Source: an uncultured Syntrophobacter sp.
Lineage (GTDB): Bacteria; Desulfobacterota; Syntrophobacteria; Syntrophobacterales; Syntrophobacteraceae
Direction of reading: 5' to 3'
NCBI GenBank assembly: GCA_964539645.1
Contig: CAZIJV010000008.1
Location: 19,461 to 83,460, forward strand
DNA: 64,000 nucleotides
Both the position numbers and the translations under genes were made by a program. Positions 1 to 64,000 of this stretch are shown here, in pieces (positions within the stretch are counted from its first letter, which is position 1; each line of letters begins with the position of its first letter). The notes beneath the pieces were generated by a model that saw nothing but the letters and a program-made list of their open reading frames with translations, searched no databases and was not told the DNA's origin.

Positions 1-74
1 AATGTCCACCAACGGAAGCCGGGAAAACAGCTTTGCCGGGCCGAGAGCCTGATCGGGCGATAGAGGAGAAGAAG

Positions 75-1592
75 ATGGAACTGGGAATCTATCCGGAGAG
101 AGCGGAATTCAGGGAGATGGCGACAAGGGGAAATCTCATTCCGGTCTGCCTTGAGCTGCTGGCCGATACCGAGACTCCGGTCTCTGCTCTTGCCAAGATA
201 TACAAGGGGCAGGGTCCTGTTTTCCTGCTGGAAAGCATGGAAGGTGGAGAGCGCTGGGGACGATACAGTTTCCTGGGTAACTCGGCGACGAAGACGATCA
301 GTATCTACCGTGATGAAGTGGAAATCCAGAATGGTATGAAGGTGGAGAAATTCGCCCATGAGGGCAATCCTCTAAACGCCCTGCGCTCGGTCATGGCCGC
401 TTTCAAACCGGTTACCCTGCCCAGGCTTCCCCGGTTCTGGGGAGGAATGGTCGGCTTTTTCAGCTATGAGTTCGTCTCCTTTTTCGAAGCGATACCCAAC
501 AAGATGCCTGCCAATGTTCCCCTTGCGCAATTCATTCTGCCCGGCCAGCTTTTTATATTCGACAACGTCAAGCATACTCTGACGCTCGTCGCCTACGGAC
601 ACGTTGAAAACGGCGACGCGGATGCGGCCTACGACAAGGCGCTGGACATGCTGGCGGAGATGAGAAAAAAACTGGCGGGTCCTCCGCGGACTACCCTTCC
701 TGCCGGTACGGAGCGATTCCCGCTCGAGCAGGAAGGCAAACCGGAGGATTATCGTGCAGGGGTGGCCAGGATAAAGGAGTACATAACAGAAGGAGATATT
801 ATCCAGGCGGTTTACTCTCAGCAGTTCAGTTGCCCTGATCCTCCCGACCCATGGTCTCTTTATCGCGCACAGCGCTTCATAAACCCCTCCCCATATCTCT
901 ATTTTCTGCATATCGGCGACACGGTTCTCATCGGTTCATCTCCGGAAACCATGGTGCGTTTGGAAAGCGGAACTGCGATTCTTCGTCCGATAGCCGGGAC
1001 CCGCCCTCGGGGCAAGACGGAGCAGCAGGACAGGACGCTTGCCGATGAGTTGCTCCAGGATGAGAAAGAACGAGCTGAACACCTGATGCTGGTGGACCTC
1101 GGGCGAAACGACCTGGGCAGGGTGGCTGAAATCGGATCGGTGCAGGTAACCGATCTGATGGTGGTCGAGAGATATTCCCACGTGATGCATCTTGTCTCCA
1201 ACATCAACTGCGACCTGGCGGAGGGTCTCGATGCCTTCGATTTGTTCCGAGCGACTTTCCCGGCAGGGACTCTCAGCGGCGCGCCCAAGGTCAGGGCGAT
1301 GGAGATTATCGCGGAACTGGAGGATGCGCCGCGCGGTCCCTATGGGGGAGCTATCGGCTACTTCTCCTATACCGGCAACATGGACCTGGCGATCACCATC
1401 AGGACCGCCTGCATCCAGGACGGTAAACTCACAGTGAGAGCGGGGGCCGGAATAGTCGCGGACTCAGATCCCGAGCGGGAAAGGGTCGAGACGGTCAACA
1501 AGGCGAAATCCATCCAGAAGGCGCTCCAGATGCTGGAGGGCGATGGTTTGAAACTGGGCGCGGGGGCCAGAACCGGCGCCAAATCGTCCTGA
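75..1592 (+). CDS. trpE: anthranilate synthase component I
   Basis: ORF 33..1592 opens with TTG at 33. I chose the ATG at 75, which follows GAGGAG at 64-69. Chorismate-binding family motifs: LLESMEGGERWGRYSF, GDIIQAVYSQ, PSPYLYFL, GTLSGAPKVRAMEII, RGPYGGAIGY. trpG-D-C-F follow directly. Confidence 0.93.
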   Translation: MELGIYPERAEFREMATRGNLIPVCLELLADTETPVSALAKIYKGQGPVFLLESMEGGERWGRYSFLGNSATKTISIYRDEVEIQNGMKVEKFAHEGNPLNALRSVMAAFKPVTLPRLPRFWGGMVGFFSYEFVSFFEAIPNKMPANVPLAQFILPGQLFIFDNVKHTLTLVAYGHVENGDADAAYDKALDMLAEMRKKLAGPPRTTLPAGTERFPLEQEGKPEDYRAGVARIKEYITEGDIIQAVYSQQFSCPDPPDPWSLYRAQRFINPSPYLYFLHIGDTVLIGSSPETMVRLESGTAILRPIAGTRPRGKTEQQDRTLADELLQDEKERAEHLMLVDLGRNDLGRVAEIGSVQVTDLMVVERYSHVMHLVSNINCDLAEGLDAFDLFRATFPAGTLSGAPKVRAMEIIAELEDAPRGPYGGAIGYFSYTGNMDLAITIRTACIQDGKLTVRAGAGIVADSDPERERVETVNKAKSIQKALQMLEGDGLKLGAGARTGAKSS

Positions 1593-1604
1593 AAGGAGAA
1601 AGAA

Positions 1605-2198
1605 ATGCTCTACATGATCGATAATTACGACTCCTTTACGTATAACCTCTACCAGTATTTCAGAATGCTGGGGGCGGATGTGCGGGTTGAGCGAAATGAT
1701 GCCGTATCAGTCGAGGAAATCGAGAAGCTCCAGCCCTCTGCAATAGTCGTATCTCCCGGCCCGTGCAGGCCCGAGGATGCCGGAGTCTCCATTGCCGCCA
1801 TCAGGAAATTTTCCGGCGTTATTCCGGTCCTGGGCATTTGCCTCGGCCATCAGGCCATCGCCGCTGCCTACGGCGCCGAAGTGGTACATGCGAAAAGACT
1901 CATGCATGGGAAAGTATCGACAATTACGGCCGACGGCAGGGCGATTTACGCAGGGGTTTCCAGTCCTTTTCAGGCAATGAGGTATCACTCGCTTGCCGTT
2001 GCGGAGCAAACACTTCCTGAGTACCTGGAGGTCACCGCACGCTCCGAGGACGGAGAAGTGATGGGGATTCGCCACAAACACCACGCAACCGAGGGACTGC
2101 AGTTTCATCCCGAATCCATCATGACCCCGGTGGGGAAAAGGCTTCTGAGGAATTTCCTCGGTATGGTCAAGGCAAAAAATGGAGGAAATGGAAGATGA
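1605..2198 (+). CDS. trpG: anthranilate synthase component II (glutamine amidotransferase)
   Basis: 197-aa ORF with a class-I GATase triad context: PVLGICLGHQAI and GLQFHPESI. AAAGGAGA lies upstream. Position is between trpE and trpD. Confidence 0.93.
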   Translation: MLYMIDNYDSFTYNLYQYFRMLGADVRVERNDAVSVEEIEKLQPSAIVVSPGPCRPEDAGVSIAAIRKFSGVIPVLGICLGHQAIAAAYGAEVVHAKRLMHGKVSTITADGRAIYAGVSSPFQAMRYHSLAVAEQTLPEYLEVTARSEDGEVMGIRHKHHATEGLQFHPESIMTPVGKRLLRNFLGMVKAKNGGNGR

Positions 2199-3214
2199 TG
2201 CGAGAATATTTAAACAGGCTGATCCGGCGGGAAGATCTGAGCGAAGAGGAAACCAACGGTCTGATCGGCGAGATCATGTCCGGTAATGCCACGGACGCTC
2301 AGACGGGCGCTTTTATGGCCGCCCTGGCCACGAAGGGTGAAACGTACTCCGAGCTTGCGGGGGCGGCGCGGGCCATGCGGCGCAAAGCCACAAGGATACA
2401 GACCAATGCCGATGTCGTTGTGGACACCTGCGGAACCGGCGGAGACGGTCTTCACACCTTCAATATCTCCACCACGGCGGCTTTTGTGGTGGCCGGGTGC
2501 GGCGTTACAGTCGCAAAGCATGGAAATCGATCTGTTTCCAGCAAGTGCGGCAGCGCGGATCTGCTCGAGGCTTTGGGCGTCAACCTGGAAGTGGGGCCGG
2601 AAATTGTCGAGGAAGCCGTCAGGGAAATAGGAATCGGCTTTCTTTTCGCCCCTCTTTTCCACGGCGCCATGCGTCATGCCGCAAAGGCAAGGAAAGAACT
2701 CGGAGTGCGCTCTATTTTCAATATGCTCGGGCCTTTGACAAACCCGGCGGGCGCAAACTGCCAGTTGATCGGGGTCTACGCACCCGGACTCACGGAGATG
2801 TTTGCACGGGCGCTTAAGCTCCTGGGGGCAAAACGGTCCATGGTTGTCCACGGGCATGAAGGGCTGGATGAAATCAGTGTTTGCGCTCCCACAAGAATCT
2901 CGGAACTGAACGACGGACTGATCAGGACCTATGACCTCAGTCCGGATCAACTGCTCGGGCGGACCGCTGCCCCGAAGGATATGACCGGAGGAGGTCCGGT
3001 GGAAAATGCCGAGATCACCAGGAAAATTCTGTCCGGGGAAAAAGGGCCGCGGAGGGACGTCGTAGTGGTAAACGCCGGCGCCGCTTTGATGGTTGCAGGC
3101 AGGGCGGGAAGCATCCAGGAGGGAATCAGGATGGCTGAAGATTCCATCGATGAGCACAGGGCTGTGCAAAAACTCGACGCACTTGTCAGGTTTACGAATG
3201 AAACGGGTAACTAG
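2195..3214 (+). CDS. trpD: anthranilate phosphoribosyltransferase
   Basis: 339-aa ORF overlapping the trpG stop by 4 nt (ATGATG). Motifs DTCGTGGDG and KHGNRSVSSKCGSADLLEALG are typical of TrpD. Confidence 0.95.
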   Translation: MMREYLNRLIRREDLSEEETNGLIGEIMSGNATDAQTGAFMAALATKGETYSELAGAARAMRRKATRIQTNADVVVDTCGTGGDGLHTFNISTTAAFVVAGCGVTVAKHGNRSVSSKCGSADLLEALGVNLEVGPEIVEEAVREIGIGFLFAPLFHGAMRHAAKARKELGVRSIFNMLGPLTNPAGANCQLIGVYAPGLTEMFARALKLLGAKRSMVVHGHEGLDEISVCAPTRISELNDGLIRTYDLSPDQLLGRTAAPKDMTGGGPVENAEITRKILSGEKGPRRDVVVVNAGAALMVAGRAGSIQEGIRMAEDSIDEHRAVQKLDALVRFTNETGN

Positions 3215-3230
3215 CCGGGACCGGAGCCTT

Positions 3231-4028
3231 ATGTCAGATTTTCTGGAAAAAATCCTTAGCCACAAGAGAGATGAAGTCGAAGCAGCGGCGCGGCTTGTAC
3301 CGGAAGCCTCGCTGCGACGGGAGGCAGGGAGTGCCGACAGGAGCGGGCGCAGGCGCTTATTCGACAGCCTGGCCGTTGCAGGTCCGCGTGGAATGAACGT
3401 CATTGCGGAAGTGAAGCGCGCATCTCCATCGAAAGGCAGAATCCGCGATGAGGTCGATCCCGCACATTATGCGCGCCTGTATGAAAAAGGCGGCGCGGCA
3501 GCCATTTCGGTCCTGACGGATAATGCATTCTTCAGTGGAAGCCCTGCCGACTATCGGCAGGCGCGGGCGGCCGTCAAACTTCCCGTGCTCAGAAAAGACT
3601 TCCTGATCAGTTCCTATCAGGTATACGAATCCGCGGTCATGGGAGCGGACGCTGTGTTGCTCATCGTGCGCGCCTTGTCGCCCGAGCTGCTTAAGGATCT
3701 GCTTGTGCTGTGCAGCAGCCTGGGACTGGATGCTCTTGTCGAGGTGCACGATGAGGCCGAATTTGAAATCGCGGCTGTTGCCGGAGCACAGATCGTAGGC
3801 GTGAACAACCGGGATCTGGCGACATTCAAAACCGACATCGGCGTTACGGTCCGCCTTGCCGGGCGAGCCGCCCCCGGACAGGTAATTGTCTCCGAGAGCG
3901 GTATCCATTCCAGGCTGGATATCGAACGTCTCCTGGATGCGGGAGTATGGAATTTCCTTATCGGGGAGAGCCTGATGAGGTCGGAAGATCCGGTGCAGAT
4001 GCTCGGGTCTTTACACGGGAATCTATGA
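3231..4028 (+). CDS. trpC: indole-3-glycerol phosphate synthase
   Basis: ORF 3093..4028. The start is trimmed to the ATG at 3231 (MSDFLEKILSHKRDEV), just after the trpD stop. Motifs: IAEVKRASPSKG, ISVLTD, LRKDF, VGVNNRDL. Confidence 0.92.
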   Translation: MSDFLEKILSHKRDEVEAAARLVPEASLRREAGSADRSGRRRLFDSLAVAGPRGMNVIAEVKRASPSKGRIRDEVDPAHYARLYEKGGAAAISVLTDNAFFSGSPADYRQARAAVKLPVLRKDFLISSYQVYESAVMGADAVLLIVRALSPELLKDLLVLCSSLGLDALVEVHDEAEFEIAAVAGAQIVGVNNRDLATFKTDIGVTVRLAGRAAPGQVIVSESGIHSRLDIERLLDAGVWNFLIGESLMRSEDPVQMLGSLHGNL

Positions 4029-4052
4029 ACAAAAAAGGCCCACGGCTGGAGA

Positions 4053-4751
4053 ATGCAAATGAATACCGGTGAAGAAGAAGTTCTGAAGATCTCCCGGCCG
4101 GTCCAGGTAAAGGTATGCGGACTGACCAGGGTGCACGAAGCAGTTGCGTGTGCCGAGGTTGGAGTCGATGCCATAGGGCTGGTTTTCTACCCTCCAAGCC
4201 CCCGGTTCGTCAGCGATCAGCTTGCGCGGGAAATCAGCTCCAGCCTCACTGAAAAGGTATGGAAGGTTGGGGTCTTCGTCAATGAACCCTACACCGCTGT
4301 GCTCAAAAAGGTGGAATTCTGCAGGCTCAGCGCGGTCCAACTCCACGGGGTGGAGTCGCCCGAAATGGTTGAAGCCCTGGAGACGGCCGGAGTCAGGGTG
4401 ATAAAATCCCTGTTTTTGAAAAAAGAGCCCGGGGTTTCCGAGGGATCCCGCTACCGGGCTTCCGCCTTTCTTGTCGAGAGCGGGGAGGGACGGCTTCCGG
4501 GCGGTAATGCCATGTCCTGGGATTGGGGCGCCGTAAGAGGCTCTCTCGGGAGTGCGCCTTGCATCCTGGCAGGAGGCTTGAGCCCTGAAAACGTTGCCGA
4601 AGCGATCAGGGCATTCGGTCCGGATGCGGTGGACGTCAGCTCCGGCGTGGAATCCGAACCCGGCAGAAAGGAGATCGGCAAGGTCCGGGCTTTTCTTAGG
4701 CAACTGAACAACACAAAATTAAACCGAGAGCCAAGTATTGTATTCTGTTAA
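4053..4751 (+). CDS. trpF: phosphoribosylanthranilate isomerase
   Basis: 232-aa ORF with VKVCGLT, AIGLVFYPPSPR, ILAGGLSPENV and VDVSSGVE, the PRAI TIM-barrel pattern. It is the last trp gene in the window. Confidence 0.9.
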   Translation: MQMNTGEEEVLKISRPVQVKVCGLTRVHEAVACAEVGVDAIGLVFYPPSPRFVSDQLAREISSSLTEKVWKVGVFVNEPYTAVLKKVEFCRLSAVQLHGVESPEMVEALETAGVRVIKSLFLKKEPGVSEGSRYRASAFLVESGEGRLPGGNAMSWDWGAVRGSLGSAPCILAGGLSPENVAEAIRAFGPDAVDVSSGVESEPGRKEIGKVRAFLRQLNNTKLNREPSIVFC

Positions 4752-4791
4752 GATTTCGAAGCTGATTCGGCAAATTTATTATAGACGTTTT

Positions 4792-4824
4792 CTATTTGAC
4801 AAATAGGAATAGCTCGGTTATTTG
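4792..4824 (+). promoter_or_regulatory. candidate promoter/operator upstream of the hdr supercluster
   Basis: 15-bp palindrome CTATTTG-A-CAAATAG at 4792-4806. It contains a perfect -35 hexamer TTGACA (4796-4801). A weak -10 candidate, TATTTG, follows after a 17-nt spacer (4819-4824). The site sits in the only AT-rich stretch of the 490-bp trpF-hdrA gap. Confidence 0.3.
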
Positions 4825-5241
4825 TTCGAGCGCGTTTAAAAATTCTCTTCCAGGAGTTCCCCCCATGTATCGATCTTTCGGCTTTGGCTGAAGCAGCGCT
4901 CTTGATCCTGCCCGGGTTAGGCAGGAGGAGGGCAAGGCCGGAAGATTGTTCCGAGTTTTTGCCGTCCGGAACTGAACTGAATCCTCGCTATCTTTTTTGA
5001 CGGTCGCGGCGCCCCCCAGCGGACCGCCCATCAGAAAGACCTGATCGCCCACTGGTCAATCATCAGCGTTGCAGATCCGTATGAGTTTTCAGATGGCTGC
5101 CCGCCGTGTGCTGGACTCTATGTCCTTTCGCGGGAGGACTGCCTTATGCTCAAGCGTATGCCGGGACCATCGCAAGATGGCTGCGAGAGCTTGTCAGCAA
5201 ACGCGACGGCGACAGTACTTATTTCACAGGAGTGAAACTGC

Positions 5242-8200
5242 ATGAACGATCTACTTCAGAAGCCGGTCACAGGCTCCGTAATGGTTATCGGTGGTGGTAT
5301 CGCTGGAATACAAGCGTCGCTGGACCTCGCCGATTCAGGCTATTACGTCTACCTGGTGGAAAGCGAACCATCCATCGGCGGGGTGATGGCGCAGCTCGAC
5401 AAGACCTTTCCAACCAACGATTGCGCCATGTGCATTATGTCGCCCAAGCTGGTCGAGGTCGGCCGGCATCTCAACGTCAAACTTCTCACTCTTTCGGAAG
5501 TTCACGAAGTCACCGGCGCCCCCGGCGACTTCACTGTAAAGCTTCTTCAGCAACCTCGCTTTATCGACACCTCAAAGTGTACCGGTTGCGGCGAATGTGC
5601 AAGGGTCTGCCCCATCGAGCGAAAGAATGAATACGACATGGAGCTGAACACCCGCCGTGCGGCGTTCCGCCGGTACGCCCAGGCCGTGCCGGGCGCCTTC
5701 TCGATCGAGAAGCGCGGTACATCTCCATGCAAAGCCACCTGTCCGGCGCATATCTCGGTCCAGGGATACGTCGCCCTGGCGGCAGAGGGCAAGTACCGGG
5801 AAGCTTTGAAGCTGATCAAAGAGGAAAATCCGCTTCCGGCCATTTGCGGCCGAGTCTGCCATCATCCGTGTGAATCCGCCTGCAAGCGCAGCGAATTTGA
5901 CGAGCCGGTCGCCATAGACTCCATCAAGCGCTTCCTCGCCGACCTGGACCTCAATTCAGAGACCCGGTACGTTCCGGAGATAAAAGAGAAGCGAAGCGAC
6001 AAGGTCGCTGTCATCGGCTCAGGCCCGGCGGGTCTTTCCTGCGCCTACTACCTGGCGATTGAAGGATACCAGGTGACGGTATTCGAGAAGCTTCCCGTGC
6101 TGGGCGGCATGCTCACAGTGGGCATTCCTTCCTACCGACTCCCCAAGAACACCATTGAGGCCGAAATCCAGGTCATGCGTGACATGGGTGTTGCGTTCAA
6201 GACGGGAGTGGAGATCGGCAAGGATTTCACCATCTCTCAACTGAGAAACCAGGGATTTAAGGCCTTTTTCATGGGCATCGGCGCCCACGAATGCAAGGCC
6301 CTCGGAATTCCGGGTGAGGAGTTCGAAGGGGTCGTTCCCGGCGTCCAGTACCTCAGGGATATCAATCTCGGCAAGAAGGTCGACCTTGGAGACCGCGTTG
6401 CGGTCATAGGCGGCGGCAATGTCGCCATGGATACCGTCCGAACCGCTCTTCGCAACGGATCGACCAAGCCGTTCATTATTTATCGCCGAAGCGAGAAAGA
6501 AATGCCCGCAAACGAGGAAGAGATCCACGAATGCCGCGAGGAAGGCATCGAGATCATGACCCTCACCAACCCGAAACGCATCATTGCAGAAAACGGGCGG
6601 GTAAAGGCGGTGGAATGCGTCAGGATGGAACTCGGAGAGCCGGACGCCAGCGGACGCAGACGCCCCGTGACGATAAAGGGTTCAGAGTTCATCATGGAAG
6701 TCGATGCGGTGGTTCCTGCAATCGGACAGGAGTCCGACTGGGCGTGCCTCACCGAGGAATGCGTCTGTACGCTCACCGACTGGGGAACCATGACGGTCGA
6801 CCCGCTCACCCTCCAGACGCACGATAACGATATCTTTGCAGGCGGAGACGCGGTGACCGGCCCGAAGACGGTCATAGAAGCTATCGCGGCAGGCAAGCAG
6901 TCGGCAATTTCGATCGACCGCTACATTCGAGGCGTAGACCTGAAAGAAGGCCGAGAGAAAGAATGGAACGCCATTCGGGAAGTCTCGACCGAAGGCTACG
7001 ATAGAATGCCCCGTGCACGGATGCCCGTTGTTGCTCCCGAGATCCGCACCGGCAATTTCGAAGAGGTGCAACTCGGTTTCACCGAAGAACAGGTTCGAGC
7101 GGAAGCCGCGCGCTGCCTGAGCTGCGGCGTCTGCTCGGAGTGCTATCAGTGCGTCGAGGCCTGCCTTGCAAATGCCGTTGTTCACGGTGATACGCCCAAA
7201 GAGATCGAACTAAACGTGGGCGCAATCATTGCCGCCCCCGGCTTCAAGCCTTTCAATCCTTCGAATTTTGACACCTATTCCTACGCGCAACTGCCCAACG
7301 TCGTCACCTCGATGGAATTCGAGCGCATCCTTTCGGCTTCCGGTCCCACCCAGGGTCACCTCGCGAGACCTTCGGACCATAAGGAACCCCGGAAGATAGC
7401 GTGGCTTCAGTGCGTGGGTTCGCGAGATATTCAACATTGCGATCACAAGTATTGCTCGGCGGTATGCTGCATGTACGCCATCAAAGAGGCTGTGATTGCC
7501 AAGGAGCATGCAAAAGGCGGCCTGGACACCGCTATTTTCTACATGGATATGAGGACCCACGGAAAGGACTTCGAAAATACCTACAACCGGGCACGCGATG
7601 AACATGGCGTCAGGTTTATCCGCTCCCGCATCCATAGCATCGACCCGATTCCGGGATCTGATGATCTTGAACTAAAGTATCTGACAGAAGAGGGGGAGAT
7701 CAAGGGCGAGAAGTTCGACATGGTCGTGCTCTCCGTGGGATTGGAAACCTCGCCCAAGGCCAAAAAACTCGCGCATAAGCTTGATCTGAATATGAATGAG
7801 GATGGTTTTTGCGCGCATAGCTCCTTTGAACCTGTTTCAGCAAGCAGGCCCGGGATCTTTGCATGCGGCGCCTTCCAGGGCCCCAAGGATATTCCTCAGT
7901 CCGTCATCGAGGCAAGCGCTGCCGCCGCGGCGGCCGGGGCGCTTCTTACAAGGGCAAGAGGCGATTTTGCACGGGCAAGGGTGGTGGCGCCGGCATTAAA
8001 CGTCACGGGTGAGCGCCCCAGAATCGGGGTTTTTGTCTGCCACTGCGGGATAAACATAGGTGGCACAGTGAATGTTCCTGCTGTGCGGGATTATGCAGGG
8101 ACTTTGCCCTTTGTAGAATATGTTGCGGACAATCTCTATACCTGCTCACAGGACACCCAGGATACCCTAAGGAAGGTCATACTGGAAAACAAACTGAACC

Positions 8201-9672
8201 GAATCGTCGTTGCCGCCTGTACGCCTCGGACCCATGAGCCCCTCTTCCAGGAAACGATGGAACAGGTGGGACTCAATCGGTACTTGTTTGAGATGGCCAA
8301 CATCCGAAATCTGGATTCCTGGGTGCATGCCAACGATCCGGAAGCAGCCACACAAAAAGCGAAAGACCTCGTCCGGATGGCGGTTTCCAAGGCCGCGCTG
8401 CTTGAACCGCTTCAGGAGCCCGAACTCCAGGTGGCGCAGAAAGCTTTGGTAATCGGCGGCGGAGTTGCCGGCATGATTGCCGCAAAAACCATAGCCGACC
8501 AGGGATATCCGGTGCATCTCGTGGAGCGATCCGAGCGGTTTGGGGGGCAGGCGTTGAGTCTGCACAAGACTTGGCGTGGTGAGGATATTCCAGCCTTTGT
8601 GGGAAGACTCTCGGAAGCCGTTTCCAATCACCCGCTGATTAGCGTCCATCTTTCAAGCAGGGTGGCGCAGGTGGATGGTTTTGTCGGAAACTTTAAAACG
8701 ACGATCCAAAACGGAACTGCTTCAGAAATCGTAGAACACGGCGTGGCGGTAATCGCCACGGGTGGAAGCGAAAGCGTTCCAAATGAATACCTCTATGGTA
8801 AAGATCCTCGGGTGATGACCCACCTGGATCTGGACAGGCGCTTTGCCGATAATGATCCACGCTTAAAAGAGATCCGGAAGGCTGTTTTCATTCAATGCGT
8901 GGGTTCGCGCGAACCCCAGCGGCCTTACTGCAGCCGTCTATGCTGCACGAACACATTGCAAAGCGCCCTGCACTTGAAGGAACTCAATCCCGGCTGCGAT
9001 ATCTATGTGCTCTATCGAGACCTGAGAAGCTACGGAGAACGTGAGTCCCTCTTTCTCGAAGCCCGAAGGCAAGGCGTGATCTTTGTCCGCTATGGGCTCG
9101 ATGAGAAGCCTGTCGTGGCGGCCCGGGACGGAAAACTCCATGTAACGGTCAAAGATCATATCCTGCAACGTCCCGTGATGATCGATGCCGATCTGCTCAC
9201 ACTGGCCGCGGCCATCGTCCCGAACGAAAACGACGCCCTGGCCCAGTTTTTTAAAGTTCCCGTAAACGCGGACGGCTTCTTCCTCGAAGCCCACGTCAAA
9301 CTCCGCCCGGTTGACTTTGCAACTGACGGCGTTTTCCTGTGCGGCCTGGCTCATTATCCCAAACCCATCGACGAGAGCATTGCACAGGCCCAGGCAGCGG
9401 CATCTAGGGCGGCTACCATTCTTGCCAAGCAGACGATCCTCTTTGCTGGAACGGTTGCATCCACCAACCAGTTGGATTGCAGCGCCTGCGGGACTTGCGT
9501 GAGCATCTGCCCCTACTCCGCTCCGGGCTGGAATGAAAAGAGTGGGAAGGCGGAAATCAACCCTGCGCTGTGCAAGGGATGCGGACTGTGTGCGGCATCG
9601 TGCCGCTCCGGGGCCATTCGGCTCCAGGGCTTTGATGACGCCCAAATCCTCGCCATGATCGAGAGTCTCTAA
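5242..9672 (+). CDS. hdrA: HdrL-type giant heterodisulfide-reductase subunit A-like flavoprotein (HdrA + inserted GltD/NfnB-like NAD(P)H module + second HdrA-like half)
   Basis: 1476-aa ORF. N-terminus: VMVIGGGIAGIQASLDLADSG, TNDCAMCI, CTGCGECARVCP. Residues ~160-625 resemble the glutamate synthase small subunit/NfnB: CGRVCHHPCESAC, VAVIGSGPAGLSCAYYL, VAVIGGGNVAMD, ELGEPDASGRRRP, FAGGDAVTGP. The HdrA core then resumes: WLQCVGSRD, YCSAVCCMYA, RIGVFVCHCGINIGG, a second Rossmann ALVIGGGVAGMIAAK, and C-terminal CSACGTCVSICP / CKGCGLCAASC. Confidence 0.9.
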   Translation: MNDLLQKPVTGSVMVIGGGIAGIQASLDLADSGYYVYLVESEPSIGGVMAQLDKTFPTNDCAMCIMSPKLVEVGRHLNVKLLTLSEVHEVTGAPGDFTVKLLQQPRFIDTSKCTGCGECARVCPIERKNEYDMELNTRRAAFRRYAQAVPGAFSIEKRGTSPCKATCPAHISVQGYVALAAEGKYREALKLIKEENPLPAICGRVCHHPCESACKRSEFDEPVAIDSIKRFLADLDLNSETRYVPEIKEKRSDKVAVIGSGPAGLSCAYYLAIEGYQVTVFEKLPVLGGMLTVGIPSYRLPKNTIEAEIQVMRDMGVAFKTGVEIGKDFTISQLRNQGFKAFFMGIGAHECKALGIPGEEFEGVVPGVQYLRDINLGKKVDLGDRVAVIGGGNVAMDTVRTALRNGSTKPFIIYRRSEKEMPANEEEIHECREEGIEIMTLTNPKRIIAENGRVKAVECVRMELGEPDASGRRRPVTIKGSEFIMEVDAVVPAIGQESDWACLTEECVCTLTDWGTMTVDPLTLQTHDNDIFAGGDAVTGPKTVIEAIAAGKQSAISIDRYIRGVDLKEGREKEWNAIREVSTEGYDRMPRARMPVVAPEIRTGNFEEVQLGFTEEQVRAEAARCLSCGVCSECYQCVEACLANAVVHGDTPKEIELNVGAIIAAPGFKPFNPSNFDTYSYAQLPNVVTSMEFERILSASGPTQGHLARPSDHKEPRKIAWLQCVGSRDIQHCDHKYCSAVCCMYAIKEAVIAKEHAKGGLDTAIFYMDMRTHGKDFENTYNRARDEHGVRFIRSRIHSIDPIPGSDDLELKYLTEEGEIKGEKFDMVVLSVGLETSPKAKKLAHKLDLNMNEDGFCAHSSFEPVSASRPGIFACGAFQGPKDIPQSVIEASAAAAAAGALLTRARGDFARARVVAPALNVTGERPRIGVFVCHCGINIGGTVNVPAVRDYAGTLPFVEYVADNLYTCSQDTQDTLRKVILENKLNRIVVAACTPRTHEPLFQETMEQVGLNRYLFEMANIRNLDSWVHANDPEAATQKAKDLVRMAVSKAALLEPLQEPELQVAQKALVIGGGVAGMIAAKTIADQGYPVHLVERSERFGGQALSLHKTWRGEDIPAFVGRLSEAVSNHPLISVHLSSRVAQVDGFVGNFKTTIQNGTASEIVEHGVAVIATGGSESVPNEYLYGKDPRVMTHLDLDRRFADNDPRLKEIRKAVFIQCVGSREPQRPYCSRLCCTNTLQSALHLKELNPGCDIYVLYRDLRSYGERESLFLEARRQGVIFVRYGLDEKPVVAARDGKLHVTVKDHILQRPVMIDADLLTLAAAIVPNENDALAQFFKVPVNADGFFLEAHVKLRPVDFATDGVFLCGLAHYPKPIDESIAQAQAAASRAATILAKQTILFAGTVASTNQLDCSACGTCVSICPYSAPGWNEKSGKAEINPALCKGCGLCAASCRSGAIRLQGFDDAQILAMIESL

Positions 9673-9719
9673 GCGGACAAACCCCTCCCGGGGGAGAAGA
9701 ACAAATAAGGAGTTATACG

Positions 9720-10154
9720 ATGTCTGAGTGGTCCCCCAAAATCGCAGCTTTCCTGTGCAACTGGTGCTCCTACGGCGCGGCAGACCTCGCCGGGGTCAGC
9801 CGGTTCCAGTATCCAGCCAATATCAGGATTGTCCGCCTGCCTTGCTCGGGACGCGTCAACCCCAAGTTGATCCTGGCCGCCCTCAGGCGCGGCGCTGATG
9901 GTATCTGGGTCTCGGGATGTCATCCCGGAGACTGCCATTACATAGAGGGCAATTTGTATGCGCGGCGCAAATTCGCCCTGCTTAAAAGTCAGCTCGAATA
10001 CACGGGGCTGATCGAGCCCGGGCGGTTGCACTTCTCCTGGATTTCGTCGGCCGAGGCGACCAAGTTCGCGGAAATGGCGCGCCACGTAGTGGAATCGGTA
10101 AAAGCGGTCGGACCCGCGCAGCACTTTATCAAGAAGCAAGCTGAGGTGGCATAG
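9720..10154 (+). CDS. mvhD: MvhD/FlpD-like (methyl-viologen-reducing hydrogenase delta subunit family) protein
   Basis: 144-aa ORF. AAFLCNWCSYGAADLAG, VRLPCSGRV and VSGCHPGDCHY form the MvhD cysteine pattern. It lies 47 nt downstream of hdrA. Confidence 0.9.
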   Translation: MSEWSPKIAAFLCNWCSYGAADLAGVSRFQYPANIRIVRLPCSGRVNPKLILAALRRGADGIWVSGCHPGDCHYIEGNLYARRKFALLKSQLEYTGLIEPGRLHFSWISSAEATKFAEMARHVVESVKAVGPAQHFIKKQAEVA

Positions 10155-11102
10155 ATGCAAGCATATACCAATAAGATAAGAGAAGCGGCAAAAAGGCTGC
10201 TTTCGGAAAAACGCGTGGACGGTGTGATCGGGTTCCGCAGGGGCACGGTTCCGTTCATGAATGAACCGTTTCTGGCCAAGACCCCTGAGCATGCCGACCA
10301 GCTTGTCTGGGACGGCAACTGCGGAATAAACCTGGCCAACTACCTGCCCAAAAGAACCGGTACGGTGGCCATCGTCGCCAAGGGGTGCGATTCGCGCAAT
10401 ATTTCGATTCACCTCATGGAAAACCAGATCAAGCGCGAACAGCTCTACATCCTGGGCGCTCCCTGCAAAGGCATGACGGACAAGCGCAAGATCCAGGACC
10501 AGCTTAACGGCAAAGAAATCCTGCTGGCCGAAGATCTTGGCGATAAGGTCCGAGTGACGGGCAAGGATCTCGACCAGACCTTCAACCGTGCGGACTATCT
10601 CCAGCAAAACTGCGCTATCTGCACGCACCGCAACCCGGTTGTATACGACGAGCTTCTCGGAGAACCCGTGCAGGAACAGCAAGTCGATCCCTACGAGGAA
10701 ATCAACCGTATAGAGGCCATGCTGCCGGATGAGAAGCGCGCCTATTTCGATAAACTCGTTGAGCCCTGCATTCGCTGCTACGCATGCCGTAACGCCTGCC
10801 CCGGCTGCTACTGCCCGACCTGCTTTGTCGATGAAGCCAAACCGCAATGGGTCGGCAAGACCACCGATCCTACCGATACCCGCACCTTTCACTTTCTGAG
10901 GGCATTTCATCTTGCCGGACGCTGCACCGACTGCGGCTCGTGCGAGAGGGCCTGCCCCGTAGGCATAAAGGTGCGCCAGTTCACCAAGAAGCTGGAAAAG
11001 GAAGTAATGGCGCTCTACGGCTATGAAGCGGGCGTAATCCAGGATCAGCGGCCTCCGCTCGATACATACCGGCCGGACGATCCCGAACCGTTCCTGGGAT
11101 GA
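10155..11102 (+). CDS. mvhD-coupled iron-sulfur protein (2x[4Fe-4S]-type, AsrA/HydB/FrhB-related), function unknown
   Basis: 315-aa ORF whose ATG abuts the mvhD stop (TAGATG). Cys motifs: CIRCYACRNACPGCYCPTC and CTDCGSCERACP. It is a paralogue of ORF 21543..22337. Confidence 0.75.
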   Translation: MQAYTNKIREAAKRLLSEKRVDGVIGFRRGTVPFMNEPFLAKTPEHADQLVWDGNCGINLANYLPKRTGTVAIVAKGCDSRNISIHLMENQIKREQLYILGAPCKGMTDKRKIQDQLNGKEILLAEDLGDKVRVTGKDLDQTFNRADYLQQNCAICTHRNPVVYDELLGEPVQEQQVDPYEEINRIEAMLPDEKRAYFDKLVEPCIRCYACRNACPGCYCPTCFVDEAKPQWVGKTTDPTDTRTFHFLRAFHLAGRCTDCGSCERACPVGIKVRQFTKKLEKEVMALYGYEAGVIQDQRPPLDTYRPDDPEPFLG

Positions 11103-11168
11103 TTGGCGCGGAGAATAGGATTCCCGCCTGTGCGGGATGGTCACGAAAGCTAGAGAAGGGACAGACCC

Positions 11169-12224
11169 ATGTCTGATATTTACATCGCGAAAGCAGATTT
11201 TCCCGGAATAATAGAGAGGCTCATGAGCCGCTACCGGGTATATGCCCCCGTCAAAAAGGGCCGATATCATGAATTCACACCCTTAACCAGTGCAGCCGAG
11301 GCCGATCTTGGCTTCAAAAACACCCGTCTTTCTCCCAAAGGGATTTTCCATCCCCAGGCAGAACGGATGTTTGAGTACAGTCTCGCCAAAGACGACCCGC
11401 AGGCAGGCATCGTAAAAGAAGCCTCCAAGGATTTTTCGCCGCGCATCGTGCTCGGAATCAGACCCTGTGATGCGAAGGCTTTTCAACTCGACGACGCCAA
11501 TTTCAACACTGACACGATCAAGGACCCCTGGTGGGTACGCAGGCGCGAAGCAACGACCCTCATCGGTCTGGCGTGCAACTCGCCTTGCTCCACCTGTTTT
11601 TGTACCTCCATGGGGACCGGCCCTTTCGACACCTCCGGCCTGGACATTCTGCTGGTGGATACCGGCGACGGCTATGCCGCAAAGGTGCTGACCGAGAAGG
11701 GCAGAAACGTTCTCGGCATCACCGAAGGGTGGTCTTCGGTAACGAGCGAGGTGGAAGGTAAGATCGACGGCCTGAAAAAAACCGCCGAGCAGGGAATCGC
11801 CAAGGCCTTCGACCCGGCGCCCATCGCCGGGAAGGACATGCTGGAGCTGTACAACGCACCCATATGGGACGAGATACAGTTTGCCTGCATCAATTGCGGA
11901 ACCTGTACTTTCGTTTGCCCTACCTGCTGGTGTTTCGATATCCATGATGAAGTCTCCGGTGATAAGGGCGACCGCCTCAGACTGTGGGATTCCTGCATGT
12001 TCCCGCTCTTCACGCTGCACGGCTCCGGGCACAACCCGCGTAACCAGAAGACCCAGCGCGTGCGCCAGAGATTCATGCACAAGCTCAAATACTACCAGGA
12101 CAAGTATAACAGCGGTTCGGCCTGCGTAGGCTGCGGCCGATGTGTGCAAGCCTGCCCGGTCAATATCGACATCAGGCAAGTCGGCGCCCTGATGGCGTCC
12201 CCCGGCTGTTCATGTCCGGCCTAG
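11169..12224 (+). CDS. AsrA / sulfhydrogenase-beta-like iron-sulfur protein
   Basis: 351-aa ORF with CNSPCSTCFC, CINCGTCTFVCPTCWCFD and CVGCGRCVQACP. This cysteine architecture matches anaerobic sulfite reductase subunit A and HydB-type proteins. Confidence 0.75.
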   Translation: MSDIYIAKADFPGIIERLMSRYRVYAPVKKGRYHEFTPLTSAAEADLGFKNTRLSPKGIFHPQAERMFEYSLAKDDPQAGIVKEASKDFSPRIVLGIRPCDAKAFQLDDANFNTDTIKDPWWVRRREATTLIGLACNSPCSTCFCTSMGTGPFDTSGLDILLVDTGDGYAAKVLTEKGRNVLGITEGWSSVTSEVEGKIDGLKKTAEQGIAKAFDPAPIAGKDMLELYNAPIWDEIQFACINCGTCTFVCPTCWCFDIHDEVSGDKGDRLRLWDSCMFPLFTLHGSGHNPRNQKTQRVRQRFMHKLKYYQDKYNSGSACVGCGRCVQACPVNIDIRQVGALMASPGCSCPA

Positions 12225-12252
12225 AGCCGCTTTGCTAATGGAGGAATTTAAG

Positions 12253-13095
12253 GTGAATAACCCTTACCTGCCTTACCCGGTCCGAATCGATTCCGTCATA
12301 ACGGAAACTGAAGATCGAAATCTGAAGACGTTCAAGTTCGTCTTCCTCAATCCGGAAGATGAGAACAAGTTCGCATATACTCCCGGCCAGTTTGCAGTCC
12401 TTTCGGTCGCAGGCCTGGGAGAGATTCCCATCGGTATCGCCACCTCTCCGACAGAAAAAGGCTTCATCAAGTTCACGGTGAACAAGGTCGGCAAAGTGAC
12501 CACGCACATGCACAACATGAAGGCCGGCGATGTGATGGGCGTTCGCGGCCCGATGGGCAACTGGTATCCCTGGGACATGCTGGAGGGGAAGAACATCGTC
12601 ATCATCGGCGGTGGTTTCGCCTTCACCACCCTGCGCTCATCGATCGTCTACATGCTCGACCCGAAGAACCGCTCCCGCTTCGGAAATATCGACGTCGTCT
12701 ACGGCGCTCGCCATCCCGGGTTGCTTCTCTACAAAGAAGAACTCGCCGAATGGGAAAGGCGCTCGGACATTAATATGCACATTACGGTGGACGGCACAAC
12801 CGATCCGAACTGGAAATACAACGTCGGCTTCGTTCCCGCCGTCACCAAGCAGAAAGCCCCGAGCGCGGACAATTCTTATGCGATCATTTGCGGCCCCCCG
12901 ATAATGATCAAGTTCACCCTTCCCGTTCTCACCGAACTCGGTTTTCCCCCCGAGCGCATCATTTCGAGTCTCGAGATGCGGATGAAGTGCGGGATCGGAA
13001 TCTGCGGCCGGTGCAACATCGGGACGGAGTACGTCTGTAAGGACGGCCCGGTTTTTACCTTGGAACAGCTCTCAAAATTGCCCACCGAGTACTAG
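12253..13095 (+). CDS. AsrB / HydG / PyrK-like FAD-NAD(P)-binding [2Fe-2S] oxidoreductase
   Basis: ORF 12232..13095. I prefer the GTG at 12253, 7 nt after GGAGGA (12240-12245). FNR-like fold cues: PGQFAVLS, VRGPMGN, IIGGGFAFTTLRS. C-terminal cluster: CGIGICGRCNIG..YVC. Confidence 0.8.
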   Translation: MNNPYLPYPVRIDSVITETEDRNLKTFKFVFLNPEDENKFAYTPGQFAVLSVAGLGEIPIGIATSPTEKGFIKFTVNKVGKVTTHMHNMKAGDVMGVRGPMGNWYPWDMLEGKNIVIIGGGFAFTTLRSSIVYMLDPKNRSRFGNIDVVYGARHPGLLLYKEELAEWERRSDINMHITVDGTTDPNWKYNVGFVPAVTKQKAPSADNSYAIICGPPIMIKFTLPVLTELGFPPERIISSLEMRMKCGIGICGRCNIGTEYVCKDGPVFTLEQLSKLPTEY

Positions 13096-13103
13096 AGGCC
13101 AAG

Positions 13104-15659
13104 ATGAATTCAATCACTATCCGGATCAACGATCGGGAGCTCAAGGCGAGACGGTCGCAAACGATTATGGAAGCAGCAGACGAGGCCGGAATTACCATTC
13201 CTCGGCTATGCAACCATCCCTCTCTTAAGCCCAGCGGTTCCTGCCGGTTGTGCGCCGTGGAAATCGAGGGTTATCGCGGACTTCCGGCGGCCTGCACGAC
13301 GCCGGTTGAAGAGGGCATGCGGGTGCGAACCCAGAGCCCCAAAGTGCTCGATTTCTGCCGGGAGACGTTGCGCCTGATCCTGCAGGACCATCCCCGGGAA
13401 TGTCTGGGGTGCCCACGCAATGGGACCTGTGAACTCCAGCAGCTCGTCACCGCACTGGGCATTGATTTCCCCTATGTGCCTCCGTCGCGGCAACGCGCGC
13501 CGCTCGTACCCGCGGGATCGTATTTCGAGCGGGACTACAGCCTGTGCGTGCGTTGCGGACGGTGCGTACGCGTCTGCCATGAGGTTCGCGGGGCAAGAGC
13601 GATCGTTTTTCGCGAGAAGGAAGGACGTCAGGAGGTCGGTACGCCTCTCGACCGTCCTCTTGCGGAAGCCGGCTGCGAGTTTTGCGGCGCCTGTGTGGAC
13701 GTGTGCCCGGTCGGCGCCTTGCGGGAGACGCTGGATGTCAGCCAGGGCGAGGGCTGGCGACAGATGTCGGAGGTTTGCGAAAACCTTACCAATATAGTGA
13801 TGACCCTCTTCCAGGGGCAGATGCAGCCCTCCTCGAAAACCTCAGTGTGTCCGATCTGCACAGCGGGATGCAGTCTCGATTTCGAAACTGCCGGAGAGCA
13901 CGAGGTCATCCGGGTGCGCCCGAGCATGGATGAGGCAGGCCTCCGCGGCCAGGCATGCATTCAGGGACGTTTTCTGCTGAAGCGCTACCTGCAGCGCACG
14001 GATCGCATCCTGTGGCCGGTTGTTCGGGAAGGTGTGGAGTATAGGCAGGAGAGCTGGGAATCTGCATTGGATTATGCTGCACGCAGGTTCAAGAGTTACA
14101 ACCGCGACGAGGTTGCAGTCCTGACCAATGCTCGCCTCAGTAACGAGGATCTCTATACATTGAGAGTGTTTGCCCGTGACGCTCTGAAAACGAGGTTTGT
14201 CGGATCCACTGCCATCGGACGGCATTCCTTCAGTAAGGGAATGGAGTTTGAGGAACTCTACTCAGAAGACGGCCCCGACGACATGGGTGCGCTGAATCAT
14301 ACGGACTGCGCTCTGGTATTCGGCTTCAATCCGCAGGCAAGCCATCCGATTGCCGGAGTCCAACTCCGAAGGGCTGCAATCAACGGGATGCGACTCATTA
14401 CTGCCGGCCCGTGCAAAACTGCCCCGGCACGGTATGCCGACATCCATCTCAGGCATTACCCCGGCATGGAGCTTTTCGTCCTCGCTGGTCTGGCAAGGCT
14501 GCTGATGGATGAGAACCAAAAGGATTCCGAAACTGCCCGCAGGCGCAGCCCGGAATTGAAATTACTTTGGGAGTACAGCCCGGATTCAGTCTCCAGGATA
14601 ACAGGGACGCCCGAAGCAGATCTCATCGAAGCCGCTCGGCTGATCCGCAATGCAAGGGAGTTGAACATCCTTTACGGAACAGGCCTTTTCGCTTCCCCGA
14701 AATATGCCGATGTGCTGCAAGCCATGCGCGCACTAATGCTGATCAAGGGCATCAGGCCGGAAAACGGAGGAGCTATTCTTCCTGCCTTCGGTGGGGGTAA
14801 TTCTTTGGGGGAACTGGTGCTGGGCAAGTTTTTTGACCCCCTCGGACAGAAGAGCGTCTTTGATGCGCTTGCTTCGGGTAAGGTCAAAGCGCTTTACCTG
14901 GCCGTGGAGAGTATGGAGGATAATCCGCTCGAGTTCCTTCAACAATGGCTCGAAAGGCTGGATTTCGTTCTCATTCACGATGTGGTCATGCCTGGAGAAA
15001 GAATAAAGAAGGCGCTTCCCTCTTCCTGCGCCTTCCTGCCTTTGCCGTCGATTCTCGAAAAGGGCGGAACATTCACCTGCGGGGGGGAAAAGCAGCGCCG
15101 TATCGTCTCCGTCCTGCCTGCGCCCGACGAGGCAAAATCGGTGGCGTGGGTTGTGGGGGCTCTCGCGCGCAAAATGGATATTCCCGGCTTTAGTAATGGT
15201 GACACCCGGGCGGTTTTGCAGGAAATGTGCCGGCGAATTCCTTTCTTCGCTGAATCACCGCCGCGTGATGCTGAGAGCCCCAGTCTCAGGATAGGCTGGA
15301 ATACCGTACCCGTCGAAGTCTTTCGCGATATGCCCGATAAGGAATTCCCTTTCGCCCTGGTATTAAAAGAGCAACTGGCGCCTTATTTCATGGGACCCCT
15401 CCTGGCCAAGGAGACGGCAGACATCTTCAATTCAGCGCCGGACGTCGAGATGTCCCCCGGGGACGCCTACTCGATGGGATTATTACCGGGCGATACCGTG
15501 CGGGTAATTACACGCGATGGCGAATGGGAAGGCAAGCTTTCAATGAATCTATTTCTGCTGCCCAAAATGGTGGTCCTGCCCGCTTCCTCGATGCTGGTCG
15601 CTTCAGGGGGCAGAGATAATAAATATGCGGTATATGCCGCCAAAGTCGAAAAGAGGTAA
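13104..15659 (+). CDS. formate dehydrogenase alpha / NuoG-like molybdopterin-oxidoreductase-family protein, probably non-catalytic
   Basis: 851-aa ORF. N-terminal [2Fe-2S] (CNHPSLKPSGSCRLC...C), a His-ligated cluster (HPRECLGCPRNGTC), and two ferredoxin motifs (CVRCGRCVRVC, CEFCGACVDVCP). The Mo-domain cluster is CPICTAGC...C. At the position where FdhH-type enzymes carry Sec/Cys the sequence reads AIGRHS. Confidence 0.8.
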   Translation: MNSITIRINDRELKARRSQTIMEAADEAGITIPRLCNHPSLKPSGSCRLCAVEIEGYRGLPAACTTPVEEGMRVRTQSPKVLDFCRETLRLILQDHPRECLGCPRNGTCELQQLVTALGIDFPYVPPSRQRAPLVPAGSYFERDYSLCVRCGRCVRVCHEVRGARAIVFREKEGRQEVGTPLDRPLAEAGCEFCGACVDVCPVGALRETLDVSQGEGWRQMSEVCENLTNIVMTLFQGQMQPSSKTSVCPICTAGCSLDFETAGEHEVIRVRPSMDEAGLRGQACIQGRFLLKRYLQRTDRILWPVVREGVEYRQESWESALDYAARRFKSYNRDEVAVLTNARLSNEDLYTLRVFARDALKTRFVGSTAIGRHSFSKGMEFEELYSEDGPDDMGALNHTDCALVFGFNPQASHPIAGVQLRRAAINGMRLITAGPCKTAPARYADIHLRHYPGMELFVLAGLARLLMDENQKDSETARRRSPELKLLWEYSPDSVSRITGTPEADLIEAARLIRNARELNILYGTGLFASPKYADVLQAMRALMLIKGIRPENGGAILPAFGGGNSLGELVLGKFFDPLGQKSVFDALASGKVKALYLAVESMEDNPLEFLQQWLERLDFVLIHDVVMPGERIKKALPSSCAFLPLPSILEKGGTFTCGGEKQRRIVSVLPAPDEAKSVAWVVGALARKMDIPGFSNGDTRAVLQEMCRRIPFFAESPPRDAESPSLRIGWNTVPVEVFRDMPDKEFPFALVLKEQLAPYFMGPLLAKETADIFNSAPDVEMSPGDAYSMGLLPGDTVRVITRDGEWEGKLSMNLFLLPKMVVLPASSMLVASGGRDNKYAVYAAKVEKR

Positions 15660-15664
15660 GTCCC

Positions 15665-16507
15665 ATGTTCCCGATTGTCGCGCATGAAGAAGTGGCGCCT
15701 CTTGTTCACAGGATGAGCATCAAGGCCCCGATGGTAGCTGCCGGAGCCAAACCAGGCCAATTCGTCATTGTTATCATCGATGAAAAGGGTGAAAGGCTTC
15801 CCTTTACTGTCAGCGGTTGGGATGCACAGGCAGGCACGGTTGATTTCGTCTATATCGAAGTCGGCAACAGCACACGGCAACTTGCTTCTCTTAAGACTGG
15901 AGATCAACTGGCGCACTTGGTAGGCCCTCTGGGCAGGGCGGCGCACATTGACAGCTTCGGCCATGTGGTCGCCGTGGCGAGCGGATATGGAATCGCCGCG
16001 CTCGTGCCGGTGCTTGGGGCCCTGAAGGAAAGGGGAAACTCAGTCACTACCGTTCTCCAGGCCCCGGACCGGCAGCGCATTTTCGGACAGCCGGACCTCG
16101 AAGCGGTGAGCGACAGGCTGATACTCGCCACCGGAGAGGCTGGAGAGGATATGGCGACCAGCGCTACCCGGCCTTTGCGCAAACTGCTGGCTGACAGCCG
16201 AAATCCCGTCAACCGCGTGATCGTAATGGGATCGATGTGCCTTATGCGCATCATCAGCGAAATGACTCGGCCTTATGCAATCAAGACCATGGTGCACCTC
16301 ACCCCGCTCATGGTCGATGGTACGGGAATGTGCGGCGCCTGCCGGTTGAGCGTCCAGGGAAGCAACCGGTTTGCCTGCGTCCATGGCCCCGAATTCGACG
16401 GCCATGCAGTGGACGGATGGGATGTGCTGATGGCGCGGCGCTGCACCTACGCCGATGAGAGCATCCTGCAGCAGGGGTTTCAGTGCCGCGGCTGTTCTCA
16501 GTGGTAG
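15665..16507 (+). CDS. nfnA: NfnA / SudB-like sulfide-dihydroorotate dehydrogenase-like FAD/NAD-binding subunit
   Basis: 280-aa ORF with PGQFVIV, ERLPFTVS, VAVASGYGIAAL and a C-terminal DGTGMCGACR...C [2Fe-2S] motif. It sits immediately upstream of the GltD-like partner. Confidence 0.85.
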   Translation: MFPIVAHEEVAPLVHRMSIKAPMVAAGAKPGQFVIVIIDEKGERLPFTVSGWDAQAGTVDFVYIEVGNSTRQLASLKTGDQLAHLVGPLGRAAHIDSFGHVVAVASGYGIAALVPVLGALKERGNSVTTVLQAPDRQRIFGQPDLEAVSDRLILATGEAGEDMATSATRPLRKLLADSRNPVNRVIVMGSMCLMRIISEMTRPYAIKTMVHLTPLMVDGTGMCGACRLSVQGSNRFACVHGPEFDGHAVDGWDVLMARRCTYADESILQQGFQCRGCSQW

Positions 16508-16525
16508 CATAAAGGAGTACCGACA

Positions 16526-17965
16526 ATGTCAGAAACGAAAGCCTCCGGCACGGCTCAGGGGGAACCGGAACCCAAGAAAACCAAAATAAACCTGAACAGG
16601 CAGGAGATGCCCAAGCAGGCGCCCGAGGCGAGGCGAAGGAACTTCGATGAGGTCGCAACGGGTTACACCTATGAGATGGCGATGGAAGAAGCCATGCGCT
16701 GCATCCAATGCAAGAAGCGCAATTGCCGGCAGGGGTGTCCCGTTAATATCGATATTCCTGATTTCATCCGCCTACTTCAGCAGAAGGACATAATGGGAGC
16801 ATCGCGTATCCTGAAAGCAAAAACTTCCCTTCCCGGCATATGCGGCAGGGTCTGTCCACAGGAATCCCAGTGCGAGAATGCCTGTACACTCAACAAGAAA
16901 GGCGCTCCAGTGGCCATCGGCCGCCTTGAGCGCTTCATTTCCGATTGGGAGCGCAAAGAAGGGGCTGTTTCCATGCCTGAGATCGCCCCTTCGAGCGGCA
17001 AACGGGTGGCCGTGGTAGGCAGCGGTCCTTCCGGGCTCACCGTCGCTTCCGATCTGGCTATTCGCGGGCATCAAATCACCATGTTCGAAGCCCTGCATGT
17101 GGCCGGCGGGGTCCTGATGTACGGAATCCCCGAGTTCCGGCTTCCCAAGGAGATCGTCCAGCGTGAGGTCGCGTATGTGTCTTCGCTGGGAGTGGAAATA
17201 CGCCTCGACACGGTGATCGGCATCAACTACAGCCTCGATGAACTGCTCAACTCGCGCTACCAGGCCGTCTACCTGGCGACCGGGGCCGGACTCCCGATGT
17301 TTCTGGGCGTGCCGGGCGAAAACCTCAATATGGTCTACTCGGCAAACGAATTTCTCACCAGGACGAACCTGATGAAGGCCTACCTCTATCCGGACTACGC
17401 CACGCCGGCGAAGATGGGGAAGCGGGTGGCCGTGATCGGCGGGGGCAACGTGGCCATGGATTCGGCTCGTTGCGCCGTAAGGCTGGGCGCGCGCGAAGTA
17501 TACGTTATTTACCGGCGTACCCGCCAGGAAATGCCCGCTCGCCTCGAAGAAGTTGAAAATGCTGAAGAGGAAGGCATCCACTTTCATTTCCTCTGCAGCC
17601 CCACGGCGTTTATCAGTGACGGCCGTAACAACGTTGCCGCGATGGAATTGATCCGGATGCGGCTGGGCGAGCCGGATGCGAGCGGACGCAGGCGCCCTGT
17701 GCCGATTCCGGGGAGTGAATACACCATGGATATCGATACGGCGGTGATTTCCCTCGGGACCTCTCCCAACCCGCTGATCGCCTCCACCACACCCGATCTC
17801 GAGACTTCGCGGCGGGGGACCGTGATAGCCGATGAGAGGGGGAAAACGTCCAAAGCGCGCGTCTGGGCCGGGGGAGATACTGTCTCAGGAGGTGCTACCG
17901 TCATCAGCGCCATGGGCGAAGGACGCCGTGCGGCGTCGGCCATTCATGAATATTTGAGCCAATAG
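16526..17965 (+). CDS. nfnB: NfnB / GltD-like NADPH-dependent oxidoreductase (glutamate synthase small-subunit family)
   Basis: 479-aa ORF with RCIQCKKRNCRQGCP, CGRVCPQESQCENAC, VAVVGSGPSGLTVASDL, VAVIGGGNVAMD, LGEPDASGRRRP and WAGGDTVSG. Confidence 0.88.
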   Translation: MSETKASGTAQGEPEPKKTKINLNRQEMPKQAPEARRRNFDEVATGYTYEMAMEEAMRCIQCKKRNCRQGCPVNIDIPDFIRLLQQKDIMGASRILKAKTSLPGICGRVCPQESQCENACTLNKKGAPVAIGRLERFISDWERKEGAVSMPEIAPSSGKRVAVVGSGPSGLTVASDLAIRGHQITMFEALHVAGGVLMYGIPEFRLPKEIVQREVAYVSSLGVEIRLDTVIGINYSLDELLNSRYQAVYLATGAGLPMFLGVPGENLNMVYSANEFLTRTNLMKAYLYPDYATPAKMGKRVAVIGGGNVAMDSARCAVRLGAREVYVIYRRTRQEMPARLEEVENAEEEGIHFHFLCSPTAFISDGRNNVAAMELIRMRLGEPDASGRRRPVPIPGSEYTMDIDTAVISLGTSPNPLIASTTPDLETSRRGTVIADERGKTSKARVWAGGDTVSGGATVISAMGEGRRAASAIHEYLSQ

Positions 17966-17979
17966 GAGAAGGTGAGCTT

Positions 17980-20900
17980 ATGTCGGAGCCGTCTCGAAAC
18001 TTGACTGGTTCGGTAATGGTCGCGGGAGGTGGAATAGCCGGTGTGCAGGCTGCCCTGGACCTCGCCGATTCCGGTTTTTACGTATACCTGGTCGAAAAGA
18101 GCGAAGCGATCGGCGGTGTTATGAGCGCCCTCGACAAGACCTTTCCGACCAATGACTGTTCGATGTGCATCCTTTCGCCCAAACTGGTCGAGTGCGGGAG
18201 GCATCCCAACATTTCGATCCTCACTATGGCCGAGGTGCGGGAAGTAGATGGGGCGGCGGGTAATTTCACCGTGAAGCTTCACCAAAGAGCCCGCTACATC
18301 GACATGAAAAAATGCATCGCATGCGGGGTCTGCGCGGAAAAATGCCCCCGCAAGGTCCCTGATGAATATAACCGGGGTCTTGGCAAGCGGAAAGCCGCCT
18401 ATGTCAAGTACCCCCAGGCGGTCCCGCTCAAATATGCAATCGATAAGGACCATTGCATCTATTTCGAGAAGGGAAAATGCCGGGCCTGCGAGAAGTTTTG
18501 CCCTGCCGGCGCCGTGAACTTCAATGACACGGACACCGATCTTACGCTGAACGTCGGGAGCATCATCCTGGCCCCCGGGTTCCAGACTTTCGATCCCGGC
18601 GCGCTCGACACCTATAACTATTCGCAGTGTCCCAATGTAATAACATCCATGGAGTTCGAACGCATTCTCTCGCCTTCCGGCCCGACCGGGGGGCATCTCG
18701 CCCGGCCTTCGGACCACAAGGCGCCGGAGCGCATCGCATGGCTCCAGTGCGTCGGGTCGCGCGACCTGAATCATTGCAGCAACGGATACTGTTCTGCGGT
18801 CTGCTGTATGTACGCGATAAAAGAGGCGGTGATCGCCAGGGAGCACAGCACGGGGCGACTCGATACCGCCGTCTTCTACATGGACATAAGGACTTCCGGC
18901 AAAGACTTTGAGAAATACTACAACCGTGCCCGAGAGGAGCATGGGGTCCGGTTCATTCGGTCTCGCATCCATTCCGTCGAGCCAGTCCATGGAACGGGCG
19001 ACCTTTTGATCCGGTATGCGGGAGAAGACGGCGTTCTGCGTGAAGAGGTATTCGACCTGGTAGTGCTTTCCGTGGGGCTGGAAACACCCCCCGAGGTTAT
19101 TGAGATGGCGCGGCGGCTTGGCGTTGAGCTAAGCGACGGTCGCTTTGCCGCAACCTCGCCTTTTGATCCAGTCGCTGTTTCCAGGCCCGGAATATTTGTA
19201 TGCGGCGCTTTTCAGGGGCCCAAGGATATTCCGCAGTCGGTCATGGAAGCTTCGGCCGCAGCCGCAGATACTGCAGCCCTCCTGGCGCCGGTGAGAGGAA
19301 CTGCGACAACAAAGCGAGAGGAAATCCCGGAGATGGACCCGGCAGGCGTCGAACCTCCGCGCATCGGGGTTTTCGTCTGCCACTGCGGGATAAATATCGG
19401 ATCGGTTGTCGATGTTCCGAAGGTAAAAGAATACGCCAAGACCCTTTCCGGTGTCGCTTACGTAGAGGAAAGCCTTTTTACCTGCTCTCAGGATACCCAG
19501 GAAAAGATGAAGGATGCCATTCGCGAATACAGGTTGAATCGCATCGTCGTGGCATCCTGCTCACCCAGAACTCATGAACCGCTGTTCCAGCAGACCATTC
19601 GGGCGGCGGGGCTGAACAAATATCTTTTCGAGCTTGCCAATATCCGGGACCAGAATTCGTGGGTCCATCAGGATTTTCCGGAAGCTGCAACTGAAAAGGC
19701 AAAAGACCTGGTCCGAATGGCCGTTGCCAAGGTGGCCCTGCAGCAGCCTCTCGCAGAAGTCCGCCTTGACGTGACCAGGAGCGGTCTGGTGATCGGCGGG
19801 GGTATTTCCGGCATGCAGGCGGCTCTGTCCCTGGCGGATCAGGGCTATCCCGTAACGCTTGCCGAAAAGAATGAAGAACTGGGAGGGCATGCGCGCAAGC
19901 TCCTCACCGTGTGGAACGGTGAGCCTGTCCGGCCCTTTCTGGACGGACTGATCAAAAAGGTTGAAAACCACCCATTGATCACGGTGCGCAAAGGCGCCGT
20001 CCTGAAAAACGTTCAGGGATTCGTGGGCAGTTTTTGCAGTCTCCTGGATGTAAATGGGAATGAGGAACAGGTGCGCCACGGTGTCGCCGTCATCGCCACC
20101 GGGGCGCATTCCTACAAACCGACTGAGTACGGCTACGGAAAGAGCAGCCGCATCTTTCTCAATCTTGACCTGGATCAAGCCATCCGGGAGCGCCGTGAGG
20201 AAGTGACCGAGGCGAAATCAGCGGTCTTCATCCAGTGCGTCGGTTCGCGGGATACCGACCGGCCTTATTGCAGCCGGGTTTGCTGCAGCCATTCGGTGGA
20301 AAACGCGATTCGCCTCATGGAACTCAATCCCGAGATGAGTGTATTCATTCTCTATAGAGACATCCGCACCTACGGCATGCGGGAGGGCCTTTACAGGGAA
20401 GCCCGGCAGAAGGGAGTTATCTTTATCCGCTTCGACCCGGACAGAAAGCCGGAGGTGGACATAGCCGGCCCCGTCCCGAAGGTCTCCATCCTTGATCCGA
20501 TCCTGCGTCGAATGGTCGTTCTGAGCGCGGATATCCTGACTCTTGCAAGCGCTATCGAGACCCGGGAGCCGGAGGCGCTGGCCAAGATGTTCAAGGTTCC
20601 TCTCAACCCGGAAGGATTCTTCCTGGAGGCCCACATGAAGCTGCGCCCGGTGGATTTCGCGACGGAGGGCGTTTTCGTCGCCGGCCTGGCGCACTGGCCC
20701 AAGCCCACGGAAGAATGCATCGCACAGGCAAAAGCCTCAGCGGCCCGGGCCGCTACGATTCTGTCCAGGGATTACATAGTGGCCGGAGGTGTCGCGGCCG
20801 TCGTCAAGGGTGAGATGTGCTCGGGTTGCCGGGCCTGCATGGAATGCTGTCCCTTCGGGGCTATCAGCTACCTGGAGCGGGAGGCTCGATGCGAGGTGAA

Positions 20901-21021
20901 TCAAGCCCTGTGCAAAGGATGCGGGACCTGCGCGGCTGCGTGTCCTTCGGAGGCGGTTACACTCATGGGATTTAGCCATCTGCAGCTCTACAGGCAGATC
21001 GATGAAGCCCTTTGGGCATAG
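17980..21021 (+). CDS. hdrA: double-module HdrA-like flavoprotein (no GltD insert)
   Basis: 1013-aa ORF. In my gapless by-eye alignment, 81 of 116 N-terminal residues are identical to ORF 5242..9672. Motifs: VMVAGGGIAGVQAALDLADSG, TNDCSMCI, CIACGVCAEKCP, WLQCVGSRD, YCSAVCCMYA, RIGVFVCHCGINIGS, LVIGGGISGMQAAL, CSGCRACMECCP, CKGCGTCAAACP. Confidence 0.9.
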   Translation: MSEPSRNLTGSVMVAGGGIAGVQAALDLADSGFYVYLVEKSEAIGGVMSALDKTFPTNDCSMCILSPKLVECGRHPNISILTMAEVREVDGAAGNFTVKLHQRARYIDMKKCIACGVCAEKCPRKVPDEYNRGLGKRKAAYVKYPQAVPLKYAIDKDHCIYFEKGKCRACEKFCPAGAVNFNDTDTDLTLNVGSIILAPGFQTFDPGALDTYNYSQCPNVITSMEFERILSPSGPTGGHLARPSDHKAPERIAWLQCVGSRDLNHCSNGYCSAVCCMYAIKEAVIAREHSTGRLDTAVFYMDIRTSGKDFEKYYNRAREEHGVRFIRSRIHSVEPVHGTGDLLIRYAGEDGVLREEVFDLVVLSVGLETPPEVIEMARRLGVELSDGRFAATSPFDPVAVSRPGIFVCGAFQGPKDIPQSVMEASAAAADTAALLAPVRGTATTKREEIPEMDPAGVEPPRIGVFVCHCGINIGSVVDVPKVKEYAKTLSGVAYVEESLFTCSQDTQEKMKDAIREYRLNRIVVASCSPRTHEPLFQQTIRAAGLNKYLFELANIRDQNSWVHQDFPEAATEKAKDLVRMAVAKVALQQPLAEVRLDVTRSGLVIGGGISGMQAALSLADQGYPVTLAEKNEELGGHARKLLTVWNGEPVRPFLDGLIKKVENHPLITVRKGAVLKNVQGFVGSFCSLLDVNGNEEQVRHGVAVIATGAHSYKPTEYGYGKSSRIFLNLDLDQAIRERREEVTEAKSAVFIQCVGSRDTDRPYCSRVCCSHSVENAIRLMELNPEMSVFILYRDIRTYGMREGLYREARQKGVIFIRFDPDRKPEVDIAGPVPKVSILDPILRRMVVLSADILTLASAIETREPEALAKMFKVPLNPEGFFLEAHMKLRPVDFATEGVFVAGLAHWPKPTEECIAQAKASAARAATILSRDYIVAGGVAAVVKGEMCSGCRACMECCPFGAISYLEREARCEVNQALCKGCGTCAAACPSEAVTLMGFSHLQLYRQIDEALWA

Positions 21022-21048
21022 AAGTTCGGCCTGATCAATCGGGCCGGG

Positions 21049-21531
21049 ATGAGACGAGGTGTTCCTGTGGAAATCAAAGGGTTCGAACCAAGAATTCTAG
21101 CTTTTCTCTGCAACTGGTGCAGCTATGCCGGAGCGGACCTGGCGGGGGTGAGCCGCCTCCAGTATCCGCCGAATATTCGCGTGATCCGGGTAATGTGCTC
21201 CGGGAGCGTCTCTGCGCACCACCTTCTTCATACGTTCCAGAAGGGGGCGGACGGGGTCCTTGTGGCGGGCTGCCACATTGGTGACTGCCATTATCTCAAG
21301 GGCAATTTCATGACTCTCAAGCGGGTCACCTTCCTCGACGGACTGCTTCGCTTCGCCGGCTATGATGCGCAACGGCTGCGGCTGGAATGGATTTCGGCCG
21401 CCGAGGGTCCCCGGTTTGCCGAAGTGGTCCGGGATTTCACCGCCCATATCAAAAGCCTTGGCCCCGCCCCTTCGCTCGAAGCGGTTCCGCTTGTGCGCGC
21501 GGCCGTCGAATGCACGGCGCCGGTTCGATAG
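21049..21531 (+). CDS. mvhD: MvhD/FlpD-like protein (second copy)
   Basis: 160-aa ORF with LAFLCNWCSYAGADLAG, IRVMCSGSV and VAGCHIGDCHY. The start is uncertain; a GTG at 21067 is also possible. Confidence 0.87.
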   Translation: MRRGVPVEIKGFEPRILAFLCNWCSYAGADLAGVSRLQYPPNIRVIRVMCSGSVSAHHLLHTFQKGADGVLVAGCHIGDCHYLKGNFMTLKRVTFLDGLLRFAGYDAQRLRLEWISAAEGPRFAEVVRDFTAHIKSLGPAPSLEAVPLVRAAVECTAPVR

Positions 21532-21542
21532 GATTGGATTGC

Positions 21543-22337
21543 ATGGATACAAAGATCAGAAAACTGCTTATTGAAGACTCCGTGTCGGGATTCGTTGCCT
21601 ACAAGACCGTGCACGGCCACCTCTTCCCATGGGTATTCACCAAGGACAATCTTGCCGAGTTGGAGCCTTGGCGGCAGACGTCCGCACGCTACCCCAACCT
21701 CAAGCTGCTGCTTGCGGTCGCCCGTCGAAATCCGGCTGGAACTTACGGGATTCTGGTCAGAGGGTGCGAGGAGCGTGGGTTGGAGGAACTCTACAAGTGG
21801 AATCAACTCCAGCGGGACAAGGTGGTTGTGCTGGGGCAGGCTTGCAGCGCTGAGCTGGCCTCCTATTGCGAATGCTGGAAACCCTATCCGGATCGGCTCG
21901 ATTTCGGCCCACCCACCCCAGGTGTCGCGGAGAGCAGCAGGATTTCGGAGTTGCACTCCATGACAGACCAGGGTCGCCTCGACTCGTGGCTTACTCATTT
22001 TAACCGCTGCATCCGGTGCCACGGCTGCCGCGATGTTTGTCCTGTTTGCTTTTGCACCGAATGCAGCCTGGAGCATACCGATCTCATTCCGGGGGACAGA
22101 CTCCCTCCGGACACATCTTTCCACCTGGTCCGCGCCGTTCACATGGGAGGGCGTTGCATAGACTGCGGGCTTTGCGAAGAGGTTTGTCCGGCCCGGATCC
22201 CCCTCCGGACCCTCTATAAGGAAGTCAATCGCCTGGTCGGGGAAATATTCGACTATAGGCCCGGAACGGCGGGGGATGGGAGGTCTCCATTCACATTCCC
22301 GGGTGAAGATTTCCGGCTTCCCCAAGGGGCCCGGTAA
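21543..22337 (+). CDS. mvhD-coupled iron-sulfur protein (second copy), function unknown
   Basis: ORF 21387..22337 trimmed to the ATG at 21543 (MDTKIRKLL), 11 nt after the mvhD stop. Motifs CIRCHGCRDVCPVCFCTEC and CIDCGLCEEVCP are collinear with ORF 10155..11102. Confidence 0.72.
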   Translation: MDTKIRKLLIEDSVSGFVAYKTVHGHLFPWVFTKDNLAELEPWRQTSARYPNLKLLLAVARRNPAGTYGILVRGCEERGLEELYKWNQLQRDKVVVLGQACSAELASYCECWKPYPDRLDFGPPTPGVAESSRISELHSMTDQGRLDSWLTHFNRCIRCHGCRDVCPVCFCTECSLEHTDLIPGDRLPPDTSFHLVRAVHMGGRCIDCGLCEEVCPARIPLRTLYKEVNRLVGEIFDYRPGTAGDGRSPFTFPGEDFRLPQGAR

Positions 22338-22493
22338 ATGCGCGGAGTCCAGCCTGTATCGGTGAGCGTGCAGGCCGGTCATGCATTGATATACGGAGAT
22401 ATACGGAAATTTTATCGATCTGCGGGTCACGCGCCCGGTGCAGATCGCGTTTTTACCAGAAATAGCAGTCTCTTGCCAGAAAAGGAGGACGTA

Positions 22494-23816
22494 ATGCAGC
22501 AAGCTCTTTTGAATCCAACACTGCCGGACCCGATAAGACAATACCTCAACAAGTTCAATTTAAGCCTTTGCCTTACCTGCGGCACGTGCACCAATGGATG
22601 TCCGGCAACCGGAACGCCGATGCTGGAGGGTCTGGACACACGTAAGGTACTGCGCATGCTGGCATTCGGCATGGTGGACGAAGTCATGGAATCGGCATTC
22701 CCCTGGGTCTGTACGGGATGCGGCAGGTGTGTGCACGGCTGTCCAATGGGGATCGATATCGTCGGGATCATGGGATACATGAAATCCCTGCGCCCGCGTG
22801 ATAAGGTGCCGGGAATTCTTCATAAAGGGGTTTTGAACGTCCTGGCCAGCGGCAACAACATGGCCATTCCCAAGGACGACTACTTCTTTCTGATGTCCGA
22901 TATGGGGCAGGAGTTGGCCGATGGGGAATGCCCCGGGTTCTACGTCCCCATTGATAAGGATAATGCCGACACCGTCTTCTATCCCAACTCCAAGGAAGTC
23001 TTTTCCGACAACGACGATATGATCTGGTGGTGGAAGATATTCTATGCAGCCCGTGAAAACTGGACCATTCCCTCCGAGAACTGGGAAGCCGTGGACTGGG
23101 GGCTGTTCACCGGCAACGGCGAAGCCACGAAAATCCTGGCGAAGAGAAAAATCGAGTTCATGAAGCAGCATAATATGGGCCGTATGATAATGCCCGACTG
23201 CGGCGGCGGCTCCTATGGATGCAGGAAGGGCATGAAAGAATGCGTGCTGGAGGATCCCAACAATAAAGTAAATCACATATACCTCTACGATTATCTCAAG
23301 GAAGTCATCCAGAGCGGCAGGATCAAGCTGGACAAAAGCCGCAACTCCGGGAAGGTCTTCACCTGGCACGACTCCTGTAAACATGGCAGGGAACTCGAAC
23401 GCAACTTCGGCAAGGCGTACTTCGATGAGCCGCGATGGATTCTGGAGCAGTGCGTGGATCAGTTTGTCGAATTCCAGCCTAACCGCATGAATAACTTCTG
23501 TTGCGGCGCAGGAGGCGGCAACTGGCCCATGCCTTATGAGAAGGAGTCGGCCTACCATGCGCGCTTCAAGTACGAACAGATCAAGAATAGCGGGGCTGAC
23601 GTGGTCGTTGTAGGCTGTTCCAACTGCCGCGACCAGATCATGAAAAGAATCCCCAAATTCTATCCCGATTGTAACTACGAAGTGAAATACATCTGGCAAC
23701 TTGTGGCCGAAAGCCTGGTCTTCGAGCCCTGGAGCGATGCCGAAGTCGCGCGGGCTGAGCAGGAGGCGAAGGCCCAATGGGAGCGCCTGGGGTTCAGCCC
23801 TGAGGAAGAGGAATGA
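22494..23816 (+). CDS. HdrD-like protein (HdrC-type 2x[4Fe-4S] + HdrB-type CCG cysteine-rich domains)
   Basis: ORF 22338..23816 trimmed to the ATG at 22494, preceded by AAAGGAGGA. Motifs: CLTCGTCTNGCP and CTGCGRCVHGCP, then CCG-type repeats (HDSCKHGRE, NFCCGAGGG, VVVGCSNCRDQ). No transmembrane partner is adjacent. Confidence 0.8.
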   Translation: MQQALLNPTLPDPIRQYLNKFNLSLCLTCGTCTNGCPATGTPMLEGLDTRKVLRMLAFGMVDEVMESAFPWVCTGCGRCVHGCPMGIDIVGIMGYMKSLRPRDKVPGILHKGVLNVLASGNNMAIPKDDYFFLMSDMGQELADGECPGFYVPIDKDNADTVFYPNSKEVFSDNDDMIWWWKIFYAARENWTIPSENWEAVDWGLFTGNGEATKILAKRKIEFMKQHNMGRMIMPDCGGGSYGCRKGMKECVLEDPNNKVNHIYLYDYLKEVIQSGRIKLDKSRNSGKVFTWHDSCKHGRELERNFGKAYFDEPRWILEQCVDQFVEFQPNRMNNFCCGAGGGNWPMPYEKESAYHARFKYEQIKNSGADVVVVGCSNCRDQIMKRIPKFYPDCNYEVKYIWQLVAESLVFEPWSDAEVARAEQEAKAQWERLGFSPEEEE

Positions 23817-23949
23817 TTGGCTTCCGATAACCGCACCTTGTGTCTGCTCGGGGGCTTCAAGCCTATGCCGGACAGGCACGAGGCGCAGAAATTCCCTGCC
23901 GGCGGCGGCCGGGACGCTCTGTGACAGGAGCACAATAGAGGAGAGGACC

Positions 23950-24462
23950 GTGGCCTTCAGTGTTTATAAGGATGCGAACCTGACCAAGCAACTCAAGACG
24001 CTTCTCAAGGGAGGGACAAAAGCGGCACAGGCCGCTGAACACGCGCAGACAATAATCAAACAGTTGATAGATGGAGGAGTCTGCGATCCGAAGCTCATTG
24101 GAAGGCTCACGCGGTACGGGGAAGCACGTATCAGGGACTGTATCAAATACGACCTGGTGGGGAGTTATCGGCTCGTGGGCATTATGCACGATGAAGGAAT
24201 CGTGTTTCTTTACGTCGGCAGCCATAGTGAGTGTGACCGCTGGATCAGGAACAACGCCGGATTGGAGCCCATCCTGGGAAAAAAGAGAAACAGCGTAATC
24301 GAGGTCAACCCGGTGGACGAGCAGGACACGCAGCCCGAGGTGGAAGCGAACGAGGAAGAACACGACGCCGATTATGATGAACTGCTACTCAAGGACATTA
24401 CTGATCAGGATCTCAGGAAGATCTTCAGCGGGCTGTGCAGAAAACCGACTTTTGGTAAGTAA
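23950..24462 (+). CDS. hypothetical protein: RelE/HigB-like fold candidate with long acidic C-terminal tail
   Basis: GTG at 23950, 6 nt after GAGGAG (23938-23943); the upstream part of ORF 23701..24462 overlaps the hdrD-like gene and looks like noise. The segment KYDLVGSYRLVGIMHDEGIVFLYVGSHSECDRW resembles the C-terminal beta-strand signature of HigB/RelE toxins (GNxYRL....V.I..VGTHxEYD). The tail PVDEQDTQPEVEANEEEHDADYDELLL is strongly acidic. Confidence 0.5.
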   Translation: MAFSVYKDANLTKQLKTLLKGGTKAAQAAEHAQTIIKQLIDGGVCDPKLIGRLTRYGEARIRDCIKYDLVGSYRLVGIMHDEGIVFLYVGSHSECDRWIRNNAGLEPILGKKRNSVIEVNPVDEQDTQPEVEANEEEHDADYDELLLKDITDQDLRKIFSGLCRKPTFGK

Positions 24463-24814
24463 ATTCATGCACTGCGCAAGGTTTCCCGTATGCTGACCTT
24501 GCAGCAACCCATCGCCTGTTGCGCGTGGCAGTTCGCCGGAAAAACATCCCAAAATCTTTAAACCTTTTGACTCCGCCGGAACACATTCGGCTGCTGTTGA
24601 TCCTGCCGGAAGGCGCCCAGCGTCTGCCACCCGTCAATCCTTCCCATTCTTGTCGATTCTACTCTGCCGCCTCTGAATTTCACAACGTACTCGTTATCCG
24701 TATTATTATAAATTTCGAGTCGAGGAGACTGCTCTCAGAATTCTGGAGTCATAGCCTTATGCCGAAAAGTGTGGTATATAGAGCAGGATTGTCTTAGGAA
24801 CATGAGGAGAGTGA

Positions 24815-25126
24815 ATGTTTTTCCTAATCGGCGGGGTGCAGCCGAAAACGGCGACTTTGGATCCAACTCCAAGGGTTTGCCCGGCCTGCGGCTTTACGAC
24901 AGCCAGGCTAAAACGCGTTGACCACTACGTAAGCCTCTTTTTTATTCCCATTATTCCGATCAAAAGAGGTATACCGGTTTTAATTTGCGACAGTTGCGGC
25001 GCCGCCTCTTCTCCCGGACAGGAATTCAGGGGAAGAAGGCCGGAGGCTGTGCGCGGATGTGCGCAGTGCGGCTATCCGGCGAGTTCCGAATTCCGGTATT
25101 GCCCCGGATGCGGCGCCCGAATCTGA
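24815..25126 (+). CDS. zinc-ribbon domain protein (zinc_ribbon_15-like)
   Basis: 103-aa ORF preceded by GAGGAGAG. MFFLIGG...CPACG...HYVSLFFIPIIP...CDSCG, plus a second CAQCG...CPGCG ribbon. Confidence 0.65.
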   Translation: MFFLIGGVQPKTATLDPTPRVCPACGFTTARLKRVDHYVSLFFIPIIPIKRGIPVLICDSCGAASSPGQEFRGRRPEAVRGCAQCGYPASSEFRYCPGCGARI

Positions 25127-25139
25127 GGGACGAGCGAGT

Positions 25140-25883
25140 ATGGTGATCATGAAGATGAATGAGAGCAGAAAAGTAATACATTTCCCGACCGTTGCTCGGC
25201 CCAACATCGACGAGGTGCTGACCCTGTTTCTGAAGGAGCAGCAGAAACGGCTGAAGAACCGGACCTATAACCGGTACGAAGAGGTAATAGACCTCTTGCG
25301 GCACTGCCTCAACGGGCATGGCTACCACGATCTGGAGAATTCGCCGGAAGTGGCCCTCTACGAAAAGCTCTACTTCCAGAAAAATCTTGAATTCTGTCTT
25401 ATCTTCGGACCGGAGAAAATTCTCTCCTCCCTGGGCAATTTTCTCAACTATTTCATGATAAGAAAAGTCATGGCTTCGGAAGCCCTGCTTCAAGCCGCCG
25501 GGATAGTCACCAAGAAGCTGGTGAAATGGCTTGAGGAAAACGGCCATATAGGAAAAGAAATGGCTGACCGGGGAATCAGGCTTGCCGCCGAGGCCGCAAG
25601 AGAACTGCCCGCCGCCGAGCGGCTTGCCCGGCTCATCTACGAGTACGCGCAAAGCCATGCTCCCAGATACTGGACCGCCGAACTGGATGATTACTTCCTG
25701 ATCGAACAGATCCATCCCGGAATCCTGATCCTCTCTGGGGTGGCGACATCCGGGATTGTCGAGGTCCGAGTCCCCAAGGAGATCACCGATCATTGCCGCA
25801 AAGGCTGGCAGGTCAATCTGCTCCTCGGAAAAACCCGCAACGGCTGGTGCATCCTTGAGACGGGGAATGTTTATCCGAACTGA
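25140..25883 (+). CDS. hypothetical protein (no recognisable catalytic motif)
   Basis: ORF 25059..25883 trimmed to the ATG at 25140, 13 nt after the zinc-ribbon stop. The helical, K/E/L-rich composition looks protein-like. The competing antisense ORF 25026..25931 is G/P/R-rich and looks like a shadow ORF. Confidence 0.6.
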   Translation: MVIMKMNESRKVIHFPTVARPNIDEVLTLFLKEQQKRLKNRTYNRYEEVIDLLRHCLNGHGYHDLENSPEVALYEKLYFQKNLEFCLIFGPEKILSSLGNFLNYFMIRKVMASEALLQAAGIVTKKLVKWLEENGHIGKEMADRGIRLAAEAARELPAAERLARLIYEYAQSHAPRYWTAELDDYFLIEQIHPGILILSGVATSGIVEVRVPKEITDHCRKGWQVNLLLGKTRNGWCILETGNVYPN

Positions 25884-26047
25884 GGAATTAAAAACCGGAT
25901 TTCGCTCCGCGCAACCCAACCTGCGATCCATGTATTATTCATCTACCTCCTATGGTGATGAAGTGCATCAAACGCAGGCAGGCTGGGTTGATCGAAACGA
26001 AACCCGGTCATAAGGCGATGGCTGCCGCGGGGTTCCGGGCGTCCTGC

Positions 26048-26641
26048 CTACTTGAGGCAGGAGTTCACGAAATCCCAGTTGATCAGGTTGTCGATAAAGG
26101 CCTGGATAAAGTCCGGCCTCCTGTTCTGATAATCCAGATAATAGGCGTGTTCCCAAACATCCACCGTCAATACCGGTTTAAGCCCGTGTGCGATGGGAGT
26201 ATCGGCGTTGGCGGTCTTCATGATTTCCAGTTTGCCGTTTTTCAGCACCACCCATGCCCATCCGCTGCCGAACTGGGTCACACCGGCGTTTTTCAGATCC
26301 TCTGCAAATTTTGCATAGCCTCCGAGATCGCTCTCGATTTTCTGTGCAATCTCGCCTGTCGGCTTGCCGCCGCCTTTTGGCTTCATGCATGACCAAAAAA
26401 ACGAATGGTTCCAGACCTGGGCGACGTTATTGAAAACCCCGGCCTTTGAGGCATCTCCGGCGACTTTCTTGATAATGGCCTCCGGTTCGAGGTTTTCCAG
26501 TTCCGTCCCGGCGATGAGTTTGTTGCCGTTATCGACGTAGGCTTTATGGTGCTTCCCATGATGGAACTCAAAAGTTTTGGCGCTGATAAAAGGTTCGAGC
26601 GCATCCTTGGCAAACGGCAGGTCTGGCAACGTTAGAGCCAT
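26048..26641 (-). CDS. sodB: superoxide dismutase, Fe type
   Basis: 197-aa ORF with HHGKHHKAYV, FNNVAQVWNHSFFW, FGSGWAWV and DVWEHAYYLDYQNRRPD. AGGAGGGG SD upstream. Confidence 0.95.
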   Translation of the reverse strand: MALTLPDLPFAKDALEPFISAKTFEFHHGKHHKAYVDNGNKLIAGTELENLEPEAIIKKVAGDASKAGVFNNVAQVWNHSFFWSCMKPKGGGKPTGEIAQKIESDLGGYAKFAEDLKNAGVTQFGSGWAWVVLKNGKLEIMKTANADTPIAHGLKPVLTVDVWEHAYYLDYQNRRPDFIQAFIDNLINWDFVNSCLK

Positions 26642-26805
26642 AATTCCCCTCCTATTGGGCAGGTCAGATTTTAGTGAAGATCAACTAACGGAATTTTGAG
26701 GCAAAACGGAATCTCCGCATATTTAAGCATGGCTCTGGCAAGACTCAAGTGGAGAAGAGGCAAAGAAATGAGAAATGGGGGGATGAAAAGGGGTAGAAGA
26801 AAGCC

Positions 26806-28080
26806 CTATGTGACCGGCGGATTAAAATAGCCGAGCTTTACCTCGGGGAATTCATCGTGGATTCGGGCGATCAGCGTTGGGATGCCTAGCTGTGGCTCAC
26901 CAGGATCATGTCCCATCTCCCGGAGATACCATTCCGGGTCTATGTTCAGATTGCGCATCTGGATGAGATCGAGTCCCGTGCGCGCGATAAGCTCTCTGAG
27001 AGCTTCCCACTCGCCCTGTTGATCCGTGAAGCCGGGAAGAACAAAGTAGTTGATAGAGGCGAAGCCGCCGTGAGCCTTTACCGCTGCTATGGATCGAACG
27101 GCATGCTCGAAGGTGAAGCCCCTGGGGCGAAAATACCTGTGGTAGTATTCAGGACGGGCGCTGTTCATGCTCACCCTGATGCTTTGCAGTCCGGCGCCGC
27201 AGAGCGACTCCACCTCTTCGGGAAGGCTTCCGTTGGTGTTCAGGTTTATCGTGCCGCGAGAGGTCGTCCTTCGCATCATGGCGATAGCCTCTCTAATGGT
27301 TTTGGCCTGAAGGAGCGGCTCACCTTCACAACCCTGGCCAAAGCTCGCCACCGCCCGCCCGGCCCGCTCCAGGTGCGGAACGGCAACACCGCATATCTCC
27401 TCCGGAGTGGGCACGAAAGTGATGCGGTCCTGCGTGGCGCTGAGGCCTGTTTTTTCCTGGAGGCTGATGCACCCCAGGCACCGTGCATTACAGGTCGGAG
27501 AAGTGGGAAGCGGCGCTTCCCACCGGTTCATGAAAAGATTTCGCGCCGCGGGGCAGCCGTAAGTCAAAGCGCACTTTCCCAGGTGCTGAACAAGGCGGTT
27601 CTCAGGTTCGGCCTTCATTCTCCTCCTGGCGTTGCGTTCGATTTTGACCGGATCAAAATTGCGAAAATCCTGTCTCTGGTCCTTGTCGATTCTCACCGCG
27701 GGTACGACAAACCGTCCTTTGAGCCAGCCGACTGCCGTATAGGCGAACAGCGGCAGAAGCGGCGCGTGGGGAAGACTCTTGTAGGCGGTGGAATAGGTTT
27801 GCGTGTATGCGGGAGAAATAAAGGCTGCGACGGCGCCAACCTGCTTCGACGAGTCGAAGGGGTCGGAGGCGAGCGGTTCGAACAGGTTTTTCTCTGAATT
27901 GAACCCGACCGGGACCCTGTCGGGCAGGAGGAACAACTCGCTTCCTTCGGGAAGGGGAATCAGCTCATCGGCACGAGGCCTGATCCATTCGTGTGCGCTG
28001 GCGCCCGCCATTTCCAGTGCGGGCCAGTCCAGGATATTTCCTCTATCGTCAGCATAGACGAGAGCCGGCCTTCTTTTCAT
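26806..28080 (-). CDS. radical SAM protein, unknown substrate
   Basis: ORF 26806..28128. The CNARCLGC (CX3CX2C) cluster motif lies mid-protein, followed by GEPLL, NTNGS and VSMNS-type core strands. The N-terminal ~200 aa are unassigned. Start uncertain: 28128, 28080 or 28011. Confidence 0.85.
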   Translation of the reverse strand: MKRRPALVYADDRGNILDWPALEMAGASAHEWIRPRADELIPLPEGSELFLLPDRVPVGFNSEKNLFEPLASDPFDSSKQVGAVAAFISPAYTQTYSTAYKSLPHAPLLPLFAYTAVGWLKGRFVVPAVRIDKDQRQDFRNFDPVKIERNARRRMKAEPENRLVQHLGKCALTYGCPAARNLFMNRWEAPLPTSPTCNARCLGCISLQEKTGLSATQDRITFVPTPEEICGVAVPHLERAGRAVASFGQGCEGEPLLQAKTIREAIAMMRRTTSRGTINLNTNGSLPEEVESLCGAGLQSIRVSMNSARPEYYHRYFRPRGFTFEHAVRSIAAVKAHGGFASINYFVLPGFTDQQGEWEALRELIARTGLDLIQMRNLNIDPEWYLREMGHDPGEPQLGIPTLIARIHDEFPEVKLGYFNPPVT

Positions 28081-28924
28081 CTGTACAATCCAGCAGTTCC
28101 TTGAAGCTGTAAACCTGTGCGCCCGCAATCGATATCAGATTATAGAGCATTTGATCCAGAAATTCGAAGGCAAAGGGAGTCATACGCTGGTGGTGGATAA
28201 TAATGCCCGCCGGTTCCTTCATCCTGGAAAGAGATGAAATCTCTTCCAGCAGGCGTTCAAGATCCCGTTCCGGGTCTTTTTCTTTCCTCGTGTGCAGGTC
28301 GATACAAGCAGGCAGGTTTAAAAAGCCATAGGGAATCTTTGTCCCGGAAGGGTAGGGCAGGGCTGCGGAAATGCCCTTGAAGTCGAGCCTGCGCAAAGCC
28401 TTCATGGTTGCTGGAGAAAAGCGATTCCAGGGAGGTGTGAAGATCGGGACGAAATAAGGGCCGAATACGCGTTCCATTTTGAGGCGGCCCTGTTGTATGT
28501 CTGAATGCTGGTGTTCTGGAGAGCGGTCGCTTCCGAACTCGCATTTCTTGCCCTCTATCTGCCAGTTCACGTGGCGCCAGCCGTGCTGGTGCCAGCTCCA
28601 GAGGCTCTCGTCGATCCGGGCGATGTTGAAAAGGCGCTCGTGCCGCGCCTCGCTCAGCCATGCAGGCACTACCGCGAGGGCGAGCGGCGCCTGGTGATGG
28701 CGAAACAGAGTGCAGAGTGCATCAAAGGCTTTGCTGCCCGCGCCGATGTCGTCCGCACGGAAAAAGAGAGGCCCTATGCGCTCCGGGGCGATTTTCTCAA
28801 ACACCGCGGCAAGCTTGTGCCGCCAGCCCGGCAGGGCTTTTTTCCATATTGACGAATACCGCCGGGGCATATAGGAATCACTCAAGCCCAGTTTCTCAGT
28901 AAGAAGGCCGGAAGCCCTCTTCAT
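28049..28924 (-). CDS. putative metal-dependent carbohydrate/polysaccharide deacetylase-like protein
   Basis: 291-aa ORF. FFRADDIG and HQHGWRH resemble the DD and HxxxH metal motifs of NodB/YdjC-type deacetylases. This is a weak, motif-only call. Confidence 0.5.
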   Translation of the reverse strand: MKRASGLLTEKLGLSDSYMPRRYSSIWKKALPGWRHKLAAVFEKIAPERIGPLFFRADDIGAGSKAFDALCTLFRHHQAPLALAVVPAWLSEARHERLFNIARIDESLWSWHQHGWRHVNWQIEGKKCEFGSDRSPEHQHSDIQQGRLKMERVFGPYFVPIFTPPWNRFSPATMKALRRLDFKGISAALPYPSGTKIPYGFLNLPACIDLHTRKEKDPERDLERLLEEISSLSRMKEPAGIIIHHQRMTPFAFEFLDQMLYNLISIAGAQVYSFKELLDCTDEKKAGSRLC

Positions 28925-29123
28925 TGGGTACTCCTTCGGAGTTTACCAGTAAAAAGGGTTAACTCAGAACTCGTCGCGCGCAGGGAATAAACAGGATGGG
29001 TATTCAGCAAGTTTTTCACCAGCCGGGAAGCAATCTACAGGAGGGCTTCAGCCGAGTCAAGCCGGTAGTTCGACCGGCTTTAGATTATTCAGAGATCCCC
29101 GAACCGGACTGGAGCGGCAGGCA

Positions 29124-30374
29124 ATGAATGAGAAAGAAGACCTCGGGCAGAGCGCTACTAAGGCTCTCCAGCGGCGGATCAGGATGCATGTCGTCGGCGC
29201 CGACCATCAATTCGCGGTCGTCGTTCCGCCGGAACTTGCATCACTTTGCTTGAAGGAATGCCTGGAGATCGGCATCCCCGAACCGAAGCTTACCGATGCA
29301 GGAGTTGAGTTCGCCGGAAGACTCACGGACGCCTACAACTGTAATCTTCGGCTGAGGACCGCCGGCCGGGTGCTGTGCAGGCTTCCTTCTTTCCGGGCAG
29401 GCATATCCGAGGAACTGTTCTATAAGGCCGGGCGACTGCCCTGGGAACTCTGGCTCAATTCCGAAATTCCTTTGCGCATCGATGCCTGGGTTGAGCAATC
29501 GCGCATAAGCCATGAGGGGAAAACGGTCGAACTGATTTCTGAGGCGATCTCGAAACGCTTCCGTGAGGTGATGCATGACTCGAAGCCTGTACAGACCGCC
29601 GCCGCCGGTGATGAGGACAGGCATGAGGAGCAAGTCGCCCCGATAATGAAGCAGAGAATCCTTATCCATCTCATAAAGAACCACTGCCGCATCAGTCTCG
29701 ACATGTCCGGCCCCCACCTGCATGAGAGAGGCTACCGCCTCGAGCATGCCGGAGCGCCTCTGCGTGAAACCCTGGCCGCGGCGATACTGTTGAGGTCCGG
29801 ATGGGATGGACGTGAGCCGCTCGTTGATGGAATGTGCGGTTCAGGGACGTTTCCCATTGAGGCAGCCATGCGTGCGAGGAGGATTGCGCCGGGGGCTTCC
29901 CGCGGTTTTCTTTTTCAACTCTGGCCCTCTTTTCAGAAAAAAAGCTGGGAGTACCTCCGAAGAAAAGCGCTGGAAATGTCGATCGGCAGGTCGCCCGTGC
30001 CGATCATCGGCATCGACGCCGATTCTGAAGCGGTCGGCGTGTCTCGCGGAAATGCTCAGAGGGCGGGTGTAGACGGTGATATTGATTTCAGGCGGATGAA
30101 CTTCTTCGATTTCGATCCGCATGAGCACGGCCTGAATGAAGGCCTGCTGGTCCTGAATCCGCCTTATGGAAAACGATTGGGCTCGGGGGATAGCACACTC
30201 TACAACCAGGTAGGCGCTCACCTGCGCAGGAAGTTCAAGGGGTGGAAATATGCGCTCCTTGCGCCGACTCGTGCGGAGGCCGCGGCGGCGGGGGCGTCGG
30301 CACGCATGTGGAATATAAAACACGGTGGGATGCCCATTACCGTGGCTATCGGTAAGGTCTCCCACCGCGAGTGA
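29124..30374 (+). CDS. THUMP-domain class I SAM-dependent RNA methyltransferase (RlmL/COG0116-like)
   Basis: 416-aa ORF with DGMCGSGTFPIEAA (SAM motif I) and LVLNPPYGKRLG (NPPY motif IV), preceded by a THUMP-like N-terminal half. Confidence 0.85.
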   Translation: MNEKEDLGQSATKALQRRIRMHVVGADHQFAVVVPPELASLCLKECLEIGIPEPKLTDAGVEFAGRLTDAYNCNLRLRTAGRVLCRLPSFRAGISEELFYKAGRLPWELWLNSEIPLRIDAWVEQSRISHEGKTVELISEAISKRFREVMHDSKPVQTAAAGDEDRHEEQVAPIMKQRILIHLIKNHCRISLDMSGPHLHERGYRLEHAGAPLRETLAAAILLRSGWDGREPLVDGMCGSGTFPIEAAMRARRIAPGASRGFLFQLWPSFQKKSWEYLRRKALEMSIGRSPVPIIGIDADSEAVGVSRGNAQRAGVDGDIDFRRMNFFDFDPHEHGLNEGLLVLNPPYGKRLGSGDSTLYNQVGAHLRRKFKGWKYALLAPTRAEAAAAGASARMWNIKHGGMPITVAIGKVSHRE

Positions 30375-30381
30375 ATTCTCT

Positions 30382-31362
30382 TTACTTACTGGGGCTCATA
30401 AATCCGGGGCCGATTAGCTCGGGCAAATGCCGGGAGAGGATTTCATCGACTTTTGCGAGGTCTTCTTCCCCTATTTCCCAGTCAGAGGCCCAGATATTAT
30501 CCTCAGCCTGCTTCGCCGTCCGGGCTCCAGCTATCACGCAGGTCATCCCGGGCTGCTGGAGCGCCCACCTGAGCGCAAACTGAGACATGGTAACGCCGTA
30601 TGAGTTCGCAACGGCCTTCATTTCCTTCACGGCGTCCACATACTTTTTAAAACGGTCCGGCTTGAACTTGGGATCGGCCCGGCGAAGGTCTCCTTTTGGA
30701 AATTGCTCATTCCCTTTGAACTTTCCGGTAAGAAGCCCGCGGCACAGCCCGCCGTAGCCGAGTGTTCCAATTTCATTCTGCCTGCAGAACGGCAGGAGTT
30801 CCTTATCGGCTTCCCTCTCGAAAACATTGTATGGAGGCTGAAGGCTGAATACCGGTCCGGTTTCCTGGCATTCCTCGATTTGTTCCCGGCTGTAATTGCT
30901 CAGGCCTATATAGCGGATCTTCCCCTGTTCCTGAATCCTCATCAGTGTTTCCATGGATTTCTGAAACGGAACCTCGGGGTCCGGCCAGTGTACCTGGTAG
31001 AGGTCGATATAATCGACACCGAGCCGCCGAAGACTGTCGTCGATTTCCGCGAGAATCCGCTCGGGACTGGAGTTGCGCCGGATGCGCTCCCTGGCGTCCC
31101 ACTCAAGGCCCACCTTGGTCGCGATCACCACTTTTTCCCGTCCCCATTGCCCGATAGCCTTGCCGACTATTTCCTCGGACTTGCCAAACCCGTAAACCGG
31201 GGCGGTGTCGATGAAGTTGACGCCCAGTTCGAGCGCCCGCAGGATCGCGCGCAGAGATTCCGCTTCATCCGATCCGCCCCAGGCCCACCCGCCGGTAACC
31301 CAGGTGCCGAGCACAACGGGAGACACCACCAGGTCCGTCAGGCCAAAAGCTCTCTTTTCCAT
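30382..31362 (-). CDS. aldo/keto reductase
   Basis: ORF 30382..31407 trimmed to the ATG at 31362 (MEKRAFGLTDL), which follows a GGAGA SD. Motifs: NFIDTAPVYG, IATKVG, DLYQVHWPD, IRYIGLSNY. Confidence 0.9.
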   Translation of the reverse strand: MEKRAFGLTDLVVSPVVLGTWVTGGWAWGGSDEAESLRAILRALELGVNFIDTAPVYGFGKSEEIVGKAIGQWGREKVVIATKVGLEWDARERIRRNSSPERILAEIDDSLRRLGVDYIDLYQVHWPDPEVPFQKSMETLMRIQEQGKIRYIGLSNYSREQIEECQETGPVFSLQPPYNVFEREADKELLPFCRQNEIGTLGYGGLCRGLLTGKFKGNEQFPKGDLRRADPKFKPDRFKKYVDAVKEMKAVANSYGVTMSQFALRWALQQPGMTCVIAGARTAKQAEDNIWASDWEIGEEDLAKVDEILSRHLPELIGPGFMSPSK

Positions 31363-31403
31363 TGAGTTCTCCAGGGAAGTTAAGCAGTTCAAGGGAAGCG
31401 GCC

Positions 31404-31829
31404 TCAACTCTTGTCAATTCGCGAATGCTCGATCTTCATGCACTTGTCCATCACCACCCGGACGCCCGCCGCACGGGCTTTTGTCGCGGCTTCCTCGTGT
31501 GAGAGCCCGAGTTGCATCCACACGGTTCCGGCGCCGATTTCTATCGCCTCATCGACGATAGGAGGAATAGCTTCAACGTTGCGGAAAATGTCCACCACGT
31601 CCACATGCCCCGGGATAGACTTGAGGTCCGGGTAGCATGTCTCTCCGAGCACTTCCTTGTATTTCGGATTGACGGGAATCATTTTGTAGCCGTGCTGCTG
31701 CAAATACCTGGCGACCTTGTTGCTGTCGCGCTCCTCCTTGTGAGAAATGCCCACGACGGCGACCGTTTTGGAATCCTTTAAAATAGTCGCAACGTCAGCG
31801 CTGCCTGCACCCGATTTATTATCAGTCAT
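31404..31829 (-). CDS. CoA-binding domain protein (YccU/YneT-like)
   Basis: ORF 31404..31919 trimmed to the ATG at 31829 (MTDNKSG), after a GGAGG SD. VAVVGISHKEERDSNKVARYL, IPVNPK and VDVVDIFR are typical of CoA_binding_2 proteins. Confidence 0.85.
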   Translation of the reverse strand: MTDNKSGAGSADVATILKDSKTVAVVGISHKEERDSNKVARYLQQHGYKMIPVNPKYKEVLGETCYPDLKSIPGHVDVVDIFRNVEAIPPIVDEAIEIGAGTVWMQLGLSHEEAATKARAAGVRVVMDKCMKIEHSRIDKS

Positions 31830-32000
31830 GGTCAAGCCTCCAGATCCAAAGGGGTCAATTTCAATAAACGAAAGAATAAATGTACTTGAGAAAATAGACC
31901 AGCACCCGTAAACGGTCAAGCGCCTCTTCCTGATACGCCCACCTCATATGGAGCATGAAGCGCCGCCGTGGAAGACGGCGCTACCCTTTACGAGGGGCAA

Positions 32001-32040
32001 GCGTAGGGTGGGCACATTTTTCGTGCCCACCGTTTTCGAG
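32001..32040 (+). repeat. REP/MITE-like hairpin element, copy 1
   Basis: GCGTAGGGTGGGCACATTTTTCGTGCCCACCGTTTTC: a 9-bp stem, GGTGGGCAC (32007-32015) / GTGCCCACC (32023-32031), with a 7-nt loop. Collinear with the copies at 33901 and 34024 (inverted). Confidence 0.6.
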
Positions 32041-32234
32041 TAGAGTGAGCGACCTGTCCGCCCTTGCGATGGTAATGCAGTTGTCCCACCAGCCATAATG
32101 GCGCCGTCGCATTCAGGAGATGGCCGCTACGGATGATTCTGATGCCGTTTGCCGCCGGAACGCTGTACAATGCGGTCATGGCGTAACGGCTACAGGGCCG
32201 GGGCGGGAAAGATCATCAATAATGGAGTTCAGTA

Positions 32235-33797
32235 GTGGGCGAGATCTACTTTTTACTGGAGGTTCTCCGGATTCCGGCGGCCCTGCTTGCAGGCGCCGGA
32301 ATAATGTTTTTGTTCATGTGGATGAAGCTCAAACACGAGTGCGGACGAATCCGGGCCGAACTGGATACGGAGCGGTCTACCCTGCGCGAGCGCCTGCTGG
32401 GAAAAGAACAGCAGGTTAGCGCGTTGAGCGCATCGTATGAAAAAGCGACCCGTGATATCTCCGCGCTTACCGAGTCTCTGAGAGTCGAATCGCAAAAAAG
32501 AGCTGCGGCCGAGGAGAAAAACTCCCGCATTCCTGAACTGGAGTCGCGAATCGAGTCGCGGGAGAGCCATGCCGCAAAGCTCCAGGAGCAGAACAGCGGG
32601 TTGAAGTCGAGGGTATCCGAACTCGAGACTCTGCTGAGTGAAGAACAAAAACTCTCCGCTGAAAAACTCTCTTTATTGAACGAGGCCCAGGAGCGCCTCT
32701 CGGATGCGTTCAAGGCGCTCTCCGCCGATGCGCTCAAAAACAACAGCCACTCCTTCCTCCAGGTTGCGCGCATCACTCTCGAACGCTTCCAGGAGGGAGC
32801 GCGGACAGACCTCGATACGCGCCGAAAGGCCATAGACGACCTGGTCACGCCGCTTAAGGAGTCGCTGACCAGGGTGGACGAGAAAATCGCCGAAATAGAA
32901 AAGGCGCGAACGAGCGCCTATGTCAGCCTGACCGAGCAGTTGAAGTCCCTGTCCCGGACGCAGGACCAGCTCAACCGCGAGACCACCGCTCTTGTCCAGG
33001 CGCTGAAAACCCCGACTGTTCGCGGGCGCTGGGGAGAGATACAACTGAAGCGAGTCGTGGAAATAGCCGGCATGGTCGAGTACTGTGACTTCTGCCGGCA
33101 GGAAAGTTCATCGGGCGATTCCGGCAGGCTCAGGCCGGACATGCTCATCAGGCTGCCGAACAGCAAGAACGTGGTGGTTGATTCCAAGGCGCCTCTCCAG
33201 GCCTACCTCGAAGCGCTGGAGGCCAGGACTGAGGAAGTCCGGTGCGAGAAGCTCAGGGAACATGCCCGGCACATCCGGGTGCACCTTTCCCAGCTCAGCT
33301 CCAAGGCCTATTGGGATCAGTTCCAGCCCGCGCCGGAATTCGCCGTGCTCTTCCTGCCCGGCGAGACTTTCTTCAGCGCCGCCCTGGAGCAGGACCCCGC
33401 GCTCATTGAATTCGGGGTCGACCGGCGCGTGATCCTGGCCACTCCCACCACCCTGATCGCCCTTCTGCGAGCGGTCGCCTACGGCTGGCGCCAGGAAAAG
33501 ATTGCGGAAAACGCCACGGCCATCAGCGAACTGGGAAAAACGCTCTACGAGAGAATCCGCACCCTCGCCAGCCACTTCTCGGATATGGGCAAAGGCCTGA
33601 GCAGGGCGGTGGAGTCCTACAACAAGGCGGTCGGGGCCGTGGAGGGGCGGGTGCTCGTCACCGCCCGCCGATTCAAGGAACTCGGCGCCTCCGGCGGTGA
33701 CGACATAGAAACCGTCGAACCGATAGAAAAAGCGGCGCGCGAACTCCAGGCGGCGGAGATGCAACCATCGCTGCCGCCCTCCGGAAATGAGCGGTAA
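32235..33797 (+). CDS. rmuC: DNA recombination protein RmuC
   Basis: 520-aa ORF with a GTG start. It has an N-terminal membrane anchor, a long coiled-coil (E/K/L/S-rich) region and a C-terminal RmuC nuclease-like region ([28 protein letters not shown]). Confidence 0.9.
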
Positions 33798-33900
33798 CGC
33801 GGCCCGGCGCCTCAGCACAGCTCCAAAGAGTGTCCATTGCGGGGGGCGAAAACACAAGAGGATATCCTGCGCAAAACTACAACTATGTGAGTTCAATTAG

Positions 33901-33942
33901 GCGCAGGTTGGGCAGGTTTTTCATGCCCAACAGTTTTTGAAC
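33901..33942 (+). repeat. REP/MITE-like hairpin element, copy 2
   Basis: GCGCAGGTTGGGCAGGTTTTTCATGCCCAACAGTTTTTGAAC. Stem: GTTGGGCA (33907-33914) / TGCCCAAC (33924-33931). Confidence 0.6.
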
Positions 33943-34023
33943 GTGCCGCCCTGACCGGGTTTTCACGAAAGCCTGGAAATAATCTTCATCATAACAGCAG
34001 GTCTGGTCCCGATCTGGTGTTTT

Positions 34024-34061
34024 AAAACCCGTTGGGCATGAGAAGCCTGCCCAACCTACGG
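34024..34061 (-). repeat. REP/MITE-like hairpin element, copy 3 (inverted)
   Basis: The reverse complement reads CCGTAGGTTGGGCAGGCTTCTCATGCCCAACGGGTTTT, matching copies 1 and 2. With copy 2 it forms an inverted pair about 160 bp across. Confidence 0.6.
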
Positions 34062-34612
34062 CCTGCCCGGTTACTCTATGAAGTACGGAGCAGTATTTAT
34101 ATCGTCCATCCCATAAGTTCGGCGAGTCTGCCCAATACATAAGGCGGACATCGTGAAGAGTCTTTTCGCATTCAGGCGCCGGTTGGTTCACCCAATTCCG
34201 TCATTCCCGTGGCGCTTTCAGGCGGGAACCCAGTGTCTTTCCGTACGGTTATCAGAACCATAATTCCAGGTTCCCATCAGCCTTACCTGTCGGCATTCAC
34301 CCTCTTGGCAGTCGTGAATGACGATAGCGCGCTCAGACATGCAAGGCCTCGTTGAGAATCGCGGCAACGGGCTTTGTGCTACCCGTGCCGAAAGCGGGAG
34401 GGGAGCACCGGCTTGCCTTAGTGCACACTCCCACCAGTCTGCCCGAACAAATACCACCGTGCCAGACTGTACGGTCAATCAACCGGGAAAAGAAAGGAGA
34501 AAGGGGCTGTTGAGTTACTCATTGAGCAACAGACTGTGCGCGTGTATACTCTGTATCCACGTACCCACCGACCAGATCGACAAAAAACTCCACTGCAGAG
34601 TACTAGAAAATA

Positions 34613-34641
34613 TTGACACTGTTTCAATTTGGTCGCATACT
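34613..34641 (+). promoter_or_regulatory. candidate sigma-70-type promoter with no obvious gene behind it
   Basis: TTGACA (34613-34618), a 17-nt spacer, then CATACT (34636-34641). It lies about 660 nt upstream of the qmoA ATG, inside the 1.5-kb gene-free stretch. Confidence 0.4.
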
Positions 34642-35028
34642 GCGCGACTGGCGCTATGGAATAGTTTTCAGTAAGATTTTCGTGTATATCAGCAGTTCTG
34701 AATGAATCCCCGCATTATGGCGTTTTTCGGTCAGGGCGACCGGATTTCCGGTGGTTTCTCAGGGAATGCCCCCATTCTCATCCGAAGGACGCAGGCGGGC
34801 ATTTTTGAATCCCTTTCCGGCTCCGGTGGAAAGAGCGCGGCATGGTCGTCCGGCCTCAGCTCTCCGGCAGCCACCGTGTTGAAAGGCAACTATGTAGGAT
34901 ACCCTTCACCCGTAATTCGCCGGAAACCGCTTCTGACCGTTCTGATTCTGTTCCGAAATTTCTCCCGATGATTTCCCGGTTAGTAGGTACCAAGGAATGG
35001 GTGTGCAAGGTCTTCGACCCGAAGGGAA

Positions 35029-35060
35029 GCGTTGGGCGCTTTTATTCAGTTTGCCCAATA
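35029..35060 (+). repeat. degenerate REP-like hairpin, possible copy 4
   Basis: GCGTTGGGCGCTTTTATTCAGTTTGCCCAATA: TTGGGC (35032-35037) / GCCCAA (35053-35058) around a 15-nt loop. It keeps the TTGGGC/GCCCAA core of the family. Confidence 0.3.
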
Positions 35061-35301
35061 TATTCGATAATTAGTGGTTGACGGCGGGGCGGGAAATTAT
35101 TTAAAACCCACCGTCAAGTAAATTACTGTTGCTCCGCGGCTTTCTCGTGGAATGGGAGAGCCTTACCGGGTATACAGGCGGCGAGAACGGCTCCCCGGTC
35201 TGCAATCCTGCCGACAAATCCGAGCTTATTCGTGGAGATTGCGCCCAATCGCATGTGGGGTTCTCGATATTTGTTTTTCTAATCAGCTTAGGAGGATAAG
35301 C

Positions 35302-36564
35302 ATGGTTAACGCAGTAACGCAAAGTATTCTGGTGGTCGGGGGCGGCATGAGCGGACTCACCGCCGCCATCGAAGCAGCAGAAGCGGGCCACGAGGTGTAT
35401 CTCGTGGAGAAGAATTCCTACCTGGGAGGTCGAGTCGCCCAGCTTCATCAGTATTTCCCGAAGCTGTGTCCCCCCTATTGCGGACTCGAACTCAATTTCC
35501 GCCGGATCAAGAACAACAGCAAGGTCCGCTTCTTTACCATGGCCGAGGTGGAGAAGGTTTCCGGCCAGGAAGGCAACTGGGATGTCAAGATCAAGCTGAA
35601 TCCCCGTCATGTCAATGAGAAGTGCACCGGCTGCGGGAAGTGTTCCGAAGCCTGCACGATGGAAATTGACAACCCTTTCAACTACGGCATGAACAAGATC
35701 AAGGCAGCGTATCTCCCCCACGAGATGGCCTTCCCACAGCGCTTCGTGGTCGATCCTGCCCTGGCCAAGAGCCCGGAAGGCGCAAAAGTAAAGGAAGCCT
35801 GTCCCTACGACGCCATTGAACTCGACATGCAGGCCAAGAGCTTCGATCTTAACGTGGGCGCGATTGTCTGGGCCACCGGCTGGAGCCCCTACGATGCGAA
35901 GAAGCTGGATACTCTCGGTTTCGGAACCTATCCGAACGTGCTCACCAACGTGATGATGGAGCGCCTCGCCGCGGGCAACGGTCCCACCCAGGGCAAGATA
36001 GTACGTCCGTCGGACGGCAAGGAACCGCAGACCGTCGCTTTCGTGCAGTGCGCCGGGTCGCGCGACGAGAACAATCTCGCCTTCTGCTCCTCGATCTGCT
36101 GCATGGCTTCGATGAAGCAGGCCACCTATGTGCGCGAGCAGTTTCCGGATGCCAAGATATACATTTTCTACATCGACATCCGGGCCATCGACCGGCTGGA
36201 ATCCTTTTACGCCAAGGTCAAGGAAGACGAGAACATCATATTCTTCAAAGGCAAAGTGGCGCGGATAGAAGAGGACAGCGCAACGAAGAACCTCATCCTG
36301 AGGGTCGAGGATACCACTTCGGGCAAACTGCAGCAGATCAATGTGGACCTGGCCGTACTCGCCACCGGCATGCAGCCGAATACTTCCATTTCGCCCGCGC
36401 CTGCCCCCATTCCGTACGATGATTACGGATTTGTCGCTTCCATCGAAGCGAAGCCCGGGTTCTATGCAGCCGGCTGCACGAGGACGCCCGCCGGAGTTTC
36501 CGAATCAGTTCAGGACGGCACGGCAGCAGCGCTTAAAGCCATCCAATCCGTTGTCAGGAGGTAG
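35302..36564 (+). CDS. qmoA: quinone-interacting membrane-bound oxidoreductase complex subunit A (HdrA-like flavoprotein)
   Basis: ORF 35152..36564 trimmed to the ATG at 35302, after AGGAGGA. Motifs: LVVGGGMSGLTAAIEAAEAGHEVYLVEK, CPPYCGLE, CTGCGKCSEAC, FVQCAGSRDENNLAFCSSICCMASMK. Size (420 aa) and the qmoB/qmoC neighbours fit QmoA. Confidence 0.9.
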   Translation: MVNAVTQSILVVGGGMSGLTAAIEAAEAGHEVYLVEKNSYLGGRVAQLHQYFPKLCPPYCGLELNFRRIKNNSKVRFFTMAEVEKVSGQEGNWDVKIKLNPRHVNEKCTGCGKCSEACTMEIDNPFNYGMNKIKAAYLPHEMAFPQRFVVDPALAKSPEGAKVKEACPYDAIELDMQAKSFDLNVGAIVWATGWSPYDAKKLDTLGFGTYPNVLTNVMMERLAAGNGPTQGKIVRPSDGKEPQTVAFVQCAGSRDENNLAFCSSICCMASMKQATYVREQFPDAKIYIFYIDIRAIDRLESFYAKVKEDENIIFFKGKVARIEEDSATKNLILRVEDTTSGKLQQINVDLAVLATGMQPNTSISPAPAPIPYDDYGFVASIEAKPGFYAAGCTRTPAGVSESVQDGTAAALKAIQSVVRR

Positions 36565-36569
36565 ACTCG

Positions 36570-38792
36570 ATGGACAAGAAGATCGCGGTATATATCTGTT
36601 CGGGATGCGGCATCGGGGATGCCCTCGACATAGACCAGCTCAGTACGGTCGCAACAGATGAATGTAAAGCCCCTGTTTGTAAGAATCATCCCAACCTCTG
36701 CAGCGCCGAGGGCGTGCAGATTATCAAGGACGATATTGCAAACGATGGTGTGAATACGGTCATAGTCGCCGCCTGTTCGCAGCGCGTTATGTACGATGTT
36801 TTCAACTTCGAGGGAACCATCCTGGACCGCGTCAATCTGCGTGAGCAGGTCGTCTGGAGCCACCCGGCCAACGACGAAGACACCCAGATGATGGCCGAGG
36901 ACTACCTGCGCATGAGCGCCGCCCGGATGAAGCAGACCCTGCCCCCCGAGGCCTATCAGCCCGAGCAGGAAATGTCCAAAGACATCCTGGTCGTCGGCGG
37001 CGGGACCACCGGTATGACCGCGGCGCTCGAAGTGGCCAAGGCCGGGTATTCGGTCGTGCTCGTGGAGAAGGAAAACGAACTGGGCGGTTTCCAGAAAAAC
37101 GTTTCCAAGAATGTCACCTTCCCCTTCAAAGAAGTCCAGGCCAACGATATCGACAAGCTGGTCTCACAGGTTAAGGGCAACGACAAGATCAAGGTGCTTA
37201 CCGGATCGAAAATCGAGAAGCTCTCCGGCGGCCCCTGTGTTTTTAACGCTACGGTGAAGCAAAACGGTTCGACCAGCGATCATCACATCGGCGCGGTCGT
37301 CCTTGCAGCCGGCTGGAAGCCCTACGATCCGGAAAAGCTGGACAAGAAGCTCGGCTACGGCGCTTCGCCCAACGTAATCACCAACGTTCAATTCGAGGAA
37401 CGCGCCAAGTCCGGCAAAATAGCCAGGCCTTCGGACGGCGGGGCGGTCAAAACGGCTGCTTTCCTGCAGTGCGCCGGCCAGCGCGACCCGGAACATCTGG
37501 CTTACTGCTCCTCGGTCTGCTGTTTTACCGCTCTCAAGCAGGCGATCGAAATCAAGCAGCAGGACCCGAAGTCCAACGTGTTCGTCTTCTACAAGGAAAT
37601 GCGCACTCCCGGCCAGGGCGAGGATTTCTTCAGAAAGGCCCAGCAGGAAGGCGTCATTTTCGTGCGTTCACAGGACCCTGAAGTTGTGGTCGCTGGAAGC
37701 AAGATCTCCGTTAAGGGACATGACGAACTTCTGGGCGACGATATAGTCCTGGAAGATGTCGACATGGTTGTGCTTGCAACCGGTATGATGCCCGTGACCG
37801 CATTTGGGGAGGATTTCAAGGCGAAGAAGCAGGAAGAGGGCGAAGAAAAGAAAGATGAGGTCGCCGTTCCCGCCGACGCCATTCTGGTCTCCGATGTTCT
37901 GAACCTGGAATATCGCCAGGGACCGGAGCTTCCCGGTCTCCAGTACGGGTTCCCCGATTCGCATTTCGTCTGTTTCCCCTATGAGAGCCGCCGCACCGGC
38001 ATCTATCCGGCCGGTCCGGTTCGCCGCCCGATGGGTATCGCCAATGCGATGGAAGACGCCACCGGCGCCGCAATGAAGGCCATCCAGTGTGTCGAGCTTA
38101 CCAGCAAAGGCAATGCGGTTCATCCGCGCGCCGGCGATATGAGCTTCCCGGAATTCTTCATGCAGCGTTGTACACAGTGCAAGCGCTGCACCGAGGAATG
38201 TCCGTTCGGCGCCATCAATGAAGACGAGAAGGGCAATCCGCTTCCGCAGCCCACCCGGTGCCGCCGCTGTTCGGTGTGCATGGGCGCCTGCCCCGAGCGT
38301 ATCATCTCCTTCAAGAACTATTCGGTCGGTATGATCGGCGATATCATCAAGTCGATCAATGTCCCGGACGAATACGAGGAAAAGCCGCGCATCCTCATTC
38401 TGTCCTGCGAAAACGACGCCTATCCAGCGCTGGATATGGCAGGGCTTCGCAGAATGCAATACAATGCCTGGGTGCGCGTGATTCCCGTTCGCTGCCTTGG
38501 CTCGCTTAACCTGGTGTGGATCGCCGACTCGCTCTCCAAGGGCATTGACGGCATTCTGCTGCTGGGATGCCGCCATGGCGACAACTACCAGTGCCACTTC
38601 GTCAAAGGCAGTGAACTTGCCAGCATCCGCCTGAGCAAGGTTATGGAAACTTTGAACCGGCTCGTGCTTGAGTCGGATCGTGTACGGTTCGAGACAGTTT
38701 CGATTACTGATTACGAAAAGCTCCCCGCTCTCCTCGATGAGTTTGCTGAAAAACTCGTAGAAATCGGTCCGAACCCCTACAAGGGATACTAA
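36570..38792 (+). CDS. qmoB: Qmo complex subunit B (HdrA-like + ferredoxin + MvhD-like C-terminus)
   Basis: 740-aa ORF with LVVGGGTTGMTAALEVAKAGYSVVLVEK, FLQCAGQRDPEHLAYCSSVCCFTALK, CTQCKRCTEECPFGA and CRRCSVCMGACPE. C-terminal MvhD-like part: ILSCENDAYPALDMAG...LLLGCRHGDNYQCHF. Confidence 0.92.
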   Translation: MDKKIAVYICSGCGIGDALDIDQLSTVATDECKAPVCKNHPNLCSAEGVQIIKDDIANDGVNTVIVAACSQRVMYDVFNFEGTILDRVNLREQVVWSHPANDEDTQMMAEDYLRMSAARMKQTLPPEAYQPEQEMSKDILVVGGGTTGMTAALEVAKAGYSVVLVEKENELGGFQKNVSKNVTFPFKEVQANDIDKLVSQVKGNDKIKVLTGSKIEKLSGGPCVFNATVKQNGSTSDHHIGAVVLAAGWKPYDPEKLDKKLGYGASPNVITNVQFEERAKSGKIARPSDGGAVKTAAFLQCAGQRDPEHLAYCSSVCCFTALKQAIEIKQQDPKSNVFVFYKEMRTPGQGEDFFRKAQQEGVIFVRSQDPEVVVAGSKISVKGHDELLGDDIVLEDVDMVVLATGMMPVTAFGEDFKAKKQEEGEEKKDEVAVPADAILVSDVLNLEYRQGPELPGLQYGFPDSHFVCFPYESRRTGIYPAGPVRRPMGIANAMEDATGAAMKAIQCVELTSKGNAVHPRAGDMSFPEFFMQRCTQCKRCTEECPFGAINEDEKGNPLPQPTRCRRCSVCMGACPERIISFKNYSVGMIGDIIKSINVPDEYEEKPRILILSCENDAYPALDMAGLRRMQYNAWVRVIPVRCLGSLNLVWIADSLSKGIDGILLLGCRHGDNYQCHFVKGSELASIRLSKVMETLNRLVLESDRVRFETVSITDYEKLPALLDEFAEKLVEIGPNPYKGY

Positions 38793-38805
38793 AAACTGGC
38801 CGGAA

Positions 38806-38832
38806 ACCGCCCCTCATCCTATGGGGGGCGGT
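38806..38832 (+). other. GC-rich hairpin in the qmoB-qmoC spacer
   Basis: ACCGCCCC (38806-38813) pairs with GGGGCGGT (38825-38832) across an 11-nt loop. There is no T-tract, so it is not a classic terminator. Confidence 0.4.
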
Positions 38833-38877
38833 ATTCCGCTCCGGCTTGCCGGACTACCCGCCTTAGGAGGTAAAGGG

Positions 38878-40062
38878 ATGAGCACCAAAGTTGACCCAAC
38901 GTTAATCAGGGAATTGGAGGAATATGGGCTAAAGGATGCAAGTAAATGCTACAATTGCGGCAATTGCACCGCGATTTGCGATCTGGCGACCCCCGAGAAC
39001 CCCTTTCCAAGAAAGATGGTCCGATACATTCAGCTCGGTCAGAGAGACAAAATCCTCAAATCACCCGAACCCTGGCTCTGTTACTACTGTGGCGACTGCT
39101 CCGTAAAATGCCCCCGCGGAGCGGACCCCGGCGAGACAATGATGGTTCTGCGCCGATATCTCACTTCTCTCTATGACTGGACCGGTTTTGCCAAAAAATT
39201 CTACACCTCTGAAAAATTCGAAATTATGGCCGTAGCCATTGTGGCGTTGCTTGTCGGCCTGGGACTGCTCGTTTTTCATGCTGATAACATCGACTGGAAC
39301 CATGCCCGCCTGAATTCCGTGTGGCCCGCGCACGCCATTGAAAAAGCGGATCTCGTGATGGCCGCCGTATTATCCTTCTTCCTGCTCAGTAACGTCTTCC
39401 GGTGCGTTAAGATTGTGATGGGAGAGTACTTGAGTAAAGTCCCTCTCAGCTTGTATGTCAGTGAGTTGAAGCTCCTTTTGACTCATGTCGCCACGCAGAA
39501 AGAGTTCGGAAAGTGCAAGGACAGGCAGCAGTGGATCGTCCACCTGGCGATCATGACCGGATACGCTTCGGTGTTTCTCATGGTCGTGGTTTTTATAAAC
39601 GGACTGGGTATTGAGAGCCTCATGTTCCAGCGCGACAGGCCCGGCGCCGAGGAATACTCCATTTTCCATCCCATCCGTCTTATCGGCTATTACGCGACTT
39701 TCGCCATCATGTACGGCACCACTTATGCCCTGATCGGACGGTTGAAGAAAAGTAAGCCGCAGTACAAGAATTCCCACGGGACCGACTGGATGTTCCTGAT
39801 TCTCCTCCAGTTGACCACCATGACCGGTATCTTCATCAATTTCACCCGTATCCTCGACTGGCCGTTCGCCACGTACGCAATCTACGTGATTCACATGATG
39901 GTGGCCATTCCGATGCTGGTTCTGGAGGTTCCCTTCGCCAAGTGGGCACATCTGGCGTACCGTCCTGTGGTTCTTTTCCTGATGAAGGTCAAGGCCAGGT
40001 ACATTGCGGAGCAGGAAGTCCCGGAACCCGCTCTGGCCCCTAAACCGGTCGTCGGAACCTGA
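38878..40062 (+). CDS. qmoC: Qmo complex subunit C (HdrC-like FeS domain fused to HdrE/NarI-like membrane cytochrome b domain)
   Basis: ORF 38821..40062 trimmed to the ATG at 38878, after AGGAGG. CYNCGNCTAICD and CYYCGDCSVKCPRGA are followed by about six hydrophobic helices with conserved His (HADNIDWNH, THVATQ, HLAIMTGY, IHMMVAIP). Confidence 0.9.
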   Translation: MSTKVDPTLIRELEEYGLKDASKCYNCGNCTAICDLATPENPFPRKMVRYIQLGQRDKILKSPEPWLCYYCGDCSVKCPRGADPGETMMVLRRYLTSLYDWTGFAKKFYTSEKFEIMAVAIVALLVGLGLLVFHADNIDWNHARLNSVWPAHAIEKADLVMAAVLSFFLLSNVFRCVKIVMGEYLSKVPLSLYVSELKLLLTHVATQKEFGKCKDRQQWIVHLAIMTGYASVFLMVVVFINGLGIESLMFQRDRPGAEEYSIFHPIRLIGYYATFAIMYGTTYALIGRLKKSKPQYKNSHGTDWMFLILLQLTTMTGIFINFTRILDWPFATYAIYVIHMMVAIPMLVLEVPFAKWAHLAYRPVVLFLMKVKARYIAEQEVPEPALAPKPVVGT

Positions 40063-40085
40063 TAAGCCTGTTTTTTAGGAAATAT

Positions 40086-40127
40086 AAAGAGCCCCGTCAG
40101 TAGTACATGACGGGGCTCTTTGTATTT
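40086..40127 (+). terminator. rho-independent terminator after qmoC
   Basis: Perfect 14-bp stem, AAAGAGCCCCGTCA (40086-40099) / TGACGGGGCTCTTT (40108-40121), with an 8-nt loop. It is followed by GTATTT. Confidence 0.8.
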
Positions 40128-40311
40128 GGTGGGGCCGACTCCCCGCCCTTGTGATGGTGGGCGTGACGATACCCGATTTCTTCATTATGCGGAGCAGTAC
40201 TTAGATTTAAGATTGGATCCCCGGCGACTTTTAACAACCATGGTTGACATGGCCGGGGAAAAGGATTAGAGCAAACGCCTACTTGCGCGACTTGAACGGA
40301 GAGTCTCACAT

Positions 40312-41199
40312 ATGAAGGAAAAAATAGGGTTCATCGGGCTTGGAATAATGGGTTCCGCTATGGCGGCGAACATTGCGAGGGGCGGGTATGAACTCATGGT
40401 GTATAACAGGACCCCGAAGGAAATGCCGCCCCTGACCGCCCTGGGAGTACGAACCGCGCCGGGCGCCAGGGAGTTGGCGCAATGGGCGGATGTGATCATT
40501 GCCATGGTTACCGGCCCGGATGCGATAATCGATCTTCTGTGGGGACCGTATGGCGTGGCGAAGGTGCTGGACTCCAGCAAAGTGTTCATCAACATGAGCA
40601 CTATTTCCGACAAGGTCACACGAAAGCTTGCAAAGAGGTTGGGGACCGCAGGAATTCCCTTTATCGACGCTCCCGTTTCAGGATCGAAAAAGCCCGCTGA
40701 AGACGCCACCCTCCTGATTCTTGCATCGGGTGATCCGGCTCTTGTCGAGCGCTACACACCACTTCTGGGGGCCATGGGCAAAAGGGTGGTCAATTGTGGA
40801 GCAGCGGGACAGGGAACCGCCATGAAGCTCATGAACAACCTCCTGCTTGCATCGCTCATGGAAGGATTTGCCGAAGCTCTCAATTACGGAAAGCAGGCGG
40901 GACTGTCGATGGATTCCATGCTCCAGGTCATTCTGAGCGGCCCCCTGGCCTGTCCTCTATTCGAGATGAAGGTCAAGATGATGCTGGAGGACGATTTCCC
41001 TCCCAATTTTCCGCTGAAGCACATGGCCAAAGACCTCAAATTCGTGATCGACTCTGCCTATGAAAAGGGGATACCGGCGCCCGCCGCTCAGATGCTCCTG
41101 CACCTGTTCAGCACGGGAGTCACGAGGGGATGGGGCAAGCTCGATGTGGCGGCCATACTGAAAGTATTGCAGCATTTAAATTCTGTTGAGGATAATTAG
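40312..41199 (+). CDS. NAD(P)-dependent beta-hydroxyacid dehydrogenase (3-hydroxyisobutyrate dehydrogenase family)
   Basis: 295-aa ORF with IGFIGLGIMGSAMAANIARGGYELMVYNRT, DAPVSGS and AGQGTAMKLMNN. HMAKDL matches the family catalytic-Lys region. Confidence 0.88.
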   Translation: MKEKIGFIGLGIMGSAMAANIARGGYELMVYNRTPKEMPPLTALGVRTAPGARELAQWADVIIAMVTGPDAIIDLLWGPYGVAKVLDSSKVFINMSTISDKVTRKLAKRLGTAGIPFIDAPVSGSKKPAEDATLLILASGDPALVERYTPLLGAMGKRVVNCGAAGQGTAMKLMNNLLLASLMEGFAEALNYGKQAGLSMDSMLQVILSGPLACPLFEMKVKMMLEDDFPPNFPLKHMAKDLKFVIDSAYEKGIPAPAAQMLLHLFSTGVTRGWGKLDVAAILKVLQHLNSVEDN

Positions 41200-41265
41200 C
41201 ATTATTGATTGGTCGTAGTTTTGGATTTCTTATTTGAAAATTATTCAATCAAGGGACAGGGCGAG

Positions 41266-41496
41266 ATGGCAAAAGAACCTCAGATCGTGCATTCATTCCC
41301 CAAAAATCCACTCGAGGAAGTAAGGTCGTCGGTAACGGTCTACAAAGGAAAAGAATACGTCGACATTCGCATCTACTACAAGGGGGATGACGGCGAGTTT
41401 CATCCTTCGAAGAAAGGGCTGACTATTTCAGTGGATCTTTTCCCGGAGTTGGAAACGGGAGTACAAAAACTTAAAGAGGCTCTGGAGGAGGGATAA
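41266..41496 (+). CDS. PC4/YdbC-like single-stranded DNA-binding transcriptional coactivator family protein
   Basis: ORF 41209..41496 trimmed to the ATG at 41266. EEVRSSVTVYKGKEYVDIRIYYKGDDGEFHPSKKGLTISVDLF matches the bacterial PC4 pattern (fkGk.yvDIR.wy..dG...PtkKGisl). Confidence 0.7.
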   Translation: MAKEPQIVHSFPKNPLEEVRSSVTVYKGKEYVDIRIYYKGDDGEFHPSKKGLTISVDLFPELETGVQKLKEALEEG

Positions 41497-41593
41497 GCCG
41501 GGTATCTCTTTCGGAGTTGCCGCAAAGAAGATAAAGCAGACCGGTTAACCCGAGGATGAGGCGCCGGGCGGTCCGAGCGAAGGAAAACAATGG

Positions 41594-41833
41594 CTATCCT
41601 CCGCCCACAGGCGGAAAAAGCGCAACCCGCTCGCTCCCTTTCAGAACGGTTTCCCAGTCTGCCGCCACGCCTTCGACCATGATCAGCTTGACTTCTTCCT
41701 CGGCGATGTCAAGCCTCCCGGCGAGTTCGCGGACAGTGGAACCGGCTTCGATGTCCATAAAATAGCCGGTCTCTCCGTTGTACTCCGGCACATATTTTCT
41801 AAGAGTAGCAGCAAGCATCAGTCTAACGGGCAA
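41594..41833 (-). CDS. MoaD/ThiS-family ubiquitin-like sulfur-carrier protein
   Basis: 79-aa ORF ending in ...RVALFPPVGGG. The C-terminal Gly-Gly and the size are typical of the beta-grasp sulfur-carrier family. Confidence 0.75.
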   Translation of the reverse strand: MPVRLMLAATLRKYVPEYNGETGYFMDIEAGSTVRELAGRLDIAEEEVKLIMVEGVAADWETVLKGSERVALFPPVGGG

Positions 41834-42024
41834 TGGCGCCTCCCGGATGAGTGCGTTTGTCTTCGCTTCGCTCCGGTTCTCTTCATCTCACTTGCACTAT
41901 TTCCCGCAGGCAGTATTGCCCACGGGCGTCGTCGGCAGGAAATGCTCTTGTCTTTCCTGTATGAGGTTGCCTGGCATCAACCCGTTACCGGCGACGAACG
42001 CCGCGGCTGATCGAGCTTTGATCG

Positions 42025-42291
42025 CTAAGAGGCGGCATGCCTGTAGACCCGCTTGATCTGCACATTCGATATCAGGGCAGTGAAGTCCTTGCCCTGCTGC
42101 AGGTCCACCTTGAGCGAACCGCTGTCTATTTCCATATACCTGGAAAGGACGGCGATAATGTCTTTTCTGACCGCATCCATGATGTCGGGGGTAATGTCCA
42201 TTCGGTCATGCATCAGGACGACTTGCATTCGTTTCCGTGCAACCTGTCTACTGGACTTATCACCGAAAAAGCGCCGCAGTATACCGAGCAT
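42025..42291 (-). CDS. minE: cell division topological specificity factor MinE
   Basis: 88-aa ORF with N-terminal MLGILRRFFG.KSS...AKxR and the LQVVLMHDR-type motif. It lies directly downstream of minD. Confidence 0.92.
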   Translation of the reverse strand: MLGILRRFFGDKSSRQVARKRMQVVLMHDRMDITPDIMDAVRKDIIAVLSRYMEIDSGSLKVDLQQGKDFTALISNVQIKRVYRHAAS

Positions 42292-42305
42292 TGGCCTTTC
42301 TCCTT

Positions 42306-43097
42306 TCAGTTCCAGATAAGCCGTTTCATGCGGCCGAAAAATCCGTCTGACCCGTCCTCATCATGCGGGATGCTCTCACCGTTGAGGCGGGAGGCTATCC
42401 GTCTGAAAGCTGCTCCGGCCTTGCTGCCTCTTTCATGAACCAGTGGTACGCCCCGGTTTGTGGAGACCACTACTTCCTCACTCTCCGGAACAACACCCAG
42501 AAGCGGGATCGAAAGAAGGGATATGATATCTTCGGTGGACATCATGTCTCCCTTCTTGACCATCTTTACGTTCAACCTGTTTATGATCAGGTGAATATTC
42601 CTCAGCATCGCGGCTTCCAGCAGGCCGATCACCCTGTCCGCGTCCCGGATGGCCGAGACTTCAGGGGTGGTGACCACCACGGCGGTATCCGCCCCGGCGA
42701 TGGCATTTTTGAATCCCTGCTCGATGCCCGCGGGGCAGTCAATAATCACGTAATCAAAGTCGCCGGCGAGTTCGGCGCACAGCTCTTTCATCTGCTCCGG
42801 ATTGATCGAGTTCTTCTCCCTGGTTTGTGCGGCCGGAATAATGAAGAGGTTTGACAGTTTCCGGTCCCTGATCATTGCCTGCTCTTTCCTGCACTTGCCT
42901 TCTATAATATCGACCAGGTTGTAGACAATCCGGTTTTCGAGGCCCATTACCACGTCGAGGTTACGCAGACCAATGTCGGTATCCACCATTACAACACTGT
43001 GTTTTTTCTTCGCCAGTGTCGTCCCGAGATTGGCCACGGTAGTGGTCTTCCCGACCCCGCCCTTGCCAGATGTAACTACGATTGTTTTACCGGCCAT
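42306..43097 (-). CDS. minD: septum site-determining ATPase MinD
   Basis: 263-aa ORF with the deviant Walker A VVTSGKGGVGKTT, plus DTDIGLRNLD, IIDCPAGIE and a C-terminal amphipathic helix. Confidence 0.95.
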   Translation of the reverse strand: MAGKTIVVTSGKGGVGKTTTVANLGTTLAKKKHSVVMVDTDIGLRNLDVVMGLENRIVYNLVDIIEGKCRKEQAMIRDRKLSNLFIIPAAQTREKNSINPEQMKELCAELAGDFDYVIIDCPAGIEQGFKNAIAGADTAVVVTTPEVSAIRDADRVIGLLEAAMLRNIHLIINRLNVKMVKKGDMMSTEDIISLLSIPLLGVVPESEEVVVSTNRGVPLVHERGSKAGAAFRRIASRLNGESIPHDEDGSDGFFGRMKRLIWN

Positions 43098-43134
43098 AAA
43101 TCACCTGTTATTGTTTTTGAATTAAACGTTCACC

Positions 43135-43839
43135 TCAAAGCGAAATCACCTGGATCATATCGTTTTGAATTTCGGCCACCTCGAAGCGCCTGGGAGAAGT
43201 CTTGCCGCCCCGTGGAGGTACGGCCACCAGATCGGCAATTCTGATCTGGTTCGGTTCTATGCTCAGAGCCCAGATCCTGGCGGAGCGTTCGCCGCCGGCG
43301 CCTGCGTGTGCAAGTCCGCGGAGCGTACCGAAGACGACTACGTCTCCGGCTGCCACTATTTCGGCGCCGGGATTGACGTCTCCCAGTACAACACAGTCCG
43401 ACGGGGAAACGACTCGAACTCCGGACCGGCAGGTGTTGCGCACGATTACCGGAGAGTCATCTTCCCTTTGTTTTGCTAGCCCGGAGGATGCCGAGCGGGC
43501 TTTTCGCAGCTCTCCTTCCACTGAGAAGGAAAGAGCATCGCTCAGGCGCACCTCGACCAGCTTCACCTTGGATTTTTCGTAAAGCCTGCTGTAGAGCGCC
43601 GCTATCTCATCCGTGCTCAAAGGCCTGGTCCTGAGGTCCAGGACCATGTCCGTCTTATGGAAGAAATCATGCGACTGAGCAAGTCGCTCTTCCATGTAAG
43701 CCAGGATGGACTCAAATGACGCCGCAGGATCTGGAACGAGTATGAAACCGTTCCTGTCGGCTTTTACCTGTACGGGTGGCGCTTCGGTTAAGGACATAGC
43801 ATTTGCCCGATGAACCTGAAAATGCCGCCGGAACGGCAT
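43135..43839 (-). CDS. minC: septum site-determining protein MinC
   Basis: 234-aa ORF upstream of minD. The C-terminal beta-helix repeat pattern is typical of MinC (GDVNPGAEIVAAGDVVVFGTLRGLAHAG). Start uncertain; the ATG at 43797 is an alternative. Confidence 0.85.
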   Translation of the reverse strand: MPFRRHFQVHRANAMSLTEAPPVQVKADRNGFILVPDPAASFESILAYMEERLAQSHDFFHKTDMVLDLRTRPLSTDEIAALYSRLYEKSKVKLVEVRLSDALSFSVEGELRKARSASSGLAKQREDDSPVIVRNTCRSGVRVVSPSDCVVLGDVNPGAEIVAAGDVVVFGTLRGLAHAGAGGERSARIWALSIEPNQIRIADLVAVPPRGGKTSPRRFEVAEIQNDMIQVISL

Positions 43840-43934
43840 GCTGACCAGGATTGTCCGCGAACGAGTTGACCCCGGGTTGAGCGGATTATCTGTGGACTAA
43901 AGATGAGAACTACCCCTCCTGTTACGGGACAACA

Positions 43935-44549
43935 TTACCTTAAATTCGCACCGGTGGGCAAGAGCCATTCTTTCAACTGCATCCAGTTCTCGATCCTGAT
44001 GAGGCCATCGGCAGCCTGGCCGCGGTTCCACGGCTGGTTAAAAAGAAAAGGCTGGATTCCGGCGTCTCTGAGTTGCCTGCATGTCTCGATTCGGTCTTCA
44101 ACAAAATAGCGGATCCCGAGTTCGTTCAGAATGCCGAGCTTGATTTCCGGAGCACCGGAAGCAATCACGCGAATTCTTTCGCCGGGCACCGCAGGCAATA
44201 CCTGAGAGAGCCATTGTGTGATGGATTCAGGCCATATGCGGGCGGTAACGAAGCGCAGAGGGGCAATTCGGGAGAGTTCGGTGAGCACTTCGGGAGCGCC
44301 CGGAACCGGTGGTATTTGCAGGGTGTGCTCATCGTCGAGAGTCAGGCAGACGAGATCATCGATGATTTCTTTCCCCAGGTCCAGGCATTCGTACAGATTG
44401 TAGCAACTCAGGTCTTCCTTGGTCATGGAGGTCAGGCCGTAGCGCTCGTGAGCCAGCCTGATGAAGATATCCATTGTATCGGCGACCACGCCGTCAATGT
44501 CAAAGGCAACGAAACTGGGATCGATAGGGGAGAAGTGCCGGCAAATCAT
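43935..44549 (-). CDS. HAD-superfamily hydrolase, 5'(3')-deoxyribonucleotidase (NT5C)-like
   Basis: 204-aa ORF with the FDIDGVVAD HAD motif I, VTAR (motif II region) and YFVEDR (motif IV region). It overlaps the upstream gene's stop by 4 nt. Confidence 0.7.
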   Translation of the reverse strand: MICRHFSPIDPSFVAFDIDGVVADTMDIFIRLAHERYGLTSMTKEDLSCYNLYECLDLGKEIIDDLVCLTLDDEHTLQIPPVPGAPEVLTELSRIAPLRFVTARIWPESITQWLSQVLPAVPGERIRVIASGAPEIKLGILNELGIRYFVEDRIETCRQLRDAGIQPFLFNQPWNRGQAADGLIRIENWMQLKEWLLPTGANLR

Positions 44550-46450
44550 GAATATTCTTCCGTGAGGCAGGTGAGTGCGGGTTCGTCGAAGCGGAAAGAG
44601 ATTTCGTAGACTCCTTCATCCAGAACGGAATGTACAACGAATGCAACGCTGTTGAAGACAGAGAGCATGCGCTTGTTGGAGGTGAGCACATAGGCGATAA
44701 AGCCGGTAATGCCCTTTGTTTTCGCGATTTCACAAAGGTAGTGGAGGAGGAAGGTGCCTATTCCCTTTTGCTGCCATCCAGCGGCCACAGCGAAATCGAC
44801 CTCGGCATAGTTGGTCTTTTGATCGAGAATGTACCTTCCTACGGCGATAATCGTCTCATTGCCGATTTCTCCGGTCACGCCGACTATGGCCATCTCATGC
44901 TCGTAGTCGATGTTGCACATCGCCTGAGTGTTTCTGTGCGGGAAAACCTTCATTGCCGACAGGAAACGGTAATAGACATCCTGGTCGGGGAGTGAGTAGA
45001 AGAACTCCTGGAGCGCCCTTTCATCAGTCGGCTTGATGGGGCGGAAAAACACCGTGTGGGAAGGAGGGAAGACCTGGTGTGTTTCCCACTGGCCCGGATA
45101 GAGCGGTTCGTAAATCGGTGGAAGTATCTGATCTTCGTAGACGTAGTGGAGATGTTTCGCCTCCTGGAGCAGCCGTTCCCGAAATCTCGGGTGAGCAATA
45201 TTGATGAGGGCGAGCGCGCGCTCCCGGATGGTCTTGCCGTGAAGGTAGGCGATTCCGAATTCCGTAACAATATAGCGGACGGTGCTCCGGGAACTCACCA
45301 CTCCGGCGCCGTGGGTGAGGTGGCTGACGATGCGCGACTTGCGTCCGTCCGGACTGGTCGAGGGAAGCACGATGATGGTCTTGCCTTTGTCGGCGCTCGA
45401 AGCTCCATGCATGAAATCGACATATCCGCCGATGCCGCTGTAGACCTTGTGGCCGATTGAATCCGCGCATATCTGGCCCGTCAGGTCGATTTCCAGCGCT
45501 GAGTTGATCGCGGTCATCCGTTCATGCTGACTGATTAGTTTGCTGCTGTTCACATAATCGATGGGATAGAGTTCGACTTCCGGATTATTGTTGACGAAGT
45601 CATAAAGGTCCATGCTGCCCATACAGAAGCTGGCCACTATTTTGCCTTGATGAACCGTCTTCTTCAGACCGGTGACCACACCTTTGCGAATCAGGTGCAG
45701 ATGTGAGTCCGTGAGTATTTCGGTGTGGATTCCCAGGTGCTTCTTGTCTTCCAGGTATCGCAAAACCGAACTGGGGATTCTACCGATTCCGACCTGGATG
45801 GTAGAGCCGTCCTCGACCAGTATGGAAACATACTTGGCGATACGTTCGGCCACGGCGCTGCGTTCCCGGAAGATTACTTCCAGGAGCGGTTCGTCATGTT
45901 CGACAAAATGGTTGATTCGGGAAATGTGAAGAAAACTGTCCCCCAGTGTGCGCGGCATGTTTGAATTCACCTGGGCCACGACGATTCGGGCTGCTTCCGC
46001 CGCACTCTTGGCCGTGCCGACCGAAATGCCCATCGAGCAAAAGCCGTGTTCATCGGGGGGCGTAACCTGAATGAGAGCGATATCAAGGTTCCAGAGGGGT
46101 TCTTCCCTAAAAAGGTTCGGTATCGAAGAGAAAAAAATCGGGATGTAGTCCGCAAGTCCGCTATTCACCGCACCACGAGACCGGGGCCCCACAAAGAAGG
46201 TTTTTAGCCTCGCATTGTCCTTGTAGGCCCTCCAGTCCAAGGGCAGGGCGCCGAACGACAGATTCTGGACCAGTTCGAGATCACGGTATCCAGGCAGAAG
46301 TTCAACCAGGGTTCTGACCAGGTGTTGAGGTTCCCCGCAGCCGGAGCCTATGTATATCCGGTTCCCATCGCGAAGTATCCCATGGAGTATCTCGTCCGCA
46401 TGGACTGTCTTCTCACGATATGTTGACTTCCACTGATTGCTAGCAGCCAT
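44546..46450 (-). CDS. acetyl-CoA hydrolase/transferase family domain fused to C-terminal GNAT acetyltransferase domain
   Basis: ORF 44546..46573 trimmed to the ATG at 46450 (MAASNQWKSTY). The N-terminal ~430 aa resemble Ach1/Cat1-type CoA-transferases (IYIGSGCGEPQ, GIHTEILTD, EIDLTGQICADS, GIGGYVDF). The C-terminal ~170 aa carry GNAT motif A (AVAAGWQQKGIGTFLLHYL). Confidence 0.82.
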   Translation of the reverse strand: MAASNQWKSTYREKTVHADEILHGILRDGNRIYIGSGCGEPQHLVRTLVELLPGYRDLELVQNLSFGALPLDWRAYKDNARLKTFFVGPRSRGAVNSGLADYIPIFFSSIPNLFREEPLWNLDIALIQVTPPDEHGFCSMGISVGTAKSAAEAARIVVAQVNSNMPRTLGDSFLHISRINHFVEHDEPLLEVIFRERSAVAERIAKYVSILVEDGSTIQVGIGRIPSSVLRYLEDKKHLGIHTEILTDSHLHLIRKGVVTGLKKTVHQGKIVASFCMGSMDLYDFVNNNPEVELYPIDYVNSSKLISQHERMTAINSALEIDLTGQICADSIGHKVYSGIGGYVDFMHGASSADKGKTIIVLPSTSPDGRKSRIVSHLTHGAGVVSSRSTVRYIVTEFGIAYLHGKTIRERALALINIAHPRFRERLLQEAKHLHYVYEDQILPPIYEPLYPGQWETHQVFPPSHTVFFRPIKPTDERALQEFFYSLPDQDVYYRFLSAMKVFPHRNTQAMCNIDYEHEMAIVGVTGEIGNETIIAVGRYILDQKTNYAEVDFAVAAGWQQKGIGTFLLHYLCEIAKTKGITGFIAYVLTSNKRMLSVFNSVAFVVHSVLDEGVYEISFRFDEPALTCLTEEYS

Positions 46451-46801
46451 CTTCAGAATTTCCGCGGCATGGCGCCGGATAATTGGAATACAACGTGCAA
46501 ATCTAGACCCGCGTGACTGAACCCGGACAGGAATGCTGCCTCCGCCGGTTTTTTTTATAGCATACCGATACAAAAAAGGGCATTACTTAATGCGGTGGCA
46601 TGGTGCGCAGATTAAATTTTATGCGTTGTAAATTCAAATACTTAGGTACCATGTAGGGGGAATCTAGCCCCGGCCCGCCGCTGCTGTCCATTGCAGCAGC
46701 CTTGAATTTGAAGTATTCGATTCATCAGTTGAAAGCGGGCAATCTTAAATGATTGAAAGAAACCTCACGGGATGGTTCTAAGCACGAAAGGAAGGAGAGC
46801 A

Positions 46802-48439
46802 ATGCGCATCGCCATAGGCCAGATTAATCCTCTGATCGGGGACTTCGCGGGGAATACGAAGAAAATATGCCGTTGGATACAACGGGCAAGGGAGTCCGCA
46901 GCCGATCTCGTCGTTTTCCCGGAAATGGCCCTGATAGGCTATCCGCCAAGGGATCTTCTGGACAAGAACGGGTTTGTGGCGGAGAGTTTGAAGTATTGGG
47001 ACAAGATAGCGCGTGCGAGCAAGGGAATTGGAGTCATTGTCGGTGTAGTGTCATTAAATGAGGGGAGCGGGAAGCCCTATCACAATACAGCGCTTTTCTA
47101 CGAGGAAGGCAGGCTGCTCAAGACCGCGCATAAGATGCTGCTCCCTTCCTATGATGTCTTCGACGAAGAGCGGTATTTCGAGCCTGGAAAAGAGGTCGCA
47201 TGGGTCGATTTCAGGGGGGAGCGGATCGGCCTCACGATATGCGAGGACATCTGGAATGTGACCGAGTACCTGCCTCGACCGCTCTACCATTGCAATCCGG
47301 TGCGGGAACTGCAAAAAGCAACCGTCAGCCTGATAATAAACATTGCCGCCTCTCCCTATCATGTCGGAAAGGCATCCTGGGTAGAGCAGCTTTTGAAGGG
47401 ACATGTCAGCGAATCGAAGGCGCAGCTTGTCTATGTGAACCAGGTCGGAGGCAATGACGAGCTTATCTTTCAAGGGCGCAGCGTCGTGCTGGATGAGCAT
47501 GGCAGTGTGTGTGCAAGCGGGCTTAACTTCGAGGAGGACTTCTTTGTATATGACATGAAGAGCCGGGCAGGGGAGCTTCATGGAACGGAATTGGACCATG
47601 CTTCCGAGATAATCGGCGCTCTGACGCTGGGACTGCGTGATTACGCCGGTAAGTGCTCCTTTACACAGGCGCTGGTGGGTCTGAGCGGCGGAGTGGATTC
47701 GGCGCTTACCGCCTGTGTCGCCGTGCTTGCCTTGGGCCCCGAAAACGTCATGGGTGTGGCGATGCCGGGGCCCTATAACGCCCCGGCGAGTCTGACCGAT
47801 GCGAGAGAGCTTGCTAGCCGCCTGGGTATAGATTTCAAAGTGGTGGGCATCGGGGAGCTTTTCGATAATGCACTGAAGCTGCTGAAACCGATTTTTAACG
47901 ATCTACCGCAGGATTTCACGGAAGAAAATCTTCAGGCGCGCCTTAGGGGCATGACGCTTATGTCCATTTCCAATAAGTTTAGAAGACTGCTGCTAAGCAC
48001 GGGCAACAAATCGGAAATAGCCGTGGGGTACTGCACTCTGTATGGCGATATGAACGGCGGACTTGCAGTACTGGGGGACATACCCAAGACAATGGTCTAC
48101 GATATAGCCAGACGAATAAACAGGGACTACGACTGGATTCCCGAGCGCACCCTCACCCGTGCTCCTTCGGCTGAACTCCGACCCGATCAGAAGGATCAGG
48201 ATACGCTTCCGCCCTATGAGATTCTTGACGGCATACTTGGTGAATATGTCGAGCAGCGTTTGCCGGCACACCAGATTATTGCGCATGGATTTGAGCCGGA
48301 GGTTGTAAAATGGGTGCTTCGGCGCATTACTCTCAATGAATACAAGAGGTGGCAGTCTCCTCCGATCCTGCGGGTCACCACGAAGGCGTTCGGGATAGGA
48401 AGGCGCGCTCCGATCGCGCACGGGTACATCGAGGGCTGA
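46802..48439 (+). CDS. nadE: glutamine-dependent NAD+ synthetase
   Basis: ORF 46772..48439 trimmed to the ATG at 46802, after GGAAGGAGAG. N-terminal nitrilase-type domain: VVFPEMALIGYPPRD, LTICEDIW. C-terminal PP-loop synthetase: GLSGGVDSAL, TGNKSEIAVGYCTLYGD. Confidence 0.93.
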   Translation: MRIAIGQINPLIGDFAGNTKKICRWIQRARESAADLVVFPEMALIGYPPRDLLDKNGFVAESLKYWDKIARASKGIGVIVGVVSLNEGSGKPYHNTALFYEEGRLLKTAHKMLLPSYDVFDEERYFEPGKEVAWVDFRGERIGLTICEDIWNVTEYLPRPLYHCNPVRELQKATVSLIINIAASPYHVGKASWVEQLLKGHVSESKAQLVYVNQVGGNDELIFQGRSVVLDEHGSVCASGLNFEEDFFVYDMKSRAGELHGTELDHASEIIGALTLGLRDYAGKCSFTQALVGLSGGVDSALTACVAVLALGPENVMGVAMPGPYNAPASLTDARELASRLGIDFKVVGIGELFDNALKLLKPIFNDLPQDFTEENLQARLRGMTLMSISNKFRRLLLSTGNKSEIAVGYCTLYGDMNGGLAVLGDIPKTMVYDIARRINRDYDWIPERTLTRAPSAELRPDQKDQDTLPPYEILDGILGEYVEQRLPAHQIIAHGFEPEVVKWVLRRITLNEYKRWQSPPILRVTTKAFGIGRRAPIAHGYIEG

Positions 48440-48440
48440 T

Positions 48441-48456
48441 GAGACAATTTTGTTTC
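48441..48456. promoter_or_regulatory. AACAA-N2-TTGTT-type inverted repeat upstream of glnB
   Basis: GAGACAATTTTGTTTC, 2 nt after the nadE stop and 54 nt before the glnB ATG. It matches 13 of 16 positions of the perfect site at 51523-51538. Confidence 0.4.
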
Positions 48457-48471
48457 ATTTACCGACCATGA

Positions 48472-48849
<378 letters not shown>

Positions 48850-48883
48850 TCTTATCTGTGTTAATTTAATGCCTTATTTCTGA

Positions 48884-51493
48884 TTGGCGTTTAAAAACAT
48901 GGTACTTCGTGCAAATCTTCAGCAAAGACTCATACAACTTCGCGAGAATTTTACCCAGGAATGCCGCGGAGACGTGCCGGGTGTCCTCGCGGCCCGCACC
49001 TACTCGTCCAGCTTTCATGAGGCGCTTCAACAGGCCTTCAATGAAGAGGTTATCAAACAGGATAGCTGGGCTGTTGTAGCGGTAGGCGGATTGGGCAGGG
49101 GAGAGCTTAGTTTCTCATCTGATCTTGACCTGCTGTTTCTGTACAAAAAGCGCATTCCCCCTTTTCTTCAGGAGATGGTGCGCACCCTGGTCTACGGGTT
49201 GTGGGACAGCGGCTTCGAGGTTGGCCATGCCACGGCTTCTCTCTCTTCAGTGCGGAAGATGGTGCAGGACGATTTTACCATCCTCACCAACCATCTCGAG
49301 GCTCGTCTGATAGCAGGCGATGAAGCGTTCTATAATGAGTGGAGGCAGTCTTTTCTCAAGAGCTTCGGCGCCCAGAACAGGCGGCGCTTTCTCCATGAAC
49401 TGACCGAGTACCGGGGCAGACGGCTCCGCCAGTTTCGCGAAAGCCCCTATCTTCTGGAGCCCCACGTCAAAGATGGAGTCGGGGGATTACGGGACATCCA
49501 TACGATGAGATGGGCGGGGATCGTCTTCCTCCAGGACCCATCGCTTGCAGCGATGATCAAACGGGAATGGCTGACTGAGAGCGAGGCGCTGTGGCTTGAC
49601 CAGGCGTACGATTTCCTCTGGCGCGTGCGGCTCCAGTTGCACCAGCTCAACGGAAGGAGAAAGGACCAGCTCTTTTTTCCGGAGCAGGAGAAGATCTCGC
49701 AGAGAATGGGGTGCATGGACGGCACGGAGGGTTCGGCGGTAGAGGCCTTTATGCGCCTGTACTACCGGCACACATCCAGAATACGCCGTACAACCTCTTT
49801 TTTCCTGGAACGGGTTGAGGAGGCGCACAAACGGTTCAGGGGAATTCATCTGCGAAGAAGAATCCTGCCCGGCCCCTTTTTGCTGGAAGGAAAGCACCTG
49901 CATTTCATGGAGCCTGAATGGGTAAAGAAGGAGCCGCCCCTGCTGATGCGCTTTTTCTGGCAGGCTGCTCAGTCCAGGGCGCATTTTCACCATCAGGCGG
50001 GGAAGGTCATACGGGAGAACCTTGGAGAATTTAAAGAGAACGACAGGAGAAACCCGGAGGTTCTGAAGCAGTTCTTCGACATACTGCTGGACCCCGAACA
50101 CTCTTTCACCGTGCTCAAGGTCATGCTGGAGACTGCGTTTCTCCAGGCGTTCATCCCGGAATTTGCAGGCGTCCGGTATCGTGTGCAGAATGATGTCTAC
50201 CATGTCTACACGGTTGATGAGCACCTGCTGCGCACTGTCCGTGAGCTGCACGCGATCGAACGGGGGGAAGTGAGCGATTTGGCGCCCATACTGCCTGAAA
50301 ACATGAGCATCGAGCCGTCCGTCCGCAGGATTCTCTACCTCGCTGCGCTCCTGCACGATATCGGAAAAGGACGGGGCAGGAATCACGCCGTGCATGGCGC
50401 CGATATGGCCCGGACAATTGCGGAGAGAATGCAGCTCGACTCCCGGGAGAGCGACCTTTTGTTCTTTCTCATCGAGCATCATCTCATGCTTGCAGAAACA
50501 GCCCTGAAGCGGGACTTGATGGATGAAAAACCCATCTCGCAATGTGCTGTGGAGATTAAGGATCGGGAACGATTGCTATTGCTCTACCTGCTGACGGTTG
50601 CGGACAGCCGGGCGACCGGCACCAGCGCCTGGAACGCCTGGAAAGCTTCCCTGTTGCGGCAATTGTTCCTTAAAGTCGACAGGCTGCTGCTCAGGGGAGA
50701 CCTGAAGCCGGAGGACATGCAGGCAAGGAGCGCCGAGGCGCACCGGGAGGTAATGAAACTTCTTCCAACCCCGACTGAAGCCGAACGGCTTACCGGCTGG
50801 ATGGAAAGGCTTCCCTTCCGATACCTGCTCTCCCAGAGCCCGGCGGCCATACTCCAGCATTACAAAATGGAAAAGGAACTTGCCGGACGATCCGTTTGCC
50901 TCCGGGCGGAACCCGGTGAAGGTGAGATGTGGCAGATCACTGTAGTGACGAGAGACCGTCCGGGACTTTTTGCCCTCATCACCGGCGCCCTGTGGGCCAG
51001 GGGACTCAATATCCTTTCTGCCGACATCTACACCCATGAGCCGGGAGTGGCATGCGATATTCTTATTGTAGACAGTGTCCCCGATCCACTCCGCCCTGAA
51101 GAAGTGTGGAGCAGGCTCGAAGCTGACCTGGTGCGCTCCCTTGCCGACCCATCTTATCTCGATCAGATCCTCGAGAGCAGGCGAAGACCCTCCATCCTTC
51201 AGCCAAAGTCCATCCCCCGAAAAGAGGATAAGGTCATAATCGACGAAGATGCCTCCGATTTCTATACCCTGATCGAGGTTTACACCTGGGACCGCCCAGG
51301 GGTGCTTCATGCAATCACCAGTACACTCCACCACCTGGAGTTGACCATCCAACTGGCGAAAATATCCACGCCGGGTGCGCAGGTTGTCGATATCTTCTAT
51401 GTTACCGACCTGGGGGGTGAGAAGCTTATGGATTACGACCGGCACCAGGAGGTGCGGGAAAAGCTCCTGGAGTGTCTTGCCGGGGTAGGCTGA
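48884..51493 (+). CDS. glnD: [protein-PII] uridylyltransferase / uridylyl-removing enzyme
   Basis: 869-aa ORF (TTG at 48884; the ATG at 48899 is also possible). Nucleotidyltransferase motif GGLGRGELSFSSDLDLLFLY, HD domain LLHDIGKGRG..H, and two C-terminal ACT-like repeats. Confidence 0.9.
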   Translation: MAFKNMVLRANLQQRLIQLRENFTQECRGDVPGVLAARTYSSSFHEALQQAFNEEVIKQDSWAVVAVGGLGRGELSFSSDLDLLFLYKKRIPPFLQEMVRTLVYGLWDSGFEVGHATASLSSVRKMVQDDFTILTNHLEARLIAGDEAFYNEWRQSFLKSFGAQNRRRFLHELTEYRGRRLRQFRESPYLLEPHVKDGVGGLRDIHTMRWAGIVFLQDPSLAAMIKREWLTESEALWLDQAYDFLWRVRLQLHQLNGRRKDQLFFPEQEKISQRMGCMDGTEGSAVEAFMRLYYRHTSRIRRTTSFFLERVEEAHKRFRGIHLRRRILPGPFLLEGKHLHFMEPEWVKKEPPLLMRFFWQAAQSRAHFHHQAGKVIRENLGEFKENDRRNPEVLKQFFDILLDPEHSFTVLKVMLETAFLQAFIPEFAGVRYRVQNDVYHVYTVDEHLLRTVRELHAIERGEVSDLAPILPENMSIEPSVRRILYLAALLHDIGKGRGRNHAVHGADMARTIAERMQLDSRESDLLFFLIEHHLMLAETALKRDLMDEKPISQCAVEIKDRERLLLLYLLTVADSRATGTSAWNAWKASLLRQLFLKVDRLLLRGDLKPEDMQARSAEAHREVMKLLPTPTEAERLTGWMERLPFRYLLSQSPAAILQHYKMEKELAGRSVCLRAEPGEGEMWQITVVTRDRPGLFALITGALWARGLNILSADIYTHEPGVACDILIVDSVPDPLRPEEVWSRLEADLVRSLADPSYLDQILESRRRPSILQPKSIPRKEDKVIIDEDASDFYTLIEVYTWDRPGVLHAITSTLHHLELTIQLAKISTPGAQVVDIFYVTDLGGEKLMDYDRHQEVREKLLECLAGVG

Positions 51494-51522
51494 GCGGTGT
51501 TCCTCCGAGAAGATCAGATAAC

Positions 51523-51538
51523 GGAACAATTTTGTTCC
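51523..51538. promoter_or_regulatory. perfect 7-bp-arm inverted repeat, candidate enhancer/operator for glnA
   Basis: GGAACAA-TT-TTGTTCC, 30 nt after the glnD stop and about 260 bp upstream of the predicted sigma-54 promoter. The 2-nt spacer makes an RNA hairpin unlikely and favours a protein-binding site. Confidence 0.45.
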
Positions 51539-51643
51539 ACTGTCAAACCGTCCGCAGTATAGGAAATTTTAAAGAGATTCCGCCTGTTTATAGCCATGCG
51601 TCATTGTTCTTGCCGCTTTTTGGCGCCCTTGTCCTTTTTCGAT

Positions 51644-51659
51644 GTAACAAAATTGTGCT
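51644..51659. promoter_or_regulatory. second, weaker copy of the AACAA-N2-TTGT repeat upstream of glnA
   Basis: GTAACAA-AA-TTGTGCT matches 11 of 16 positions of the 51523 site. It lies about 125 bp upstream of the sigma-54 promoter element. Confidence 0.3.
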
Positions 51660-51767
51660 GTTGGGAGCCCTCTTTCAGAGCATCCTTGTTGCCGGTTCCA
51701 CGTAGAGTGACTAGTAAACGCTCTTGAGCCGCGGAGAAGAACTCGCTTTGCCTCTGGAAATCGAAGT

Positions 51768-51782
51768 TGGCAAGGTATTTGC
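51768..51782 (+). promoter_or_regulatory. sigma-54 (-24/-12) promoter for glnA
   Basis: TGGCAAGGTATTTGC fits TGGCAC-N5-TTGC with the canonical GG-N10-GC spacing. It ends 58 nt before the glnA ATG. Confidence 0.7.
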
Positions 51783-51840
51783 CTATAGACCCTCTCGTCA
51801 GGAATTCATCCCTGATGTGAAAATTCATAGGAGGAAATAT

Positions 51841-53253
51841 ATGACCCCGAAAGAAGTACTGGCATATGCGAAAGAGAACGGCGCCAAAATGGTGGATTTC
51901 AAGTTCATGGACTTTGTCGGGACCTGGCAGCACTTCACGAATCCGATATCTGAATTGGGTGAGAGCGACTTTGAAGCCGGGTACGGATTCGATGGGTCCA
52001 GCATACGCGGTTGGCAGCCGATCAACGCCAGTGATATGCTGATCATCCCCGATGCCGACACGGCAATGATGGATCCTTTCATGGCCGTGCCCACCCTGAG
52101 CCTGATCTGCAACGTGGTCGATCCTGTCACCATGGAGAGGTACTCGCGCGATCCGCGGTACATAGCTCAGAAAGCGGAGGAATACCTCAAATTTACCGGA
52201 ATCGGCGACATGGCCTGGTTCGGCCCTGAAGCGGAATTCTTCATCTTCGACGATATTCGCTTCGAGACATCGGTCAACTACGGCTACTACTACATCGACT
52301 CTTCCGAAGGACAGTGGAACTCGGGCAGGATTGAAAGCCCGAATCTCGGATACAAGCCTCGCTATAAAGAGGGCTATTTTCCGGTGCCCCCCACTGATTC
52401 GCAGCAGGACCTCCGCACCGAGATGGTCCTGGCGATGCAGCAGGTCGGACTGACGGTAGAATGCCAGCATCATGAAGTCGCAACGGCAGGGCAGGCGGAA
52501 ATCGACATGAAGGCTGCCCCCCTGGTCAAGATGGCGGACAATCTGCAGTGGTACAAATATGTGATCAAAAATGTGGCCCGCCGCAACTGCAAGACAGTCA
52601 CCTTTATGCCGAAGCCGCTTTTTGGCGACAACGGCTCGGGCATGCATATCCACGTCAGCATCTGGAAAGAAAACAAGCCCCTTTTTGCCGGCGACAAGTA
52701 TGCGGGACTCAGTGAAATGGCCCTGTGGGCTGCAGGCGGTATTTTGAAACATGCTGCCGCCATTTGCGCCATAACCAATCCGACCACCAACTCCTATAAG
52801 AGGCTCGTACCCGGATACGAAGCTCCCGTCAACCTGGCTTATTCCAGCAGGAACCGTAGCGCCGGCATCCGTATCCCGATGTATTCGGCATCACCCAAAC
52901 TCAAGCGCCTCGAAGTGCGCTTCCCCGATCCATCCTGTAACGGCTATCTCGCCTTCAGCGCACTCCTGATGGCGGCCCTTGACGGCATCGAAAACCGCAT
53001 CGATCCGGGCGAACCGCTCGACAGGGACATCTACTCCATGACCCCGGAAGAACTGACCAAGGTCCCCTCAACTCCCGGTTCGCTCGACGGAGCTCTCAAC
53101 GCGCTTGCCAAGGACCATGAATTCCTGCTCAAAGGCGATGTTTTCACCCAGGATGTTATCGAAAAGTGGATCGAATACAAGACCCTGCATGAAGTCGATC
53201 CTGTTCGCATGAAGCCGCATCCCGAGGAGTTCAAACTCTATTTTGACATCTAG
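51841..53253 (+). CDS. glnA: glutamine synthetase type I
   Basis: ORF 51724..53253 trimmed to the ATG at 51841, after AGGAGGA. Motifs: [42 protein letters not shown]. Confidence 0.95.
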
Positions 53254-53293
53254 ACCCGACAGGTCTGGAATCGATCCACGAATCGTCGCCCTA

Positions 53294-53324
53294 CCCCGGG
53301 GGGAATTCCTTCCCCGGGGTTTTC
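53294..53324 (+). terminator. rho-independent terminator after glnA
   Basis: CCCCGGGG (53294-53301), a 10-nt loop, CCCCGGGG (53312-53319), then TTTT. The arm is self-complementary and forms an 8-bp GC stem. Confidence 0.75.
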
Positions 53325-53351
53325 TACGTGCTCACTCTCTGGGGTATTGCC

Positions 53352-53678
53352 ATGCGAACGGGAAATATCTTCACTGGAATTCCCGCCATGATCCCGGCTG
53401 GTTCGGAGTTGTTCGAGGATCTCGGCGGGTCTGCAAAAGTGAGGATTGAGAGAATCGTATCCGATGGTCACGCCTCTTCCGAGGGGTTCTGGTATGACCA
53501 GGAGGAGTCGGAATGGGTTATGGTGCTGCAGGGAAGAGCAGGCTTGAGGTTCGAGGCGGAAGAGAGTCTGCTTGAGCTTGGCCCCGGCGACTGGGTGGAT
53601 ATCCCGGCGCACGTCCGGCACAGAGTGGAGTGGACGGATAGCGAAGAGAAGACTGTCTGGCTGGCAGTGCTTTATTAG
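53352..53678 (+). CDS. cupin domain protein
   Basis: ORF 53328..53678 with a start at 53352 or 53328. EWVMVLQGRAGLRFE...GDWVDIPAHVRHRVEW is the two-motif cupin beta-barrel pattern. Confidence 0.75.
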   Translation: MRTGNIFTGIPAMIPAGSELFEDLGGSAKVRIERIVSDGHASSEGFWYDQEESEWVMVLQGRAGLRFEAEESLLELGPGDWVDIPAHVRHRVEWTDSEEKTVWLAVLY

Positions 53679-53842
53679 AAATATTTGAGACCTGTCCGAG
53701 AACTCCATCCACGAGGTTTGATCTATCGCTCCTCGAGGAGATGGGGTCGGACAGGTCTAAGAGTCTTTTGTTGTTTTGGAGCACGAACGTACTCTATGCT
53801 GAAGCTAAGCGAGTCCAGGCTCCTCTATCCGGTTCCCTGCAA

Positions 53843-56800
53843 TCAGCGAGCAGGGTCTATTGTTTGGGAGTTGCAGTTGTGGTTGCATCTCCGACAGCCT
53901 TGCCCTTTTTCCCGCACTCTGCAGGCGTACTCGGCGTTCAGACTTACCACGTCGAATTCGCTCTCCACACGTCCGTGTATGAGGTATGCATGACTCATGT
54001 CGAGATCCTGGCAGAATCTCTTGAAAGGTTTCGGAAAAAAAACCGTTTCAAAAATGCCGCTCTTGTCCTCGAAAGTAAAAAACTCCATCTCCTCGCCCTC
54101 TTTTGTAAGCACTTCTTTTCGGGTAACCGGCCAGCCTTTGGCCCAGATTTTTTCGCCAATGTGAGCAGTAAAATCGGAAGATGGAATGATCCTTTGCCTG
54201 ATGGACCGGAAAAACGGCTCGGCCATGTCCATGGGGTGAACCGAGATGACAAACCCCAGGGTTTCTGCTTCATGCGCCCATTTTTGCCGGTCTGTGAAAT
54301 CGGGAAGGGGAGGGACCTTTATACCGGGAGAACGGAAAAGGAAAGCCGTTTGCGAGCCCTGGGTAAAAATCCCCCCTCTCCCTTCTCTGGAAAAGGGGGA
54401 AGAGTTAAAGGCGTTATGGGTCCTGTTCGGCATAGAAGTCTTATTGATCCTGTCGCTGTTTCGGTTGCGCCAGGCTTCTATGAACCAGAGAATCTGCGGC
54501 CGGTTCAAGCCGTTGGCGATGCAGTCGAGCGCCCCGCTTTTGGCAAGTATGGCTGCATCCGCCGGAGGTATAGCGATCCGTTCGAGCAGTTGTTCGACAG
54601 TTGAGTAGGGACCTCTTTCGCTACGGTCCGAGAGAATGGTCTCAATGGTGCTTTTCTTAATGCCCTGGAGCTGCTGGAACCCGATCCTGATATTTTTATT
54701 GAAACCGGTGTATGGCAGTCTGCTTCCGTTGATATCCGGCCCCAGGATGCGCAGGCCCATCCGCCTGGCCTCTGAAATATAGGCGAAAGTACTGTAGTAG
54801 CCTCCCCCGTTTGACAGGACCGCCGCCATGAATTCTGCCGGGTGATGCACCTTGAGGTATGCCGATTTGAAGCTTACCAGGGCATATGAGGCCGAATGGG
54901 GTTTACAGAAGGAATATCCTGAAAAAGAGGTGAACATTTCCCAGACGCTTTCCACCACTTCGGGCGCCACCCCGTTTTTTTCGCATCCTTGCGCAAATCG
55001 TGTCCGGTAGCTCGAGAGCTGTTCGCGGCTTTTCTTGCTGATCACTTTTCGGAGCCGGTCCGCCTCCCCCCAGGTAAAGCCTGCCAGGGCCATTGCCGCC
55101 TGGACCACATCCTCCTGGTAGACGAGTATTCCGAAGTTCTCGGCAAGAATATCTTTCAAACTCGGATGAAGCGGTTCGTAAGGTTCCCCGTGGAGCCGCC
55201 GAAGGTAAGTAAGAATGAATTTATTGGCTGCCGGGCGGATAATTGATGAATGGATGACCAGGTGTTGAAAATCGCCGCTCTTTGATTTTTCCTGGAGCAG
55301 CCTCATCGACGGGGACTCGACATAGAAGACCCCCATCGTTTTTCCCCTCCTGAGCAGATCTTGCGTGGGCGGATCATCGACCGGATTCAGATTGGGATAG
55401 TCGAGGCGCCTGCCCGTGTTTTCCCTGATCGACGCAAGCGTATCGCGGATGACCGCAAGTGAGCGGTTGCCCAGAAGATCGATTTTCACCAGCCCTCCCT
55501 TTTCTGTCTGGTCCTTTTCCCATTGGATTATTCGCATTCCTTTGGCGCTGATCTGAACCGGGACATAGCGGGATACCCGGTCCGGGACCAGGACCATTCC
55601 ACCACAGTGGGCGCCGATGTTTCGCGGCAGTGATTCAAGGCGCGACGCTATGTCGATTATTTCAGGCCAGGGAGGATCAAGCCGAAAATTGTGAAATTTG
55701 GGATAGGTCTCAATGTGATTCCATAGATTGCCCGGGTGCGCCCAAAAGTTCATCCGGCGGGTCACCTCCTTTATTTCGTCCGCCGGAATACCGTAGACTT
55801 TTGCTACTTCCCGCACTGAGCCTCTCGCCTGGAAACCGACATGGTTGCTGACTATAGCCAGTCGGTCGCTTCCATAGTGCCCTGCGATCTCCTCGAAAAG
55901 ATCGTCTCGCTCATCCCAGGGGAAATCGACATCGATATCCGGCAGATCCTTGCGCTCCGGGTTTAAAAAACGTCCGAAAAGAAGATTGTGCCGAATGGGA
56001 TCGACATGGGTAATACCCAGAAGATAGCTCACAAGGCTTGCGGCGCCGCTTCCACGCCCGCAGTGGATCGGGCGCCGCCGCACGATGTCGGCGACGACCA
56101 GGAAATAATCTACAAATCCTTTTGCCCGGATGAGATCGAGTTCCTCAAGAAGGCGGCTTTCTATCGCTTCGCTCGTATGGCCGTAACGCCAGAGAATCCC
56201 TTCGCGGCATGCGCAAAGAAGCACGGAAAAATGGTCTTCGTTTTTGTCCAGGTAATAAGGAAAAACGGTTTTAAAATGATTCCAGGCGGTATGGCAGTCC
56301 AGTGCGATTTTAACCGCATTGGCCAGTGCTTCCGGATAGTTGGGGAAACGAACGCCCATCTCTCCGGGAGATTTCAACCACTGGCCGGGGCTTGCCGTTT
56401 GTTCGGGGGAAAGGGTGCTCAGGGTTTTGTTCAGATCGATTGCACGCACAAGGCGATGCAAGGGATAATCTTCCCGGCGGGCAAACGTTACTGCGTTCGT
56501 GGCGACTGGAGAAGCTCCAATCTCTTTTGCGGCTCGCAAAAGGCGCCGGTCCGATGGACCCGGTACTATTTCGAGAAAACACTCCAACCGGTTTTGCAGG
56601 TTTTTTACCAGTTCCGGATCGGCGCTTAACACCAGGAGATCCGAACATCTCTCCGGAAGGTTTTCGAGGAGGGAAAAATCATCATCCAGGTGGCGCCGTG
56701 TAATGATCTCTGAGAGAATCTCGTAACCCCGGACCGTTTTTGCCAGGATGACAGATGCCTGGTTCCCCTCCTCGCCACAACCGAGCGAGGATTTGATTCC

Positions 56801-57040
56801 GCCCCCTTTTTTACAAGGAGGCAGGGGGGATTTTAACTCCGCTCCCACTATCGGTTCGATACCATTGGCGCGCGCCGCTTCGAGGAAATTTATGAGACCG
56901 TAAAACCCGTTCGTATCGGTCAGCGCAAGATGGGTATACCCCGCGATCTTGGCTTCCCTGCACAGAGTTTCCGGGGAACTGACCCCTTGCATCATCGAAT
57001 AGGAGGAATGGACGTGAAGGTGTACGAAATCGGGCTTCAT
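53843..57040 (-). CDS. dnaE2: error-prone DNA polymerase III alpha-like subunit DnaE2 (ImuC)
   Basis: 1065-aa ORF with the PHP motif FVHLHVHSSYSMMQG and a Pol IIIalpha core (GRGSGAASLVSYLLGITHVDP, DIDVDF, FEDKSG OB-fold end). The size and its position directly downstream of an imuB-like gene indicate DnaE2 rather than replicative DnaE. Confidence 0.88.
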   Translation of the reverse strand: MKPDFVHLHVHSSYSMMQGVSSPETLCREAKIAGYTHLALTDTNGFYGLINFLEAARANGIEPIVGAELKSPLPPCKKGGGIKSSLGCGEEGNQASVILAKTVRGYEILSEIITRRHLDDDFSLLENLPERCSDLLVLSADPELVKNLQNRLECFLEIVPGPSDRRLLRAAKEIGASPVATNAVTFARREDYPLHRLVRAIDLNKTLSTLSPEQTASPGQWLKSPGEMGVRFPNYPEALANAVKIALDCHTAWNHFKTVFPYYLDKNEDHFSVLLCACREGILWRYGHTSEAIESRLLEELDLIRAKGFVDYFLVVADIVRRRPIHCGRGSGAASLVSYLLGITHVDPIRHNLLFGRFLNPERKDLPDIDVDFPWDERDDLFEEIAGHYGSDRLAIVSNHVGFQARGSVREVAKVYGIPADEIKEVTRRMNFWAHPGNLWNHIETYPKFHNFRLDPPWPEIIDIASRLESLPRNIGAHCGGMVLVPDRVSRYVPVQISAKGMRIIQWEKDQTEKGGLVKIDLLGNRSLAVIRDTLASIRENTGRRLDYPNLNPVDDPPTQDLLRRGKTMGVFYVESPSMRLLQEKSKSGDFQHLVIHSSIIRPAANKFILTYLRRLHGEPYEPLHPSLKDILAENFGILVYQEDVVQAAMALAGFTWGEADRLRKVISKKSREQLSSYRTRFAQGCEKNGVAPEVVESVWEMFTSFSGYSFCKPHSASYALVSFKSAYLKVHHPAEFMAAVLSNGGGYYSTFAYISEARRMGLRILGPDINGSRLPYTGFNKNIRIGFQQLQGIKKSTIETILSDRSERGPYSTVEQLLERIAIPPADAAILAKSGALDCIANGLNRPQILWFIEAWRNRNSDRINKTSMPNRTHNAFNSSPFSREGRGGIFTQGSQTAFLFRSPGIKVPPLPDFTDRQKWAHEAETLGFVISVHPMDMAEPFFRSIRQRIIPSSDFTAHIGEKIWAKGWPVTRKEVLTKEGEEMEFFTFEDKSGIFETVFFPKPFKRFCQDLDMSHAYLIHGRVESEFDVVSLNAEYACRVREKGQGCRRCNHNCNSQTIDPAR
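54365..54405. repeat. palindromic C5/G5 element embedded in frame in dnaE2 (site A)
   Basis: AAAAATCCCCCCTCTCCCTTCTCTGGAAAAGGGGGAAGAG: TCCCCC (54370-54375) pairs with GGGGGA (54395-54400). On the coding strand it encodes SPFSREGRGGIF in a linker region. Confidence 0.55.
56789..56840. repeat. palindromic C5/G5 element embedded in frame in dnaE2 (site B)
   Basis: GGATTTGATTCCGCCCCCTTTTTTACAAGGAGGCAGGGGGGATTTTAACTCC: CCCCCT (56802-56807) pairs with AGGGGG (56823-56828). On the coding strand it encodes KSPLPPCKKGGGIKS inside the PHP domain. Its orientation is opposite to site A. Confidence 0.55.
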
Positions 57041-57112
57041 AAGGAATCTCGCCGAATGGTCAAAGTTTAAAGTCCATAGGCCTCATAAGTTCCACAAGAC
57101 CACGTGGCCTTT

Positions 57113-58297
57113 TCAATTCAATTTCTCGAGTCGCGCCGTTTTCCCCCAGGTTATGATCTTTTTACCGAATCTGTTCCTTATAGAATCCAGAATGCTTTGG
57201 AGGTTTTCCTCCTCGGGCGAAGAGTGTTTCTCCCATGGGAAAAGGGAAAGCTGTCGAAACGGTATCACAAGGTCGGAAAATTCAAGGATTATCCTGCGCA
57301 GTGCAATGCGCCTCTGGAAGAGTTGATGAAAAACGGGAAGAATCATTCGAAAAAGTAACCTGTCCGCATGTGCCGCCCCCGGCCAGATGCGCCTTCGGGC
57401 TTCGGCCGATACTCCATCGGCGTAGCGAATCTCAAGCCTGAAATTCCCGGGACAGCGGTTACTGCGCCTCAGATTCCAGCCCGCCTCTTCGATCTGCTGA
57501 AACAAAACAGCTTCCAGGCGTTCGGCGTCAATTTCATCCCGGTCCATAATTTTTGCAAGCAAAAGGCGTTGTGTTTGTTGAAGAGCAAGAACCGGCGCGG
57601 GATCGATTCCTTTTGCCATTCTGAGAAGACGGTCGGCGGTCCTGCCGAAAACTCCGGCCAGCATCTCCCGTGGGAAAGAGGCAAGCTGGCTGATCAACTG
57701 GATATTGAAACCATGCAGCCTGGATGTGGTCACCCGGCCGACGCCCGGAAGAAGATCGACCGGCAGGGGAGAAAGGAACGACTCTTCGCTGCCCGGGAAA
57801 ATAAAGCTCAAATCTCCGGGAGGGATGCAATTTGCGGCAACCTGGCTCACCAGCTTATTCGCGGCCAGTCCGATCCTGGCATGGAGTCCCCATTTGCCTG
57901 CCATCTCTTTTTCTATCCGGCAGGCAATATCCGGTTCTGGTCCCCATAGACGGCGGGTTCCGGTTATGTCTATGAAGCATCCCCCCGGATGGCTCCCTTC
58001 GACCAGTGGCGAGAATCGCCCGAAATCACCGATGATCTCCTGGTGCTTTTCCCGGTAATAATAATAGTCGGAAGGGATAACCTGAATCCGGCGGCACAGG
58101 CGGTGCGCCTGATTGAGCGACATTCCTTCGTCTATTCCCTCATTTCTGGCGATCCTGTTCACTCCCTGAATGACGGACCTCGCCCCCGGTTCCGCCAGGA
58201 CGAGCGGGCGTTTCTTCAATTCCGGGCGCCTCTGCTCTTCCAGCGCCGCATAGAAATCGGGAATTCCCAAATGAATGATATTTCGCATAACCGTCAT
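57113..58297 (-). CDS. imuB: ImuB-like Y-family DNA polymerase homologue lacking catalytic carboxylates
   Basis: 394-aa ORF with Y-family fold cues. Active Y-family polymerases carry D-x-D-x-F-Y and S-x-DE; this protein has HLGIPDFYAAL and CFIDITG instead. That loss of acidic residues is characteristic of ImuB. It lies 72 nt upstream of dnaE2. Confidence 0.82.
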   Translation of the reverse strand: MTVMRNIIHLGIPDFYAALEEQRRPELKKRPLVLAEPGARSVIQGVNRIARNEGIDEGMSLNQAHRLCRRIQVIPSDYYYYREKHQEIIGDFGRFSPLVEGSHPGGCFIDITGTRRLWGPEPDIACRIEKEMAGKWGLHARIGLAANKLVSQVAANCIPPGDLSFIFPGSEESFLSPLPVDLLPGVGRVTTSRLHGFNIQLISQLASFPREMLAGVFGRTADRLLRMAKGIDPAPVLALQQTQRLLLAKIMDRDEIDAERLEAVLFQQIEEAGWNLRRSNRCPGNFRLEIRYADGVSAEARRRIWPGAAHADRLLFRMILPVFHQLFQRRIALRRIILEFSDLVIPFRQLSLFPWEKHSSPEEENLQSILDSIRNRFGKKIITWGKTARLEKLN

Positions 58298-58661
58298 CCG
58301 TTTTTCTTTTCCAATTTAAGGTGAATATATGGTGAAAGTCAAGGTGGAAAACTGGAGTTCCTCAAAAGCCGAAGATGCGTGGTGGTGGGATGTTTGCACT
58401 TTGAGATCGACCGACTCCGGACTAAACTCTCTACTCAGGACGAATATGGAGCAGGGAAGCCGCTTTTCTCATTTTTTTGAAGACATGGATTGAAGAAAAA
58501 ATTCCTTCTGCCGATTAATACGTAAGGAAGCGGCAACCGCTGAGTTTCATTTTTAAAGTCTGGAGCTGCCTTCCTGATGATAAAGCGTAATCGAATGAGG
58601 GATTGGTTACCTGGAGCGAGGCCCGGGTGGCCTGCCGAGCTGAAATACCAAAAGGTTAATA

Positions 58662-59189
58662 ATGAAAGGAACTCTGATGAAGGAAAAAGGTGGCACGGCC
58701 AATCGGGTGGGAACTCAGGGCGCGGATAGAGAAGGCAAGTATCTCACTTTTTCGCTGGGCGACGAGGAATACGGAATCGGCATTTTGAAAGTCAAGGAAA
58801 TCATCGGGATGATGAAAATAACTCCGGTTCCTCAAACTCCTGATTTTGTCAAAGGAGTAATAAACCTCCGCGGCAAAGTGATCCCGGTAATCGATCTGCG
58901 GCTTCGGTTCGGAATGAATGAAAACGGCTATACCGAACGAACCTGTATCGTGGTGGTTGAGATCGACGGTGCGGGCGGAAAGCTGCACATTGGGGTTGTG
59001 GTCGATTCCGTCTCGGAGGTTCTCAATATCAAGGGGGCGGATATCGAAGATACGCCCAGCTTTGGCACGACCCTGGATACGGAATACATTCTGGGGATGG
59101 CAAAGACCGGTGGAGGGGTTAAGATCCTGCTCGAAATCGACCGGGTTTTGAGCAACAACGAACTGGGCCTTCTCGACCAGGTAGCCTGA
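58662..59189 (+). CDS. cheW: chemotaxis coupling protein CheW
   Basis: 175-aa ORF with YLTFSLGDEEYGIGILKVKEI, VKGVINLRGKVIPVIDLR and VVDSVSEVL. Confidence 0.92.
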   Translation: MKGTLMKEKGGTANRVGTQGADREGKYLTFSLGDEEYGIGILKVKEIIGMMKITPVPQTPDFVKGVINLRGKVIPVIDLRLRFGMNENGYTERTCIVVVEIDGAGGKLHIGVVVDSVSEVLNIKGADIEDTPSFGTTLDTEYILGMAKTGGGVKILLEIDRVLSNNELGLLDQVA

Positions 59190-59378
59190 AGCCGGGATTC
59201 GGGAAATCTGAGCGCCCTTTGAAGCAAAAGCCTGAGAGATTCGATTGCAGTAAGGTGAACTCGACGGCAGATGACGGGCGCGAGCTTTCCTGACGGCTCG
59301 TTGGATTGGACTTTCAAAGGAGTTCGACCCAAAACGGGTGAGTTTTGCCTGAAGATTGCCCCGTAAGGGAAAAAGGTA

Positions 59379-60209
59379 ATGGAAAAGAATTTGCCGGATC
59401 GCCTGTTTCAGCAGTTCAGCCATCTTGTCTATGAACAGTGCGGCATAAACTTGCACGATGGGAAAAAAGCGCTTCTCCAGGCGCGACTCAATAAGAGACT
59501 GAGACTGACTGGCATAGGCTCTTACGAAGAGTATTTCAAGTTCATCACGTCGTCGGACAACGGCGGTGAATTCATTCATTTCCTGGATTCCGTCTCGACA
59601 AATCTTACCTATTTTTTCCGGGAATCCCAGCATTTTGAATTTCTTGAGCAAGTGGCTCTGCCGGAATTGATTGAGAAGAAGCGAAAGAACCGGGAGTCCA
59701 GGATCCGCATCTGGAGCGCCGGCTGCTCGACCGGAGAAGAGCCTTACAGTCTGGCGATGTGCGTGCTTGCGCTTCTTCCCGACATGCCGAAATGGGATTT
59801 CAGGATCCTGGCCACCGATATATCGACACGGGCTCTTGAGGCTGCCGGCAATGGCATCTATTCCGATGAGAAGGTGCAGAAGATCCCGCCCGCTCTTCGA
59901 CAGTTCAATTTCAGGAAAATAAGCAACGCTAATGGCAAAGCTGAGTATGAAATCGCCCCACATCTCAAGCGTATCGTTACTTTTCACCGCTTGAACCTGA
60001 AAGACCATTACCCGTTCAAAGGCTCTTTTGACTTCATCTTCTGCAGAAACGTGATGATCTATTTCGACAAGAAGACTCAGGAGGAGCTCGTCAACAAAAT
60101 GGCGAGCTTTCTGAGCCCAGGAGGTTTTCTTTTTGTCGGTCATTCAGAGAGCCTTACTGGTTTGGCTCATAAATTGACCTATGTCCGGCCTGCAGTTTAC
60201 CGGAACTGA
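59379..60209 (+). CDS. cheR: chemotaxis protein methyltransferase CheR
   Basis: 276-aa ORF with TNLTYFFRE, IWSAGCSTGEEPYSLAM, FIFCRNVMIYFD and GGFLFVGHSE. Confidence 0.93.
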   Translation: MEKNLPDRLFQQFSHLVYEQCGINLHDGKKALLQARLNKRLRLTGIGSYEEYFKFITSSDNGGEFIHFLDSVSTNLTYFFRESQHFEFLEQVALPELIEKKRKNRESRIRIWSAGCSTGEEPYSLAMCVLALLPDMPKWDFRILATDISTRALEAAGNGIYSDEKVQKIPPALRQFNFRKISNANGKAEYEIAPHLKRIVTFHRLNLKDHYPFKGSFDFIFCRNVMIYFDKKTQEELVNKMASFLSPGGFLFVGHSESLTGLAHKLTYVRPAVYRN

Positions 60210-60278
60210 CCGGACCTTGTGTGAAACTGGTTATTGTGGATTAATTTTCCGGCATCCTTTCAGACAGAAAAAGCTCAG

Positions 60279-60758
60279 ATGAGAAGAGTAGTCGGTGTAG
60301 CAGATCTCGCAATCAGTAATTCGGCAGACGACGTGCTGATCACATACTCTTTGGGGTCCTGTATCGCGGTTATCATATACGATGCTTCAGCCAGAGTGGG
60401 GGGATTGCTCCATTACATGCTTCCCGAATCGTCACTCGACCCGGAGAAAGCTCGTATAAATCCCACTATGTTTGCTGATACAGGAATCATCCTTCTTTTT
60501 AAACAGAGCTATAAACTGGGCGCCAGGAAAGAAAACATCGTGTTGAAAGCCGTTGGGGGAGCGCAGATTCTTGATCAAAACGGTCTCTTCAATATAGGAA
60601 AACGAAACTATCTTGCTATGCGCAAGATACTCTGGAGAAACAATGTAGCAATCAGCGCTGAACATGTGGGGGGGGCTGTCAACCGAACGGTGCGCCTGGA
60701 GATGGCGACGGGGCGGGTATTTCTGAAGGTAGGCGGCGGCAGTGAAATTGAACTTTGA
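60279..60758 (+). CDS. cheD: chemoreceptor glutamine deamidase CheD
   Basis: ORF 60234..60758 trimmed to the ATG at 60279 (MRRVVGVADL). Motifs: TYSLGSCIAV, GGLLHYMLP, KAVGGAQI, NIGKRN. Confidence 0.88.
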   Translation: MRRVVGVADLAISNSADDVLITYSLGSCIAVIIYDASARVGGLLHYMLPESSLDPEKARINPTMFADTGIILLFKQSYKLGARKENIVLKAVGGAQILDQNGLFNIGKRNYLAMRKILWRNNVAISAEHVGGAVNRTVRLEMATGRVFLKVGGGSEIEL

Positions 60759-61170
60759 GGTTATTGATATCGCCAGGCGCATGAGGGCATCATGTCCTAC
60801 AACGTTCTGATCGTAGATGATTCAAGATCGATGCGGAAAGTCCTCCTGAAGACTCTCCAGTTGTCGGGCTTCAAGATCGGGGAGTGTCTCGAAGCTTCCA
60901 ATGGGCAGGAAGCCTTGGACTTGCTCGACGGCAAATGGGTAGACTTGATTCTATCGGATATCCACATGCCTGTGATGGACGGCTTTCAGTTCATTCGCGC
61001 TCTGAGAGAGCAGGAAATCTGTAAGGACACACCGATTGTTTTTGTCACGACCGAAGCAAGTGAAACCCGTCTCCGGGAACTCATGGATCTCGGGGCCAGC
61101 GGCTACATTCGCAAGCCGTTTATGCCGGAAGAAATAGGACTCTTGCTCTGTCGTATCATGGGGGAAACAG

Positions 61171-62734
<1,564 letters not shown>

Positions 62735-62814
62735 CACGTTTTGATGTGGATTATTGCAGCAGCCCGATATCGAGAAATTACCACCATCGGGTATCAACAA
62801 GGAGGTAGAGGTCG

Positions 62815-63195
62815 ATGGCATATAAGGACCTGACAGTACTGATAGTCGATGATTTCCTCACGATGCGCCGCATTGTGAGAAAGATCCTGAGAGATCTGGA
62901 TTTTGAAAACATAATCGAAGCGGAAGATGGGTCGGCGGCAGTGGATATTCTGAAAACCAACAAGGTGGATCTCATTGTCTCGGATTGGAACATGCCCAAG
63001 ATGACCGGCCTCGATCTGCTGAAGCATGTTCGAAGCGATGATAAGATCAAAGACCTGCCTTTCCTGATGATTACCGCCGAGGCTCAAAAGGAGAATATAG
63101 TCGAAGCGGTGAAGGCCAAGGTTAGCAACTACATTGTCAAACCATTCACGGCTGCAACGCTGGAAGAGAAACTGGGAAAAATTATCCCGCGATAG
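62815..63195 (+). CDS. cheY: chemotaxis response regulator CheY
   Basis: 126-aa ORF with VLIVDDFLTMRR, LIVSDWNMPKMTG, FLMITAEA and YIVKPF. Confidence 0.93.
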   Translation: MAYKDLTVLIVDDFLTMRRIVRKILRDLDFENIIEAEDGSAAVDILKTNKVDLIVSDWNMPKMTGLDLLKHVRSDDKIKDLPFLMITAEAQKENIVEAVKAKVSNYIVKPFTAATLEEKLGKIIPR

Positions 63196-63325
63196 AGCCG
63201 TGAGTGTGCTGCGTGCGCAACCCCGATTGCCTGTTATCATGACTGGAACCGTATGCAGGAGCGACTGTCTTGAACCGAAAGGTAATTATCAGGCAATTCA
63301 AACCATTAACCAGGCGGCCGACTAA

Positions 63326-64000
63326 ATGGAAAGAGTGTTAAATCAACTTGCCAATGGAGTAATTGAGGGTCCTGACGACCTCATAGGTATCGGCGAGTGC
63401 CTCAACCTCCTCGATGAATTGGAAAAGCAGTCCCTGCCGGAGTCTATGGCGGCGGCCATTGCGAATGTCAGGCTGCTCTTCAGGCGTTTGATCCTCGAAG
63501 AATCTCCCGATCCCAAAGCTGATTGGACTGCGGTACAGGGCCTGCTCGGACGCCTGAAGACGGGGGATCCTGGGGAAGATTTCCTCATAGAACCTGTAGG
63601 CTCGGAGAGTGAAGAGGCCGCAGACGCGAAAGAAGAGGATGATTTTTTTGCCTCCGTCGGCGCCATGCCCGAAGAGGCCGGCAGCGGTGCGGCAGATCCC
63701 GGGCTGAACCTCGATGATTTGCTGGGGCAGGAAAATGAGGCCGAGTCCATGGAAATGCAGGACCCGGAACTGCTCAAGGATTTCATCGAAGAATCCAAGG
63801 AACATCTGTCTTCAATCGAACTGAACATGCTCGCGCTCGAGACCGATCCCGGCGACAGCGAGGCGATAAATGCCGTATTCAGGCCCTTTCACAGCATTAA
63901 AGGTGTTGCCGGCTTTCTGAATTTATCGGAAATACACCACCTCAGTCATGAGGTAGAAAATCTGCTCGATGCGGCAAGGTCCGGCAAACTGGCGGTCACG
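63326..64000 (+). CDS. cheA: chemotaxis histidine kinase CheA (5' part, truncated by window end)
   Basis: Absent from the ORF track because the frame has no stop before the window ends. My translation from the ATG at 63326 stays open to base 64000. It reaches a typical HPt (P1) motif: LKDFIEESKEHL...AINAVFRPFHSIKGVAGFL. In-frame ATGs at 63749/63755 are alternative starts. Confidence 0.8.
   Translation, partial: MERVLNQLANGVIEGPDDLIGIGECLNLLDELEKQSLPESMAAAIANVRLLFRRLILEESPDPKADWTAVQGLLGRLKTGDPGEDFLIEPVGSESEEAADAKEEDDFFASVGAMPEEAGSGAADPGLNLDDLLGQENEAESMEMQDPELLKDFIEESKEHLSSIELNMLALETDPGDSEAINAVFRPFHSIKGVAGFLNLSEIHHLSHEVENLLDAARSGKLAVT

Follow-up and report, generated by a model that had tools for sequence, protein, structure and literature searches.

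Do the twelve redox genes at 5242-23816 of the window (the whole 64,000-nt stretch of an uncultured Syntrophobacter sp. analysed here) form one obligate unit with an unmatched arrangement, as the original prediction implied? The cluster is a composite: an operon of a known NADH-dehydrogenase/heterodisulfide-reductase type (genes 1-5 and 12) is interrupted by a separately conserved six-gene unit (genes 6-11).

5242-9672, +, gene 1, HdrL (1476 aa), HdrA with GltD/NfnB-type insert (Pfam, NCBIfam, pairwise alignment)
9720-10154, +, gene 2, MvhD1 (144 aa), FlpD family (PF02662, E=8e-50)
10155-11102, +, gene 3, FeS1 (315 aa), FdhB/FrhB-like adaptor (FdhB 7bkb_E, E=6.5e-22; weak FrhB_FdhB_N Pfam match)
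11169-12224, +, gene 4, AsrA/HydB-like FeS protein (351 aa; Fer4_22, E=4e-35)
12232-13095, +, gene 5, AsrB/HydG/PyrK-like protein (287 aa from TTG; FAD_binding_6, NAD_binding_1, DHODB_Fe-S_bind)
13104-15659, +, gene 6, NuoG-type FdhA-like protein (851 aa; alignment to FdsA 6tg9 and 9wxb)
15665-16507, +, gene 7, NfnA (280 aa; NF004862 (PRK06222), 319.5 bits, cutoff 220)
16526-17965, +, gene 8, NfnB (479 aa; TIGR01316, 574.7 bits, cutoff 471.75)
17980-21021, +, gene 9, HdrA2x (1013 aa; three-segment match to M. thermolithotrophicus HdrA 5odc_A; self-alignment)
21049-21531, +, gene 10, MvhD2 (160 aa by ORF, 154 aa in existing gene calls; PF02662, E=1.4e-52)
21543-22337, +, gene 11, FeS2 (264 aa), shorter FdhB-like adaptor (FdhB 8rvu_E, E=1.4e-28; 7bkb_E, E=9e-23)
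22338-22493, +, 156-nt spacer before hdrD, with a 30-nt hairpin (about 22417-22446) and, directly after it, GCGTTTTT
22494-23816, +, gene 12, HdrD-like protein of the DsrK/HmcF/TmcB group (440 aa; Pfam CCG; NCBIfam HmcF/TmcB/DsrK, all below cutoff)
13095-22473, no strand assigned, block of genes 6-11 (9.38 kb), missing from the otherwise collinear contigs L091 and L092 (blastn)

The predicted gene content is borne out. All twelve ORFs lie co-directionally on the plus strand where they had been placed, Pfam and NCBIfam profiles uphold the domain assignments of all twelve products, and the intergenic gaps have the claimed lengths (47, 0, 66, 7, 8, 5, 18, 14, 27, 11, and 156 nt from gene 1 to gene 12). 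The single 156-nt gap is real, because AGGAGG stands 6 nt before the hdrD start at 22494 and the orthologues begin at the same place. The claimed absences also hold: no hydrogenase or AOR family was detected by profile search among the tested ORFs (about 1-51.5 kb of the window), and no stretch of 19 residues in the products reaches the hydrophobicity of a clear membrane helix. The hdrA-mvhD-FeS triad occurs twice, with FeS1 and FeS2 as distant paralogues (25% identity, E=9e-23), and only the HdrD-like protein carries a CCG domain, of which it has one.

The claims of novelty and indivisibility did not withstand comparison with related loci. Genes 1-5 and 12 keep the gene order of the "Hdr/Flox" cluster of S. 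fumaroxidans (Sfum_1974-1969), and HdrL-MvhD-FeS triads are already known from Desulfobacterium autotrophicum and Sfum_0819-0824. The two halves also occur apart. The related metagenome contigs L091 and L092 carry genes 2-5, gene 12, and an HdrA-type gene represented by its 3' end, and lack genes 6-11; positions 2-4456 of L091 correspond to 8671-13094 of the window (76% identity), and positions 4528-5866 to 22474-23814 (81%; blastn). Conversely, locus L002 has genes 6-12 behind unrelated upstream genes and lacks genes 1-5, and genes 6-11 are found without the rest of the cluster in many genomes.

At least 15 other loci contain genes 6-11 as an unbroken unit: L002-L005, L086, and L089; Desulforhabdus amnigena, Desulfosoma caldarium, and Desulfoferrobacter suflitae; and the metagenome loci L095, L097, L098, L099, L102, and L104. 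Four cultured sulfate reducers are among the carriers of the unit, and the copy of Desulfacinum hydrothermale is cut by a contig end. The order FdhA-like protein, NfnA, NfnB, HdrA2x or HdrL, MvhD, and an FeS protein of about 263 aa is kept in all family-level loci with enough sequence. An orthologous HdrD (75-86% identity) follows the unit in the window, L002, L003, and L104, immediately precedes it in L102, L103, and L105, and is absent beside it in D. amnigena, D. caldarium, and D. suflitae, so the high-potential partner of the unit is not fixed. No description of the unit was found in the literature searched; apparently, genes 6-11 are a conserved and so far undescribed unit that the original prediction overlooked. 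Judged from its sequence, the unit seems to couple NfnAB transhydrogenase with the bifurcating core of an HdrA, using a catalytically dead formate-dehydrogenase scaffold as the link.

Among genes 1-5, MvhD1 occupies the FlxD slot of the Hdr/Flox arrangement; the proteins that fill this slot in S. fumaroxidans (L084) and in L091 share 81% and 88% identity with it, respectively. FeS1 (74% identical to its S. fumaroxidans counterpart) combines an N-terminal FrhB-type domain with a C-terminal two-[4Fe-4S] domain; it aligns to FdhB (7bkb_E) at residues 31-134 and 292-389 only, with no match to the central FAD/F420-binding domain. The AsrA-like protein, which holds the position of a Flox protein (69% identity to the S. 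fumaroxidans counterpart), scores below the cutoffs for both the sulfhydrogenase beta subunit and AsrA. The AsrB-like protein has FAD, NAD(P), and [2Fe-2S] domains and is 88% identical to its counterparts in S. fumaroxidans and L091; translation may actually begin at the ATG at 12238 instead of the TTG.

HdrL and HdrA2x are both permuted fused HdrA dimers, with the architecture reported for BamE. The two proposed candidates for a bifurcating HdrA flavin stand, with one bifurcation-type site each; each protein, however, has two FAD-binding TrxR domains, and the Lys and CxxC typical of bifurcation align in TrxR1 only. In HdrA2x, TrxR1 has Lys281, Cys60/Cys63, and an inserted ferredoxin domain, whereas TrxR2 has Glu774 at the Lys position and lacks both the CxxC and the ferredoxin domain. 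In HdrL, the residues are Lys748 and Cys61/Cys64 in TrxR1 and Gln1240 in place of Lys in TrxR2; Lys281 and Lys748 are the counterparts of Lys409 in methanogen HdrA. A 473-aa NfnB/GltD-like insert (residues 159-631) lies inside the inserted low-potential ferredoxin domain of the first TrxR domain of HdrL; it is 40% identical to residues 67-477 of NfnB and keeps the Arg of GIPxxRLPK (counterpart mapped as Arg187 of T. maritima NfnB). Since HdrL and separate NfnAB occur together in L086 and L102, the insert is not simply a fused version of NfnB. MvhD2 has the ordinary length of an MvhD without an in-frame TGA and shares 50% identity with MvhD1-type proteins and 70-86% with its orthologues in six-gene units. 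The similarity of FeS2 to 8rvu_E and 7bkb_E extends over the C-terminal FeS domain, and its start at 21543 is fixed by orthologues of 263-264 aa.

The claim that the cluster lacks an intact formate dehydrogenase is confirmed by the alignment of the FdhA-like protein with R. capsulatus FdsA, which places Arg373 at the position of the Mo-ligand Cys and Phe562 at that of the catalytic Arg. Across about 80 clusters of the family, Cys or Sec never occupies the ligand position and Arg never the catalytic one, whereas true FdhA matches read CH...R; the ligand position is mostly Gly, and its flanking segment is among the least conserved of the protein. The protein retains the Cys/His sets expected of one [2Fe-2S] cluster and four [4Fe-4S] clusters (against FdsA and in six orthologues). 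The protein diverges much faster (41-66% identity) than its neighbors (69-92%), and its Molydop_binding match is marginal. By these alignments, it is a scaffold that has lost the active site of formate dehydrogenase.

The HdrD-like protein has an HdrC-like two-[4Fe-4S] domain (HdrC matches in PDB), one intact CCG motif (C295...C336-C337-G...C375xxC378, read from the alignment with HdrD of L002, L003, and S. fumaroxidans), and a degenerate N-terminal CCG region. Hairpins of other sequence are found in L003 and L091 at the place equivalent to that in the spacer before hdrD; over its full length, this spacer does not exceed shuffled sequence in stability (z=0.05).

Taken together, the cluster may encode two soluble HdrA-type flavin-based bifurcating modules arranged head to tail before one shared HdrD-type (DsrK-like) thiol/disulfide reductase, a tentative reading to which we assign a probability of roughly 45%. 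The soluble, modular bifurcating or confurcating assembly proposed for the twelve genes agrees with all homology results, whereas its unmatched arrangement and its status as a single unit do not; PMC5947623 had already put forward this hypothesis for Flx-Hdr and Hdr/Flox, both of them related systems. Homology suggests the following electron paths, their direction, the acceptor, and a physical attachment of NfnAB. Module A (genes 1-5) would be an Hdr/Flox-type NAD(P)H dehydrogenase, in which the hydride of NAD(P)H would be received by the AsrB-like flavoprotein and the electrons passed via the AsrA-like and FdhB-like FeS proteins and the [2Fe-2S] cluster of MvhD to the bifurcating FAD of HdrL. 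In module B (genes 6-11), NfnAB would take the place of a formate dehydrogenase or hydrogenase active site. NADPH would be bifurcated at the b-FAD of NfnB; the high-potential electron would reach NAD+ via NfnA, and the low-potential electron would travel from the [4Fe-4S] clusters of NfnB along the five clusters of the dead FdhA/NuoG-like scaffold and then, via FeS2 and MvhD2, to the bifurcating FAD that the fused HdrA dimer carries in TrxR1 (Lys281). In both modules, electron pairs would be split at the HdrA flavin, with one electron passing via HdrD to a protein disulfide or trisulfide (for this sulfate reducer, DsrC or a TusA-type sulfur carrier is likeliest) and the other via the inserted ferredoxin domain to ferredoxin or, in HdrL, to the built-in NfnB-like module. 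Pairwise precedents for this wiring are provided by NfnB/NuoG fusions, runs of FdhA-NfnA-NfnB genes, and Fdh-Hdr structures (7bkb, 8rvu, and 9t1s), whose entries each include homologs of FdhA, FdhB, and HdrA as chains. Several points count against the two-module reading: serial bifurcations raise the question of what needs electrons of such low potential, HdrD is missing beside the six-gene unit in several genomes, no DsrC gene was found in the tested part of the window, and NfnAB, being canonical, full length, and close to the stand-alone T. maritima enzyme, could work with free ferredoxin.

This last point leads to the rival that survives best, namely that NfnAB is co-expressed without physical coupling, as a free transhydrogenase that rebalances the NADH, NADPH, and ferredoxin which a separate FdhA-like/FeS/MvhD/HdrA complex makes or uses. 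Both subunits score higher than the curated thresholds of their families and can be aligned over their full lengths with the solved structures of the T. maritima and P. furiosus enzymes (NfnB with 4ylf_B, E=8e-167; NfnA with the NfnI small subunit 5jca_S, E=5e-71), the Arg beside N5 of the b-FAD is kept (GIPEFRLPK), no obvious docking insertion is present relative to these structures, and nfnAB of other organisms is found in many different metabolic gene clusters (PMC6405883). However, a free NfnAB would leave the FdhA-like protein with a NuoG-type N-terminal extension that has no flavoprotein partner in the unit. Moreover, NuoG-type FdhA, NfnA, and NfnB are found as a trio in distantly related lineages, whether Hdr genes accompany them or not (many metagenome loci have intact Sec/Cys NuoG-type FdhA genes followed by NfnA-NfnB homologs), the gene order and short spacing of the unit are preserved while the FdhA-like proteins have diverged to 41-66% identity, and NfnB-like and NuoG/FdhA-like domains are fused in the solved proteins 8oh5_C and 9bov_A (NfnB matches residues 102-498 of both; the FdhA-like protein matches 604-863 and 565-1080, respectively). 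A free NfnAB is unlikely, yet the most serious competitor.

A single obligate supercomplex of twelve subunits, as implied by the original prediction, is improbable. It would fit the co-directional, tight spacing (genes 5 and 6 are 8 nt apart), the lack of a terminator-like site in any intergenic gap of the cluster, the recurrence of two fused-HdrA paralogs with a single HdrD in one S. fumaroxidans cluster, and the presence of more than one fused-HdrA gene in L003, L005, and L089. However, the halves are separated in close relatives, and the exact twelve-gene order was encountered in no other locus examined. Very improbable is an FdhA-like protein that is still an enzyme, with a non-canonical active site and a substrate that is the true electron donor of module B: its Molybdopterin and Molybdop_Fe4S4 domains remain recognizable, the residue after the ligand position is His in the window and in many relatives, and a 1.3-kb partial relative (L131, 46% identity) has TGA-His at the ligand site, but the family-wide loss of both active-site residues, the poor conservation around the ligand position, the marginal Molydop_binding match, and the fast divergence all argue against it.

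Among the closest known systems is the S. fumaroxidans Hdr/Flox cluster (Sfum_1969-1977), whose Flox proteins have been detected in the proteome and which is related to the HdrABC/FloxABCD (FlxABCD-HdrABC) system of Desulfovibrio vulgaris (PMC5947623). It shares with genes 1-5 and 12 the order fused HdrA, MvhD, FeS protein of about 315 aa (FeS316), AsrA-like, AsrB-like, and HdrD (49-88% protein identity), the substitution of HdrD for HdrBC, and two fused-HdrA genes per cluster. By contrast, the first HdrA of the window is an HdrL with an NfnB-like insert, and six genes are added between the AsrB-like gene and hdrD; the S. fumaroxidans cluster lacks FdhA-like and nfnAB genes, and NfnAB is encoded elsewhere (Sfum_2150-2151). 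The HdrL loci of Db. autotrophicum HRM2 and Sfum_0819-0824 (HdrABC/HdrL) likewise have mvhD and an FdhB-like FeS gene behind a large HdrA/GltD fusion, but continue with a true FdhA, dsrABC, or hdrABC, whereas a Flox-type AsrA/AsrB-like pair is next in the window.

The methanogen FdhAB-MvhD-HdrABC complexes (7BKB, 8RVU, 9T1S) share homologs of HdrA, FdhB-like, and FdhA-like proteins and MvhD (FlpD family); their structures set a precedent for arranging FdhA, FdhB, MvhD, and HdrA in this order. In the window, however, the FdhA-like protein lacks the active site and has gained a NuoG-type N-terminus, the FdhB-like proteins find no counterpart of the FAD/F420 domain, HdrA takes the form of a fused dimer, and an HdrD with one CCG domain replaces HdrBC. 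Geobacter SfrAB, Sporomusa StnC (8OH5), and Thermococcus NsoC (probably the 9BOV chain) resemble the window in combining an NfnB/GltD-type NADPH flavoprotein with a NuoG-type multi-cluster protein that has a molybdopterin-like domain; the window differs in having separate genes for the two with NfnA in between, no NuoEF/HydBC-type partner, and a continuation of the unit into HdrA, MvhD, and an FdhB-like protein.

Compared with the class II benzoyl-CoA reductase of Geobacter metallireducens, Bam[(BC)2DEFGHI]2, the tungsten reductase BamB/BamC is absent from the tested part of the window and from related loci, the second module is NfnAB instead of the HydBC-like BamGH, MvhD is short and lacks Sec, and an additional FdhB-like adaptor is present. 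Both BamE and HdrA2x are fused permuted HdrA dimers in which one FAD site is of the bifurcating type and the other is not; Lys281, Cys60/63, and Glu774 of HdrA2x correspond to Lys280, Cys59/Cys62, and Gln768 of BamE, which is set beside it as described in the preprint (10.64898/2026.04.10.717634). Both systems also have an MvhD adaptor, an HdrD-like subunit whose second CCG site is degenerate, and a NuoG-like wire without catalytic function, and in both the HdrA core is joined by a second bifurcating flavoprotein module from a different family, which feeds it in the reductase and would feed it in module B. The Nfn-linked module B resembles the double-bifurcation design of this reductase, which provides a precedent for two coupled bifurcation modules (same preprint).

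The ORF listing of the window contains 12 plus-strand ORFs between positions 5242 and 23816, and scans with Pfam and NCBIfam profiles bear out all 12 gene assignments of the original prediction. Genes 1-5 are referred to here as module A and genes 6-11 as module B.

Genes of the redox cluster (window 5242-23816, plus strand, numbered in gene order; Pfam and NCBIfam matches)
Gene 1: HdrL, a 1476-aa HdrA with a GltD/NfnB-type insert
Genes 2 and 10: two MvhD (FlpD) proteins, MvhD1 and MvhD2
Genes 3 and 11: two FeS proteins, FeS1 and FeS2
Gene 4: AsrA/HydB-like Fer4_22 protein
Gene 5: AsrB/HydG-like protein with FAD, NAD and [2Fe-2S] domains
Gene 6: FdhA-like protein, NuoG-type
Genes 7 and 8: NfnA (NF004862, 319.5 bits versus a cutoff of 220) and NfnB (TIGR01316, 574.7 bits versus a cutoff of 471.75), each exceeding its curated NCBIfam cutoff
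Gene 9: HdrA2x, a 1013-aa HdrA
Gene 12: HdrD-like protein with a single CCG domain

With gene starts taken from the existing gene calls, the intergenic gaps measure, in order, 47, 0, 66, 7, 8, 5, 18, 14, 27, 11, and 156 nt. The last of these is genuine, as the ATG of hdrD lies at 22494, with an AGGAGG 6 nt upstream and the same start in orthologues; the RNA fold of the spacer is indistinguishable from that of shuffles. A hairpin of ~30 nt at 22417-22446, ~45-75 nt ahead of the hdrD start, is followed by GCGTTTTT. Hairpins with other arm sequences occupy the same place upstream of hdrD in loci L003 and L091 and possibly in L002, and the position is kept in L091 although the gene upstream is different there; these four sequences weakly suggest that the hairpin may attenuate or stabilise the transcript. 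Promoter and terminator counts between 4700 and 24600 do not exceed shuffle expectation, and the intergenic gaps are empty; the sigma-54 promoter pattern occurs at chance-level frequency and not at all upstream of hdrL. The genes trpF and hdrL are 490 nt apart, and the AT-rich beginning of this interval contains a perfect palindrome (CTATTTG-A-CAAATAG, 4792-4806) that could be an operator. Hydrophobic segments in the cluster proteins do not suggest any membrane subunit.

Directly upstream, on the same strand, lies a complete trpE-trpG-trpD-trpC-trpF run (33-4751) that is unrelated to the redox cluster; downstream follow small unknown ORFs, a zinc-ribbon protein, and a radical-SAM protein. The 170-aa ORF right behind hdrD (23950-24462) lacks a Pfam match and has a 66%-identical counterpart at the same position in L002 (20835-21323), by which it may be linked to hdrD. 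A qmoABC-like trio is located ~11 kb downstream of the cluster (35152-40062). Its QmoA-like member is an HdrA homologue of 470 aa, the QmoB-like member (740 aa) fuses HdrA with MvhD, and the QmoC-like member (413 aa) matches qmoC over the full length at 200 bits, where the cutoff is 300. The stretch directly upstream of the trio has no long ORF fit for aprA. Together with the relatives found, the trio places the source of the window among sulfate-reducing Syntrophobacterales.

Module B is a conserved unit. The species-representative genomes, scanned with the central FdhA-like protein as anchor, yielded only four full-length relatives (L002-L005), all from MAGs labelled as Syntrophobacterales, Syntrophobacteraceae, or delta proteobacterium. 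When these were searched by tblastn with all twelve cluster proteins, the order of genes 6-11 proved to be kept in all four (NfnB 86-92%, HdrA 75-86%, FdhA-like protein 44-66% identity), with gene 12 coming next in L002 and L003. Searches of the contexts of HdrA2x or FdhA-like homologues revealed the same six-gene order with short spacers in Desulforhabdus amnigena, Desulfosoma caldarium, and Desulfoferrobacter suflitae, and also in one uncultured Desulfobacterium sp. genome and one Deltaproteobacteria MAG; in Desulfacinum hydrothermale, the contig stops within the fourth gene of the unit. Metagenome contigs, scanned with a profile, added twelve loci at the family level, and the full six-gene set is present in every one with enough downstream sequence (L095, L097, L098, L099, L102, and L104). 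Orthologous HdrD (75-86%) is encoded downstream of the unit in the window, L002, L003, and L104 and immediately upstream in L102, L103, and L105, and this linkage in variable order argues for a functional tie rather than mere inheritance; several genomes have the six-gene unit without an adjacent HdrD. Our full-text literature search found no description of the six-gene unit, which may be mentioned in further papers, and returned only nearby concepts, namely Flx-Hdr, HdrL, the class II benzoyl-CoA reductase (BCRII), and fdhF2 adjoining nfnB in Seep-SRB1g, the one case of FdhA-Nfn adjacency in the literature read.

The surroundings of the unit vary. The window flanks and the regions upstream of the unit in L002-L005 hold only trp genes and genes for AAA+/Lon proteins, a sulfatase, a sigma-54 activator, and functionally unassigned proteins; no BamB/AOR-type or other catalytic partner and no conserved synteny beyond the cluster was found there. 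Extra fused-HdrA genes occur beside the unit in L003, L005, L089, and L102. In L089 (uncultured Desulfobacterium sp., LT984854.1, 14374-23045), the unit is followed by a distant HdrD (32%), an HdrL of 1484 aa, a 257-aa MvhD-domain protein, and another fused HdrA, forming a second 'supercluster' whose module order is unlike that of the window. In D. amnigena (L083, 14441-16792), the unit is followed not by HdrD but by a second MvhD-like gene and by genes for a protein with a TusA domain and an unknown protein of 348 aa, and L087 (21709-24473) has TusA, Sulf_transp, and Se_S_carrier proteins near an HdrL/FdhA cluster. These neighbours hint at sulfur-carrier proteins as partners.

The gene context of NfnAB suggests that the pair may have a bound partner rather than acting as a free heterodimer with soluble ferredoxin. 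A serious alternative is that NfnAB is free and merely co-transcribed with the rest of the unit, and it is favoured by sequences that look entirely canonical. NfnB conserves the Arg beside N5 of the bifurcating FAD (Arg187 in Thermotoga maritima NfnB), in the motif GIPEFRLPK. The FdhA-like protein is by its sequence a fossil formate dehydrogenase. Two hallmarks of the alpha subunit, a Sec or Cys ligand to Mo/W and a catalytic Arg, are both lacking: in the alignment with Rhodobacter capsulatus FdsA, the Mo ligand Cys386 is replaced by Arg373 and the catalytic Arg587 by Phe562. The six closest orthologues have R, G, or N at the ligand site and F, L, or Y at the Arg site, within a poorly conserved segment, and the Cys and His that would bind one [2Fe-2S] and four [4Fe-4S] clusters do not vary among them. 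It is unlikely that the FdhA-like protein is still catalytic, because neither Cys/Sec nor the catalytic Arg occurs in any of the ~80 clusters of the family (38-66% identity), most of which have Gly at the ligand position and mostly Tyr or Phe at the Arg position; more distant, true FdhA matches in the same alignment show CH...R. The family is labelled 'molybdopterin-dependent oxidoreductase' or 'formate dehydrogenase alpha subunit' in the databases, and the ~80 protein clusters that carry such enzyme annotations without the catalytic residues are flagged here. The FdhA-like protein evolves faster than its neighbours, which fits the role of a scaffold.

A partial FdhA-like gene on a 1313-nt contig (L131; 46% identical to the window protein over residues 1-407) has TGA-His at the Mo-ligand position and may be a still-active close relative of an otherwise dead family. 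In metagenome loci L112, L113, L115-L118, L120, L123, L126, L142, and L145, homologues of NfnA and NfnB, at times with one more NfnB-like gene, come after a NuoG-type FdhA whose active site is intact (TGA in frame or Cys, with His next to it, and the catalytic Arg); these loci look like a widespread candidate for an Nfn-linked formate dehydrogenase. Because an intact FdhA so often precedes NfnA and NfnB in metagenomes, the family of the window appears to derive from an FdhA-NfnAB trio through loss of catalysis.

The two modules have been combined in the window. Genes 1-5 are missing from L002-L005, which have unrelated upstream genes, different at each locus. Conversely, metagenome contigs L091 and L092, reached via the HdrD cluster, encode the 3' end of an HdrA, MvhD (144 aa), FeS (315 aa), AsrA-like (351 aa), AsrB-like (280 aa), and HdrD (440 aa) proteins and are collinear with the window at the nucleotide level at 8671-13094 (76%) and 22474-23814 (81%). 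This collinearity on both flanks means that the window has a 9.38-kb block (13095-22473) that is absent there; direct repeats were not found at the block borders, and the repeats detected reflect only the paralogy of HdrL, HdrA2x, and NfnB. The original prediction had treated the cluster as a single unit and thereby took two modules for one. A single 12-subunit machine formed by all twelve products is unlikely, since the halves of the cluster are separable.

HdrA2x aligns with HdrA of Methanothermococcus thermolithotrophicus in three permuted segments, which identifies it as a fused, permuted HdrA dimer.

Segments of HdrA2x matching M. thermolithotrophicus HdrA (alignment)
HdrA2x 12-382: HdrA 146-510
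HdrA2x 458-615: HdrA 2-159
HdrA2x 860-1008: HdrA 497-647

The first thioredoxin-reductase-like FAD domain (TrxR1) has Lys281 (Lys409 of HdrA), Cys60/Cys63, and an inserted ferredoxin domain; the second (TrxR2) has Glu774 at the Lys position and neither a CxxC motif nor an inserted domain. BamE of BCRII is likewise a fused HdrA dimer with domain permutation, with Lys280 and Cys59-Cys62 at its bifurcating FAD and Gln768 at its non-bifurcating FAD (10.64898/2026.04.10.717634); in a comparison with these published residue numbers only, HdrA2x is of the same type, with one bifurcating FAD site. HdrL shares the architecture of HdrA2x but has 473 extra residues (159-631) within the inserted ferredoxin domain of TrxR1. 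This insert is 40% identical to residues 67-477 of the window NfnB and has preserved, in GIPSYRLPK, the Arg by which T. maritima NfnB contacts its bifurcating FAD. Since the inserted ferredoxin domain is the low-potential exit in HdrA and BamE (10.64898/2026.04.10.717634), HdrL sets an NfnB-type flavin straight on that exit. One idea was that HdrL, as a Rosetta-stone fusion of NfnB with HdrA2x, takes the place of a separate NfnB; it was rejected because the HdrA of the unit is itself HdrL in L086 and L102, which retain separate NfnAB genes.

Among the small subunits, FeS1 and FeS2 match the F420-type FdhB chain of solved Hdr-containing entries (7bkb_E, 8rvu_E, and 9t1s_M) with its C-terminal FeS domain and, in FeS1, also with its N-terminal domain; the central part of FdhB has no match in either protein. 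In the HdrD-like protein, an HdrC-like N-terminus is combined with a single intact CCG motif; the N-terminal CCG region is degenerate here and even more degenerate in Syntrophobacter fumaroxidans. The best family matches of the protein, HmcF, TmcB, and DsrK, all remain under cutoff.

For every pair of neighbours in the proposed chain there is a precedent: 8OH5 and 9BOV contain a GltD-like domain fused to a NuoG-like one (compare SfrAB and StnC), homologues of FdhA, FdhB, and HdrA occur together in 7BKB-type entries, and electrons pass from HdrA to an HdrC/HdrD-type subunit in Hdr and BCRII. On these grounds, we propose that NfnAB stands in for the lost formate dehydrogenase site of module B. 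NADPH would be bifurcated at NfnB; the high-potential electron would pass via NfnA to NAD+ and the low-potential electron via the scaffold, FeS2, and MvhD2 to the HdrA flavin, which would in turn bifurcate to HdrD and ferredoxin. In module A, electrons would likewise enter from NAD(P)H via the Flox-type proteins, with the low-potential exit leading to the NfnB-like insert. This proposed wiring of both modules could also run in reverse as confurcation. The acceptor of HdrD is, on indirect evidence, most plausibly DsrC, which has been proposed as a partner of Flx-Hdr-type complexes in S. fumaroxidans and in work on the sulfate-reducing partners of ANME; TusA-domain genes adjoin related units in D. 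amnigena and L087.

Genes 6-11 and HdrD may encode a second kind of double-bifurcation supercomplex, a tentative reading to which we give a probability of about 0.3. A bifurcating flavin of the Nfn type would be hard-wired to one of the HdrA type, the wire between the two running through the fossil formate dehydrogenase, the FdhB-like adaptor, and MvhD. NADPH would thereby reach the potential of H2 or formate, NAD+ serving as the sink, and would drive the simultaneous reduction of ferredoxin (or an acceptor with a still lower potential) and, in sulfate reducers, of a sulfur carrier of the DsrC/TusA type. HdrL would embody the same idea at the other end, with an NfnB-like flavin fused onto the low-potential output of HdrA. 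To our knowledge, almost none of the many HdrA paralogues of Desulfobacterota has an assigned reaction. If true, the supercomplex would be relevant to anaerobic bioenergetics, in particular to cytoplasmic electron transfer among NAD(P)H, ferredoxin, and DsrC in sulfate reducers and syntrophs: it would explain how NADPH could drive reactions of the HdrA type, for which H2 or formate is normally required, and an operon of NfnAB with an HdrA core would mean that bifurcation modules of different families are chainable; chained modules have been reported for benzoyl-CoA reductase in a 2026 preprint (10.64898/2026.04.10.717634). The presence of the unit in cultured strains of Desulforhabdus, Desulfosoma, Desulfacinum, and Desulfoferrobacter makes the idea directly testable.

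By gene order and sequence similarity, module A is a known arrangement of the Hdr/Flox type (Flx-Hdr NADH dehydrogenase/heterodisulfide reductase). The chromosome of S. fumaroxidans encodes, in order, HdrA (1013 aa), FlpD (143 aa), FeS (316 aa), Fer4_22 (350 aa), and FAD/NAD (280 aa) proteins and an HdrD orthologue, which are 49-88% identical to the products of genes 1-5 and 12; another fused HdrA and an MvhD-like gene come first. This cluster has been described as 'Hdr/Flox' (Sfum_1969-1977), with HdrD substituting for HdrBC, two hdrA genes, and Flox proteins detected under all growth conditions (PMC5947623). Gene 5 has the FAD_binding_6, NAD_binding_1, and DHODB_Fe-S_bind domains of an FlxA-type subunit and is 88% identical to its positional counterpart; genes 2-4 provide the two FeS subunits and the MvhD-type protein beside hdrA in the order of Sfum_1973-1971, from which individual Flx letters could be assigned to them by position. 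Unlike Desulfovibrio-type HdrABC with its two-CCG HdrB, the window has neither hdrB nor hdrC and, as in S. fumaroxidans, a single HdrD with one intact CCG motif in their place. HdrL of the window unites HdrA with a GltD-type NAD(P)H/FAD module and has mvhD as the next gene, in line with its definition in Desulfobacterium autotrophicum, where it is joined by mvhD and an FdhB-like gene (PMC2702500), a combination seen also at Sfum_0819-0824. The claim that no known arrangement matches the cluster therefore holds only in part, for module B, which is undescribed in the literature searched, and fails for genes 1-5 and 12 and the HdrL triad; the interpretation as a redox assembly was right in kind, with its novelty overstated in view of these precedents.

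BCRII (BamB-I) of Geobacter metallireducens also differs from the window. It has a tungsten-containing catalytic subunit of the AOR family, BamB, with BamC, whereas no AOR-family ORF occurs among the window ORFs tested (~1-51.5 kb) or the scanned upstream ORFs of related loci; its confurcating module BamGH is of the HydBC/NuoEF type, whereas the window has NfnAB instead of NuoE/NuoF-type genes; and its BamF is long and contains Sec, whereas the MvhD proteins of the window comprise 144-160 aa without an in-frame TGA. The new element is the conserved unit of FdhA-like protein, NfnAB, fused HdrA, MvhD, and FdhB-like protein, together with its parallel to BCRII.
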